A stretch of 63,200 nucleotides of DNA, counting the filler, from Perkinsus chesapeaki ATCC PRA-425 (lineage: Eukaryota; Protista; Perkinsozoa): the NCBI GenBank assembly GCA_013115145.1. It is 6 parts of 6 records of this genome, joined end to end, with 100 filler letters (N's around TTAATTAATTAA, not from the genome) between each part and the next. Parts side by side here need not be neighbours in the genome. Positions count along the whole stretch, not along the records: positions 1 to 25,439 come from JAAPAO010000526.1; positions 25,540 to 46,607 come from JAAPAO010000605.1; 4 more parts are not named here. The stretch is one strand, 5' to 3'. Of this stretch, positions 1-63,200 are shown in pieces. Position 1 is the stretch's first letter. Every line of letters begins with the position of its first letter. A program made the translations under genes and the position numbers. The notes under the pieces were generated by a model. It saw only the letters and a program-made list of their open reading frames with translations, was not told the DNA's origin and ran no database searches.

Positions 1-426
1 GCTGTCCGTGCACGCGTGCCGCTTATTGACGACCACAACTAAACTTGTCTACTTCGTAAACCTCACTTAATTGTCCAAATATTGTTGATATTGTTTGATG
101 TCATCTCATCGAGTTTTACTTGTTATCTGTGCTTGTTTTACTGTACTCATCTTTACTTGTTTCATTTGTTATGTGAACGGTTTTAGAGAGCTGCAGTTTT
201 GGAGGACATATTTTTGCTCTACGTTCGCCAAATTTATTTTAACCGCAAAGTCCTCGTTGCTTGGAGCTTGATTTTTCGAGACTAAAGGAAAATTCGGCGG
301 CACTTCGGAGCGGTCTAGATTTTAGTTTTAGTATCGAATTCATCCTAGCACCATGGCCGCTTGGAAGTTGGCACTGTGAATAAGGATTCAGAATTATAGT
401 TTAGGTTTGTAATTGGGGCATCACCA

Positions 427-3400
427 TTGGATGGCAGTGTTGATATTTATACTCTTTGGGATCAAAAGTTGGCTCAATCGCTTACATTACCGGAGCCAAT
501 ATTGGCTATGGGGGCATCACCTGGTGAGGAGGGAGATACAGTTGAAGGAAGAGGAGGAAGGGTAATTGGGGGAAATCAAGCCCGTCTCTGTGCGGAGCGA
601 CGCGCGGATGTCGCCCAACTCGTGTCGTAGGCTTCAAAGAGCTTTAGAGAGTGTTACGGAGATACTTTCTGTGAGAGCGGTCATTGAAGTTGGTAGCTGG
701 AAAAGGATACCTTCGTGGGAATACTTTGTATGTAGAATATAATAGAATATTGTTACTGGGAGTACCGGTCATCTTAAGAGTGTATTTAGTTTGGCGGGCG
801 GCACGCATTCAATTTTTCGAGTTAGGCTTTGAAATTTTAGGCATAGGGGTTTTACACCATGATTACAAATGCATTGTATCGTTGTAGAGAAGCCGCTTTT
901 GTTGGCGTTGTCAGTTGTTGTTCTGTCGTTGTTTTCAGAAGCATGTGAGCCTTTGCTGCCTTGGGACGGCCTCGGGAGCGGTATATGGTTTGGTGCCGAT
1001 ACCATTTGATGTTCAATTAAGAAGGCTAATAGTTGGATTGAAGATAGAACCGGCATTTGACTTATTAAATGCGATGTATCCGCTGGGGGTAGTACCTGGG
1101 TCGTTTGGGAGAAAGACGAGAATGTTAACCTGTTGAGCTGTAGGGAGCTGGTGAGGGTAGAGCGAGAGCTATGGACCTGCTGCATAGGGACGCTGGATGG
1201 CAGTTGTTTTCTAATTTACAGTTCTCACAGGTGAGCGGGGAAGGGGGTTATTGAAGACGAGCTTGTTTGGAAGTTATTTGTATTAAAAATTAGTGATAGT
1301 AGTTGTGTTCATCAAAGTTGTTCTTTTATTTAATAAAGGATATCTCAAGACGTCTATCAAATGGGAGCCCGGTATGAACCGTCGAGATCGAACGGCGCCT
1401 TACGGACCAACACTGGCAGGCGAGGCGATTATTATTTACTATTATTACACGCAAATGAATCTGTGTGTAAATCAAAATATAATGTTCGACATAATAAATA
1501 CTTGTTATTATATTGTATAATAGTGAGGTGGTTTGAAAGATGCGGATGGGAGTGCTTGTTCTGCTTTAGGCGTATCAACATTTATCGTCTCTTCGTGACT
1601 GTGAGCTCGATTGGTGTAAATTATTGCATTTTTGGGAGTATCTTTTGCCGAAGGAGTGGCAGACGGATGTAGAGGGAAGTGCTTTGAAAGAGAGCAGTGT
1701 ATTTGAACCAGTGGAGTTATCAAGGTAATATCTGGAGGTTGAGCATGCAAGATACGAAATAGGTTAAGTTTAGGTCATGCACGATAAGTGTGTATATCTC
1801 CGAGAGGAAGGCCGATTTGATTACCAAAGGGACGCCTGTCGAGGCCAGTCAAGGAGAGCTTGTGAATCTCGCTGGTAATTGACATTGAAGATTAAATTTA
1901 TATTTTTTTCTCTTGTGCAGCACTCCTTCGAGCAGGCTGCCGGAATGCTGTCTAATATTTTTCATATGAAATGACATGGTACTTTTACTATATATATTTT
2001 TATCACTTTTAATTATTTATAGTGCAGCACTTCCCCTTTGGCCAGGCAGGCGAGTGTCACTATTTATTTTTCATACAAAATTGTCGGGGGGATGCATTTG
2101 AACTAAATGGCGTCGTCGTTATGGCGACAATAAGTAACAGCTGATCAGTTGTATGATACAGGTGATTAGTTTTTATTTGTTATCGATATAGCTCATATCG
2201 CTGTTGAACTTAATACTAGTAATACTAGCTTTGACTCTACTCCTCCCATGAAGCTCCTCGGATGTCCTTTATTTTTTCAGATAGGGCGACCGCCACCTTC
2301 CTGGCCTCTAATAGGGATCGAACGAATTCCCCGAAGATACAAAGAGCGGTTGATCTTGTCTTATTAGTGCTGCTTGTCGCTACAGGTAAGGCAAAAATTT
2401 CCGGAAATTTTTTGGAAAATTTTTGGATTTTTTCCCAGATGATCCGAGGTGGAGATTGTGGCTGAATCCAAATGGTCCTCAAGGCGCTGACGAGATCTTG
2501 AAATTACCGATCAATATCACACCGGAAGAATTTCGTGGCGCAGTGAAAAAATTACCTCAGCAACCCAGAGAGGCAAAGGAGGCTGGTGCATGGTTGATGG
2601 CAGCGGCCGCTGGTAGTCGTTGGGGAGGAGAAGCGTTAAGCCTGACGAGAAAATACTTACTGAGGATTGGAGTACGTTGTTAGTGTTGAGATGCAATAGA
2701 GTCGATCGAATAGATAGTAGATATTATTTTACAGAAGGATTTAAATGTGATGTTCCGCCGATTCCATCTGAATTTTTCTGGAGTGTTTGGAAAGCATATG
2801 GCAGCTTATGAATTTTATAAGATCGCGTGCGGTCATCGTTAGTGGGACTACGGTATCGTAGTACGGAACGGCACGGTGGACCGTAGAGTAAGCGCAAAGC
2901 AAATTTTACGGTGATCCGTAACCGTGATTTTGCCCATCTATAGCATAGCTCGATGCTCGGATCTTGTTGCTACTGTGGTTTAACTGATCAAGGTTTTGAG
3001 ATACCTTTCACTTGTAGAGATGCTCAATCGAAACAAAAGGCTGTAGCCAACAGGGCCCGTCCGAGTGATCGATTATTATAGCGGGTTCTTTTGTGCAGAT
3101 AAAAGTGGGGAGGAATCCTTGCGGGTGCGGGCATTATCGCAACTGGATGAGTGTCTGCCTGATAGTGCAGAGAGGCTTTTACAGAGTTTAGCGGAGGCGA
3201 GGAGGGCAGATCCAGAGAGATGGGGAGCAGAGAAGGAAAGGAGGTTTATAAAAAGCTTGGGGAGGTAGTAGGAGGATTGGTGTTTTTTGTGGAGGGGTCG
3301 ATTCTTCAGCTTATTATTGTCATAAGGGCTTTTGAGGTGTTTTTACTATATGCCGTAACGTGTTGCCGTTTCTGTAGTGGAGGTAGAGGGCAGCGCGGTT

Positions 3401-6167
3401 AGGAAGCAAAAGGTCCCTGGTTCGATTCCTGGCGGATACCATTGCTCTTAGTGATTTCGTCGCTGACTCCGCTATCCTTATGCACTCTGTTATCTATGTT
3501 GGCGAATAAATTGCAGAAAACTCTCCCAGTCGACTCCCCGTGGATAGCTAAGCCTCGGTACTGGCTAATTTATGACGCATCTTCTGCTAGGAGCTGCTTT
3601 GAGATCTGAGGGTTCTGATTAAGTCTATGTTGGTAAGAGAGTTAGGGCTCTTGAAATTACAGGTCTACTTCATCAATATGAGTTTATCTTGGCTAACTTA
3701 TTACTCGTCTTTGGCGCTCACTGCCAGGGTCTTTGGGATTCGAGTGTGTTGATTCAGATGTCTGGATTCACTGAGATCGGATGAGGGACGGTTTAAGCGT
3801 GCCAATGACAGTTGGATAGATCTGGTGTCATCTCTTTCGCCTGATACTGTCATACAGGATTTGGATCCATCACCGATGGTAGTGGGGCGGGGGCGGGGTG
3901 TGGACTAAATGATTGGAGTGACGGAAGATATGTTCGGTGCGGCGGGGAAGGTCATACCGTATTTTACTCTGATATACGAAATTGGTATTGGGTAGTCATG
4001 AAGCCGAACGTAACTGTATTTGGGATGGGAAGTTAGAGAATGATCACAGTGAAAGTTTCTGTGATGTATTTTTATTAAGAGGCTTTCTGTGAGGCCGAGG
4101 TGGGGGGAACTACTAATTAAAATAGTTATTTTAACTATATTACATTGACGTTGATACAATCATCTTGGATTTTTGTGAAAACCGGTGTTACGTTGGCGCG
4201 GGTTCGAATCCAGGTGGGGGTATTTCTCTGCTCTTTAGGTTCTTGAGCGATACTTAGTGAGGAAAATTGATGACGATTCGCAAAGTACAGAGGAGGAGAA
4301 AGTGGGTATGAGAACGCAGTTGGCGATATTATATACGAAGGTAGTACTGGAAATAGAACCGGGGACCTTTGGATTGTAAATATATAGACGCCGGCTCTAC
4401 GTGCTAAACTGCTGCCACTGCTAAAAAGCGATGAGAAACTGGATGCGGAGGCTGTATTGGACGGGTCGACTAGACTCGAACCTGTGGAGAGGATGGTAGT
4501 ATTTGAAATTAAATTGACGATAAAATCTGGGTTTTAGGCTTTACTGGGTCGAATGGGCCGACATAGGGACGCATTGCTGGAGTGCTTGGATAAAGGGGAG
4601 GAATACTGTGGAAATGATAAGGTGATATTTGGCGGGCCGCCGGGAGGGAGATCTGGCATCTGGAAAATGTTTTAAAAATGAACATCGATCGGGATTTTTA
4701 GAGCTAGTCGTTGAGTCAACTTTTAAGCCGATAGGCGTTCTCGGTTTAGGGTTTACTTATGTTGTACGTATCACTGCTATTGGAGTTATCGCGGACATCT
4801 GAAGCATTGGTAGTAGTTAATCGACATTATATAGACTTGGATCCGATGGAGGTATTGGATTTGTTACCGGATGATATGTTATTGGATGGTCAGGCATTGA
4901 GGTATGAAGGGGTGGAAATTGGGCTATTTTATATTTCTGTGTTCGGAAAAAAAGACTACTCTCTATGCTGATATATGGATGCTCTTCGGCCGTGTCATTT
5001 CTACAGTATCTTCTACAGTGTCATTTTATATTGTTTCACGATATACGGGCCTTAGCGAAGGTTACTATATCGGGCTTCCTATCCAAGCTGGCAGTATACT
5101 AGATGAAGCCAACGGGCCTAACTAGCTCGCCATCACTTTTTGAGAATATCTCTATTAAGGGATGTATGGGTGGGGCAGGATGCTATTAGGTTGAGAGGAT
5201 ACCGTGGATAAAGTATGCTCCACGCGAAATGCCCTTAATTGAAAATTAACGCCGAAAAGTTGCGGCCGGACGATCTCCGAGATTCGGGGCATGTGGGATT
5301 ACTCGGCGTGCCAAAGCTTTGGGCTCAGCACGCCGGGGACTCGCGTGAAGTATTCAATAACTTTTCAGCTTATGGGAAGCTTATGGCGTCCCTCCATTAT
5401 ACATTGCACAAGCTTAGGTGGATGAGATACCTCCAAAATTTCGAGAGGGACTAATTCAGACTGTAGATGAAGAATGATGGGCTAGTTCAGATAGAGCGAT
5501 TCCGCGGGGGGGGACTAGGCTACGTTAGTGCTTGTTGTTGATAGGCTTCCTTATGTCGTTCTTTGTTTTAGGTATCTTAGGTCGGCATGCGTATCAGCAC
5601 CGATCAGTAGTGAGGATACAGTTTTGGCTGCGGAAAAGATGACGGGGACGATGTTCTTGGATGAGTATTCGCGGTGGCAAAAGGAAAGGGGACGGTAATA
5701 TAAGGAGGGGCGCTACTGCAGGATTATTAATTATTTTGTTTGTATTATGAACAAAGTCTTATCGAGACGTATCGTATTACGACCTTTGTAAATGAATAGT
5801 TCTTGATAGTTAAAGGTGGAATAGTTAAAATTATCGATGGAGAGAATTTGTGATTTAATATCGTTATATGACACTGCCGTCCATAAAGATTTAGCTGAGT
5901 CGTGAAGTGTTGAACCTTTTCCCGAGTAAACTTGGGAATTCCGCTTAATAAGTGGCGCTTCATCCTATTCCTTGAAGGTACGTAGTGATGTCAGAAGAGA
6001 GAGCATGTCCAGTGTGCAATAGGAGATTTGTGGCGAGTGACGGAGAGGCGACAGCTAAGCCGTTCGTTGTGTACCCGAATAACGTGGTTGTTCACGTTCA
6101 GTGTGCTGATCCTAGTTTGAGTGTGTGCCCGGTGACGGGAGTGAAATTCAGTCCGACGTTAAAATGA
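427..6167 (+). CDS. Vps39/Vam6/TGFBRAP1-like vesicle-tethering subunit, many exons; 5' end uncertain and probably upstream
   Basis: Exon peptides include VDIYTLWDQKLAQSL (CNH-like), VLERYL, RAKLLPLLKS, ERM-ALLGRMGRHRDAL and LDPMEVLDLLPDDMLL. The C-terminus CPVCNRRF...FVVYPNNVVVHVQC resembles the Vps39_2 zinc-finger-like tail. GT-AG introns lie between exons. Confidence 0.75.
3368..3440 (+). pseudogene. tRNA-Val-like relic filling a ~97-nt intron (3355-3451)
   Basis: 73 nt, GTTTCTGTAGTG...AAAAGGTCCCTGGTTCGATTCCTGGCGGATACC. Acceptor stem pairs 6/7, T-stem 4/5, B-box intact; D and anticodon arms do not fold. Confidence 0.6.
4182..4222 (+). pseudogene. Possible tRNA 3'-half relic (B-box) in a 64-nt intron (4175-4238)
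   Basis: Perfect GGTTCGAATCC at 4201-4211 preceded by GGCGCG, as in Leu/Ser tRNAs; stems are poor. Confidence 0.35.
4349..4376 (-). pseudogene. Possible antisense tRNA T-arm relic in a 47-nt intron (4341-4387)
   Basis: Minus strand reads CAATCCAAAGGTCCCCGGTTCTATTTCC, resembling a tRNA variable loop plus T-arm with a mutated TTCGA. Confidence 0.3.
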
Positions 6168-6244
6168 CTGTTTCTATTGAAGAGGGGTTTAGTAGGAAAT
6201 TGGAGGGATGGAATTAAGTTGATTTTCTCACGCGCCACGTAATT

Positions 6245-9200
6245 ATGCTTGCGAGGAGCTGGTCGAGAGTGACTTGCCGAGGAGGGCTTTGTGTGGCGGG
6301 ACAATTGCGTTGGCATTCGCATGGGCATCTGCATGGAGGAGAGATGACAGGAGCTGAACTAACTGAGGAGTTGAAGGCGGATAGGCAGGCTGTAGTGGAA
6401 AGGACTAAACGGTGCTATAAAGGGGAGGGGTTGGGCACTATGTGATTCGCAGAAGGTTTGGCGATAAGATGGTATATTACCATCCCGTATACCATAGTTC
6501 ACCATTAATAAACAAAGTCTGTGAAATTCGAATGATTTATGTTAGACCCTAACAGCTAGAATAATATTTATATTTATTATTTTCCTTTTTTTCATTCTGA
6601 GCTACACTTTCTCCTGCAGGTCAGTGTGACTGTCTTGCCGCGACAGTCTTGTTAAGCAACATATCTGTTGCTGTACCTGAGAGGGGTAGAGTGTGATTCC
6701 TCCATATGGCGTTCTTTGTGTAAGAGTCTTGAGGCTGAGCTTTAAGCCTTAAGCTCAATGATCCGGGTAGCGAACCGGTCCGCTGCTCGATCTTAAAAAA
6801 ACCGCTCTACGAGAGCCGTAGGTCCTAGGGGCTGCCGCATACTTTTTGGCATACGATTTGAGAGTCGCTGCGAACGTTAGAGGGGCGAACCTAGTTCATC
6901 CGGCGAACAACCTTTATGGTTGAATCATATTGAAGAGAGGGACTTGGAAGCTTGGGAGGTTGGTATCGTCTCCATTTTAGTGTCCGTAAAGTGATGTCGC
7001 CGGAGGAGACAAAAGCATTGGTGATGCCATCGAGGCTGCCGGAGGATTTTATTGAGGAAACTTTAATACCGCACATGGAGAACTGCATTAGATTTAATAT
7101 AAAAGTATGTACTAAAGGGGAGGGTGGAGAATCTTTGGCAGCTGTTGTGGGCGGATTCAGAAATGGCAGAAGTGATTCGTATTCGGTGATGTAATGGATA
7201 TCGCTATTATAAATAGTGAGTTAATTATTATAAATTATAATATTGTTTACTGTGTATGATTTATATCGGCATTAAAATAACAATATCTATATAAAATAGA
7301 AGAAGCATTAGACAGTTGATAAATGATATAACAAAAAATGCTGTATCGTACGCCGCAACGATCGCATACGTCTACGTATGGAGAATGTCTATTTGATTGA
7401 ATAAGAAAGTATATGGTAGGAGGTGGGAGGTTTCGGGCCGAATAATAGCAGCTGGGCTACATGGGTTGGAATTTTCGACTTCAACTTCCAAAATCTTGAA
7501 TCAAAATAAGGGTCACTCCAATATAAGTAAAATGTAGATGTATACAGTGTAATAACGTAGGATAGTTTACACAACTGGACATATAATCTGCATACTGATA
7601 TCGGACATTCGATATGCTAGAACGGGTTCATTAAATCATTCAATTTGAATGGCCCTATATAACGTTACTTAATGCCACTTCAGCAGCCAGTGTGATGTCG
7701 TTTGGTAGTCGGATGAGAAAATATGGTATCATCTCTCAACGGATTGTGAAGGACGTGTTATCTTAGACGTACACGCCAGCCGAGCTCACTCAGCTAACCA
7801 GAGGATATGCGCTGTATACATATAGAAGAGATACGAGCGGGAACGGACCATTGATGGAGTATTTGGCTGAAATGATAAAGTCGAGGATGGTCGCTTTTAC
7901 GGCTATTGAGATCGTAATATTTTGGAGAGATGATTGTTGTTCGTCAGTGTGAGATCAGTCTGTGAAGGGGGATTATAGTGGGGATGATTATTAAATGATA
8001 TTACGATTCAAATTTATGTATAGCACGGCCTGACACAATAGAATTTAATAATAATAGTTGCCAGGAAGTGGTAACATTCGTGAATGAATGCTGTATAGAA
8101 ACGTAATTTCCAGGCAGTACGTGCTCTAAAAACGAGTAGAAGTAAGCCGCCGATTTAGGTTCGTTGGGAGTTTTCAGTATATCGACTTTGGCTGTCTCTA
8201 AAAACGTGACCTAACTCTGTGGCTCCCCTTAATTCAAATATCTTAGGTTGATATTCTACCAGCATGCCAGACTCTTTTTGAGAACGATACTGAACTGTTC
8301 GACATGTTAACTGAGAGGATCAAGGTTACCGGAAAAACTATTTTTTCTCAAAAAGTCGTATTTCCTAGGAAACCATCAACGACTATAGCGCATTAAACTT
8401 GATTGGTCTTGTCCGGACTTTCGCGCGCCGTGAAATTGATAAGAAGGAGACTAACCAAGGTTATCCTGTACGGGAGATACTCATACCGAGATTGAAGGAA
8501 GCTTTGGAGAGGTATTGTAGTGGGATGGAGTGAGCATATCTTTGTGGAGGCTCATATAGATACGATACTGCGGAGGTCTGCGATATCATAGTAGCAATTG
8601 CGGACTCGGCCGCTACGGATAAGACTATTAGTATGGATTTGCCGATAATGCAAAGTGTGCTGCCTGAACTAGAGCATAGGCTTGATGACTTGGGTGAGAC
8701 AATTCCGTTGGTGACGCATATTGCTGTGGCGTGGGCCCTGGCGAGGCTGGGAATCTACCATGAGGGGTATCTTGATCGAGTGGCTAAAATTATACACGAG
8801 AAGGAAAGTATAAGAAACGATATAACTCCTCGGTATTTGGTGAGGTTGATATGGATATACTGTAAGTGTGATGCGCTGGATAAGATTGTGGCGGATATAG
8901 GACCGGTTTTGGAGACAAGTGTGGGATATATGGGCGCAGCGCAGTTTGCGAGGTTGGCGCAATGCAGTCATCAAATGGAGAAGGTCAAGGATATTGTTGA
9001 TGTTCAGAGCATGGTGGATCGATTAGGCGATCGATTATGCAGCGAGCTTGTAGTTGGTATTGAAGATAACATTACGAATGTGAGCAAGCTCGGTACGGCA
9101 GACGCCTGCTATGTGCTGCTCGGTTTAATAGAATCTGGGACCATTGAGAAAGGCTTCGAGAGGCCGGTGGATGCCGATGGGAATTACTTGGCGTGGATGA

Positions 9201-9481
9201 AAGACGGATCGCGTTTGGGCCGCTTGTTGACGTATGTGCATAAATTCCAGGACGATTTCGAGGCGACTGAAATTCAGAAAATTATAAGAGTGTTGCATGT
9301 CATGCAAAAAGGAGCGTACAGAGAATATCTTGATTTGTTGCCTGCATCTTGGGAGTCGCAGAAGAAAGATACGCTTCATCGCATCGCGAAGAAAAAGGAA
9401 GTCGAGGAGAAGTTTTTGGTTGAAGAGGCTAAAAGAGAGAGGAAGGAGCAGGGATTTTTTAAGAGGGTTTTTGGGATGTGA
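6245..9481 (+). CDS. Mitochondrion-targeted helical-repeat protein (HPR/OPR/FASTK-like), multi-exon with a long last exon
   Basis: N-terminus MLARSWSRVTCRGG... is Arg/Ser-rich and lacks acidic residues, like a presequence. The long final open frame (8633-9481) has WALARLG and YLVRLIWIYCK helical-repeat-type motifs. Confidence 0.5.
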
Positions 9482-12400
9482 ATGTGATATGGCTTTTGGA
9501 CACGTTTCTGACTGACAGAAGTGTCGGCGATATTGTTGCGTTAGAGTGTTCATCCTTGGGGAGCGATCGATCTTATATTCTTGGTGCGCTAGTTGTCATA
9601 GATATCTTGTTGTGTAGGCTACACTCAGTCATGCAGTACAGCTGAGTGAGTTATTAATCATACTCCAAATAAGTCCTAAAATGAGAGGATACTACTAGTA
9701 TGATAATCATACTAGTAGTATGGTCTTCCACCATGTGGCTTGATAGTTAATCTATCATAGATTTGAATTTTATGACATTCCTACAGGAAGTATGTGTCTC
9801 GGAATCGGCCTGCTTCGAGTCTCACAGCTTGTTCAGCTGTTAAACTTTGACGAGCCTTGTTATTTCTTTTTTGCGCAGCCTGATCGGATCGTGGCCTCGG
9901 AGCCAGAGGGCTATGTTTAATCCCATCCCGTACTACTAGTACGGTACTGGGTCATGAATGATTCTCCATGCATCATTTTCTTGACTGAAAAGAATGATGC
10001 ATGGAGGTTCCAGAGAGTCTCCAGGAGGGAGACTGTTGCTGGGGCACGTACGACGCAGGCTACGGCGAACGCCATTCTATTAATTTGATAGAATCACGTT
10101 GATACCCACGGTAGAGACAGCGAGACGCTCTGATGCATCCTCGCAGGTTCCCATAACGGAAGCAACGCGCAACGAGATCCCATCTCATATAATGCTGGGA
10201 TTTGGATGAACCAAATTGGTTCTTCCCAAACTGGCCGCCAGTTCCTGACGGCTCGTCAAAGCAGATTACTTAATTATTGATGAGCAGCAAGAACAGCACC
10301 GGCGTGTTCAGCTCCATCATGTCGTGGAGCAGCTGGAGCTTAAACTACCCGTAATCTGAAGAATGATACAGGATGGCTCGAGTGCTATGAACGCTGCTGT
10401 TCGGCAGATTCACCCTACTTTGAGTCCGTCGTTACAAGCTGCTTCTTCCACTTGATGCAGGCGGTCAAATCGAAGAAGGGGTCAATGTCTATTCCGATGG
10501 ACACATGGCTGGGGTTCAAGTCGGACCTGAGGACAGTGATTCTCTCTAGCACAGTGCATGAGTTCAGTATCTTGTTTGCAGCCGCTATGTACCAGAATGG
10601 ACTCATTGGATCCAAAATTTGAACTGACAGCTCAAATTTTGAACTCCAAAATACTACCCCTCGGCTATCACACATTTCCCACGCGTGCGACCAAGAATGG
10701 GGCTCCAATCGACGTCTTGACTACAAACGTGTCTCATCTGAATGTTTCAATACTCACTGCAATTTGCAGTCTACAAAAAAGTCTCATGCTTATTCGCTTG
10801 TTCGATTTCACAAAGAGATCGTTGCCACCTGCGTTAGTGTAATTCTCAAAGCCTAGTTGGCTATAATGAGAACAAAAATTCTTCTGGACATAAAAATGGT
10901 TTACAGGAGTCTTGTGACAGGAGTCCTGTCACAGGACAGCAGTGCTATCACAGCACTTTCCCTCGAGGAAGTGATGTTCTGTGAGGGAATTACTTGACAG
11001 TACTGCCCGAGTTACCTGCCTTGCGGCGTGGGCCACGCCGCGTGGCTGATTGGATTATCGGCCCGCTATCATCGTGCTATAAAATTTATATACTCTCCTA
11101 CAGAACATTATCAACACTGAATGTGGGTGGGGATTTGTGCGTTCAGCTTTTTCTCGGAAACATTAGATTATATAATATTTATAGCACATAGAACAACTTA
11201 TAGAACTGAGAGATGTATATTTCATACGGTAGTTCTCTAATAGACTTTTTTGAAATTTACCGTATAAAGTATTTGAAATTCAACAATTTATGATCGGACT
11301 TTTCCATCTCTAGGCATCCCTATTAGGAAAAGATTTTCAGGGACGAAATTGAGGAGTGTTTTCAGATTCAGAACTTCTAAATTGTTTCATTGGTACTACT
11401 ATCCCAGGACGTATTTATTAAGGGTTATTATAAGGGTTTCCTGGGAGAAAAATACTACGTAACTGAAAGCTCTGATTCTCCATCATACAGTATAACTAGT
11501 GGGAAATGAATTTCCATCATGTAGCGGGAAATTTCCAGTATAAATATTTCGGCGATGTTACTCGTTGACCAGGTGATTGGTATCCCACCCTCATTCCAAA
11601 ACATAGTAGTACCACATTGCCACTGTAGCTTGTATTTCATTTGTCTCCTATGGGCAATAAAAGTCGTAACCGTAAATCGTCCAAGGGGATGGTATCGAAG
11701 CCAGATCTCGATGTTAACGAGCTAGCCAATGTAGGTGACTAGAGGGACACGGTGATTGGATCGACGTTGATATGACTTTGCAATGGCTCAATTGAGGATG
11801 GAGGTGATTGTAGCATAGCAGCTATGCTACAGCTATGCCATAGCTCCCAGTCAGTGCGGTGACTCACCGCCGGTGAGTTACAAACTAATATAGGCTGCAT
11901 GATACAGCCTGCATCCAATGATTCGATACATTCAACATTGACAATGTTACATTGTACTACAATGGTTGTAGTCCAACGCGAATGCATCATCCTTAGTATA
12001 AATCTTAGTGGCGATAGAAAACAGCAAATAGGGAAGAACAATCTGCCGAGTTTGATTTCACAAGATCAGATCTCCCTCGCTCTTCCGTGACGGATCTGAA
12101 CTTCGAATCATGGAAGTTCCGTGATTCGAGCTCCCGCTTCCATTGTTCGATTGTTCCATTGATAATATCAACCATTCGCCCGCAAGCTAGGTTAACAATT
12201 AATATCAACTTGATATTCTATAGCCAGTATTGATTAAATTCAGGTTCTCGCATCTTCCGGTGACGCTATCGCTTCAACGTCAACTACCGTTACTGATTAT
12301 GGTTATGATGGTGCTAAGCTGAATGTGCAGCTCATGCAAGGGTCAGTCGAGGTGCATCTTTGGTTGCCATATAATAGCGAAATTATTCAGACGCATATAT

Positions 12401-14176
12401 ATGTGATAACAAAATGTCCTGTCACACTGGGTATCGTAAATAATGCTCGTATATCTGCTCAAGCATCGTATGTTGAGATTCTCAACGCAATTCGGAATCT
12501 CCGGTCCCTGACGGTTCTAGGGAGGGGCACCTTGTTTGCAACACTCCTCAATGAAGGTTCTTCATCACATACCACATTGTAACAATATTATCGTAATTAT
12601 ATGTGAATGATCCGTGACTCACGGACCGTGAGTGATATGTACATTACATAAAAGTAATCCCCTCTCTCCTAAGGTTCTGTCTGGTCCCTTCTATCAATGA
12701 AACGTGTACATGAGCTGTGTTTTCAGATCCACCCGAAGAGTTTTATCGGCCCTAGGTGTCACTGCATCACGAGATCCTATACTGTTACGTCAAGCAATGG
12801 ACTTCATGAAAAGGTGAGATTCCATTTTGGGGGTGGAGGAACGTCTGGGTAATGAATGCTACTGACGACAAATTTAAAGCTTTACGGAGTTTTATGTCAA
12901 CTTAGCGGAATTCTGACGATCTTTGGAACCCTCGGCGCAGAAGAATAGTGATATTTCTTCGAGCGAATTCCGCGAAGACTTCGAAATCCCATCGTTATCA
13001 TCGCGACGTTCGTCATTTTGCCAACATTTAAGTTGAATGATCCAACTGGGACGGAATCTGCATACGGTGACAGTATCACTGTGTATTGGACCATCCAAGT
13101 TGGATACAACCGGTATACACATCGCAATGTTGGGAGTGATTCGACTTTCTTTGGAACGGACATCCCTCATTTCTGAGATGAGCGGTCGCTTGATCGAGGC
13201 GTTATGAAGGGCAACAGCCAGTGCATCCATTACCGAGGACTCTTCATTAGCCACTTCAAGTGGCAAGTGGCCCACTTGGTCATGGGAGGCATCACGTGTG
13301 GGCATCGGCGTCCCTCTGGTTGAGAACGGAGATTGTTGGCCTTTGTTTGCAAGAGAACCATTCGATTTGGGAGAACCAGATCACATAAGATAGCCGGGAG
13401 AGCATCCGGTCTTGAAGCCCGGGTTTTCTCCAGTAATTAACGGGTTCAAACTCCGTTGATGGCACGGTTTGTCAAACCGTTGGACAAAAATCGTTTTCTT
13501 TGTGTTACGCCCTTGCCAAGAGCGCCTTGGTAAATCGTCCGTGAGCGATCTTTACCGGATTTCTCTAGTCTTGACCTACAACCACTAGAGAACTCCTTCG
13601 CGGTATTCAAGAAGAGATCCTTGCGAGGTCCACATCCGGGGAGCTACGATGAACTGAGAAGTAGAGCCATTGTAGCTCTAGACTAGTTGAACAAGGATGG
13701 GTATTGCACATAGCTGACATAATTTCGCACATGCTGCCAATAATGCATTGATGGTGGTGGGATTATGTTCCGTTACAAGTGGCCATGGTGGTCTTCGTTG
13801 GGGGTTTCCTGGTGCACGGTGCTTCGTGTTCAACCAGATGAGCAAAATTTTAGAAACTCGCACTTGGCGAGAAAAGCGTTCGATGAGTGAAGGCTCGCCC
13901 GATTCTGAATTCATTGCTACCTTGCAGCCCTCGAAATTCGTTCGCGTTGAAGAGAGACCCTGGCCCTGGGGAATTAACATTTTTTTAAGTGTTTTTTTCG
14001 GTGGCGTGCCTACCTGTCATTCGATAGATCTTTTAATTGGCGATCGAGTGGTGTCTAATTCATCGGACTGTGTAAGTGGTAAATCAATGAAATCTTCCTT
14101 GGACAACTCTTGCGGCCGGGTATGTTGCAATCTGTATCCATTTTATATTTTTTAACATCTCAAGACGCAGAGTTAG

Positions 14177-15449
14177 ATGATGCGCTCGGATGGTGCCCTT
14201 CTTCGTAGGAATTCTGATTTCGCGGCGGCCGAGAAGCTCGTTGAGGCAGATCAAGGGCGCACCATGGGGAAGTATTCGCAGGGTATCCTACAGTAAGTCA
14301 TTATCAATTACACGAACCTTATATTCTCCATTGTGCGCACCGTGCGTATGATATAGGGTTGATCCCTTAGGGATTCCGCCCTTTATCAATACGATCGCTT
14401 TTGGTGAAGTTTATATCAATGCATGAATATATCTCGGGATATGCGAATGCAAAAATAATAGTGAAAATGATAATGAAGGAGACGGTATTATCCATATGTA
14501 CATATACAGGGTCATACACGTATGTCACTATGACATGCGTAAGTCATACATTATACAATGTACAATTATAGGTCACTATTAGCGCTCGCCATTTCACTAG
14601 TGCTGATTAACGGTGCTAAATTAGGGTTGCTAATTATCTACTATTTGAAGTTTATCAGTGTCGTAAATGAGGCCAAGGAAACTGGAATAATTTCCTGTAT
14701 TTGCTTCCGGTATCTCACTCGTGCTCGTTTCAGAGGCTTCGAGGCCGACCTGAAAGCTTACGTCACTTCACAGCAAAATGCATCGCTTGCTCGATCGGAA
14801 TCGGCCAGGAAGCTGTCCGTTTTGACGGGAACTAAGAAACCTGCGGCGAAGAGCAAGGTTAGGCAAATGATGAAGGGCACTAAGGCTAGCACTGCTGCGC
14901 TGTTGAAGGCTGGAAAGGGTGGGAAGCCAGTTGTTATCAACAAAGGCACGTCGAAGGGTAAGCTTGTCTCTTTATGAGATTTCATTCTGTACGGTAACTA
15001 TTGACAACAAATTGTTGTACATCCCTAAATGAAATAGAAAGTTTTTTGATAGTCTGTTATATGTTATGAGCATATCTGACTCTATATATCTCATATCGAA
15101 ATTTATATATCATAGTCGGTGGTGGTATCTTCACTCTTTTGTTGCGGTTCTTCACTTTAGCTATTCGATTGTCTCATCGATTTGTATAGAAGATGTAGTT
15201 TTAAATGTTGATGAAAAAACCGACTGGAATTGTGTCAAGTCTTCGCGTCCGTACGAGCACCTGTAGTCGATGACATGCATACATTCCAGCACTCCTGCCA
15301 ATGTATCGTTATTAAGTTCATCCATTGAACCTGAATCGGGTTTAATGAACTCGCGGAAGTATTGCTTGGTCTTGGAGCTGCAAGATACCACTAGTGTTGA
15401 GCCTGAGGAAATTTCATTTTTGGAGAAAACATTTCCTATTATATTATGA
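14177..15449 (+). CDS. Hypothetical multi-exon protein with a Lys/Ala-rich exon
   Basis: Open segments bounded by splice-like signals (MMRSDGALL..., RARFRGFEADLKAY...KGTSKG); family not recognised. Confidence 0.3.
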
Positions 15450-15569
15450 TTAATATTAGTAGTATAATTATTCGTAGATATTTATTATATTATAATAATT
15501 AGAATTATGCTATAATCTTAGACCTTCTTGTATTACTAATACGGTATCAGGTATTGCCACATTGGGGGG

Positions 15570-18500
15570 CCCCAAGGGATCGAGCATCCGTAAAAGTATC
15601 CGAAAACGCGCCCACTAGAGAGCAGATGTTGGAGCATTTATCGAAAAGGCGGCAAACGTATCTTCACTTTTAATGGTGTTTGTTTGGTCAATTGGGCAAG
15701 TATTCTAACCGAGGGGACTTCGAATTCCAACTGCGGTTTGGTGGTTCTGTGAATTTTCCTCACTGTAGGAGAGTACGAGCGTGGTTACTTGTGGAGGAGA
15801 CAATTTACTTGATCTCTTACTTTTGCAGAGATGTCTAAGAGGATGTCAGCTAATCACAGGAAGTCATTGCCAATCCAGCAGGAGGCACCTGTGATTTCGG
15901 TGAAGAAGGCCTCGAATGAGCGTAAGGATTGGTTTGCTCGGGAATGACTGCACATTTAAATTCGAGAATGAAAGCATAATCTAATACACAGACCGACGGC
16001 CTGGCTGCAGGTCGAATCATTCGACATAAAGCCGTCTATGATAGATGTTATGATTTTATATATCTTAAAAATACTAAATTAAATTATAAGTATACACCTT
16101 GGTATATAAATTCAATAAGTATTAAATTATATATACCAGATATCATATACCTTACAAAGTGCAAATATTTCTACGCCAGAATCACTGCCTGTTGATATTG
16201 GGGAAGAGCGGCAATCGTACATCGGTCATAGCGTAGATTACTAATTAGGGCATTACTGAAAATGTTGTGATATACAAATATGTGACGAATCGGAGGTTGC
16301 TCCTTCCTACTGGGTAGGGTGCTGGAGTTGGAGGCAGATCGACGAGAAGTTACTGTGAAATTCACAATGGGTGATAGATGAATTAACAACTATACATAAC
16401 TTAAGCATTATCGCCGAAGATCCTTAACAAGCATAATGTCATAGAATGATATAACTATAATAAGCATTGCTTATAAGATGCTTGATCGATTATGAATCAT
16501 ATAATCAAGTGCCGATCCCTTGATTACTACCGATAGTATATCGGCAATAATCTTTATAATCGTATGAATTTGACTGTGAATAACTTTTGGCGGTAATATT
16601 TTAGTTCAGGATTTTGTGTGTTAGTGTCTCCCCGAGGTAGAAGCCACCAAAAGGAGATGAAGGACGTTCATGCAGCAAGAAGACGACTTAGCCAATTCAG
16701 TCGAACGATCGGGTATGTTTTGGTACGTGGGGGAAAATTCCTCAGAAAGTGTTTACGATAACCGATAGAGGAAATTACGATGAGTCCGAATTTATTGCTC
16801 GACCAGGGTCGTGAAAACATAATGCACGTGCGCTTTATCAATTTCAAAATGCACTTTATGGAAGATGATGAAACTCAGCTTCGTTTGATGGGTCATTCAG
16901 CCTGATTCTAGTGATTTCATCTTGGGTAACGATTCGCCCAAGCTGTATATTTCTCTCTGGTGATCTTATACGACCATGGCAAGCGCTTCCTGTATAAAAA
17001 GCTTGCTAAAAGATGTCATGTTCTTGTCTCCATTAGAAATCCAAGTAGCATGCTGGTATCCTGTCGCTCATCGAATAACGCATACCTACATTGGCGCTAC
17101 GAGGGAAATCAGCTTCCCAGTATTGCGGCGCAATATCTCCGCTGAACTTCCGCGGGGCTTGGGCTCGAGCACAATGGGCTACAGGGATCGCGGTTCCTTT
17201 CTATATTTCTCGCATTAATATTCGATGGCTTCTTGCCTGTAAAAAACATAGGTTTTTATGAGCTTACTTGTTGTAGAATTTCTCTGCTTTAAAATGTTAT
17301 GACAATCTCATGTCTCAGTTACGAGGCTGACGGCGCATTACTGAACAACCGCGCAGTTGATCTCGTCGGTGACGGCGAAAGTAATGCAGAATTCTCCACA
17401 CCGCGAAGCTTTTGTAGCGAACAGTTAGACTATATAATCTACCTTTCGGTTTCTCTAACGAGCAAACTGCACTGTGAGATGTAGTTATCATTCTGTACAT
17501 ATCACAACCAACCTTAACCACTCACTTTGAGGGTAACGGCTCCCATTGGGAGAGCATATGATGTTCCTCCTCGCTCTAAAAACGTATTTTCTATCAAATC
17601 TCCGGTGTTACCGCTGCCGAACATACTTCGATCTTCAGAGAACATAATTTCATAAGGCTGGATAATTCTCTACAATTTAAACGACGAATTTTCCCAATTT
17701 TTCCGAATTTTTTGGAGTTTTCTCGGCCCTTTTTCCATAAGACTAATTGAGCGCTCGGTCGATGTTAGCGTTTGTCCTCAGGTTCTTCAGTATCGGTTTC
17801 TCGAGACGCCATCGTGAGTGAATGTGCAGCTTACAGCAAGACTGGTAAGGTACCTGTGAATCCTAAGAAGGTTAATCAGGACTCTTATTGGATGGTCGAG
17901 GTGAGCTACTTCCGAGTTGTATCTGAACGAAGGGATGACTAGGACGTCACGTGTAGCTCCACATTCCATCCCAGGGAATAGGAAAGTGTCTCTGATGCGA
18001 AAATAGGAAATATGACCGTAAAGATGTCAGCAGCTTATGTTTCTCTGCGATTCGGTGGGTAGAAAGTGAGAGATCGGTACGGTTGGAAAATACATCGCTC
18101 ATGAGTAAGTGCGCGTTTTCGATGACGCGCACTAGGCTCACCGTGTTGTGCTGGTTCTGAAGTGCAAATTTGTATTCACCTGTCATCAGGGAATTGTGTG
18201 GGGAGTGTAGGGTTATCCCTTGTCTTTTCGAATAGAAGATATCCGAGTTTATTCCGAATCTCTTTGAAATTCTCCATGGAATAGAGAACGTTCCGAAACT
18301 TCATTTGTCATTCGTGTTTAGGAATTGAGTAAAGATCCGCGGTGTGCATTTTTTGGAGTTGCGGACGGCCACGGTGTTATTGGCCATGAAGTTAGTGGAA
18401 TGATCAGCCGGCGACTCCCCAAAGTTTTATCGAAAGAACTCGAAAGTTCGAAGTAAGAAAATCACAGTGGACGCTCGCGACATGGTTTGCAGCTCGGGAA

Positions 18501-20990
18501 ATACAAAGGCTTTAGAACGGGCGTTTAAGAAGGTTAATCACGAGGTGACGAACGCTAATATGGTGAGACGGCGCACTGGGCGTATTGGGGGTGGTGAGTG
18601 GTGTGATATTTTAATACAAATAGATAGCAAGGCTCTTTCTATCTGTTTATTTGAATATACTGTGTCGGCCCCATATTTTGCGTCTCTCTGAGAGATATGA
18701 GTGATTATATATACATTGTATTATACTGTATACATACAATGTATACAGTGTATATATACAGTATATGCTTCACACAACTTGCTTGTGTGTGCGTACACTT
18801 ACGGGGTCACGCACGCATGCGTCGCCCTGCTCTGATTCGAAGGATTGTTTAGATCTAAGGGTGTCGCAAGCACCGCTCCTCTATCGGGCAAAGATGGGAT
18901 ATATAACAGAAAAGGAAAGAAAAAAAGGTATATTATTCAGTAATGAAACTTATTATATGATATATGCACTTCTGTATATTGTGCCAACGCCTTAATTGGT
19001 AAGTTTTGTTTCATTTCCGAGATATCCGGGTTATTTGTCTATCCTCAAAGCTTGAACTTTAAACATCGCTGGGATGCAGAGGGGATTTTATACAGGAAAT
19101 ATCGCCACCAGAAACGGACTTTTGACATTTTCCTCTACACCATTATCGGTGAAGCATACAGCTTCTATTCAGTTTATGTATCGCAGAGTGCCATGGAACA
19201 ATTCATGGAATCTAAGTGTTAAATTCGATAAATTGCTCCAACGTGGACGGTGTTAAATTAACACCGTGGAATTCACGGCTTGTGAATGACGCTCGAAAAG
19301 GCCTTCACGTCTATCTTCAATACTGTGTACCATCATGGTATGATACCATTGGTATCCTCAATCATTTAAGTACTTAAGTTAAATGGGAACTCATTTCGCA
19401 TAAAGTCATTAATGAAATGGGATATGTTAAATGATTTAATTGAGATGAATCTATCCCATTACCGGACCGGGAATTCCGGTAGTTTCGAATGGATTTCCAG
19501 TGTGTACTATCTCAGGATGTTACTCTAAGTGGCAGCTCCTGCGTGTCAGTTCTCATCACACCTTCCAAGATGTAAGGCGAAAGAACGCAAATAGAATTTT
19601 CCACTGGTCGGTTCAGTTACTGTGCTAACGCTGGTGATTCGAGAGCAGTTTTGGGAAGACGATCCAATGGTGGGTATTGGGACGCAGTACCGCTATCGAT
19701 TGACCATAAACCTGATAGACCTGGTAAGTTACAGTGAGTCCGCTAGCCTCACGGGAATGTGTTCCTGGAGGGCCAAAAGTTATTGTTGATGCGAGCATGT
19801 AACTGAGGGAACATCGACGTTTGCAATTATGTCAACTTATGGGAATATTTGGTGTTCTTTTATTACCTTATTATTCATTTACCAGAGAAAGCAGTGGTCA
19901 ATTCCTCTCAGATGAGCTTAAAAGAATAGTAAACATGGGCGGTCGCGTTGAGCCATTTCGTATCGGCATTTTGGGGATATCCGTCGGCCCTAGTCGAGTA
20001 TGGTTGAAGAAACAAGTAAGCATTATCATACCAATATCTATGCAGCAGTGACTTAATTGCTTATATTATATAAGTATACAAGTATGTTACGTATACAAGC
20101 TATATACGTTTCGTTGATGGATGATTACTGCAGTTCACAGCTGCATCTGCGTGTTGAATTCATTACCGTTGTGGAAGACAGTTGTGTGACAAATTGATGC
20201 GTTAATTGGATTTGCGGTTTTTAGGATTTGCCGGGCCTTGCTATGTCTAGAGCATTTGGGGACACCATTGCAGCTAGTGTTGGCGTGACGGCTGACCCGG
20301 AAATAACTAATCATGTGTTGTTGAAAGAAGATAAGTTCATAGTAAGCCAAATACTCCCGGCGGGGGTCGAACCCACGACCTACGGCTCATAAGACCGTCG
20401 CTCTAACCACTGAGCTACAGGAGCTGTGATATTTTGTCTCTTAAAATCAGCTTTTATTTATATAATGATGTTATTATTAGGTGATTGCATCCGATGGTGT
20501 ATGGGACTTCATGACGAATGAAGAGGTCATCCGTCTAATTGCTAAGTACGCCTTCGATAAACGTTGGACCATTCACGTATAATTCAGACCGGTTCGTAAA
20601 CTCTTTCGTTTGATAGTTTCCCCAGGCTTGTCCATTCAATATATCAGATATTTTGAGCCGCAGGCTGCGTATTGTAATTAGCGATTTGTAACTTCACAAC
20701 CGCTGCTGATATTTTTCGCTCAAATACCTCAGGTTGAGCATTCTCTGTGTCCTCAAGCTTTCACACTGATAGGATTACTTCATTCTTCTTCCCGAAGCGA
20801 ATTACAGACACTTTAGGTATTACAACCAAGAGAGCTCTCGTAAAGCTGCGCGTGCCCTGGTTAAGGAGGCCTCTGAGCGTTGGCAAAGCAATGTAAGGGG
20901 TAAAGTGCGTTAATAAGGAGGGGTTCTCTTTAGGAAGAAGTAGTGGATGACATAACATGTGTTGTTGTTTTTCTTAGAGATAAACGTTGA
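15570..20990 (+). CDS. PP2C/PPM protein phosphatase with a long N-terminal extension; start uncertain
   Basis: Motifs in order across exons: FFGVADGHG..GHEVS, ELKRIVNMGGRV, GPSRVWL, DLPGLAMSRAFGD, KFIVIASDGVWDF, AARALVKEASERW, EEVVDDITCVVVFL-stop (20990). Confidence 0.9.
20108..20234 (+). repeat. ~127-bp segment (PP2C intron 3' end plus 10 nt of exon), copy 1
   Basis: Near-identical to 24735-24868. Confidence 0.9.
20352..20424 (-). tRNA. tRNA-Ile(UAU), antisense inside PP2C intron 20342-20480
   Basis: GCTCCTGTAGCTCAGTGGTTAGAGCGACGGTCTTATGAGCCGTAGGTCGTGGGTTCGACCCCCGCCGGGAGTA; full cloverleaf, anticodon TAT, no tRNA intron. Confidence 0.95.
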
Positions 20991-23900
20991 CGTTGGTGCA
21001 TGTCAAAATAAAGCACGCCCTGCCGTTTGTATTCTCTTTTATTGCGTTGAACGGAATGCCTTTTCCAGTTAATGGTACCCATAAATACTGCGGTTGGCAA
21101 AGGCAAACTGCCCCGTTTACTTGCCGAGCTGGGTTAATAAGTCGAATCTCATAATTTGAATTAATAAATTATCAGTCCACAAATTCAGACTTATGCTTAC
21201 ATAGACACACCAGGTCTCCTATTGGGAGACCATTGAGTGCCTCATTAAGATTATGTCGTGCGGTAGCATTCCTGTCAATATCTGCCCAAGTCTATTAGCC
21301 TACGGTAGGCTATGGTCCGTAACCTACGGTAGGCTATTCTGACGGTCCGTAGGAATGATTCCTACTAGGTCTTTCTAAGGAATCGGTCCCAGTCCGCTTC
21401 TTCAGCAGGTGGGCAGCTTCATCATCCTCACGGGCAACACCGGCACACACCGGCAAGACATCGGCAAGACATGCGTTAATGGCTTGACTGACAGAGTTGA
21501 TAGTCAGCTGTTGACTCACAGTTGTAGCTCCACGACAATGAGGTGGCCACACATGTTGCCCTGGAAATCAGGTACGCGTGAATATGAGGCTCGCTGATTC
21601 AGCGACGCTGGAAGCGATTAGATATGTTCTGATTTGCAAGTACTCGATACGGATTGAATGATTGTCAATCCTTGAATGATTCCTGATTGTGTGCCACGAC
21701 TCGTGGCCCACGAGAGAAGTGATGAGTGACGACGGCCTTCCTTCGAGTACTTTCCCCGGGAAACTGGAAGCTGTGGTGAAGGCGCTGAGGGCATTCTATA
21801 AAGATCGTATGTATCTGCAAACGACACAGCGAGATAAATACGGGAACCTTGGCTGCTATCTGCAGTCGAAGCTCGGACGGTTAACGGTGTGGCAGCAACG
21901 AGCAACCTTCCCACCCGCCGGATGGCCTTGAAGGCCAGGCCTTCCGAACTCACTAAGTGAGTCTCACTTTCTTCATAAGGGAGAGCATGTGTGCTTTCGA
22001 TGACGACTTGGACTAGACTATGGTGCTGCGCACAAGCGAGCGCGAAGTTAAGAATTGCACGGATGATAATAATAACAACACTCAAGGGAGGTCTCAGACC
22101 CCGGGAATATGGTTGAATACAACGGCCTTGCCACGTATTGCCTAGAAACAGGAATCTTTTCAAAGATGATTGGCGTAAATTGATTAATTTGAATATGATA
22201 TCCTCACCCGCTACCCTGTATCACAACCTCCCCATATTGTGCTAGCTCCATTCCTACAAACATGAGTACCAATTCGAGGGATACGGTAAGGCTGAATGAA
22301 CCTCGTACGTTACTGTTTATCAACGTAGGTACCTGTTACGCATGCTTCCCGTTCCTTGATGCGCCCATTCCTACACAGTCAGGCGAATATGAGGACCAGT
22401 TTGGGTGCGACGGTGAGGGCATTAGCCTCAAACTTATCCGTAACTCGTTCTCTAGGTACCCACGCCTCGGTCTTCCCATACTTTGCTGCGTCCACCCCAG
22501 CAAAGTCAGACAAGCGCGAGGACCAGCTCAGATGATGTGGTAAGGCAACCAGGCTGGACTTCATCCGCTATCTTTTTTCAGGAGCCACACTATTCCCACG
22601 CTGTGCCGCGTCCACTCCCATAGCGTCCACCGCCACAACCTCAAACAAGCACAAGGGCTAGTGATGTGAACCACATCATGTGGTAACTTACCACTGGTAA
22701 GACCACTAGTCTGTCAGTTGAGTTTTGTCTGGAATGCCTTCCTAGGTATACCCGGGCGTTGGCCGAGTTCCAGTACTGGAGAGATCCCCAGCACCATGCT
22801 GGCAGCACGTGGCACATTGGGCACTGCTTTGGTTACAGACTTGGTTCTAGTCCCTCCTCCGGAAGATCACGAAGCGCGGCATGCAATTGATACCCGGAGT
22901 GGGAGTAGCGTATTACCCGTTGGCACGGTCCGTGCCAAATGCGATTTGTATGTCAATCTTCCTGATATGGATGTCAGTGACTTAAGAACATTTTGTTTTT
23001 TATCCCTCACAGACTGTGAGGGATAAAAGACAAAGTGTTCTTGGCACTGTGAGTCACAGTGCGTAATGATTGAGGCAACTCAGGCCTCAGAGATTGATGA
23101 AAAACAATTGAGTAGTCTTCAGTTACCCTGCTGGAGATGGCAAAGGGTGGTTTGTATTGTTTTGGACCACCACACAAACCGCCTTTAGAGTCCAAGGCCT
23201 TCACTTTTATGGTGAGCACTTTGTTGGATGCCTACACAGAAAAGAAGAGAAGACCTATGGACAGATTGTCCAGGACAGTATGTTGGTACCAATTCCAATG
23301 GTTAGCCGAACATCCACTTACAGGACGTAATTTTATTACCGTAAAAACATTCAAAGGCAGAGCTTGTCTCTCGGGTTCCAAGGCTATTCGTAGGCAACAC
23401 AATGACAGGTGCATTGGAACATTTTCCTGGAGCATTCACATTTACCATTCATAGCTTCACATTCGTCACAGTAGGATTTTAACCGTAGCGGACAATTCCA
23501 GAGCCTGCTGGCCAGACAGGAAGTGGAGGCAATGGCGATGATGGTAAGCTGGATGATGCGCATATTTGGCTGAGCAAAATGAGAACTAAGTCTGGAGTGG
23601 CATGAAGCTCGACACGTTCGACCGGTATAACTCGGCAGGGAGCTCGACAGTTACAGAACAAATTAAACGGCATTTATGAGTCGAAAGTGTTGAATCAACA
23701 CCAGAATATCATCCTGAGAGTGAACGCACGCGTGACGTGACCGTGGCAGTGTATATGCGTATGTCTCCGACGAACAGGCGTACTAAAGTTTCTCAGCGTG
23801 CCTTCGGCCCGCTTATCCTGCTCATGTTCACTTGGATCCAAATCATAACACTGAGGTGATACCTTAAAGGTGTGCATCATTTGTCGTATCGTGTTGCGGT

Positions 23901-24734
23901 GGTTCCTCCGTAGTGGTAATAAGTGGACGCTTCTCCTAGGTGTAGCGATGTTGCATGTATCTGTTGTATTTCTAAGGCCCTTGGATAAAATAGGATCATC
24001 TTGCCGGACTCCCCGATGAGGGCCCTCGTCAGGCACGAGTCATACTGTTATACGACGGGTACCACAATGGCAAAGAACGCTCCTGAAATATCACAATCAG
24101 TAGACGGCGGAGCAGACATGAAAAGCTTCCGCTAACGAGCGAAAGCCCGTGTGTGCCGTAAAGGGCGTATAATATTTCATTTCTCCGTTCGATTATCAAG
24201 TGCACCGATGATACTGGTCCGATATCTACCTCACCTTGCGTACCACAATCAGTGTACCTTCAATATGCTGTAAGCGATACTGATCTGAGGATGTGGTGAC
24301 GTACTCAATTCTACAGGATGTTGTATAGGGTATTACCAACGTCTAGCAACGTACAGGGCTGTCTCTGGGACTGTATAGGACTCTATACTGTGGGAGTCCT
24401 ACAATAGAACTGTATAGGACTTCATAGAATTGTATAGAGACTGTATAATTGTACTGTGTATTGTATATAATATATACTGACAGTATAATACAACCCTCCC
24501 CAATGAATTAGAATATTTCGTTTTTTAACGATATCTCGCCTGCTATTGAGTGTACGACCATGAAATTTTGTAGCATAGTACTAGAACACACAGCAAGGAA
24601 GAATATGTGAATCGATCAACTAGCCCCTCTGGCTCAAGTTAAGGCTTAATATGTCAGACAACCAAATTGACACAAGTCACTGCGACTGAGTGACTATTAC
24701 AAGTCACTGAGTGAGTTGATTACATACGAGCTTG

Positions 24735-24868
24735 GTTTCGTTGATGGATGATTACTGCAGACTGCAGTTCACAACTGCATCTGCGTGTTGAATTCATTAC
24801 CGTTGTGGAAGACAGTTGTGTGATTTGTTGATACGTTAATTGGATTTGTGGTTTTTAGGATTTGCCGG
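24735..24868 (+). repeat. Orphan copy 2 of the PP2C intron/exon junction
   Basis: Aligns to 20108-20234, with a 7-nt tandem duplication (ACTGCAG) and a few substitutions. Confidence 0.9.
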
Positions 24869-25195
24869 AATTTCGCCGATAAAGTCATCAATTTCGCGAA
24901 TAAGGATCACATTTTCGCGGTCCGCGAATCGCAGATAAGGAAATTATCGTGGATCGTCCTTCTCAATTTCGAGCCGTACTTTCAAATACACAAAATATCT
25001 TCGGAGTGCTAAAAATTGCACAATGTGCGAAGCCGCCTCACTGAAGCATAGCGCAACTATGCACCAACCTTCCAGAAACGATTTTAATGGTTTACTGCAG
25101 CTACTCGGCATGCCATGAACAATATGATATATAGACATATATTATTCCGTGCAAAGACATATGGATCATATGATTTTTATCTCAGTTTCTAGTCA

Positions 25196-25267
25196 GCCGC
25201 TTTAGCTTAGTGGTAGAGCGTCTGCTTCGTAAGCAGAAGGTCGTCAGCTCAATCCTGGCAATTGGCT
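25196..25267 (+). tRNA. tRNA-Thr(CGU), probably damaged
   Basis: 4 differences from the UGU copy, including T-loop GCTCAAT (instead of GTTCAAT) and an acceptor-stem mismatch. Confidence 0.7.
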
Positions 25268-25366
25268 AGCCCCTTATTACCGGTCAATACAATTGAAAAT
25301 GGACAAGCCACGTAGGTTACTCAGTCCTATACAGGTATGGGTGGTTTTCATCTTGTTTTATTTTCA

Positions 25367-25438
25367 GCCACTTTAGCTTAGTGGTAGAGCGTCTGCTTTG
25401 TAAGCAGAAGGTCGTCAGTTCAATCCTGGCAAGTGGCT
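25367..25438 (+). tRNA. tRNA-Thr(UGU)
   Basis: Complete cloverleaf, anticodon arm TCTGC-TTTGTAA-GCAGA; contig ends immediately after. Confidence 0.93.
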
Positions 25439-25439
25439 A

Positions 25440-25539
25440 NNNNNNNNNNNNNNNNNNNNNNNNNNNNNNNNNNNNNNNNNNNNTTAATTAATTAANNNNN
25501 NNNNNNNNNNNNNNNNNNNNNNNNNNNNNNNNNNNNNNN
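25440..25539. other. Assembly linker (44 N + TTAATTAATTAA + 44 N)
   Basis: Identical 100-bp structure occurs five times; the 12-mer gives stops in all six frames. Confidence 0.98.
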
Positions 25540-25894
25540 TATTTATCTTCGAGACACTCTTCCAGATTTTTACCAAAACTCACCTGAAAATTGAAATCCT
25601 CAACGAACCGATTAACTTTATTTTTTACATTTTTTAGTTTTATGAATCCTCCAGTATTCGGATAATTTGTTGTAAAATATTCAATACCATCAAAGCTTCC
25701 ATCATGTCGTCTTTTCACATCAATCTTATCAAATTCAATTCTAATAATTTAATTTATTATTTAAATGTTATATTATTTTACCCAATTCTATCATCATTAT
25801 GATTTGGTAATTTACCAAACCATTTTATCGTTCCTTTTTCATTTGTTGATTTAACAATAATTCGTCGACCAATTAAATCAACAGAAGAAGACAT
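25540..25894 (-). CDS. TBCE: Tubulin-specific chaperone E-like, N-terminal CAP-Gly domain, truncated by the contig end
   Basis: MSSSVDLIGRRIIVK..KGTIKWFGKL..RIG / IEFDK..RRHDGSFDGIEYFTT.YPNTGGFIK..SFGKNLEECLEDK matches the TBCE-type CAP-Gly start; one AT-rich intron. Confidence 0.7.
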
Positions 25895-26185
25895 TATTCA
25901 ATTAACTACATTAATAACATTATCATCACTGAATCGAAAAGATATTATCGTGCGCATGCGTGCAATTTTCATACCGCTCACGCTTCTAATCGCTCGAAAT
26001 GCGTCTCTGAGTTTCCAATCAGATAGAGTTGTTTATTAATGATATTACCAATTCGACCAAAGTCACCACGCACCTTCCCCAATAGTAATAAGCGTATCTT
26101 TAGGTCAACTTGATCACCCCTGTAGATATACCGCTAACAGAGAGACCTTCACGTTGGCAGCTGCCAAGAGTATCTTTAGGTCGAC

Positions 26186-27270
26186 ATGAAGCCGCGTATA
26201 ACTATAGGGATAGATATGACCCCAATATAACAGGTGAAACGAGATGTTATAGTGGGAAAAATAATTCCTCTTCATGAGTAGGTAAAAATAATAGAAGGAA
26301 TAGTTTGGAAAAAACAAGGGAAATTTGTTAAGTACATTCATATTAAAATTGCTGAGGGCAGCTTTGTTTAGGAATCCAATTTCGAATGATAATTATTGAA
26401 ACCTGGCCGACTAGTAGATATGATATTTTGATAAAACTAATATTTCTTTAGGATGCGAATACGTAGGGATTTATTTCAGGAACGTCTCTGCATTATCGCG
26501 GAAAAGTTTTCGATGTTGATGAAGATATCAGACAAGTCTGGCCACCTAGAGGGGAAAGATATTCCCTTGTTACCTCGGATATAGAGGGAGCTACACCGAG
26601 GCCATGGAAGGGTATCTTAGCTTCAAGCGAGGATGATACATATTAGGTTGAGATGAGCTAATAGGTCCGGCGAGGAAGAGTGGTCTTTGCTCACCAAGAC
26701 GGCTTCGAGGAAGGAAATCTGATGCTAGCAGTTCTTGTAGTCGAAGTAATAGGGTGCATGTCTTATGTTGTTTTTACATAGTAATGGAAAAAGACTTCTA
26801 AAGATTAGGCTCCATTTTATTAGCTTTTATTTGCAACATGCATAACATCACGACATTGACAACACTTTGGAGACCCTTACTCGTACTTCGCTTCATCTGG
26901 TTGATTGTGCCGGTTGATATAGCGTTGAACACTACAAGCTTAAATTCATGCTGGCGAGCTGTTTCTAAATGAAATTCCCTCCTAATTAAATTAAACATCT
27001 CTTCAACCTTTATTCTACTAAATGTTATAATAATACCGTTATTCTACTATATCTTATAATGATAGCATCATTTCGTCTGTAGGTACCAAAAGCTCAGACA
27101 CTTCATCAGAATGTCGTATTAGTTATTATAATCCACAGTTAACTCTACATGGTAGGAAGTTATTAGAAGATAGCGGTCGATATGAACCGGGAGAATATAT
27201 AAGGATTGGAAAAAAAGGTTATAGGAGGGGATGGTCGGCATGGGAGAATAACCGTTTGAGGGGCTACTAG
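26186..27270 (+). CDS. Hypothetical multi-exon protein
   Basis: Short open exons with GT-AG borders, ending ...GWSAWENNRLRGY-stop; family not recognised. Confidence 0.3.
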
Positions 27271-27989
27271 GGTAACGTTTGAATGTTAAAGATAAGTGTG
27301 TCGGGCCTAGTTACCGACCGAGCAAGATGAGTCAGGCTGCTAATTGATACTTCGATCCTTTTGGAAGGTCTGAATTCGAATATTAAGTCTTTGTTACTTA
27401 TCACCACAGACAGAATGGGCATATCAGTAATGGGCGTGCCCTTCCGAATCGGCGTATAAATCTTCCCTGCTGGGCAGTATAAGATCCGACAGTGAAATAT
27501 TTTTTACGTACTTGAGTGCCGATTACGGATTAGTTTAGCCTCATCGACGTAGGTTAAATGCTTGTTGTAACGCTTCGTAATGCTTGGGTAATATATACTA
27601 TATGCTTGATGCTTTTTGTGGATGAATGATAGGTTCATATATTTATATTAGTATTAAATAAGTTATAATGATACTATATATAACATGTTAATAAATTATA
27701 ACTAGTAATAATAAGTATTCCTAATTCAATAATATTAATAGTATTATAATATTAAATACACTTATAAATAGATAATCATATGAATTTCACAGGCTATAGC
27801 AAGTTGGACGTGGTCAAATCTCCGCGCAAAATGGCACATCGAAGGCGTTTTCCTAGGAATCATATCTACCCCTGTTCGTAGTTAACATTCGTTACTATTT
27901 CTCTCCACTGCCCCTTGCACGTACGCCCAAGCATGTATACCGTAATACCCTTGATGCGTATGCTTCGTAGTTAGTATATATTATACTAA

Positions 27990-29290
27990 AGTGTGAGCCA
28001 TCTTATAAATTGGCCGCTTGAACGCTTTTATTTGGGGTTAGCGGTGCCGATGATCTGTTGCGTTTTGGTAGGTCACGTCGAAGATAGTTATTTTGTTAAT
28101 CCGAATTTGGATAGTCGGAGATCGGCTCGTGTGATGGGGGATTTAAGCCGAAGTTATGTACCTTCAATTAAGAGCGATGATGTTGATAAAATATGCAATA
28201 GGAGACGGACGTATCTTAGGTGGGTATATAATGCACGCATCAAGTAAAGATTCTTTAGTCCGCGGGCAATGGCTGACGACATGTATAACACAGAGAGTGG
28301 AATTAGCACAAGAATTGTCTCCCCACCTAGTTGTATTAAATCCGTACCGAGGCCTCCACTATCAGCACCATTGCATTCTAGAAGAGGTAAAATACCGGTG
28401 CTGGGAATCGAAGCCGGGATTGATGAGCAGGTCGGAGGTATCTTGGTGGAAGGGAGAATGGAGAGAGAGCTGTACAGGAGGCATTTATGGGACCACCTGG
28501 ACGGTTTCAAGGTAACTGTGATGTTGAAATTAGGGTGTTGGTAAAACTCGTGATATAGCTGTTTTTGTCTGAGGACAGCAATTTTCTGTAAGCTTTTTTA
28601 TGGTGAGCTGATGAGGGAACCGTGGATCGGACCTGCGGAGGAGCGTAGATGCTGCAGGTCATATTACTTACGGAGATAGGATCTAAGCAATCTTAGATGT
28701 TATGTGGAGGGTCGGGTATTTAATGAATTCACGGCGACTCCGCTCCCTTCAGTCCGATGGGGCGTGGTGACACTGATGAAATGAAAATCTTGATGCGGTT
28801 TTCGCATCGTTCCTCGGTAGATGAAGGATGTGCTCACTAAGCTAATCAGGCAGCTCAAGTGGGGGTGCTCCTTAATTTCAACATTACTATTATATTTGAT
28901 TTGTTTATTGACATTATAAATTCGATACCTACAATGCAGACTGGAAAATCATTCATTTTTTAAATTTCCATCAATTCATATTTTTAAAGTCGAATAATGT
29001 TAGTTTTATGTTAGAGACAGCGATGGACGGTTATACCAGACGAAGTGGTCGAAGGATAGTACCACCACTTAGGATACCGGACAGGGAAGTTTTATCGGAA
29101 CGAGGCAGTGGTAATATGGTGTAGTGGTGGAATTCGAGGCTGTTTATCGTAAGGGTGTGGGTACGATCCCTTCAGGTGTCAAAAAGAATATTGGGTTTCT
29201 GTCTGAGCGCAAGAAGACCTATTCAAGGCTGAGATTTGCTGATGATAGAGTGCGGTGCGCACAGCTTGATAATCCACGTTACTGGAATTC
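27990..29290 (+). CDS. Hypothetical multi-exon protein
   Basis: Open segments at 28060-28210 and 28269-28510 with splice-like borders; no recognised motif. Confidence 0.25.
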
Positions 29291-29607
29291 ATGATGTTGT
29301 TCATGTTGTTGTGGGAACTATTAACAGCTAGAGGTGTCCGAAAAAGGAACAGTTTTGTGTTATAAGTGATGAACCGGGCTCGGGAAGCGTATAAAGGGGG
29401 CGTATAAAGAATGCATGTTTTGGATCTATGAAAATGAAAGTTGGATTATTAGTAAATATATTCCCCCAAAGATTCTGGTCTCCTTAAATATTCCTTTTCT
29501 CATCAGCAATTTAGTTTGTGTTATACGATTCTTGTGAGAAGAAGGTCTATATCAAAATTTTGTAATATATCTCCTTTCCCTTGTGTGAGTTGTATTATTA
29601 CCAATAA

Positions 29608-32600
29608 ATGGGGCCACTGCGAAACCGCAAAAGGAAGCATCAACGGCAAGCAGCTAGTAATAAGAAAAGGAGGCTGAGCGAAGGTGATGAGGGATGAGGG
29701 CTGCGGGGAAAGTTACTGTCAAGTGTTGGGGAAATGAGCAATTGTCTATTAACCCAGAGTGGATTTTGAAGCAACCTGGTTGGCCAGGTCGGATGGTGAT
29801 AGTACTGGATGGAAAGTATTCTGACTCGGGTAGAGTCTATATCATGTTAATGGTATAGACGGTAGGCTTTACTGAGAATATGTCTTATGGGGGGGGTACA
29901 TTCTGTACCGAGCCCACAAAAGATATAGCTAGGATTCGTCAGAGTCCGGTCAGCCTGTTGGTCTGAACTAAAAGGTGTTTCTTAGTTTCATAAGATCATG
30001 CTATTTAAGAATATAATATACTGTATATTAAGATAGATTATATATTATATAGATAATATATGTAGACTCTTTATTGCAGTTGTACAGTGTGGCCCAAGCT
30101 GTTATGCAAATCAGTTTTTTCGTCGTAACTTTTCCATTTCGACTAATTTGAAACTTATCACAACTATGTAATTATAATTAAATAATCTTCTATGGAAGAT
30201 TCCCAATCACCCTCCGTGGTTCCGGCTGTGAAAGCTCTGGAACTTGCACTCTCGCAGGCATGACGAGCTTGGCGCTATCTCAGATCCGGTTGAGTCCAGC
30301 CCGATGTCAGATGCTGATGCAGAAGTGAAGTACTGGGAGAAAAAATTAGGTCTTGACGGAGGTAATGCGCATGCGTGCAAGTCATACCACACTTTTGTTT
30401 AATCGCAGATAATGCTGACAAGGTTAAAGAGGAGTTCATCAAGGACGGATGGGATGAGGATTTCTTCAAGTCGCTGGATGATATTGATGACGCTGTCAAG
30501 GAACGGAAAAAGGAACTCAAGGCCGAGCATGAAGGAGAAGGTAGTGGACCCCCGGCGGGGGGCTAACTTAGTTTTATGGCATAAACTTTATTTATCATAT
30601 ATTGCAGGTAGTGAAGAGGAAGATGGTGATGCTAGTGATGGTAATGGGGGGCATTGGTGGTCTATGGACGAGCATACAGTGGGAATGAATCTCGTGCATT
30701 TTATTCAGCTAGGGTGTTTACTCGAACTCGAATTTCCTATCAAGCTGCGTATCTTATCTCTCCGAAACCGTAATAGGCTTCTACGAGGCATGATGGATCT
30801 TTGCCTGATACTGTTCGATATAGGTGTGTCAGATTTGCAAGAAGAAGAAGGAGAAGAGGACTCTGCTGATGAAGAAGTTAAATATTGGGAGCACAAGCTG
30901 GGGATTGACAGTATGTCGGCTTGGCGGTGGGTGGCTTAAGATACGGCTGCGCGATATAGTGGATTATTCGGGCCGAAGATGAAAAAGAAACCCTGAAGGT
31001 GTATATAGCGCGAAGTGTTCTATTGCTTTCTATTTTTTATATTTCCACTCTTTTCCGAGAAAATTCTCGCGGAAGTGGCCTACCGGCCTCAACGCCACTT
31101 GGGAGACGATAGGTCCCGAGTTCAATTCTCGGCCAGCCCTTATCTCTCTTCAGAAAACCGTCAAAAAGTTATGGACGAACTAGAAAAGGACGGCCTTGAT
31201 CCAGACCTCTTCGCTGCGCTGGATGGTATCGAAGATGCTGTTAACAATCGCAAGACGGAACTGAACGGGGACGCTGATGCCCCTACAAAGGCGAAGACCG
31301 CGCATGAAGGTAAGATACGCATAGTTTAGTGGTGCTGAAATGTACTTGAGCTTTGGGAGGGAATTTTGGAAAGATTTCCGTGGTTTGGTCAACCCGCTAC
31401 GTCTACCTGTCTCAATTCTAGCTTTAAAGGTTCGCTATCGTCTAACTTCCGATGGGAGAGGTCGTCCGGCCGCGAACGGGAGAGGTTGGAGAAAAACTCG
31501 GGGGAATTTCTGCAGTCTAAGGATTTCTTTAGAGCGCTGTATGTGTTGTGGTGATTCAATGAGGAAATCTAAGGGCTGTAGACCTCAAAGTTGAAGGCTA
31601 AAAGAGGGAAGGGATTACGGTGTGGCCAAAGTAACTGAATTTAAATAATAAATCTTGCGATTCTTTTGTCTTTATGGAACTATATCTAAAAATGCTATGA
31701 GTAGTGAAATATAGTATTTTTGTCAGCCTCTGAGCCAGCGGAGAAGAAACCGTCGACCGCTACTGGAGCGTATGTGCCTCCTCATCTGCGACAGACGAAA
31801 AAAAGAAATACCGAGGATGAAGAACGCGCCATGAAATTAAGCAAGATTAGAGGTTTAGTGAACAAGCTAAGTGAGGGCAACATCGAGCTCATCACCGCCG
31901 AAGTGGTGGCCTTGCTCGGAGGGGGCGACCAGAGCGTGACCGAAGGATACGCTCGCGAGTTCGTTGAAAGTGCTATTGGTAATCCGCATATTTCTTTGAC
32001 GTTGCTGGGCACGTACTGCGCGCATTTGGTGGCTGTCACAATGATCTGCGGAGGTGGTCCGCTGGCGATGACGCTCGAGCTGATTGGGAAGTTCGTCAGG
32101 GGAACGCTCCCGATGGTTTCGGATGATTCTTCGGGGAATAGCAAAGCGAAGATCAGCAATTGCTGTAAAGTGATCGCACTGCTGTTCACATTTGGGATAA
32201 TCAGTCCGAATGTCGTCATCGATTTGATAAGGGGTATCTTTGAGCCGAACGACATGCACAGACTCGACCTGGTCCTGGTGGTGCTGAGGTTTGCTGGGAG
32301 AAAGTTGAGGAAGGATAATTTGCAGGATTTCTCAGCGGTCTTGGAGTTGCTCACGAAAGATTCTAAGGAGGTCGAGAAGGAAGCGAGCGGGAAGTACCAA
32401 TTCTTGCTTCGCGAGCTGGAGGACCTGAAGAACAACAAAGTCAATTTTACTGCGTTATCTCATTTCGAGGCGAATTTCGGATGGCTGAAGGCGTCAAATC
32501 TTCTGAGGGGTCGAGGGACTCCCGAGGACTCCCTGGTGCAAGTCCCGATGAACATCTTTGACGAGGACCAAGTCGCGCAGGTTGAAGGTTCGCAATGGTG

Positions 32601-33409
32601 GAGAGGACTTGGCTCCTCCCGCATTGTTAAGGTGGACAGCATGAGAAAGTCTGCTGATGAAGATAACGAACGATTGCTTGAATTGGCGGCGAAAATGAAG
32701 ATGAACACTGATTTGCGAAGGTCTATTTTCATCGCTCTTATGGGTGCCGAGGACTATAAGCATGCTGTTTTCCGTATTGGTCAGGTGATCGGATCTCGGC
32801 CAAAGTTGGTGCCGCAGGTGGCTGTTGTTTTGTTGCACTGTGCGATCCATGAAAGTGCGTTCAATCGCTACTACTGCAGAGTCGCCAAGGCCTTGACCGA
32901 GCTTCCCGGCACGTGGGGCTCTCGGTACTCTCACGCGTTGAAAAATGCTTTGACGAAGCTCCTCCAGCAGTGTCACACTTATCCGGTGAGGAGGGTCGGC
33001 ATTCTGGCCAAAGTGTCAGCGTTTATGGTATCGGAAGGCATCGCCGACATGACTATTTTGCGATTCTTGGACTTCACCAAAGCAGAAACCGACGAAGGTC
33101 GCGCCAAAATTGATGTGCTCATTCGCGAGATGATTCTCGAGTTGATCGAGCTCCAAGGAGATGACGCCCCGAAGATGTTCTATTGCGTTGGCAAATACAA
33201 TGATTTGCGGCAAGGATTGGGAACAATGGTAAACAACACCTTGCGCACGCGTGTACGTTTCTTGTGTTATCTGTCCCGCTATTCAGGTTCGTTCTATGGT
33301 TATTCCTAAACTATCCGGTGATAAGCAATCTCACGGGAAAGCCATCATTGCGGCGCTGGAAGAGTGCAAAGAGGATGCAGATGATGATGAAGATGACCTC
33401 GATTTCTAA
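29608..33409 (+). CDS. NOM1: Nucleolar MIF4G/MA3-domain protein NOM1/Sgd1
   Basis: Basic first exon MGPLRNRKRK. Long exon 31720-33252 has GAYVPPHLR, GLVNKLSEGNI, MNTDLRRSIFIALMGAEDYKHA and CAIHESAFNRYY. Last exon ends EDADDDEDDLDF-stop. Confidence 0.9.
31095..31140 (+). pseudogene. tRNA-Pro-like relic in a NOM1 intron
   Basis: CACTTGGGAGACGATAGGTCCCGAGTTCAATTCTCGGCCAGCCCT: perfect T-arm CCGAG-TTCAATT-CTCGG, a TGG triplet at about the anticodon position and a Pro-like 3' acceptor strand. 3' splice AG at 31152-31153. Confidence 0.6.
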
Positions 33410-33631
33410 CATTGGTCGCTTGTACCACAACGTACTTACTGAAACGTTTCTACTATTTCAAATTGCTGCGGTGTCAGTAAAAGTCCACCGGTGATGGGAA
33501 ATGACAATGAAAACCTTGCAGTCACGCACATGTCATCAACTTGAAAGAACTCAAATCATACGACAAGTGTAAATAACGACAATCAAAAGATACGGCATGT
33601 CATCTATTAAAAAGCACCATGAAGGGCATTC

Positions 33632-34967
33632 CTACTGTAACCATGCACCTGGAGACCGATCCTGTAATGTCGACCATATCTAACCTTACTTGATTCCATT
33701 TTGTCCCTCGAGATATTTTCTCTAGTGCAATACTCTTGTACTGTCCTGGGCCAGGGTTCTTACCGAGGGCTCTGAGGAAAAGCAAAAGTCGCTACCCGGA
33801 TTTGAACCGGGGTTGTCACGGCCACAACGTGACGTCCTAACCACTAGACGATAGCGACTCCGAAGGAATGTGGTTTTTGGTCATTACTTCGCTATTTTGT
33901 CAGTTCTCTTGTCCTTGGACCAGACAGGTCGTGGCTCTGCCACAGTCGTCAGCAAGTCCCCTTTCGAAATATCATAGTGCCCCGGGCCGGGTATCTACAC
34001 ACAGCCAATGATCCCAAGTGGCAGGTTCGATTCCTGCCTGTGTCTTTTTTATCGGGCCTTTCGATTCCGTCTTCTTTGTCGTCATAATAGGCGCTGGTAA
34101 ATGAGTTTTCCCCGTCCGCAATGAGGTGATGCTGTACCTATTTTACTCGCAAAATAGGGGTTAGCTACGGTACGCTGCCTACTTGTTCGGGGCTGGAATT
34201 GTCGCACCGAATTTAATCGCTTTGTCGAGGAACGATTTCTTGGCTTTCTTGCTCATCGGTCCCCCGAGGCATCTGCACTCAACTGTTCACAAATCGAAGA
34301 AGCTTAACAAGTACCAACCTAGGCTTGACCAAATCAACCTTGGTAATGTCATATTTCCCCGGTGCTGGTGTCGCGGATCCTTTATCCGTTTTTATTATAC
34401 CGCCTACTTTCCCGTCCGCAATCAACTCAGCAACTCCACCTTACCTTTATCCCGACTTCCCTTGTCGAATTTGTACCCTTTACTGCCATGAGAGAACTCT
34501 TCACCAGGAGGATATTGCGGCCATGGTGCGTGCCTATCGTCGCGGGAAATAATCCTAATTAGATGTGAATTTCGCACTTGATATATTTTCCGGGGCCGGG
34601 TGTGCTGCCTGCTAGTTTTTTAATTTGACCTATACGAGAGGTCACTTGCCCGCTGTCCTTCGGCAACGCCCCTGAAGTTCGGTCACCCTTGATGGGAGGG
34701 ATGGAAGCTTTTACCTCCTTTTACTTTCCCTGCTAGGCCGTGTTTGGGGACCTCGTAATCACCGAGATCATATTTTCCGGTCATAATGACAGAGAAAACT
34801 GTACGAAGGAATGCCACCAATACAGCCCACCGAGCTATATGAATGAAATCAACGATGCGATCTCGTTTGAAATACTGGGGTACTTGATTCCCTTGCACCA
34901 TTCTGCAATGGGCCCCAAAAAGTTGCAGGTCGTTCGAGAAATGGGATATTGCTGGGATCGACGACAT
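33632..34967 (-). CDS. SHIPPO/STPG/ODF3-type PGP-repeat protein, about 9-10 small exons
   Basis: Spliced translation gives GKYD, TPAPGKYD, IPAPNKY, IPGPGHY and NPGPGQY repeats with phase-compatible introns. Confidence 0.75.
33787..33858 (-). tRNA. tRNA-His(GUG), sense strand inside a 116-nt SHIPPO-gene intron (33772-33887)
   Basis: GTCGCTATCGTCTAGTGGTTAGGACGTCACGTTGTGGCCGTGACAACCCCGGTTCAAATCCGGGTAGCGACT; full cloverleaf followed by a T-run. Confidence 0.93.
33999..34050 (+). pseudogene. Internally deleted tRNA-like element (acceptor stem, perfect T-arm, T6)
   Basis: ACACAG-16 nt-GCAGG TTCGATT CCTGC-CTGTGT-C-TTTTTT; CCAATG and GCAGGTTCGA.TCCTGCC recall tRNA-Arg. Confidence 0.6.
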
Positions 34968-36772
34968 CTTGCTAACTTGTTATGACTTGCTTTTCCTCAA
35001 TTCATTAGCGCATAATAAATCGCGGTAGCCCCAAACTCAATTGCATTGGCAGTGCCAATGTGGCACTGCGTTCGGAAGCTTTTACAGTAGAGATTTTTCT
35101 AGTTGTAAAATGTATAATGTATAATGAAGAGAGTGAAAAGTGGACTCGTGAAGAGGAGCTCGCCACCGACAAGGGCTTTGTCAGTGACGAGTTGTCGCAA
35201 GGCTTTTGGTCTTTCCAAGATCATGGTAGAAGATATATCGCATCGGTGTATCACGCGAGGGTAACAGGCCCTGTTACCGCGACGTGTTTAACAGGCCCGA
35301 TAAGGGCCTGTTCAACAGCCCCTCACAATCGGAGTTTCAATCCAATGTCATCATCAGGGTGTCCTTAAAGGTTCTACCATTACTTCGGTATATGCCTTGT
35401 TGTCTCTCACCTGACGACTTACGCAATGATCTCTTTTCTTCTAAGACCATAATATATTCATGCTGAATATCAGAAGGGGAATCAACTATATAGTTGAAGT
35501 TCCCTTCTCCTTACTGAGTTTACCACTAGCCTTGCCCATTGGGAATCATGATTAGATTGATAGATAGTGGGCAGCGGCTCCACATTGTGGAACAGAAATT
35601 CTGTTACAGAATCTCGTAAGGTCAAATATTGCTTCGCGCTCCCAAACTGGATAGCGTAAGACTCCGTAGTATAGGGCTTCTTGCCGTCGAAGACGGCCCA
35701 TCGTTGTTTCACTCGGGAAGAAGCTCTGATTTGAGCAGACGACCAAGTCATGTCAGGCTTCTCTGCCTGACATAGCTCCCTGTGATGGAATGTAGCTAGT
35801 TACTATAATCCAGAAAGGGGGACATTCGTGGAAGTTGTGACCGAAATTGTTGCACAAGCTACAACGCTTCTGATCCTATGGCTTCTCCTTGTTGGGGCAG
35901 TCCCTCAATTCACGGCATGAGTTTAGGGACTGTCATGAATTTCACGCTCAACCACAATAAATTTTATTGTGGTTTATTAAGCTTTTACTAAGTAGGCTTT
36001 ATTATAAAGCCTTCTTTCATAATAGGATCACGGTCAGAGGATTGCCTTGCAGGGCATCCGTTCCACGTCGAGCTTCGTAATAAGGCTTATCAGGCGTAAG
36101 CCTTAATAAGGCGTAGATATCACATCACAATGCCTTAGGCATTGTGATGTGAGAGGCAGCCAATGGTCAAGCAGATATTGATCTCGCTGCTATCTCCATA
36201 TTCCGTGCCGAATTCACTCGGTGGCACCGAGCCTGCGTGACAGAGCTGTTGTTGACAACAACTTGTTGTTGGTGTTGCTATTCAGGTTTAACGTCAAACA
36301 GTTTGACTCAAACTCCGAATCGGCTCGGTCTGACGGGCTTTTTGCATCTAAACCGGTACGGCATAATAGATGCTTACCTTAGGTTGAAAGGTAAGCATCA
36401 AGCATGCTGCATCATCAGCATATATCACCCATTTAAATTCTATTTAATGAAATAATACCTTAAACTCAGCAGAGACCTCTTCATAAACATCATCAGTACC
36501 AACTTATAAACAGGGTCACCCTGCCAGGGTGGGTGATAGTCCCCATGCTTGAGGACAGCCCTTCTAGGATCGCCTTCCCTGTCGCTGCAACCAGGAAAAC
36601 TTACCCTAGCCCCTCTTTCCTTCAACCATTCATTTGTATTTTCCCCCTTAAGGGCTATCAAAGCACCATCGTAGCAAATCTAAGATTTCCTAAATCTAAG
36701 TCTGGATTACAGAGGAATTTCAAAAGTCTGTACTAAGCACGACCCGTCTCCTTTCTGGATTGAATCAATCCG

Positions 36773-36833
36773 ATTGATGATACATTCGTATCCAGTTCAT
36801 GAATCATAAACTGGATATGAATGTATCATCAAT
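36773..36833. repeat. 25-bp inverted repeat with 11-nt loop
   Basis: ATTGATGATACATTCGTATCCAGTT / AACTGGATATGAATGTATCATCAAT, 24/25 Watson-Crick pairs plus one G-T. Confidence 0.9.
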
Positions 36834-38261
36834 TATAAATTATGGTACATTCATGAACGCCAGCTTTCACGAGAGAGTTTATAATACCAGCATGCAATAT
36901 CTCGCCGAAACCGTACTGTAGTCAGTGCTTAGAATAACCCACTTCAAGTAGGCTTCTTAGAATAAACTGGGACTTCAGGTCCTAGTAGATGTCTTGCATG
37001 ATGCAAGATCAGCCTTTTGGCGTCTTCATACCCTTTTAACTGCACTTGCATTCGTCGCCAGGGCGACTAGCACCCAGAGGGTCAGTAGTAGTATAGAGCT
37101 TCGTGCCGACGTGGTGGTGGTAGACTACCACTGGTAGTTTAAGGTCCGACACCACATTGTGGTTTAGTTAGACCATATCTCAGGTTAACTAGAACAATGA
37201 ATATTACATTGAATCAGTACAGTAAATACATTAAATACGTTAAATACAGTAAGCGAAAGACGGTTTATAAATTTCTATCAGTATAATGGCTACTTATCCA
37301 TTATCCAACGGAAAAACGCCAACGATTCGCTCAACTCATCACGTACGATAAATTGAGATATGCTCTTATTAGGGTCAACCCAACATGGCCTCTTATCTGC
37401 TCTTAAGGGACAGCATAAAAGGCATGGGAAAGAGTCTACCACAAGATGGACAGTTTACATTGCCATTAGAATTGGCGTGACACTTATAACTTTTCAGTAC
37501 AGGTGTATGACCACAGAGTAGCTGAGCTATCTTAAAATCAGTTCCTTATCGTTCAGACGAGCCAGACAACTTGTCTGAGACAAGATATTTCACTCAGACG
37601 TACTCCGCATTGCGGAACACTCGGTTAGTCTTAAGGTTCTCCCTGAGATGAATGGTGTGTCCTGTTCAATTTTTTGCTTGCTTCGCCACAAACTTCGCCC
37701 ATGAGAAGAACCTTTCCGCTTTGCGCTTCTTCCGCAAGGGATTGAGGCAACGAGGTATATCAACCTCACACAATCTGTGACTTAATTCCTCGTAAGACTT
37801 ACTCACCCTATCACAGCTGAGGGCAAGATGATCTCACTACTGCTACTGTAGCATGCTGCAGTGCTAGAGATCCGACAGAATTGTGCTTCCTCACAAGAGC
37901 AATGATCATGCTTAGAATCACGACGGCCGCATCTGTAGGATAGTGGCTCATAGACAACCGGACTGGGACCCACTCCGAAACCCAATAATCGTACACTTCT
38001 ATTCATGCTTTGCTGCAGCCTGCAGCCATGTCCACGTTACTAACATGGACATGGCTGCATCAATATGGCCTAATGCATAGGTACCAGTGGTACCTATGGC
38101 TCAGACACCGCTGTCGTACAGATTTGGGAATAATGTTACGGCACTATAATCCCCCCCAGCTCAATGGTCGGTTCTCCAATATGATTCCGCTCTGGACGAG
38201 ATAAAAGTTGTGGTACCATCTTTAAGTGCACCAAGCAACATCTTGAGGAGGATAACTTCTA

Positions 38262-39155
38262 GCCCCCTTACTCTACTGATGCCCCTGCTGACGGTCATAA
38301 TGTTAGGAGACTTGGTGTGAGGAGAGGTGTTGAGCGACGTATGACCATCGAGCGCCCTGAGGGGACGAAAACTTACAGGATTTATTATCCAACAACAACT
38401 TCGCTCAAGTTCGTCCTGGTTAGTCTACACTGTACTGGTTGCCACTGCCCCGAATGGAAGGATCGAAGTCGTTTGATGGACTATGCTGAAAAGTACAAGT
38501 TTGTCTTGTTCACTCGATGTGGGGTTCAGAATGCTATATTCCTTGAATCCTGGAATGCGGGAGGATGCTGTCATGCTACATCCTCTGTCAACGACACGGA
38601 GTTCATCAAGGCGATGATAAGAGACCCCGAATGGAACCTACCCGAGTGGACCTCAGTTTATGCTGTTGGATACAGCAATGGCGGAACGATGGCTGAGACT
38701 TTAATGTGTCGTAATGTGGTGTCGAGGGCAGTTTCTATCGCTGGCATCATATTCATGGCCAGAGGATCCGCAACCTTCAACGGATCGCAACGCATGTGAT
38801 GCGGTTTATAGCTCGACTGATGACAAGAGGATGCTTCATATTCATGGAAGTGAAGATGGCTATGTTCGGTGGGGAGGAAATTGGTTCCTTGGGCACCCAT
38901 CAGTTGTAGGTGACATGGCAAGATGGGCGAAGAGGATGGGGTGTTCAAAGTCATTTAATCGAACAAAGCTCTTTGGAGGTCGCTTCAAGTATCTCGACTG
39001 GCATTGCTCTTAGTCAAGATTCTTGACTCAAGAAACGTTTCCTTGGTTGAACCAAGTTGGTTCGCGTTGAAGGTGGAGCACATAATTAGTATAACAGGAG
39101 GAATCTCGATGTTGCTCAATATTCGGTTCGCTTCCTCACAGCACCGAACTCTTAA
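38262..39155 (+). pseudogene. LpqC/PHB-depolymerase-like alpha/beta hydrolase pseudogene, no introns seen
   Basis: WNAGGCC..NDTEFIKAM, GYSNGGTM nucleophile motif, LHIHGSED and KLVRVEGGAHN(stop)Y. Frameshift near 38790 and several stops after 39010. Confidence 0.8.
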
Positions 39156-41126
39156 ATCCGAGATTCTGAGACTAGCCTGGCGTAACCGCTGATGAAGAAA
39201 ACTGACTACATGAACGACGATGGTTATTATACATTTCGTTCATGTAGAACCTTCTCACGCAGATTATTGTAGACTACGTTAAAGGCCGTTCATTTATTAT
39301 TAGGAATTGTAGTACAACTCGTCGCTGGTAGAGCCTGTGAATCCCAGTCTCATGTTGTAGATAGTCTGGTTCTTTCGCTGTCGTCCTCAGCAGTCGATTT
39401 CAAATCACCTTTTTACTCTTATGCTTGACCCAACTCGCTTAGCCAGGATCACTTCAAGTTATTCAGTTGATCTGTTCACTTTTGCGTTCATAAACACTAC
39501 TACACCTTTTCAATATCTAGTAACTAGATAGCTCAGCGACTTCGAGAGCTATTTATCGTATTCCCCGATTCGTCGGCTTCGATGCAAATGTTGACCATCA
39601 CAGTCCGACGCATGCCAAGATACCATTGCAAACGGTAACGATGAGAGGGTTTGGCCTTTGGAGAAGTCCTTTTCCCGGAATATAGGAATTTCATAACGAT
39701 GGATTATACTCTATGTTGGACATCCAGAAATAGTGAATCTCATGCCCACCAAACCTCAAGTTTGAAGTCTGTGAGCCGCATCAACTCTGTTTGTGCTATG
39801 GGGTACCGCAACCACAAACAATTTGTGATTATCACTATACTGGAGACTCAAAAGACAGGCAATCAGAAACGAGTACAACATGGGTCACCAAGTGCCACTA
39901 ACTGCTTCACCGTAGAAGTCTATTCCAGCGCAAGTGAGGACGCGAGTGCCGCTCGAGTTCACTCCAAACTGCATCAGTCTAAAGAAGCGGAAGCTCTCTT
40001 TTACCTCGTCTACGGGGAAGTAACTGAGGAAACGGCTGAATGGAAGCCGTGAACTTACCAGTGCTCAATATTAACGGAGTTTTTACCGAAAGTGAGCTCC
40101 CAACAGGCCTACCTGGTTTTGGAAGCACCACCCAGCAATGATTTGCAATCCGTCCGCTTATCGAGAACATCCCACTTAGCCGCATCAGCTGACCCAAACA
40201 AATACCAATTCATCAGCAGCTCGTCCGATGTGTCTGGGCTTCTAAGGCAGTACCTGACGAAGATCGAGGGATTGCCACACCAGAGTATTGCGTTATTACC
40301 CATGAAGTCTGAGCTCTCTGTTGGCGCCGAGGTCAATTTCAATCCAGGCATGGCCATCACCAGCGGAACAGAAGTATTTTCCCGGTTCAAAATGGCGGGT
40401 ATTGCTGCCGAAGAGGTGAGTTACGCTGCTTTTCTCAGCAGTACCTACCATCACTGGATATGTTATGGTAGCAACCACAGAAAGACGTGGCACCAAAGTG
40501 TACAGCGAAATAATGGGCGCGAATCTATCCAAAAAGATTGCAAACCGTTTATGTTGCTAGGCATTAGATGTTGCGTTCAGTCCTGTTTAGCATAACTAGC
40601 CTACCGCTTGCAGTGGCCGTTATGGAGTCAGGGTCCCGAGTGCTGAGCCATGCGAGAGCTCCATACGGGCTGAAATCCCTTGTATGAAGAAATGTGATTG
40701 GGGAACATTTGGTAGCTCGAATAAGCTTCCTATGGGCAGAGGCATGCATGAGACGTGCTTTCTTGCGAAATGGAGATGTAGAGGGCTTTCCAGGATGGTT
40801 CTGAGGAGAAACCGGCGACAGCATGATTGCGGCGAATGGTGACTACAACAGCGAAGGTCGAAACGCAATGAATGGAACTTGCGAGTCTAAACGCACGATG
40901 CTTAAAACTTAAATAAAATGCTCTATACTATCACATGCCGTTATAGAGAATATCATTTCTTTGAACAATATCTGCTATAGTTTATTATTATACTTAATAT
41001 CACAGATATCCCTTTTCTAAACGTTCTCTGAACCGAAAGTACCAAAGATGGCGGTCGCGTGGTGTGAAAGTTGCATTTCTCACCTCCAAACTGTCGATGG
41101 TCCGCTTGCAACCTACTTCGGTGAAG

Positions 41127-43644
41127 TCAATGCCTACCCCTATCTGAGTAGATGAAGATCACGGCATTATTGGAAGCAACACCGCATACATCACACTTTG
41201 TAGAAGTTGCAGGAGACTCAGACTGTCGAGCTATAAGTTGCCTCATGTGAGCAAGAATTCTCGATTGAGCTGGCTTCCACAGCGGCGACTCTACAGCTGA
41301 CAACAGCTGATCGAGGGTAAGCAATGACCATCCGACGCTGAAAAGAAATATTGTGTTAACGAAATTGATAAGCAAGATTCCCGGATAAGGGGAAGTCGGA
41401 AGCCGCGCTTATGTGGAGTAAAGATGCCCATGCGAGCATGGAATTGTCTACCATTTATATAGTTCCTCGAAATCTAGCATTTCATCTGCAACTGAATCAC
41501 ATCCTCCGGAGTTAAGTGCCTGAAATACACCTTTACACTACACGGGAATACCGAGCGTGTTTTTGGTGAGAAAGTCTCCGCAGGTACCACAGTGTGCTTC
41601 ACTTACTGAATTGATCACCTTTTCCACCGAAAGCATACGAACGAGAGCTCCTCCTTCCAAAGCGATTTCAACTGGGAAAGCCGAAGGTGCATCGCCTCCC
41701 AACTGCGCTGGGATACTTTCCTTGACTACAACATCGTGACCCTGATAAGTCTTGCATAACCACTTCAGCGCAGAGACACACCGTGTTATCTGTTCCTCTC
41801 CACTCTATTTCAGTCCACACTCTCATTCCATCTTCAGGAGCCGGCAGTGTTATGATGAACGAGTTATCGGTTTTGTTGAAAATCTTCTCGTAGCGCTCTA
41901 CAGGAACACCTTCTACTACTTCTGAACCGCTTGCAACACCCTCAAGAGATCGCACTGTAACCGTGAAATCTAAAAACAGAACCGTGCTGGTTTGACATTC
42001 GTCGGCAAAATATCTAGGGCTTGGCTGAGATACTCGACTGAACTAGTAGAGAGAGTCTACCTGTGGCTCCTGATAGAGCAGTAGGTGGCTCCAGTACTTC
42101 AATACTCATCATAAGATCCGGTCTTTCTTTCTGTTTCTGACGGAGGACGTTCGTACCTTTTTCAGACAAACTGGTTACGACAACCAGAGGCCAGCGAACA
42201 ACTCATTAGTGAAAGTGAAAGGACATAGCTGCCAAAGCCGAGCTTCTTCCAACGGACGAGATGATCAGGTATAGCAGTAGCAGAAACAGTTACATGTTTT
42301 GAGGATTATGGACTCGCCGTGGCGCGAGTGGCCTTTCCTGAGGTCATTTTCTAGTAATATCCGACTGGTCAATGAAGTTGGCAACTGAGTGAACTCCAAT
42401 AGTCTTGGTGGCATTGATCCGAAAAGGCATTCCTAAATGAAACCATCAGGAAGTATCCTCGACCATGCCGTTCTGCCAACCTCGAACTTGCGTTTCAAAA
42501 CTGCCTCAGCTTCCTCGCATAGTTCATGCGATTGAGCCGACGAATACTGAAATGGAAGTCTTTTTTGTACATGACAGGATAACAGCAACTTACGAAATTG
42601 GCACGCAAGAGGATCAGAGCGCAGTTACAAGCTTCCTCGTGACATAGCTTCTTTAAATATTGTGATAAAAGTGAGGACAGCCTGTCGATCTCGAGCACTT
42701 GGCTTAGGCCGAATAAACCTGAAGGGGGAATTATTATTTTCCGGAAATAGGGACCGTTCGCAATGACTAATACCAATAACTATTATTGAATAACAACACA
42801 CGTCTAATACCGCAATGCATGACACTATGTAATCATAATCGAGAGGGCTGAATCACGGGAATGTGATAGCCATAAGAGGCGCACTACTCGGTCTACGTAG
42901 CTGCACTCCATCAAATCGGGAATGAACGGAGATTGGCAGTTTTGCAAAATTCCATCCGCGCAGCGCTCCCCGACAGAAAATTCTCTCGTAATCAGCCTAC
43001 ACATTAAAGCTTCGCAGCGCTTTCGCTCTCCTCGTGCCAAAGATAAGGAATCATCAGCAATCAGAGTGTCCCAGTCTTGATGAGAGTACCTATTACCGAA
43101 ATGAGATTGCACTGGACAAACGTATGATACACGAAGGAAAGAACTATTTGCATGCACTTGAGCACATCTTCTTCTTTCACGTGAGGATCCGGTAGACTTG
43201 GTACCTGTAAATCACGCCAGGATCAGTAAAGAACACCCGACGCTTCAACATGAATGGCAAGGTTTCGGCAAGATACTTACAGTTATGAGAATTTCTTGGG
43301 GATTTTTGGCCTTGTAAACCTGGGACCAGCAGAATCTGCTACACGGGCATATTACCTAGAGAAGCACACCAGTGACACGACTCGAAATTGCCAATCTCTA
43401 CAGATTTGTGCAAGTCAAATGCATCAGTGAATCTATCATCGCCAAGTGACAACCTGAGCTTGCAGTCGGAGAGCCAACCTGTCTTCAGTAGACTCATAGT
43501 GTTCGGACTTGCTGGATAGTCGGCAGCAGAACCGTCTGAATCGATGAACCAAATTCGCAGTTCTGGAACAGCACAAGTTTTACCCGATGCAATAGAGACC
43601 TGAGAAAGCATCGTCTTCATGTTTCCGACTTTTGCAGCTGTCAT
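41127..43644 (-). CDS. Hypothetical multi-exon or decayed gene
   Basis: Series of 80-110 aa open minus-strand segments; no recognised domain. Confidence 0.25.
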
Positions 43645-43974
43645 TTAACGGACACAAATGATCAAACGACACTCACTTGCCAGATTGATTTATAGATGCA
43701 CTCAACAAAAACCTATAATCGAGAAATAAATTGAGTGAATATCTAATTATCGATTAGGGTTCAAATAAAGTGTAGCGTCAACCCGTAATCGAAACCGTAG
43801 CTTAGTACACACCTGTGGTTATTAGCAGGTGGTAACTGGTAAGGTAGTACACTTTGGTAGATGGAGAAAGGTTAGATTAAAATGTGCCACCCTTTTTCAG
43901 AGTGACTTCAACCATGCTTATTGAGAATAACATTATTACTAAGTCTACGGATCTTTAAAAAAAAGGCAAGTTGA

Positions 43975-46607
43975 TCAATCGCAATCACAGAGTGCCAGCG
44001 GATGGAGTTCACGACCAGCCATTCTTCTATGCCCAGTGCCGTAGCACGCACTCGGAGAGTTCCAGTACATACAGTACGAGCCGGGAATGAGGGAGTCACA
44101 GTAAGCGTCACCAGAACCACATCCATTAGGGTTCGCTGTAGAAGTGTCAGCATCGGGATTTGAAGTAGTAACGGTAGTGGTAGTCGTAGTAATCTTAGTC
44201 GACGTAGTCGTTACCGGCTCGGGATCCTCCGTTGAATCGGCAGTAGTTGACGATTCATCGCACGAGCACGTCACGAGTGGATGAAGTGATCGCCCGTTGG
44301 CCAAGAGCCTATGACCAGTACCAGAACATGCAGGCGGAGACTGCCAGTACATACAGTACGATCCCTCGAACATAGAGTCACAGTAAGAGTCGCCTATCGG
44401 GCACGCGGAAGCACCACTCGATGAAGAGATAGTGACCGTGGTCGGAGCACTAGTAGTTGTTGTCACTGCGCTTGTAGCGATTGGGCTCGAAGAGACACCA
44501 GTCGTAGTCGCAGACTTTGTGGTACTACCGCTGGTCGCTCTCGTTGTAGAACTCGTTGTAGTTGTGTGAGCCTCGGAACTTGTAGTAGAGGCAGTGGTAG
44601 TAGCCTCAGGCGAAGAAGTTGCCGAGTCGGCAGTCGACGAGGATCCACTGCATGAACAGGTCACGAGCGGATGGAGCGATCGACCGTCTGCCAAGAGCCT
44701 ATGACCAGTACCAGAGCACGCTGGCGGCGACTGCCAATACATACAGTAGGATCCCTCGAACATGGAGTTACAATAGGAGTCACCTATGGGACATTCGGAA
44801 ATTGCACTCGATGAAGAAGTAGATGTAGTGGTGATGCTTGTAGTTGTCGAGGTCGAAGGAGCTATGGTCGTCGTCATAACAGTTTCAGTGCTTGGAGTTG
44901 TCGTACTGCTAACAGTTACGGTACTCCCAAAGGTTGTTTCAGTGCTCGTACTACTAACAGTGCTCGTAGTAGTCGTGCTTATGGTAGGCCTGGTACTAGA
45001 GGTGGATGAACTGAAGCCAGTAGATGTAATAGTAGTGGAAGAGCTCGACGGGGCACCCGTGGGGGCCGTAGTGCTTGGCAAACCTCCATTGCAGTCGCAT
45101 GGGACGTTGGTTCCATGGCAGGTGCTTGGAAGCTTCCAATACATACAATACGAGTGAGGCTCGATAGTCTCACAGAATGCATCGGCTTCACGACAATCAC
45201 TACCTGTAGAGCTGGATGGAGCATTCGAGGTATTTGCCGTGGTCGTAGAACTAGTTGTCACCGTACTACTCCTCGTGGTCGAGCTACCGGTAGTCGTCGT
45301 GGTAACTGTAGTATCTCTGGTTGTGGAGCTCGAGGAGGCAGTAGTAGTAGTTGCCGTAGTCGTACCTCTAGTCGTAGGGCTCGAGGGGACGGTAGTAGAG
45401 ACCGTAGTACCTCCAGTTGTAGAGATTGAAGTAGCCGTGGTGGCAACCGTGGTGATTGGAGGAGTCGTATGGCAATCACACGCGACGTCGGTTCCATGGC
45501 AGGTACTTGGGATTTTCCAGTACATACAATAGGAGTGAGGCTCGACAGACTCGCAGAACCTGTCAGCCTCCCGACAGTCGCCACCTGTGGCCGTAGTGCT
45601 GGAAGCAGAACCAGAGGTATGTGCAGCTGTCGTAGCACTTGTTGCAAGTGTAGTGGTAGTCGTGATAGAGCTAGCAGTAGCACTTGTAGTGGCCGTAGTA
45701 CCCCTTGTTGTAAAACTCGAAGAGACAGTGGCGGTCCGCGTAGTACCTCCAGTCGTAGTACTCGAAGAGGCAGTAGCGGTTTGCGTAGTGTCTTCAGTCG
45801 TAGAGCTCGAAGAGGCAGTAGTGCTAACGACAGTGCTGGGAGGAATCATATGGCAATCACATGCCACTTTAGTTCCATGACAAGTACTTGGGATCTTCCA
45901 ATACATGCAATAAGAATGAGGCTCGATACTTTCGCAGAAAGCATCGGCTTGATCGCAGTCACCGCTTGTTACCGTAGTACTGGGAGAAGAAATGGAGGTA
46001 TACGTAGTTGTTGTAACGCCAGTTGTCACCGTGCTACTCGTAGTAGCAGAACTCGAGGAAACAGTAGCAGTGGACGTGCTAGTAGTTGGCGAAACCGAGG
46101 AAGCAATAGATGTCATCACAGTTCCAGATGTGGAAGAGCCCGAAGCTGAAGTAGTAGTAGGCATAGTGGTGCTAGACTGAGATGTCAGAGGTTCGCTAGT
46201 TGCAGTCGTGGTGGTTCCAGTTGAAGAGCTCGAAGAAACACTCGTGGTAGTCGCCGTGCTCGAAGAGGCCATGTTGCAGTCACATGCGACGTTAGTTCCA
46301 TGACACGTACTCGGAATCTTCCAGTACATACAATAGGAATGAGGTGCGATCGACTCGCAGAATGCATTAGCTTCGCGGCAAGTATTCGTGCTACTGGCAG
46401 TAGTTGAACTTGTAGTAGTTGTGCTGCTGGCAATAGTTGAACTTGTAGTAGTCGTGCTGCTGGCAGTAGTTGAACTTGTAGTAGTCGTGCTACTGGCAGT
46501 AGTTGAACTTGTAGTAGTCGTGCTACTGGCAGTCGTTGAACTTGTAGTAGTCGTGCTACTGGCAGTCGTTGAACTTGTAGTAGTCGTGCTACTGGCAGTC
46601 GTTGAAC
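43975..46607 (-). CDS. Ser/Thr-rich mucin-like protein with 7 Cys-rich modules; 5' end lost in the gap
   Basis: Uninterrupted frame of more than 2.6 kb. Modules C-x6-C-x7-SYCMYW-x2-P-x2-C-x-GT...C-x-C are separated by S/T linkers. Confidence 0.9.
46388..46607 (-). repeat. 33-nt coding tandem repeat (11-aa Ser/Thr unit), about 6.7 copies
   Basis: GTGCTACTGGCAGTAGTTGAACTTGTAGTAGTC-type units run into the N gap. Confidence 0.95.
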
Positions 46608-46707
46608 NNNNNNNNNNNNNNNNNNNNNNNNNNNNNNNNNNNNNNNNNNNNTTAATTAATTAANNNNNNNNNNNNNNNNNNNNNNNNNNNNNNNNNNNNN
46701 NNNNNNN
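46608..46707. other. Assembly linker
   Basis: N-TTAATTAATTAA-N. Confidence 0.98.
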
Positions 46708-46924
46708 TAAAGTTGAAACTATCACGGTTGGTATAAACAGTAAGCGGATGTGAGATCTATATCCGAATGGCATCGTGTACGCCATGTACACTGCCGGAGG
46801 CCACACACCCATACTGCCTAGCAGGGGATGCTGTGCCTCCAGATAAATAATATAAAATAAATATAATTAATAATATTAACAATATATATAATTAATATTA
46901 CATATTCAAATCATCACCGCTTAA

Positions 46925-49900
46925 CCTTTTCCATCTTTGTATATTCTCTGGATTCTCTAATTCATCATTTAATGCCTGAAAACAACAACGAAAACAAGTC
47001 GATATAATAATAATAATAATAAAGTATTACTCTAGCTTTAATCCTTTCTGATATCAAACTCTGTTGTATATCATATACTTCTCTTTTAATATTTTCATCT
47101 ATCATAATAATAAGGGTAATAATAATAATTATCAAGTGATCGTAGTAGTAAGCGTAGTTATTATTATCTTACTACTATTTAAATGCTAGTATTAATACTA
47201 TTTAAATGCTAGTATTAATACTATTTAAATGCTAGTATTAATACTATTTAAATGCTAGTATTACTACNNNNNNNNNNNNNNNNNNNNNNNNNNNNNNNNN
47301 NNNNNNNNNNNNNNNNNNNNNNNNNNNNNNNNNNNNNNNNNNNNNNNNNNNNNNNNNNNNNNACTACAATTTAAATGCTAGTATTACTACAATTTAAATG
47401 CTAGTATTACTACAATTTAAATGCTAGTATTACTACAATTTAAATGCTAGTATTACTACTATTTATTATTACATTGTTTATTCTTATTTCTAATATTCAT
47501 TATATCGCGTTTTATATTCTTTAAAGATAATCCTATTAAACGATCTGAAATAAGGAGGATATGAATAATAATAATAATTATTATTATTAATATTGCTATT
47601 ATTAATATTATTACATTTATCTTTACATTTATTGAATTCTATATTACCCTTTTCTATGGTATCATTTTCAACTCTATACTTCTCATACCTAATAACAGCA
47701 ATATTAATAATATTATTATTATCAATAATCTATTATTACAATAATGCTAATTCATCATTCTTTCTAACAATTTGTGATCCCATTATATCTCTTTCACTGA
47801 TTAATGTTTTGTAATTCCTCAGTAGAACATTTCTCATATTATTTATTTTATTAATATTTCCTGTTATTATTATTACAGTCGTTCCATCAATCACAAGTCA
47901 ACAACAACAACAACAACAACATTAATAATAATAATACCTTCCAATTCCTTAACTTTAGCTTTGCCACTTTCAACTTCGTTTTCCGATATTTTATGCCTCT
48001 TCCGTATTTTACTCAATTCTTCTTTCATACTAATAAATTATTATTAATAATAATATTAATAATAATAAGTATTAACTCATTAGTATATTTTGATAATATA
48101 TTATATTCATAATATTCTTGAGCAATAACATCATCCTTAGCTTTAATATCACCTTCTAGTTCCATAACTTCATCATTTCTAATAATTCCACCGTCAATTA
48201 ATAAATGTCAATCAATTATTATTAATACTAAGAATCAATATTAATTATTACATTATCTTCAGTTTATCCTTTAATTCAGATATCTCATCTTCTGAATCTT
48301 TTATTATTTTACAATATTCATTTCTATAATAATAACAATAATAATAAATGTGATAATAAATGATATAATCAATATCAATATCAATAATATACCTTTTGCC
48401 TCTCATATCATCATACATATTTTTCAATAAATCAAGTTTAATATTTTCATCAATAATTATTTTATTACATTCTATAATCTTATTATACCTGATGATGATG
48501 TTAAGGTAATGATTAATTATGATTACTTATAATAATAATCATGTATTATCCATTTTATTATTACTTATACTTTTCTTCTTCTTTACTCTTTATGTATTTA
48601 CCATTTATCCGTGATAAATCCATACCGAACTTCCCTGTAACAACCAGCANNNNNNNNNNNNNNNNNNNNNNNNNNNNNNNNNNNNNNNNNNNNNNNNNNN
48701 NNNNNNNNNNNNNNNNNNNNNNNNNNNNNNNNNNNNNNNNNNNNNATTAGCAGTAGCAGTAGCAGTAGCAGTAGCAGTAGCAGTAGCAGTAGCAGTAGCA
48801 GTAGCAGTAGCAGTAGCAGTAGCAGTAGTAGCAGGTGAGATATAATTAATATTACCTTTTTGTTTTATTAATGTTTCTATTTTATTGTTATTATCATTAA
48901 CATAATATTTAATATTATTTATCTCTAATTGAAGTCCTTCTTTAATATTCTCAATACGTTTTATATCATCTAATTCTTTTTCTCCTTTATTGTATATTCT
49001 TATTAATAATCTATTTAATGTGTTTCTATCAAGAATCAATTCTTCAACCTGCTAAATACAAACACGATGACGACGATTAATATTATATATTCACTATCAT
49101 TATCACTATTATTGTTATTATTACTTTTAATATATCATTATTATTACTAAACTTATGAACATTCTTCATATTATTCCATAAATTATTTATATCTAACTTA
49201 CACCTAATAATAATAATAATATGATGATGATGAGCGAGTAGTTATAATATTAATAATAATGAATGCCCACAACTATTATCTGTTATTATTACATTTCTTT
49301 TTCTTTAATTAATTCTTTATTATTATTAAATATTTTATTAATATCAACCTTGATTGCAGATATATCTATATCAATCTTATTCTAGAATAACAACAACAAC
49401 AATAATAATAACCAACAATAAGATTATTATTAATATCAATAATATCTTACTTTTACATGATTATTCAAAATAATATTATGTTTAATATTATCAATATCTT
49501 TACATATTAATTTATATTTATCTTCATATTCATTTCTAATATTAATATCCTAACAATTTCAATAACAACACCAAAAGCAATAACAATACTAATAATAATA
49601 AAATCATATATTATTCTTTCTACCTCATTTAATACATTTTTTAATAATTCTAATTCATCATTGTTCTCATCATTAGTCGCTATCATCTTCTCATAGATTC
49701 TAATCTCTTCTTTAACTTCTTGCGCAACCCTGATAATAAAAATAATAATATGAATTATTATATACTTATAATTTATCTTACTTATCTCTATTATTTAATA
49801 CATTATTTAAATTATTATCTCTCTTATTTAATTCATCTTCTTTTAATAATACTTTATTATTCATCTTTATCATATCCCTCTGTATCCTTTATATAACAAC

Positions 49901-51164
49901 AACAACAACTATATCTAACTATATCTTAATAATACCTATCATATCTTCTATTCTCTTTTCCTAACTCTAATTTTTTATCCTGTATAATATTACGTATCAT
50001 CATTATCTATTAATAATAACAATGATAATAAATGTTAATATCAGCATCATCGTTAATATATTATCGATAATAATCTATTATTACTACTTCTCTTTTATTA
50101 ATATTTCTCATCATTATCAACTTATCGAGATAATCTTTATTATTATTATTGTTAGTAATCACTTCATCATTCTATCATTAATGGTTTATCATCATATTTT
50201 ATTATAATATTATTATTACTTTAATATTTAATTCTTTTATATTATCTTCTAATTTATTATTATTATCCTCCAACATTTTAACTCTATCATAACCTTTTGA
50301 TGTAATATTATCACCCTAACAATAATAACTACTACTACATAATAATAATAACAACAACAACAACTATTAATACATCTTTAATTAATAATGATAAAGTATT
50401 AATATCATTTTTTAAACCATTAATTATATAATTTAATTTATCTTCTTTATTCTTTCTTATGTCAACTGTATTCCATCCTTTTTCTATCTCATCCTTTAAT
50501 TCATTTATTATCTTATTGTCCTCATTACTAAATTAATAATATCATCATTATACAACAACAATCTCTCTATTATATTATTATTACTACCATAATTTCATAC
50601 TACTTTGCACTTGTAATATATTATTATTATTTATCTCTCTCTTTAATTCTTTATATTTATTATATAATCTATTCTCTGACTCATTACTTCTTCTCAATGC
50701 TCTATATAATTTAATATATTCATTTTTTAAGTGTTTTAATGATGTATCCTTCAATAATATCTAAATATCAAAATCTAATAATAACAAATGAAAAACTACA
50801 ATAATAATATTACTACCTGTATTAGATTATTAAAATCATATTCTAAATTATTAAATATATTAATACTATTCTTAATAGTATTATAAACAACGATATCGTC
50901 CTTTTCCTTTCCTTCATTATTATCCTCCTTTATTATTTTATCATTATTATCCTCCTTTATTATATTATCATTATTATCCTCCTTCATTATATTATCATTA
51001 TTATCCTCCTTCATTATATTATCATTATTATCCTCCTTTATTATATTATCATTATTATCCTCCTTCATTATATTATCATTATTATCCTCCTTTATTATAT
51101 TATCATTATTATCCTCCTTTATTATATTATCATTATTATCCTCCTTTATTGTGACCGAATTCAT
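46925..51164 (-). CDS. CFAP58: CFAP58/CCDC147-like flagellar coiled-coil protein, many tiny AT-rich introns, 3' end incomplete
   Basis: LLKDTSLKHLKNEYIKLYRALRRSNESENRL, NELKDEIEKGW and ELENPENIQRWKK fit CFAP58 motifs. Confidence 0.7.
47173..47460. repeat. 23-nt minisatellite (intronic) spanning a scaffold gap
   Basis: TACTATTTAAATGCTAGTATTAA / ACTACAATTTAAATGCTAGTATT units. Confidence 0.9.
48748..48834. repeat. (TAGCAG)n microsatellite, about 14 copies beside a gap
   Basis: Read directly. Confidence 0.95.
50914..51150 (-). repeat. 27-nt repeat encoding DNIIKEDNN, about 9 copies, at the CFAP58 N-terminus
   Basis: In frame with the ATG at 51164. Confidence 0.85.
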
Positions 51165-51230
51165 ATTAAATGAAAATAGTTAAAGCTAGATGATATGTAT
51201 TATTATTAATAATAAATAACATTATAATAA

Positions 51231-52755
51231 TTAATTATTATTATTATTATATATATTTATAAATAAATAGTGTAAAGCGTTTTCAATACCTTCCCCTGTA
51301 TATGCACTTGTTTCATAATATAACATATTATGTGACTTAGCATAATCTTTACCTACTACTATTGATAATAATACTACTATTATTATTATTACTACAACCA
51401 ATTATAGTACCTTGTTCAGTTGTTATTATCCTACTATTATATAAATCTATTTTATTAGCAATTAATAACATTATTGTATTCCTCTTTATTCCTCCTTTTA
51501 TTAATATATTATTATGATACTCATTAATCCAACCATCTAATGCTCTATATGATGATATTGATGTGACATCATATATTAATAATATACCCTATTAATACCA
51601 ATAATCATATTATTAATAACACTATTACCTGTATATTATCATAAAAATGTATTCTAATATCTTTAAATTCATCATGCCCTGCCATATCAAATAAATTTAT
51701 TTTAATATTATCTTTATTATTATAATTAATATATTTTACACCATAATCTATACCAATAGTGCTAATATACCTTTTAATAAATCTATTTTCACAATATCTT
51801 TTAATTATACAACTTTTACCAACTCCTTCACATCCCATTGTAATAACCTATTAACAAGAACAATACAATAATATAATACTAATAATTTAATTATTAATAC
51901 TGAGATAATAATTATGTAATTGTTAATAATAATCATATTATTACTACTTTATAACGTTTTAAATATTCTACAATATTGTCATTAATAAATGTTATATTAT
52001 GATCAACTTTATTATATAATATTCTATTTATTAAATCATACCGTTCGATACAATCATCATATTTTATATTCATATTATTTAATATATTTTTTAATTCTTT
52101 TATACTCATATTGTAAATATCATCATTTCCTTTATTTATATGTTCTCCTTTATTTCCTTTATTTATATATTCTCCTTTATTTCCTTTATTTATATATTCT
52201 CCTTTATTTCCTTTATTTATATATTCTCCTTTATTTCCTTTATNNNNNNNNNNNNNNNNNNNNNNNNNNNNNNNNNNNNNNNNNNNNNNNNNNNNNNNNN
52301 NNNNNNNNNNNNNNNNNNNNNNNNNNNNNNNNNNNNNNNNNATTGATATATTCTCCTTTATTTCCTTTATTTATATATTCTCCTTTATTTCCTTTATTCA
52401 TATATTCTCCTTTATTTCCTTTATTTATATATTCTTCTTTATTCACTATTATACCATCATTAATATTATTTTTATCATATCTAATTAATATTATATTAAT
52501 ATTCATTACTATTATTATTACATATAACGTTTATTATTATCAGATAATATTTCAAATGCATTTTTAATTAATATAAACATTTTATTATTTCCTCCTTTAT
52601 CTGGATGATGTACTAATGCCAATCTTTTATACCTAATAATAATATTATATATATCTTTATTATTATTACGCTTTTTTAATATCATCTAATGTTGCATTAC
52701 GACTAATATTTAATAAATTATAATAGCTTCCATTGCTGCCATAGTAGTCACTCAT
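51231..52755 (-). CDS. N-terminal J-domain plus RJL-family small GTPase
   Basis: YYNLLNISRNATLDDIKKA / YKRLALVHHPDKGG (HPD motif), then SIKELKNIL..CIERYDL, then GCEGVGKSCIIKRYCENRFIKRYISTIGIDYGVK, DMAG, NKID and ETSA; stop at 51231. Confidence 0.85.
52131..52445. repeat. 27-nt tandem repeat spanning a gap inside the J-RJL gene
   Basis: TTTATTTATATATTCTCCTTTATTTCC units. Confidence 0.9.
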
Positions 52756-53048
52756 ATCAACATTACAACAATAATTATCGCCAGCAACTACTACTACTGC
52801 TGATATTATTAAATATTATTACAATAGTCCTAGGTATTAAATTTCTACTAAATAGGTAAGTGTTAATTACTAAATATCACACATATACTAATAATACTAA
52901 GACATTAACCACCTACTATGTCATAATAAGGAACAGGGTTGGATAATATTAAAATGTAACAACGCCTACCACCATGGCGGGGGGTCCCGACGGAGGCACT
53001 TTCCGGTCCCGGTGGAGGCAGTCGGTAAAAAGTGCGCATTATTGAGTA

Positions 53049-53148
53049 NNNNNNNNNNNNNNNNNNNNNNNNNNNNNNNNNNNNNNNNNNNNTTAATTAA
53101 TTAANNNNNNNNNNNNNNNNNNNNNNNNNNNNNNNNNNNNNNNNNNNN
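53049..53148. other. Assembly linker
   Basis: N-TTAATTAATTAA-N. Confidence 0.98.
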
Positions 53149-54099
53149 CCCGGAATAGCCTGCCCATGCTGTAGATATCTCCTGGGTTCCGAGTTCTCAA
53201 TCTTTTTCGGAAGTCTTCCAGAGTGGCCTGCTGCACAGAGTAAGTTGGACAGGGTCGCCAAAGTATCCAATTTCTATGGCCCTATCATTTTCAACAGCAA
53301 ACGAAGGCATAGCTGCTCTCCCCCGGGAAGACTCCTAGAGTTGAAACGACGAGAGTTGGAATACGAACAAGAGGTCGCCTACTTTCACGAAGAAGGAAAA
53401 TTTAGCGGAAATTGAAAAATTGGAAATTCCGGTTCACTCGTATTTTCTTGCATTAACGTATTTTTCATCGTTGAGGAAAACCAACTGATGTTCCAAGTTG
53501 GAACTTCCAACACTGGGCCGCCCAGCCTGGGCGGGAGCACGCTCCTGTACCAATGACACAGTATCATTTCGTCAAGGAAAGTTTTCATTGACCTTGGCCA
53601 TGGGAAAACAACGTCTACGGTTGCCTTGAGACATCATGTCGTGGACTGTCTACGGTAGGCATGATCTGAAGCCCACCAGACTGGTGGCGCCAGTCGAGCT
53701 ACGACTAGCATATTCAACCAGCTCGGAGGAATATCTCGAAAGTTCAGACATCAAATGTCCGAATGTTAAACATTCAGGAATCTCCTGTCTCAGACAATGC
53801 AGTCCTTGTATTTGTTAAACAAACTTTCTTTCGACTCACATTTGTTTCCTTCATACCATGCATCTCAGTGTGCTTGTTAGAAAAGTCCACCCCTCCCCAT
53901 GACGGTGACTCGAAGTTCCTGAACCTGAAAACTGAGACTTCGTTTTCTGCCGATGACAAAGAAACTATCGCTTTTCCTTCGTATGCCACTCCTTTTCTTT
54001 TGTATGAAATGAAGACTCGGATGCGGCATCGCTATTGCGCCTTTCGAGAAGCGATATACTATGTAAACTTGCTCGAGTTCTCATTGCCAACTGGGCAAT

Positions 54100-55000
54100 T
54101 CTGCTGCCGTACTAATTCATACACTCGAGTAGAAGTAGCGTTCAGGTGCGAACTGGCATGAAGTTGCCCAGAACAGCGGCGTGAAAAAGTCTACAGCCTA
54201 CAAGTTGTAGGCTACAACTGGGTTAGAAAAGCCATTAATGACGAGGAGCTCGAGAAAAAGCGGGGTGGGCGGAGGTTCGTAAAGGTGACTGAAGAGATGG
54301 TGGATCATATGATCGCCAAGATCAAGGAAGCTCCAAAGTTCCGCTTGCGCGAGCTTTGACCTGGACTCGTTGCGTACCACGAGTGTGAATAACCATCTTG
54401 ACGGCAGGATGTACAGTGTTAAGAGAGCTCACTATCAACCAGAGTCTGCCGGTAATGCAACAAACAAAGCCAAAAGACGTGTCTTCATGGAAAACTTCAA
54501 AGAAGCCAAGTGGGCTTAGCCCATCGGTCTTGGAACGATATATTTTTTATTGATGAATCGAACTGTAATCTCTTCCTACGATGCACAATATGCCGAGGGA
54601 AGAATAGAGAAAGAGTTACAGCGGTTCTACCTGATAGTAAAATACAGAATATGCATATGATTGCCGGGTTCAATGAACTCGGCTTTGATTATTTCACTCG
54701 TCGCAGAGGTGCATTCAAAGGATCAGATGTAAAAGAATGGATAATGTCCTTCCTTGATCATCTTATTGACGAAAAAGAGTACGACGCGGATTGCCTGTGT
54801 ATCAAGTTAGATAATGCACCGGCCCATTCAAATATTGAATGCGTCGGTTCCCTCAAATGTGAGTGACGGGAAATACGTCGACGTCCAGTTCCTGAGACTA
54901 CCCCCTTACAATCGTCAGCTAAGCCCAATAGAGCCGGCGTGGGGAATCGTGAAGTCTGACATCAAGAAAACCCTTCCCGCTCAGCTTATCCAGCCACAGC
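54100..55000 (+). mobile_element. Decayed Tc1/mariner-IS630 (DDE_3) transposase; no terminal inverted repeats identified
   Basis: HTH-like NWHEVAQNSGVKKSTAY(N)W; catalytic motifs IFFIDES, IKLDNAPAH and LPPYNRQLSPIEPAW; several frameshifts and stops. Confidence 0.85.
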
Positions 55001-57428
55001 CAGACGGAATGAGTCATTCACTCGTCAGTCGTTCAGTCGTCACTGGGTCCTCGTCATTTCGAATGAAGAAGACCCAGTGATGACTGAGAATAGTCGAGGA
55101 AATCCCTCGGAGGAATGTATCGACCAAGAGAAGCAGACAGCTACGCAAAGACATGTGATCAAGCTCTCCAACCATGTGCGAAGACTCGAGAACATATGCC
55201 TCGAGGAAAGAGACATTCCGAATCGGAATGTCTCTTTCCATCGGAATTTCCGATTAGCGCATGAGTAAAACTTTTAACTAAAAGGACCGCTGAAGCAAGG
55301 CCGGCCCCCGAAGGCTTCGAGTCGGCGTTTATATATTTCTATTATGGTGCTGTGTATTGTAGAGAGACAACAATTATAGTGTGATTCTGTTCCATCTCTG
55401 TTATTCTTGCAATCTTAACTAATCGCTACTTTGTGCGGCACAAAAGATATGTCCCCGTTACTGTCCCCTAACGCTAGTTGTAAGGATTACATAGATTGAG
55501 AAGTCTCTTTCGTGAATTGAACAAGATATCCACTTTGATATAAGGTTTATGATTGACCCTGAACCGAGTAGTGTTCTCAATAACTCGAGAACTGACATGT
55601 ATGCATCATACACGTACTGCATGGGATCAGTAGTCTCAATGCGTTTCTTTTGAGTAATGCTCTGTCGAGCGGAAATTGAGGTTTTAAAAATTGAACTTGG
55701 GAGTTTTTAATTCTAACTTGAGAACTTCTGATTAAGCTTGTCGATTCAAATTGAACACCGGCCATTTTAAAATTTGGGTATTCTTTCAAATTGATGTTAA
55801 ACTTTCTTAACTTGAGGTGAAAACGGTGTAGATTCTCAAAAGCTGATTCAGCTTTCAGAAGCAAAAGTGATATCAGTAGGTAAGGTACCATTGGTACCGT
55901 ACCAATATTGCGTAACCAACTAGAATAAGCCTGTGTCAGATTAGGATCGGCATTAGATGTAAGGGCCATAGATCTCTTATAATCAGAAATGAGTGGTATG
56001 GCAGTCCATGATCTCAAAGTTTGATAAACTTCGAAACGAGACTGTTCATTGGCGGCGTGGGACTCGAAGGACTCGCAATGCTTCTGCCTCACAGATTTCC
56101 ATGCTGACTTAGCTTTATTCAATTCACTGATGCCGTCTCATATTATCAGACTGATAATTCAGCCACATAGAGGGGACCAAGAAATAAAAGCAAACCCCAA
56201 CCGTAACTTTTAAAGTTACGGGTTTACGGGTTGATAAAGTTAAACTTTATCATCTTTCCCTATCTCATCACTACATGTTGCTTCATTAGCATCCTTTTTC
56301 TCTTCGTCGTCCTTCGCCTTTCGGGACTCAATCTCTGAAGGTCCCGGCGATGAGGATTCGATGGAGGGTGTTAGATCGGTTCGAGCGGCTCGAATCGAGC
56401 CTTGAACTTCGAGGAGTGGTTGACGAGAAATTTGATAAAGAAACACCAGGCCGCCTGATAGCAGTGTTTACATCCATTGAGTACATATCATGAAGAGAGT
56501 TAAAACTCTCGATAGAAGCGATTAGGAACTCATAACCTTGAGATTCGTCAGACCAAGTCTTAACCAAAGACGATCTCTGACATTCTCAGCAGCTCCAGAG
56601 GCAGTAGAGACCCAGTAGTCATAGTATGACTGTCATACCAGTAATTGGGATAACTGTACTGGCAGCAGGGCAAACACCAGCAAGGCTTGAACCCACACGT
56701 TCAATGGTGGTTAAATCACGCCACTCGTATCCTGTGTTAGATTCTTCCTCCTCTGGTACCATCTTAACTCGCAGCTTAAGGGAATTGCGTGCACTGCTGC
56801 AATGCGCGTAGTGGAAAGCGCGAATTGCGCGAGGTGCGATACTTTTGCTGTACTTCGCGCGTAAAGCACTTGACTCGTTGCGCGAAATTGCGCGCACTGG
56901 GAGTGAAGGCGCAATCGTGTGAAGAAGCCGAAAGTCGAATCCCCCAAGGCGTACGGGCCTCGGAGTGCGGCACTGCCTGAAATGTGAATTGCTTTAGTAA
57001 CGCAGCGTTACGCGAAATACGGTACACGTGCAAGACACATTGTTTTTTGAGCGCTAATTCACGAGGAAAAACACGCGAAAACACGCATTACTGATGCTAA
57101 TGCAGCATTAGCGCTAGGCTCGTGAAGTATTGTGTCACGAAAACCTATCGTCGCAACCGGGAATCGAGCTTACGACCCTCTGCAGATTGAACCATAACTG
57201 TACGCGGCTCGACAAAAATGTCGATACCGCCAGCGCTGCGGCGCTGGCGTTACTCTGTACTACAGAGCTTGTAGTGCTCTGCTGTTTTGTGACCTTGTTT
57301 CACCCAGGGTGCCCGACTGCGTTGAGCAGTGATATTCCGCGCAGTCTCTGCACGTATTGCACAGTGAAGTGTTTTAGTCCAAGGTGCAACTCCATTGATT
57401 TCAAATCAGCGTGAATCGGATTCCGCAT

Positions 57429-57528
57429 NNNNNNNNNNNNNNNNNNNNNNNNNNNNNNNNNNNNNNNNNNNNTTAATTAATTAANNNNNNNNNNNNNNNN
57501 NNNNNNNNNNNNNNNNNNNNNNNNNNNN
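57429..57528. other. Assembly linker
   Basis: N-TTAATTAATTAA-N. Confidence 0.98.
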
Positions 57529-59305
57529 CAGACTCTCGTCGGTTCTCGTTTCCTACTGCGGTTCAAAAATGGAGACTTCAGGCCGTCTCTGCAAAAGTCT
57601 GATAGATATTTCGACGCTGAACCAATTCTCCTCCAGGATACGTCAGAAACATTTCCGACGACCTCAACTTGATCAACCCCAATGGCATTCCATTTGGGTC
57701 TCACCCAAGAAGCAGCCGGGTAAGGAAAGCCTTCTCTATCAAAGTTTCGAGTTCAAACTACCACTTGAACGTGATGGGAAACAGATTCCCGATCTAATGA
57801 TTCGTAGCTCTACATCGGTGGGTTCAAAATTCGCGCACTTTCACCCAACGAACGGGAACAAAAAGTGTCGGAAGTTCCTCATCGAAAAAGCTGCACTGCT
57901 AACCATTCCTCGTCTTACATTAATAGAGGTGTCACTCGCCAAGAACTTCTTCGCCGCATTTAAATCTCGCCGAGCTTCCGCAATCAAATGATCTCCAAAC
58001 TTGTCTAAATAGAAAATCTTCCGGGTGCCAAACATACGCCAGGCGTAGAAGAGTAGGCGTATTACGCCTACTCTTCTGGCCATCAGACTTTATATTCTTC
58101 TCCTCATCATTTAACTTTCTTTCCGCGTGTCACAACATTATGTATGTGGGATCCATACCATATCTCTTTCTCACGCACCTCATATCGCGCATCGCTTCCT
58201 GTCGGGTGACAATGTGCTTTCATCATGGTATGAAGTTCGATGTGATCCAAGCTATAAACATATTTCGTACCATCTCCACCTAACTTGAGCTTCTCAACTC
58301 CTTTCGCTCTCATCCATCGATAAGCACGATTCGAACTAACTTAGTCCGACCGACGATCCGTCGGCGACGAATGTAAAGCTATTAACCAACTCGACAGTTA
58401 CTATTCTGCAGTAGAAACGTATGTCTGGTATAGACGGAGAGAGCAAGTACGTTAGAGCCCTCAAGGGACGCTTAATAAGGGTTTTCAATCCAACTTGCAG
58501 CACTGCGAAGTGAGGAGGTATCTGAACAATAAGAGAGTATTATACTGTATAATCTATACAGCATTAGAGATGGTAGACATAGAAAACTGCACGGATATAC
58601 TCAATATGTAATTCGACATTTTATGTACTGATATGAATAAAATACGCGAGTATCATTCGCGACATATGAGTGTGTAGGAGTGGCTCCTAGATCCTCTCGC
58701 GACTTGGCTACTCGAATTCCACATTGGCCTCAATGTACCATTTATAAAACATTGATTCCGGTACTCCGCTACGGCATGGGTCCCATTGTATCTCAGTAAA
58801 TCACCAGTTCAACGGGTTGCCCCTGTAAAATACAGGCTGTAATGGCATTACAGCGCTCGTCAGGTCTACGACCTGAGGTGGTCAACCTCCCGTTGATTGC
58901 ACTTGTTCTAACTAAGCTGCAATGAGCCATCATTATGACTCTCAATTTAAGACTCACTCCTTATGGTCCATAAGGACTGAGCCTCAAATTGAGTCACATA
59001 AGTTATGGAGTCTTTCACAAATATTTGCCCATCCATCAATACCAGCCACGACTAATGTGGCGGGGCCAAAAGAGTGTTTCTGAGGCGCTCGAAATTTGCG
59101 CATTTCCAGATATCATATTTCGCTCACCCTGGTCCGCGACCGCAGCAGCCGAGGTTCGCAAAGGAGTAATGTTTTACTGCATTAACCAGGCATTGTTGTG
59201 AACCGGCGGCCCGCCCGTGGCGGGCCTCCGAAGATTTCCTGAATGTTACTGAGGGTGGCACTGAATGTTATTCGTATATTTTTCAGTTCATTGGATTAAA
59301 TCCAA

Positions 59306-59782
59306 ATGTACTCTATCGCGATTTGGTTAACTATTATTTACGTGGTTGGCGGCTCATTCTTCGGCGGGATCGAGTTGGAGCCGCCCTTCGACTATGGGTT
59401 GGACAACGACACCACCGGCGGCACCAGTTACGTCATGACTACCATGGTACCTGAGCTAACCACGACAACTAAGTCTATCGCCGACCGGCTAGCGGAATTG
59501 GTATCACCAGCAACTGCTGCCTCCTCAATTGAGCAAGCTTGGAAGGAACTACAAGATAGTCTGGACTCGTCGGAGGCTGAGACTCCTTCCTTTGAGGAGG
59601 AGCTGACGTCAATCACGATTCTCTCTGAAGAGGATCTATCAGCTTCAACCCTAAGTACGACTACTCCTTCGAGCGCGTACTTGAGGGTGAGCTACGCCAA
59701 AGGTACCGGAGCTGTCGGGAGAAGCTGGCTGGTGTGGTTGGTAATCGTGGTGGTTCACCTTGGCAACGGTGGTGGTCATTGA
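59306..59782 (+). CDS. Small secreted, GPI- or TM-anchored S/T-rich protein, paralog A
   Basis: Signal-peptide-like N-terminus, hydrophobic C-terminus, single exon; shares TTTKSIADRLAEL..EQAWKELQ with paralog B. Confidence 0.75.
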   Translation: MYSIAIWLTIIYVVGGSFFGGIELEPPFDYGLDNDTTGGTSYVMTTMVPELTTTTKSIADRLAELVSPATAASSIEQAWKELQDSLDSSEAETPSFEEELTSITILSEEDLSASTLSTTTPSSAYLRVSYAKGTGAVGRSWLVWLVIVVVHLGNGGGH

Positions 59783-60586
59783 GGTCGATGAGGGTGCTCG
59801 GCAAGTCCACGAGGCTGCCGGAGAGTAATTAAGATTTGATCATTGTCACATTTTGCACCATGAGCTGTCGTCGACGCGATAAAACGATTTATATAAATGT
59901 TATGTTTCTTGAGTTTGTTTTAGTGCTCACACAAGTTTATAGTATAAAATACATACAAACCGTTTAGTTTTTATCGGGGCGAAGAAGCTCGAGGCTAACC
60001 TTGGAAGTTCCACGTTTGGATGGGCTTCCCCGTGAAACTCGAATCTCTTATGAGCAGGTACGTTAGTGGAACGAACTAAAAACGCTCTCTTAGACTTGTC
60101 GATCAGAGGAGTAACCGGTGATCACTGATCATATGCTCTTGACGAGCAGCTCTTCAGTGCTACAATAGCCCTGCTACTGCAACAAAGGCATGATGCCAGT
60201 TAAACTGGCATGATGCCAGTTGAGGCCAGGCTGATCCTCTCTCAGCCAGATCGTCTGATTCGGCCGCAACAGGCTGTAATGCTGGCCGGTGGCCTCAGGC
60301 CACTGGCCTGCACACTGAGGGTTGCGACGGGAAACGGCAGAGCGCTCGAAAACTGTTTTCCACGATTGACATTTCGTTCGCCCTGACCTTGGCCCGCGAC
60401 CGGCTGACCGCGCGACCGTTGACTTCAAATAACAGGACAAGCAGGAGCCAAGGCTTTATTGTAGTTATGACTCGGATAGAATCGCTCTGAACTGGTGACC
60501 ACTCGTGCATTTAACGAGGGACAGTACAACTGTTCTTGACAGCTCTTTTTCAGTTTATCCAATAAGCTTTATTATACTCAATCAAA

Positions 60587-61090
60587 ATGCATTGCTTCAT
60601 GGTCTGGTTAACTATGCTCCACCTAGTTGGTGCAACATTGTTCGACAATCTGGACATAGACTGGTTATCTGACCAACTTGAAGACTACCCTTCAAGCAAT
60701 GACACCTCCGCCGGCCCTTCCACTAATGTCATCCTCCCAGCGACGACTACCAAGCCTATAGCTGACAGGCTCAGCGAATTGGTTCTGTCTCCTACTACGC
60801 CTTCACCGATGGAACAGGTTTGGGAAGAACTCCAGCATAACCTCGACATGGCTGGCACCATAGAACCATCACCCGGTTCAGAAGCCACTCCGAATTTTAT
60901 CGAGTTCCTGCAGGCCATGACTATTCCCTTAGAGGAGGAAGTGCTTTCGCCATCAACGACAAGCACGACTGGTCCTCCAAGCGGCAACTTGAGGGATGTA
61001 GGCAGGTCTAACCAGAGTGGAGCTATCGCCGGAAGCTGGATTGTTTGGGCGGGAGTGGTGGTGTATTATGTTGCTGGTGGCGTCCATTGA
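60587..61090 (+). CDS. Small secreted, GPI- or TM-anchored S/T-rich protein, paralog B
   Basis: Same architecture; TTTKPIADRLSEL..EQVWEELQ and GSWIVW tail. Confidence 0.75.
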   Translation: MHCFMVWLTMLHLVGATLFDNLDIDWLSDQLEDYPSSNDTSAGPSTNVILPATTTKPIADRLSELVLSPTTPSPMEQVWEELQHNLDMAGTIEPSPGSEATPNFIEFLQAMTIPLEEEVLSPSTTSTTGPPSGNLRDVGRSNQSGAIAGSWIVWAGVVVYYVAGGVH

Positions 61091-61483
61091 GGTCAAAGGG
61101 TATCCTCGGCAAGTCCACGTGGCTGCCGAGATATAATTAAATTTTGATAATTGTAACATTTTCATGATTTGCCGATAACGAACTGACATTGAATCCATAG
61201 CAGCCTTGAGTTCTTAGTGTTTACCGAGTTCGGAATTCAAACCTGGCCCATTGTGGCACAATTATTGGCCTACTTTCCTAAGAACAGTTTCCTCGATGGT
61301 CCTATCCCGGAAGGGATGTACCTGCGTTAGATCAGAGCCTTTACTTGAGGTCAGTCACTTCCAGACGCACAACTCAGCCTCCTTAATCGTGAGATCTCCA
61401 CTGGAGATTCTCCAGTCACTGGAGAATCTCCACTCAAGTCCAGTGGACTTCCTCTATTGTAGAGTGATTCTCTGAGAATCACT

Positions 61484-61583
61484 NNNNNNNNNNNNNNNNN
61501 NNNNNNNNNNNNNNNNNNNNNNNNNNNTTAATTAATTAANNNNNNNNNNNNNNNNNNNNNNNNNNNNNNNNNNNNNNNNNNNN
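61484..61583. other. Assembly linker
   Basis: N-TTAATTAATTAA-N. Confidence 0.98.
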
Positions 61584-62066
61584 GCAACTGTACGGATAAG
61601 AGCCATACTGATTACCATTCTACCAGCTTGCACTGTACGATATGATCCTCACTCCGGACATGACCGGGCCGGCCACATGAAAGTATCCGAGTTCTTTGGA
61701 TTATTTCCATAAACAACCCTAACGACATCGTGGCTCGCCTTGTACATTGGTGGAAATCGCCCTAGGTGTACCCCATTGCAGCCCTCGAGCCGGCCAATGC
61801 GAATTGCTCACAGTTCCAGGTTGGAACTTCGAGTCGTTTCGGACATGACCGGCCTGACCGGAGTTGTGTGCTGAATTTTCGAATATCTTTTATGCGAACA
61901 ACCTCGCAAAACAACTAGGCTATATTGTAAATTAATTGAAACCATATCAAAGTTATTTTTTTGCGATTCGCAAGCAGGTCATTGTCCTCGATTCCATGGA
62001 TATCATACAAGATTGTATTGTCAGGGTTCAGGCGCATGAATGTAGCAGTGCTCTGGTCGTACTGAG

Positions 62067-62178
62067 ATGACTATAGGGACTATTAAAATGACTATAGGGA
62101 CTATTAAAATGTCTAGAAGGGATTACTAAAATGACTATAGAGACTGCTAAAATGATTATAGGGACTACTTAAATGACC
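62067..62178. repeat. Degenerate 21-nt tandem repeat, about 5 copies
   Basis: AAAATGACTATAGGGACTATT-like units. Confidence 0.85.
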
Positions 62179-63200
62179 TGTAATAATACTGTTGTGTATC
62201 GTTCCTAGTACCAATGCGTCTTTGTGTCTCCATCCATAAGATGCAGACATAACAGCAATCTTCACTCCCAGTACAAAGTAGGTTGGTTTACGAGCGGGAT
62301 AGATTAGTAAAAGAGAAGTGTAAGCGATATGTCGGCGCCGCAGGCGCCGAAGGCGTTTATAAGTACTGTATTTTGGGGGCGAAAAGAGTAATTTTGGGGC
62401 CAGCGGAGTATTTTTGGGGCACCGGGAGCAGCTTAGGGGCAGCGCAAAGCATATGCCCTAAATTAGCACTGTTACATTAGGCGAGCGAGATCTACATACT
62501 AACTGGCGAGTGCGGGGGACAGCCACTTGTGTCCTGGAGTGCTGCAGCTAGGCTAGCCGCACTGAGCAAAGATCAGTGCAAATTGGAGTCGTTAGAGCAC
62601 TTCGGACTCGTTTTCGTGACTCGTTTTCTTTCGTTTTTTTACCTTCCTGTTGAACCGAGGCCTTCGATGTAGTCACTGTGGGTTCACCCTGGGGGTCGAC
62701 GATCTGCCCCCCCGGGCAACCCTTGTGTGGCTTGCGTTCCATCCTCGCGGTGCCAGACTCTGGCAGGAAGAGTCATCCCGACGACTGCAAGGCGTTTTCT
62801 CATTTCGGAAGCAAACAAGGCTGCTCCACGCAGTGCGGGTTACCTACGAGGCGGGCCGTCATCAGAAGAAGTAATATCAAAAACCGTTGTTTACACAAAT
62901 GAAGGAAACGATCCTGACCGTCACGTCCAAACTGAGTCTGTCAGACTGCACAGTGTGAAGCAAACTCGAGGTCTGTGGCAAGCTCGGCGCACAAGTGGTG
63001 GGACGTGTTGAGTACCAGAAGGAACTCCCAGAAAGAACTTCCCAAGGCTTATTAAGGGCACAGAAAACCCTAGCGTATGCGTGCAACTGTGTAGAACTCA
63101 TAGCTAATAGGAAACTGCGCAACTGCAAAGGAGAGTGGAAGTATAACTGTTCTTAGCTACCTAGTAGGTAGTAGTACCTACCCTGACTAAGGTATACTAG

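What the first reader, a model, noticed from the sequence alone, without database searches (positions are those of the whole stretch)
3355..34050. Series of tRNA genes and tRNA relics occupying short spliceosomal introns of four unrelated genes
Seen: intact His (33787, sense) and Ile (20352, antisense) tRNAs; a full-length decayed Val shell (3368); a Pro 3' half (31095); an internally deleted Arg-like element (33999); and weaker T-arm/B-box remnants (4182, 4349). Hosts are Vps39, PP2C, NOM1 and the SHIPPO gene, on two separate contigs. In most cases the element makes up most of a 43-140-nt intron, and in sense cases its 3' end lies only 11-17 nt before the 3' splice AG. Known: TFIIIC binds B-boxes, and RNase P/Z recognise the acceptor plus T-arm half. 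Inference: either tRNA copies repeatedly insert and become introns (a tRNA-derived intron-gain route), or the introns retain B-box/tRNA-like structures for a function.
Basis: partly seen in the sequence, partly recalled or inferred. Interest (0 to 1): 0.82.

Follow-up and report, generated by a model that had tools for sequence, protein, structure and literature searches.

The report
Perkinsus introns built around tRNA genes
In the clam parasite Perkinsus chesapeaki, intact and decayed copies of tRNA genes sit in roughly one in five of the introns mapped here, and two predicted small introns are almost nothing but one such copy with their splice sites at its ends, so tRNA genes are likely a recurring and apparently undescribed source of intron sequence in this lineage.

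Summary
Mostly confirmed. The DNA is Perkinsus chesapeaki. His and Ile tRNAs are intact. The 3368, 31111 and 33998 relics are real; 4182 and 4349 are weak. T-arm scores beat shuffles in 11 of 48 introns, against 1 of 41 exons and 3 of 178 outside tiles. Corrections: the NOM1 intron is 243 nt and the only host intron with RNA support. The Val, Pro and Arg labels are unproven. The 33998 element straddles the exon edge: its T-stem supplies a rare GC donor. New: a decayed Asn-like tRNA shell coincides with a modelled 65-nt intron (29111-29175). tRNA genes are highly repeated in Perkinsus; the relics are not. Best reading: tRNA-gene copies land in genes, persist inside introns, lend their ends as splice signals, then decay. 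Intron gain is not shown: the NOM1 and His host introns appear shared with other Perkinsus species. The scan already noted this pattern in other Perkinsus windows (unreviewed). I found no paper describing it.

The parts
3368..3440 (+). Full-length (73 nt) decayed tRNA shell; acceptor and T-arm kept, D and anticodon arms lost; sense in the Vps39-like gene; host intron limits unresolved (candidate AG 3450-3451)
   Evidence: (E 5e-5, 3e-5); model; only 3404-3432 still aligns in the second genome copy
4193..4214 (+). Weak T-arm/B-box relic, 24 nt before the end of modelled intron 3879-4238
   Evidence: window E 0.32; within-intron p 0.002
4341..4387 (+). 47-nt modelled intron holding a weak antisense variable-loop/T-arm relic (4347-4368, -)
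   Evidence: E 4.4; p 0.006
20342..20480 (+). PP2C intron (139 nt) splitting the KFI|VIASDG motif
   Evidence: open spliced frame; no RNA cover
20352..20424 (-). Intact tRNA-Ile(TAT), antisense, 3' end 10 nt from the donor; only three T follow it
25196..25438 (+). Tandem intergenic tRNA-Thr pair (CGT 25196-25267, with altered T-loop and no T-run; TGT 25367-25438), spacing 171, at the contig end
28387..28430 (+). 44-nt modelled intron holding an antisense T-arm, 3' strand and T4 run (28389-28422); the donor GT abuts the T-run
   Evidence: E 1.2; p 0.004; bridged by the second copy
29110..29181 (+). Full-length decayed Asn-like tRNA shell coinciding with modelled intron 29111-29175 (65 nt): donor GT = tRNA nt 2-3, acceptor AG = the two bases after the T-stem
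   Evidence: E 0.29; A+B-box E 0.03, local p 3e-4; model; second copy aligns across it
30911..31153 (+). NOM1 intron, 243 nt, spliced in RNA-like contigs of two samples of one study
   Evidence: read-through models in P. marinus point to the same intron
31095..31140 (+). tRNA 3' fragment (perfect T-arm 31111-31132 plus acceptor 3' strand), sense, 11 nt before the AG; isotype uncertain
33772..33887 (-). SHIPPO-repeat gene intron 7, 116 nt
   Evidence: 252-aa frame matching P. olseni P0007; P. olseni models read through an intron at about this place
33787..33858 (-). Intact tRNA-His(GTG), sense; its T-run opens the pyrimidine tract
   Evidence: very high DNA depth
33995..34037 (-). SHIPPO intron 6, 43 nt, GC-AG; the GC donor is the antisense of the relic's T-stem, and the AG lies just upstream of the relic's first base
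   Evidence: no RNA cover
33998..34050 (+). Internally deleted tRNA relic (acceptor 6/7, T-arm 5/5) with T6 run; 34038-34050 is exon (codons for KKTQ on the - strand)

Best explanation
These elements are two intact tRNA genes and several decayed tRNA-gene pieces lying in short introns, likely left by repeated insertion of Perkinsus's very numerous tRNA genes into protein genes, where copies likely persist when they fall inside an intron or supply its splice signals.

Shown: the elements, their excess in introns, both orientations, several isotypes, no encoded CCA, and no multi-copy relic family.

Shown under the gene models: tRNA-derived bases form the donor of SHIPPO intron 6 and both splice sites of intron 29111-29175. 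The His terminator T-run opens a pyrimidine tract, and an antisense T-run follows the donor at 28387.

Inferred: copying at DNA or pre-tRNA level (for example templated break repair). Decay then trims the intron towards about 45 nt and spares the end that carries the splice signal, usually the T-arm and terminator. Some introns were thereby rebuilt from, or created by, a tRNA copy; which of the two is open.
For: - Intron excess: 11 of 48 introns vs 1 of 41 exons and 3 of 178 outside tiles at p<=0.01. Fisher p 1.7e-6; 0.0018 after removing the five strong elements.
- Source pool: DNA depth over the His bin 6941 vs 82-108 beside it (X2) and 3055 vs 33-35 (X4); Ile bin 671 vs 46. More than 500 copies of five tRNA types in P. 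marinus (PMC3706591, sections 10 and 13).
- Splice sites inside relics: the 252-aa SHIPPO frame needs the GC donor, and P. olseni and P. marinus proteins join at KKTQ|V and KKPQ|V. GC/GA donors are 0.7% of annotated P. marinus introns (PMC7789003 table passage). The 29110 shell spans its intron.
- Polarity: sense relics end 9-14 nt before an AG; the T-arms of antisense ones end 0-18 nt from the donor.
- No CCA, and no flanking repeat longer than 4-6 nt.
Against: - Only one host intron (NOM1) has RNA support; the two key introns rest on protein models.
- In 43-65-nt introns any relic must lie near a splice site.
- The NOM1 and His host introns appear shared with other Perkinsus species, and the His intron equals a modal intron plus a tRNA.
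- The exon end that completes the 33998 relic is conserved protein in P. olseni, so that match is either very old or partly chance.
- The 29110 shell is modest by covariance model (E 0.29).
- The window was chosen for this pattern. The two intergenic Thr genes fell outside the control tiles, unmodelled genes lie in those tiles, and arrays of tRNA genes break assemblies; all of this may inflate the intron excess.
- Two of the 11 scoring introns (11731-12243, 20016-20224) have weak hits 80-107 nt from the 3' site and do not fit the polarity.
Confidence: 0.5

Rival explanations
1. Passengers only: tRNA genes insert into existing introns and decay neutrally. The overlap with splice sites follows from tiny introns and from finding relics by their B-box.
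For: His intron = 72 + 44 nt, and 17 of 48 introns are 39-49 nt. Host introns appear shared across species and with the second genome copy. In C. elegans 44% of tRNA genes are intronic, as chance predicts (PMC4999229, passages).
Against: It does not explain a rare GC donor exactly at the T-stem junction, or an intron whose two ends fall inside one tRNA shell. Nor does it explain 3 strong relics in 12 kb of introns and none in the rest of the window.
Confidence: 0.28
2. The relics are kept for a function: B-boxes as TFIIIC sites (ETC-like boundary or chromatin role), or acceptor plus T-arm folds as splicing aids or RNase P/Z substrates.
For: In the 3368 shell the top half is kept (10 of 12 pairs) while the D and anticodon arms are lost at unchanged length. 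Only its T-arm part, 3404-3432, still aligns in the diverged second copy. The NOM1 T-arm is perfect beside a 3/7 acceptor stem. Both orientations occur, as a DNA site allows. Intronic tRNA folds can enhance splicing in human cells (PMC7722341, abstract).
Against: Several boxes are broken (4347, 28401, 29163, first Thr copy). None of the eight relic stretches folded is more stable than shuffles (z from -1.4 to +1.7). Detection by the B-box biases towards kept boxes. The aligned 29 nt could be coding, since an exon starting at 3403 is not excluded. There are no binding or small-RNA data.
Confidence: 0.16
3. The elements are one mobile family (a tRNA-derived SINE or an introner) that spreads into genes as ready-made introns.
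For: Introners occur in the related Amoebophrya (PMC7789003, passages). One Vps39-like intron (1725-1773) does hold a multi-copy 42-nt element.
Against: The relics share only generic T-arm letters, differ in isotype and extent, show background DNA depth, and have no shared body, tail or terminal repeats.
Confidence: 0.04
4. Apart from the two intact genes, the relics are chance matches.
For: 4193, 4347 and 28401 have window-wide E of 0.3-4.4; 4347 and 28401 gave no tRNA match in phage records.
Against: 3411, 31111 and 34016 score 25.8-30 bits, above all 100 shuffles. The weak hits still concentrate in introns (p 0.0018).
Confidence: 0.02

Closest known systems
Intronic tRNA genes of Caenorhabditis (PMC4999229; passages read)
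   Same: Intact Pol III tRNA genes nested in introns in both orientations, as for His and Ile here.
   Different: There the share is as chance predicts. Here the tRNA fills half or more of a tiny intron, relics outnumber intact genes, and tRNA bases form splice sites.
Intron gain by SINE insertion: rice catalase A intron; Alu intronisation (PMC2394776; passages)
   Same: A Pol III-type inserted sequence supplies splice signals; a T-run acts as pyrimidine tract.
   Different: No SINE family here: different isotypes, no body, tail or target-site repeats. The source looks like tRNA genes themselves. Gain is not yet shown.
Introner elements of Amoebophrya, Micromonas, Aureococcus (PMC7789003; passages)
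   Same: Introns made almost wholly of one inserted unit.
   Different: No families of near-identical introns, no terminal inverted or direct repeats, and positions that appear old and shared.
Extra-TFIIIC (ETC) sites of budding yeast (PMC3395662; abstract and passages)
   Same: B-box-like sequence without a working tRNA gene.
   Different: ETC sites are intergenic, defined by TFIIIC binding and a conserved 10-base 3' extension; neither was shown here.
nimtRNAs, intronic mitochondrial-type tRNAs that enhance splicing (PMC7722341; abstract only)
   Same: tRNA-derived intron sequence that may affect splicing.
   Different: Those keep a cloverleaf and are mitochondrial. The relics here have lost it, and Perkinsus mtDNA encodes no tRNA (PMC9550989, passage).
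Amplified tRNA genes of P. marinus, targets of Dada transposons (PMC3706591; sections 10 and 13)
   Same: The same genus, and the large tRNA-gene pool that would feed these insertions.
   Different: The sections and passages read do not mention introns of protein genes; I did not look for Dada remnants here.

Membership tests
Functional Pol III tRNA gene (His, Ile) | Full cloverleaf with anticodon, A- and B-box | tested here: met
Functional Pol III tRNA gene (His, Ile) | T4 or longer terminator after the gene | tested here: inconclusive
   His has T4; Ile has only T3
Functional Pol III tRNA gene (His, Ile) | Transcription from this locus | not testable with these tools
   multi-copy gene; no raw small-RNA reads listed
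Introner elements | Many near-identical intron copies | tested here: not met
   relic bins at background depth; no relic family in the window
Introner elements | Terminal inverted and direct repeats | tested here: not met
   longest shared flank word 4-6 nt; none among the listed repeats of 22 nt or more
Introner elements | Lineage-specific intron positions | tested here: inconclusive
   NOM1 and His introns appear shared with P. marinus and P. olseni; no orthologue DNA for 33995-34037 or 29111-29175
tRNA-derived SINE | Shared head plus non-tRNA body, tail and target-site duplication | tested here: not met
ETC (extra TFIIIC) sites | B-box without an intact tRNA gene | tested here: met
   3411, 31111, 34016 and 4193 carry consensus T-loops
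ETC (extra TFIIIC) sites | TFIIIC bound, Pol III absent | not testable with these tools
   needs chromatin binding data
ETC (extra TFIIIC) sites | Conservation between related genomes | tested here: inconclusive
   one 29-nt aligned piece in the second copy; its letters were not shown
ETC (extra TFIIIC) sites | 10-base 3' extension of the B-box | not tested
   consensus is in a figure not held
nimtRNA-type splicing enhancers | Kept cloverleaf of mitochondrial origin | tested here: not met
RNase P/Z tRNA-like substrates (mascRNA type; recalled) | Acceptor plus T-arm fold on the transcribed strand | tested here: inconclusive
   3368 has 6/7 and 4/5 pairs but its predicted fold differs; 33998 is antisense to its host

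The most novel reading that the evidence does not exclude
In Perkinsus, tRNA genes are a recurring source of new spliceosomal introns. A copied tRNA gene becomes the intron because its own anatomy offers a donor (5' GGT, T-stem, or reversed terminator), an acceptor and a pyrimidine tract. Introns 29111-29175 and 33995-34037 would be such gains, and hundreds to thousands more would exist genome-wide.
Probability: 0.3. Interest if true: 0.8.

Novelty: new variant of a known kind. Interest (0 to 1): 0.55.

Why it matters
The source of new intron sequence is known for few lineages, mostly through transposon-like introners. If a housekeeping RNA gene family feeds introns and splice sites in Perkinsus, the tRNA fold gives a built-in ruler for origin and age. 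Intron gain versus replacement then becomes testable across four sequenced species and the two genome copies. If the B-boxes are kept instead, many intragenic TFIIIC sites would bear on chromatin organisation at the base of the dinoflagellate line. If it is only debris, it still warns that Perkinsus gene models miss GC-donor exons and that tRNA counts include intronic relics.

Tried and rejected
- No whole genome is held, so no genome-wide enrichment test was run.
- No listed holder is on record as RNA. X6 and X7 are guessed RNA; they did not cover Vps39-like, PP2C or SHIPPO exons, which says nothing on splicing there.
- Orthologue DNA was not found: His tRNA exact match 0 in viral and metagenome contigs; P0003 in viral contigs and the SHIPPO alignment in metagenomes gave no confirmed locus. 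The 3368 T-arm 21-mer had 0 viral matches.
- Phage blastn gave only E near 1 or above.
- Rfam found no relic at E<=1. Solved structures did not confirm Vps39.
- Exon enumeration left the intron around 3368 open (286 chains).
- Branch-point idea (T-loop A as branch point): 0 of 9 relic introns vs 12 of 39 others have YTRAY, p 0.09, not significant.
- A P. marinus read-through peptide contains VRS, which a T-loop could encode. I rejected it as evidence, because such dipeptides are common and no DNA is available.
- One search had a faulty A-box filter (2 training sequences) and was replaced.
- The E-value for 31111 is circular, since model R2 holds that 22-mer, so I use.
- The searched supplement of PMC9550989 returned anticodon counts, not Val, Pro or His tRNA sequences; I saw only the first passages, so isotype references may lie there unseen.
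Full report
Source. The window is several contigs joined by N linkers. The large NOM1 exon is 99% identical to a protein named for Perkinsus chesapeaki, with P. marinus and P. olseni at 74-75%. NCBI models for two more genes map exactly to the window or match it. No whole genome is held.

Intact genes. His lies sense in SHIPPO intron 33887-33772 (116 nt). Ile lies antisense in PP2C intron 20342-20480 (139 nt). Both introns give open spliced frames: a 252-aa SHIPPO protein matching P. olseni P0007, and a continuous PP2C domain from its third modelled exon on. Neither has RNA cover.

Relics. A model built only from the window's four tRNAs finds 3368-3440 (E 5e-5), 31111-31132 (E 0.011) and 33998-34045 (E 0.11). 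A T-arm score trained on 39 tRNAs (the window's four included; those holding my two search motifs excluded) gives seven hits of 21.8 bits or more, none reached in 100 shuffles: the four tRNAs and these three relics. Isotypes are not settled. The 31111 22-mer lies in an ARAGORN tRNA at 24 of 29 viral loci, all Thr(TGT). The likeness to eukaryotic Val, Pro and Arg tRNAs is recalled, not tested.

Are they in introns? RNA-like contigs from two samples of one study splice NOM1 at 30911-31153, so that intron is 243 nt and the relic ends 11 nt before its AG. The 33998 element straddles an exon edge. The SHIPPO frame needs a 43-nt GC-AG intron, 34037-33995. Its donor is the antisense of the T-stem, and its AG lies just before the relic's first base. 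The acceptor 3' strand and T6 run are the exon codons KKTQ. P. olseni and P. marinus proteins join here as KKTQ|V and KKPQ|V, while the P. chesapeaki model skips both exons. GC/GA donors are 0.7% of annotated P. marinus introns, whose median length is 49 nt (PMC7789003, table passage).

More than chance? I catalogued 48 introns (12.1 kb): 9 RNA-supported, 23 from NCBI models, 8 guided by orthologues, 8 by the PP2C motif. Some long ones hide exons. Against dinucleotide shuffles, 11 of 48 introns score at p<=0.01, versus 1 of 41 exons and 3 of 178 outside tiles (500, 300 and 100 shuffles). Fisher p is 1.7e-6, and 0.0018 without the five strong elements. Caveats: the window was picked for this pattern, the Thr pair fell outside the tiles, unmodelled genes sit in the tiles, and tRNA arrays break assemblies. 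Two of the 11 are weak mid-intron hits that I do not count as relics.

New elements. Intron 29111-29175 (65 nt, NCBI model) coincides with a full-length decayed shell at 29110-29181. It has an A-box and a B-box at canonical spacing (E 0.03 window-wide, local p 3e-4) and covariance-model E 0.29. Nine consecutive bases are identical to the anticodon arm of two Asn tRNAs. The donor GT is tRNA bases 2-3 and the acceptor AG follows the T-stem. Intron 28387-28430 (44 nt) holds an antisense T-arm, 3' strand and T4 run directly after the donor (p 0.004).

Source pool. DNA depth over the His bin is 6941 against 82-108 beside it (run X2) and 3055 against 33-35 (X4, same sample). The Ile bin is 671 against 46. 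The tool warns that depth is no copy number, but these genes are clearly highly repeated, while relic bins stay near background. Most listed contigs of other His copies diverge at or within a few bases of the tRNA ends. Kojima and Jurka counted over 500 genes of five tRNA types in the P. marinus assembly (PMC3706591, sections 10 and 13). No element encodes CCA after the discriminator, and flanks share no word over 4-6 nt. This points to gene or pre-tRNA copies rather than mature tRNA, SINE or introner.

Age. The DNA runs hold a second, diverged copy of these regions (for example 33 differences in 250 bases); polyploidy in this species is recalled, not read. That copy keeps the five PP2C introns shown as joints and bridges 28387-28430 and 29111-29175. 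In the Vps39-like gene it realigns at 3404-3432, the T-arm of the shell, after a 199-nt skip. P. marinus-type models read through an intron at the NOM1 site (P0002, P0021). P. olseni models stop or gain residues at about the His-intron site (P0013-P0015, P0017). So at least these host introns are old. Whether their tRNA pieces are as old is unknown.

Mechanism. I favour (0.5) repeated insertion of tRNA-gene copies, survival inside or as introns, use of tRNA ends as splice signals, and decay that spares the signal-bearing end. The location and polarity are shown. The use of tRNA bases as splice sites is shown under protein-based models. The copying route and the trimming are inferred. Passive passengers (0.28) explain His and Ile well but not the two tRNA-shaped introns. 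Kept function (0.16) is hinted by the top-half retention at 3368 and the perfect NOM1 T-arm. It is weakened by broken boxes, folds no better than shuffles and ascertainment. A mobile family (0.04) fails its defining tests.

Novelty. Intronic tRNA genes (PMC4999229, passages), SINE-made introns (PMC2394776, passages), introners (PMC7789003, passages), ETC sites (PMC3395662, abstract and passages) and nimtRNAs (PMC7722341, abstract) are known. Seven of my ten paper searches bore on novelty, combining Perkinsus, tRNA, intron, introner, intron gain and pseudogene terms. None listed a paper on tRNA-derived introns in Perkinsus. The library lacks most subscription papers, the Perkinsus draft-genome paper did not appear, and unseen supplements may bear on this. 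The scan's own notes report the same pattern in other windows of this genome and of other Perkinsus genomes (14 notes held the words, 8 shown). They prompted the intron-wide test but are not evidence. Verdict: real, a new variant of a known kind, with intron gain open; interest 0.55.

Noticed in passing
window 1725-1773: A 49-nt intron of the Vps39-like gene holds a 42-nt multi-copy element: 11 DNA contigs start at 1729 and end at 1764 or 1770 with unrelated flanks. It is ungapped in the second copy, single in the window and not tRNA-like. A candidate introner-like or small-RNA element.
   Followed up: partly
window 33785 and 34038-34050: The loose-end consensus behind other His tRNA copies (3-4 contigs, agreement under 0.6) ends in the same short word plus T-run as the exon end that closes the 33998 relic. 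Unexplained.
   Followed up: no
window 800-20799 and 26464-29193: A second genome copy about 85-88% identical in exons, with mostly unalignable long introns, is present in the DNA runs and also among RNA-like contigs. It is useful as a built-in outgroup.
   Followed up: partly
window 25196-25438: Tandem Thr tRNA pair, 171-nt spacing, 88% alike with flanks; the first has an altered T-loop and no T-run; the contig ends at the second.
   Followed up: partly
window 20108-20234 and 24735-24868: The 3' half of PP2C intron 5 with its acceptor is duplicated 4.6 kb downstream at 94%.
   Followed up: no
window 869-9478, 28074-33406, 33610-34783: NCBI models look faulty: FOL47_008316 seems to fuse the Vps39-like gene with a second gene; the NOM1 model skips the exon at 29627-29683 seen in RNA and adds upstream exons; FOL47_009033 omits the two exons flanking the GC donor.
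   Followed up: partly
window 36773-36833 and 22984-23042: Two near-perfect 29-30-bp hairpins in non-coding DNA.
   Followed up: no
window 46708-53048: A contig of about 20% GC with strong negative GC skew, unlike the rest; origin not examined.
   Followed up: no
window 43975-46607: Long Ser/Thr-rich open frame on the - strand with repeated cysteine modules, mucin-like by eye.
   Followed up: no
window 38263-39100: A multi-copy, frameshifted gene with elevated DNA depth and many variant contigs; esterase-like by recalled motif.
   Followed up: no
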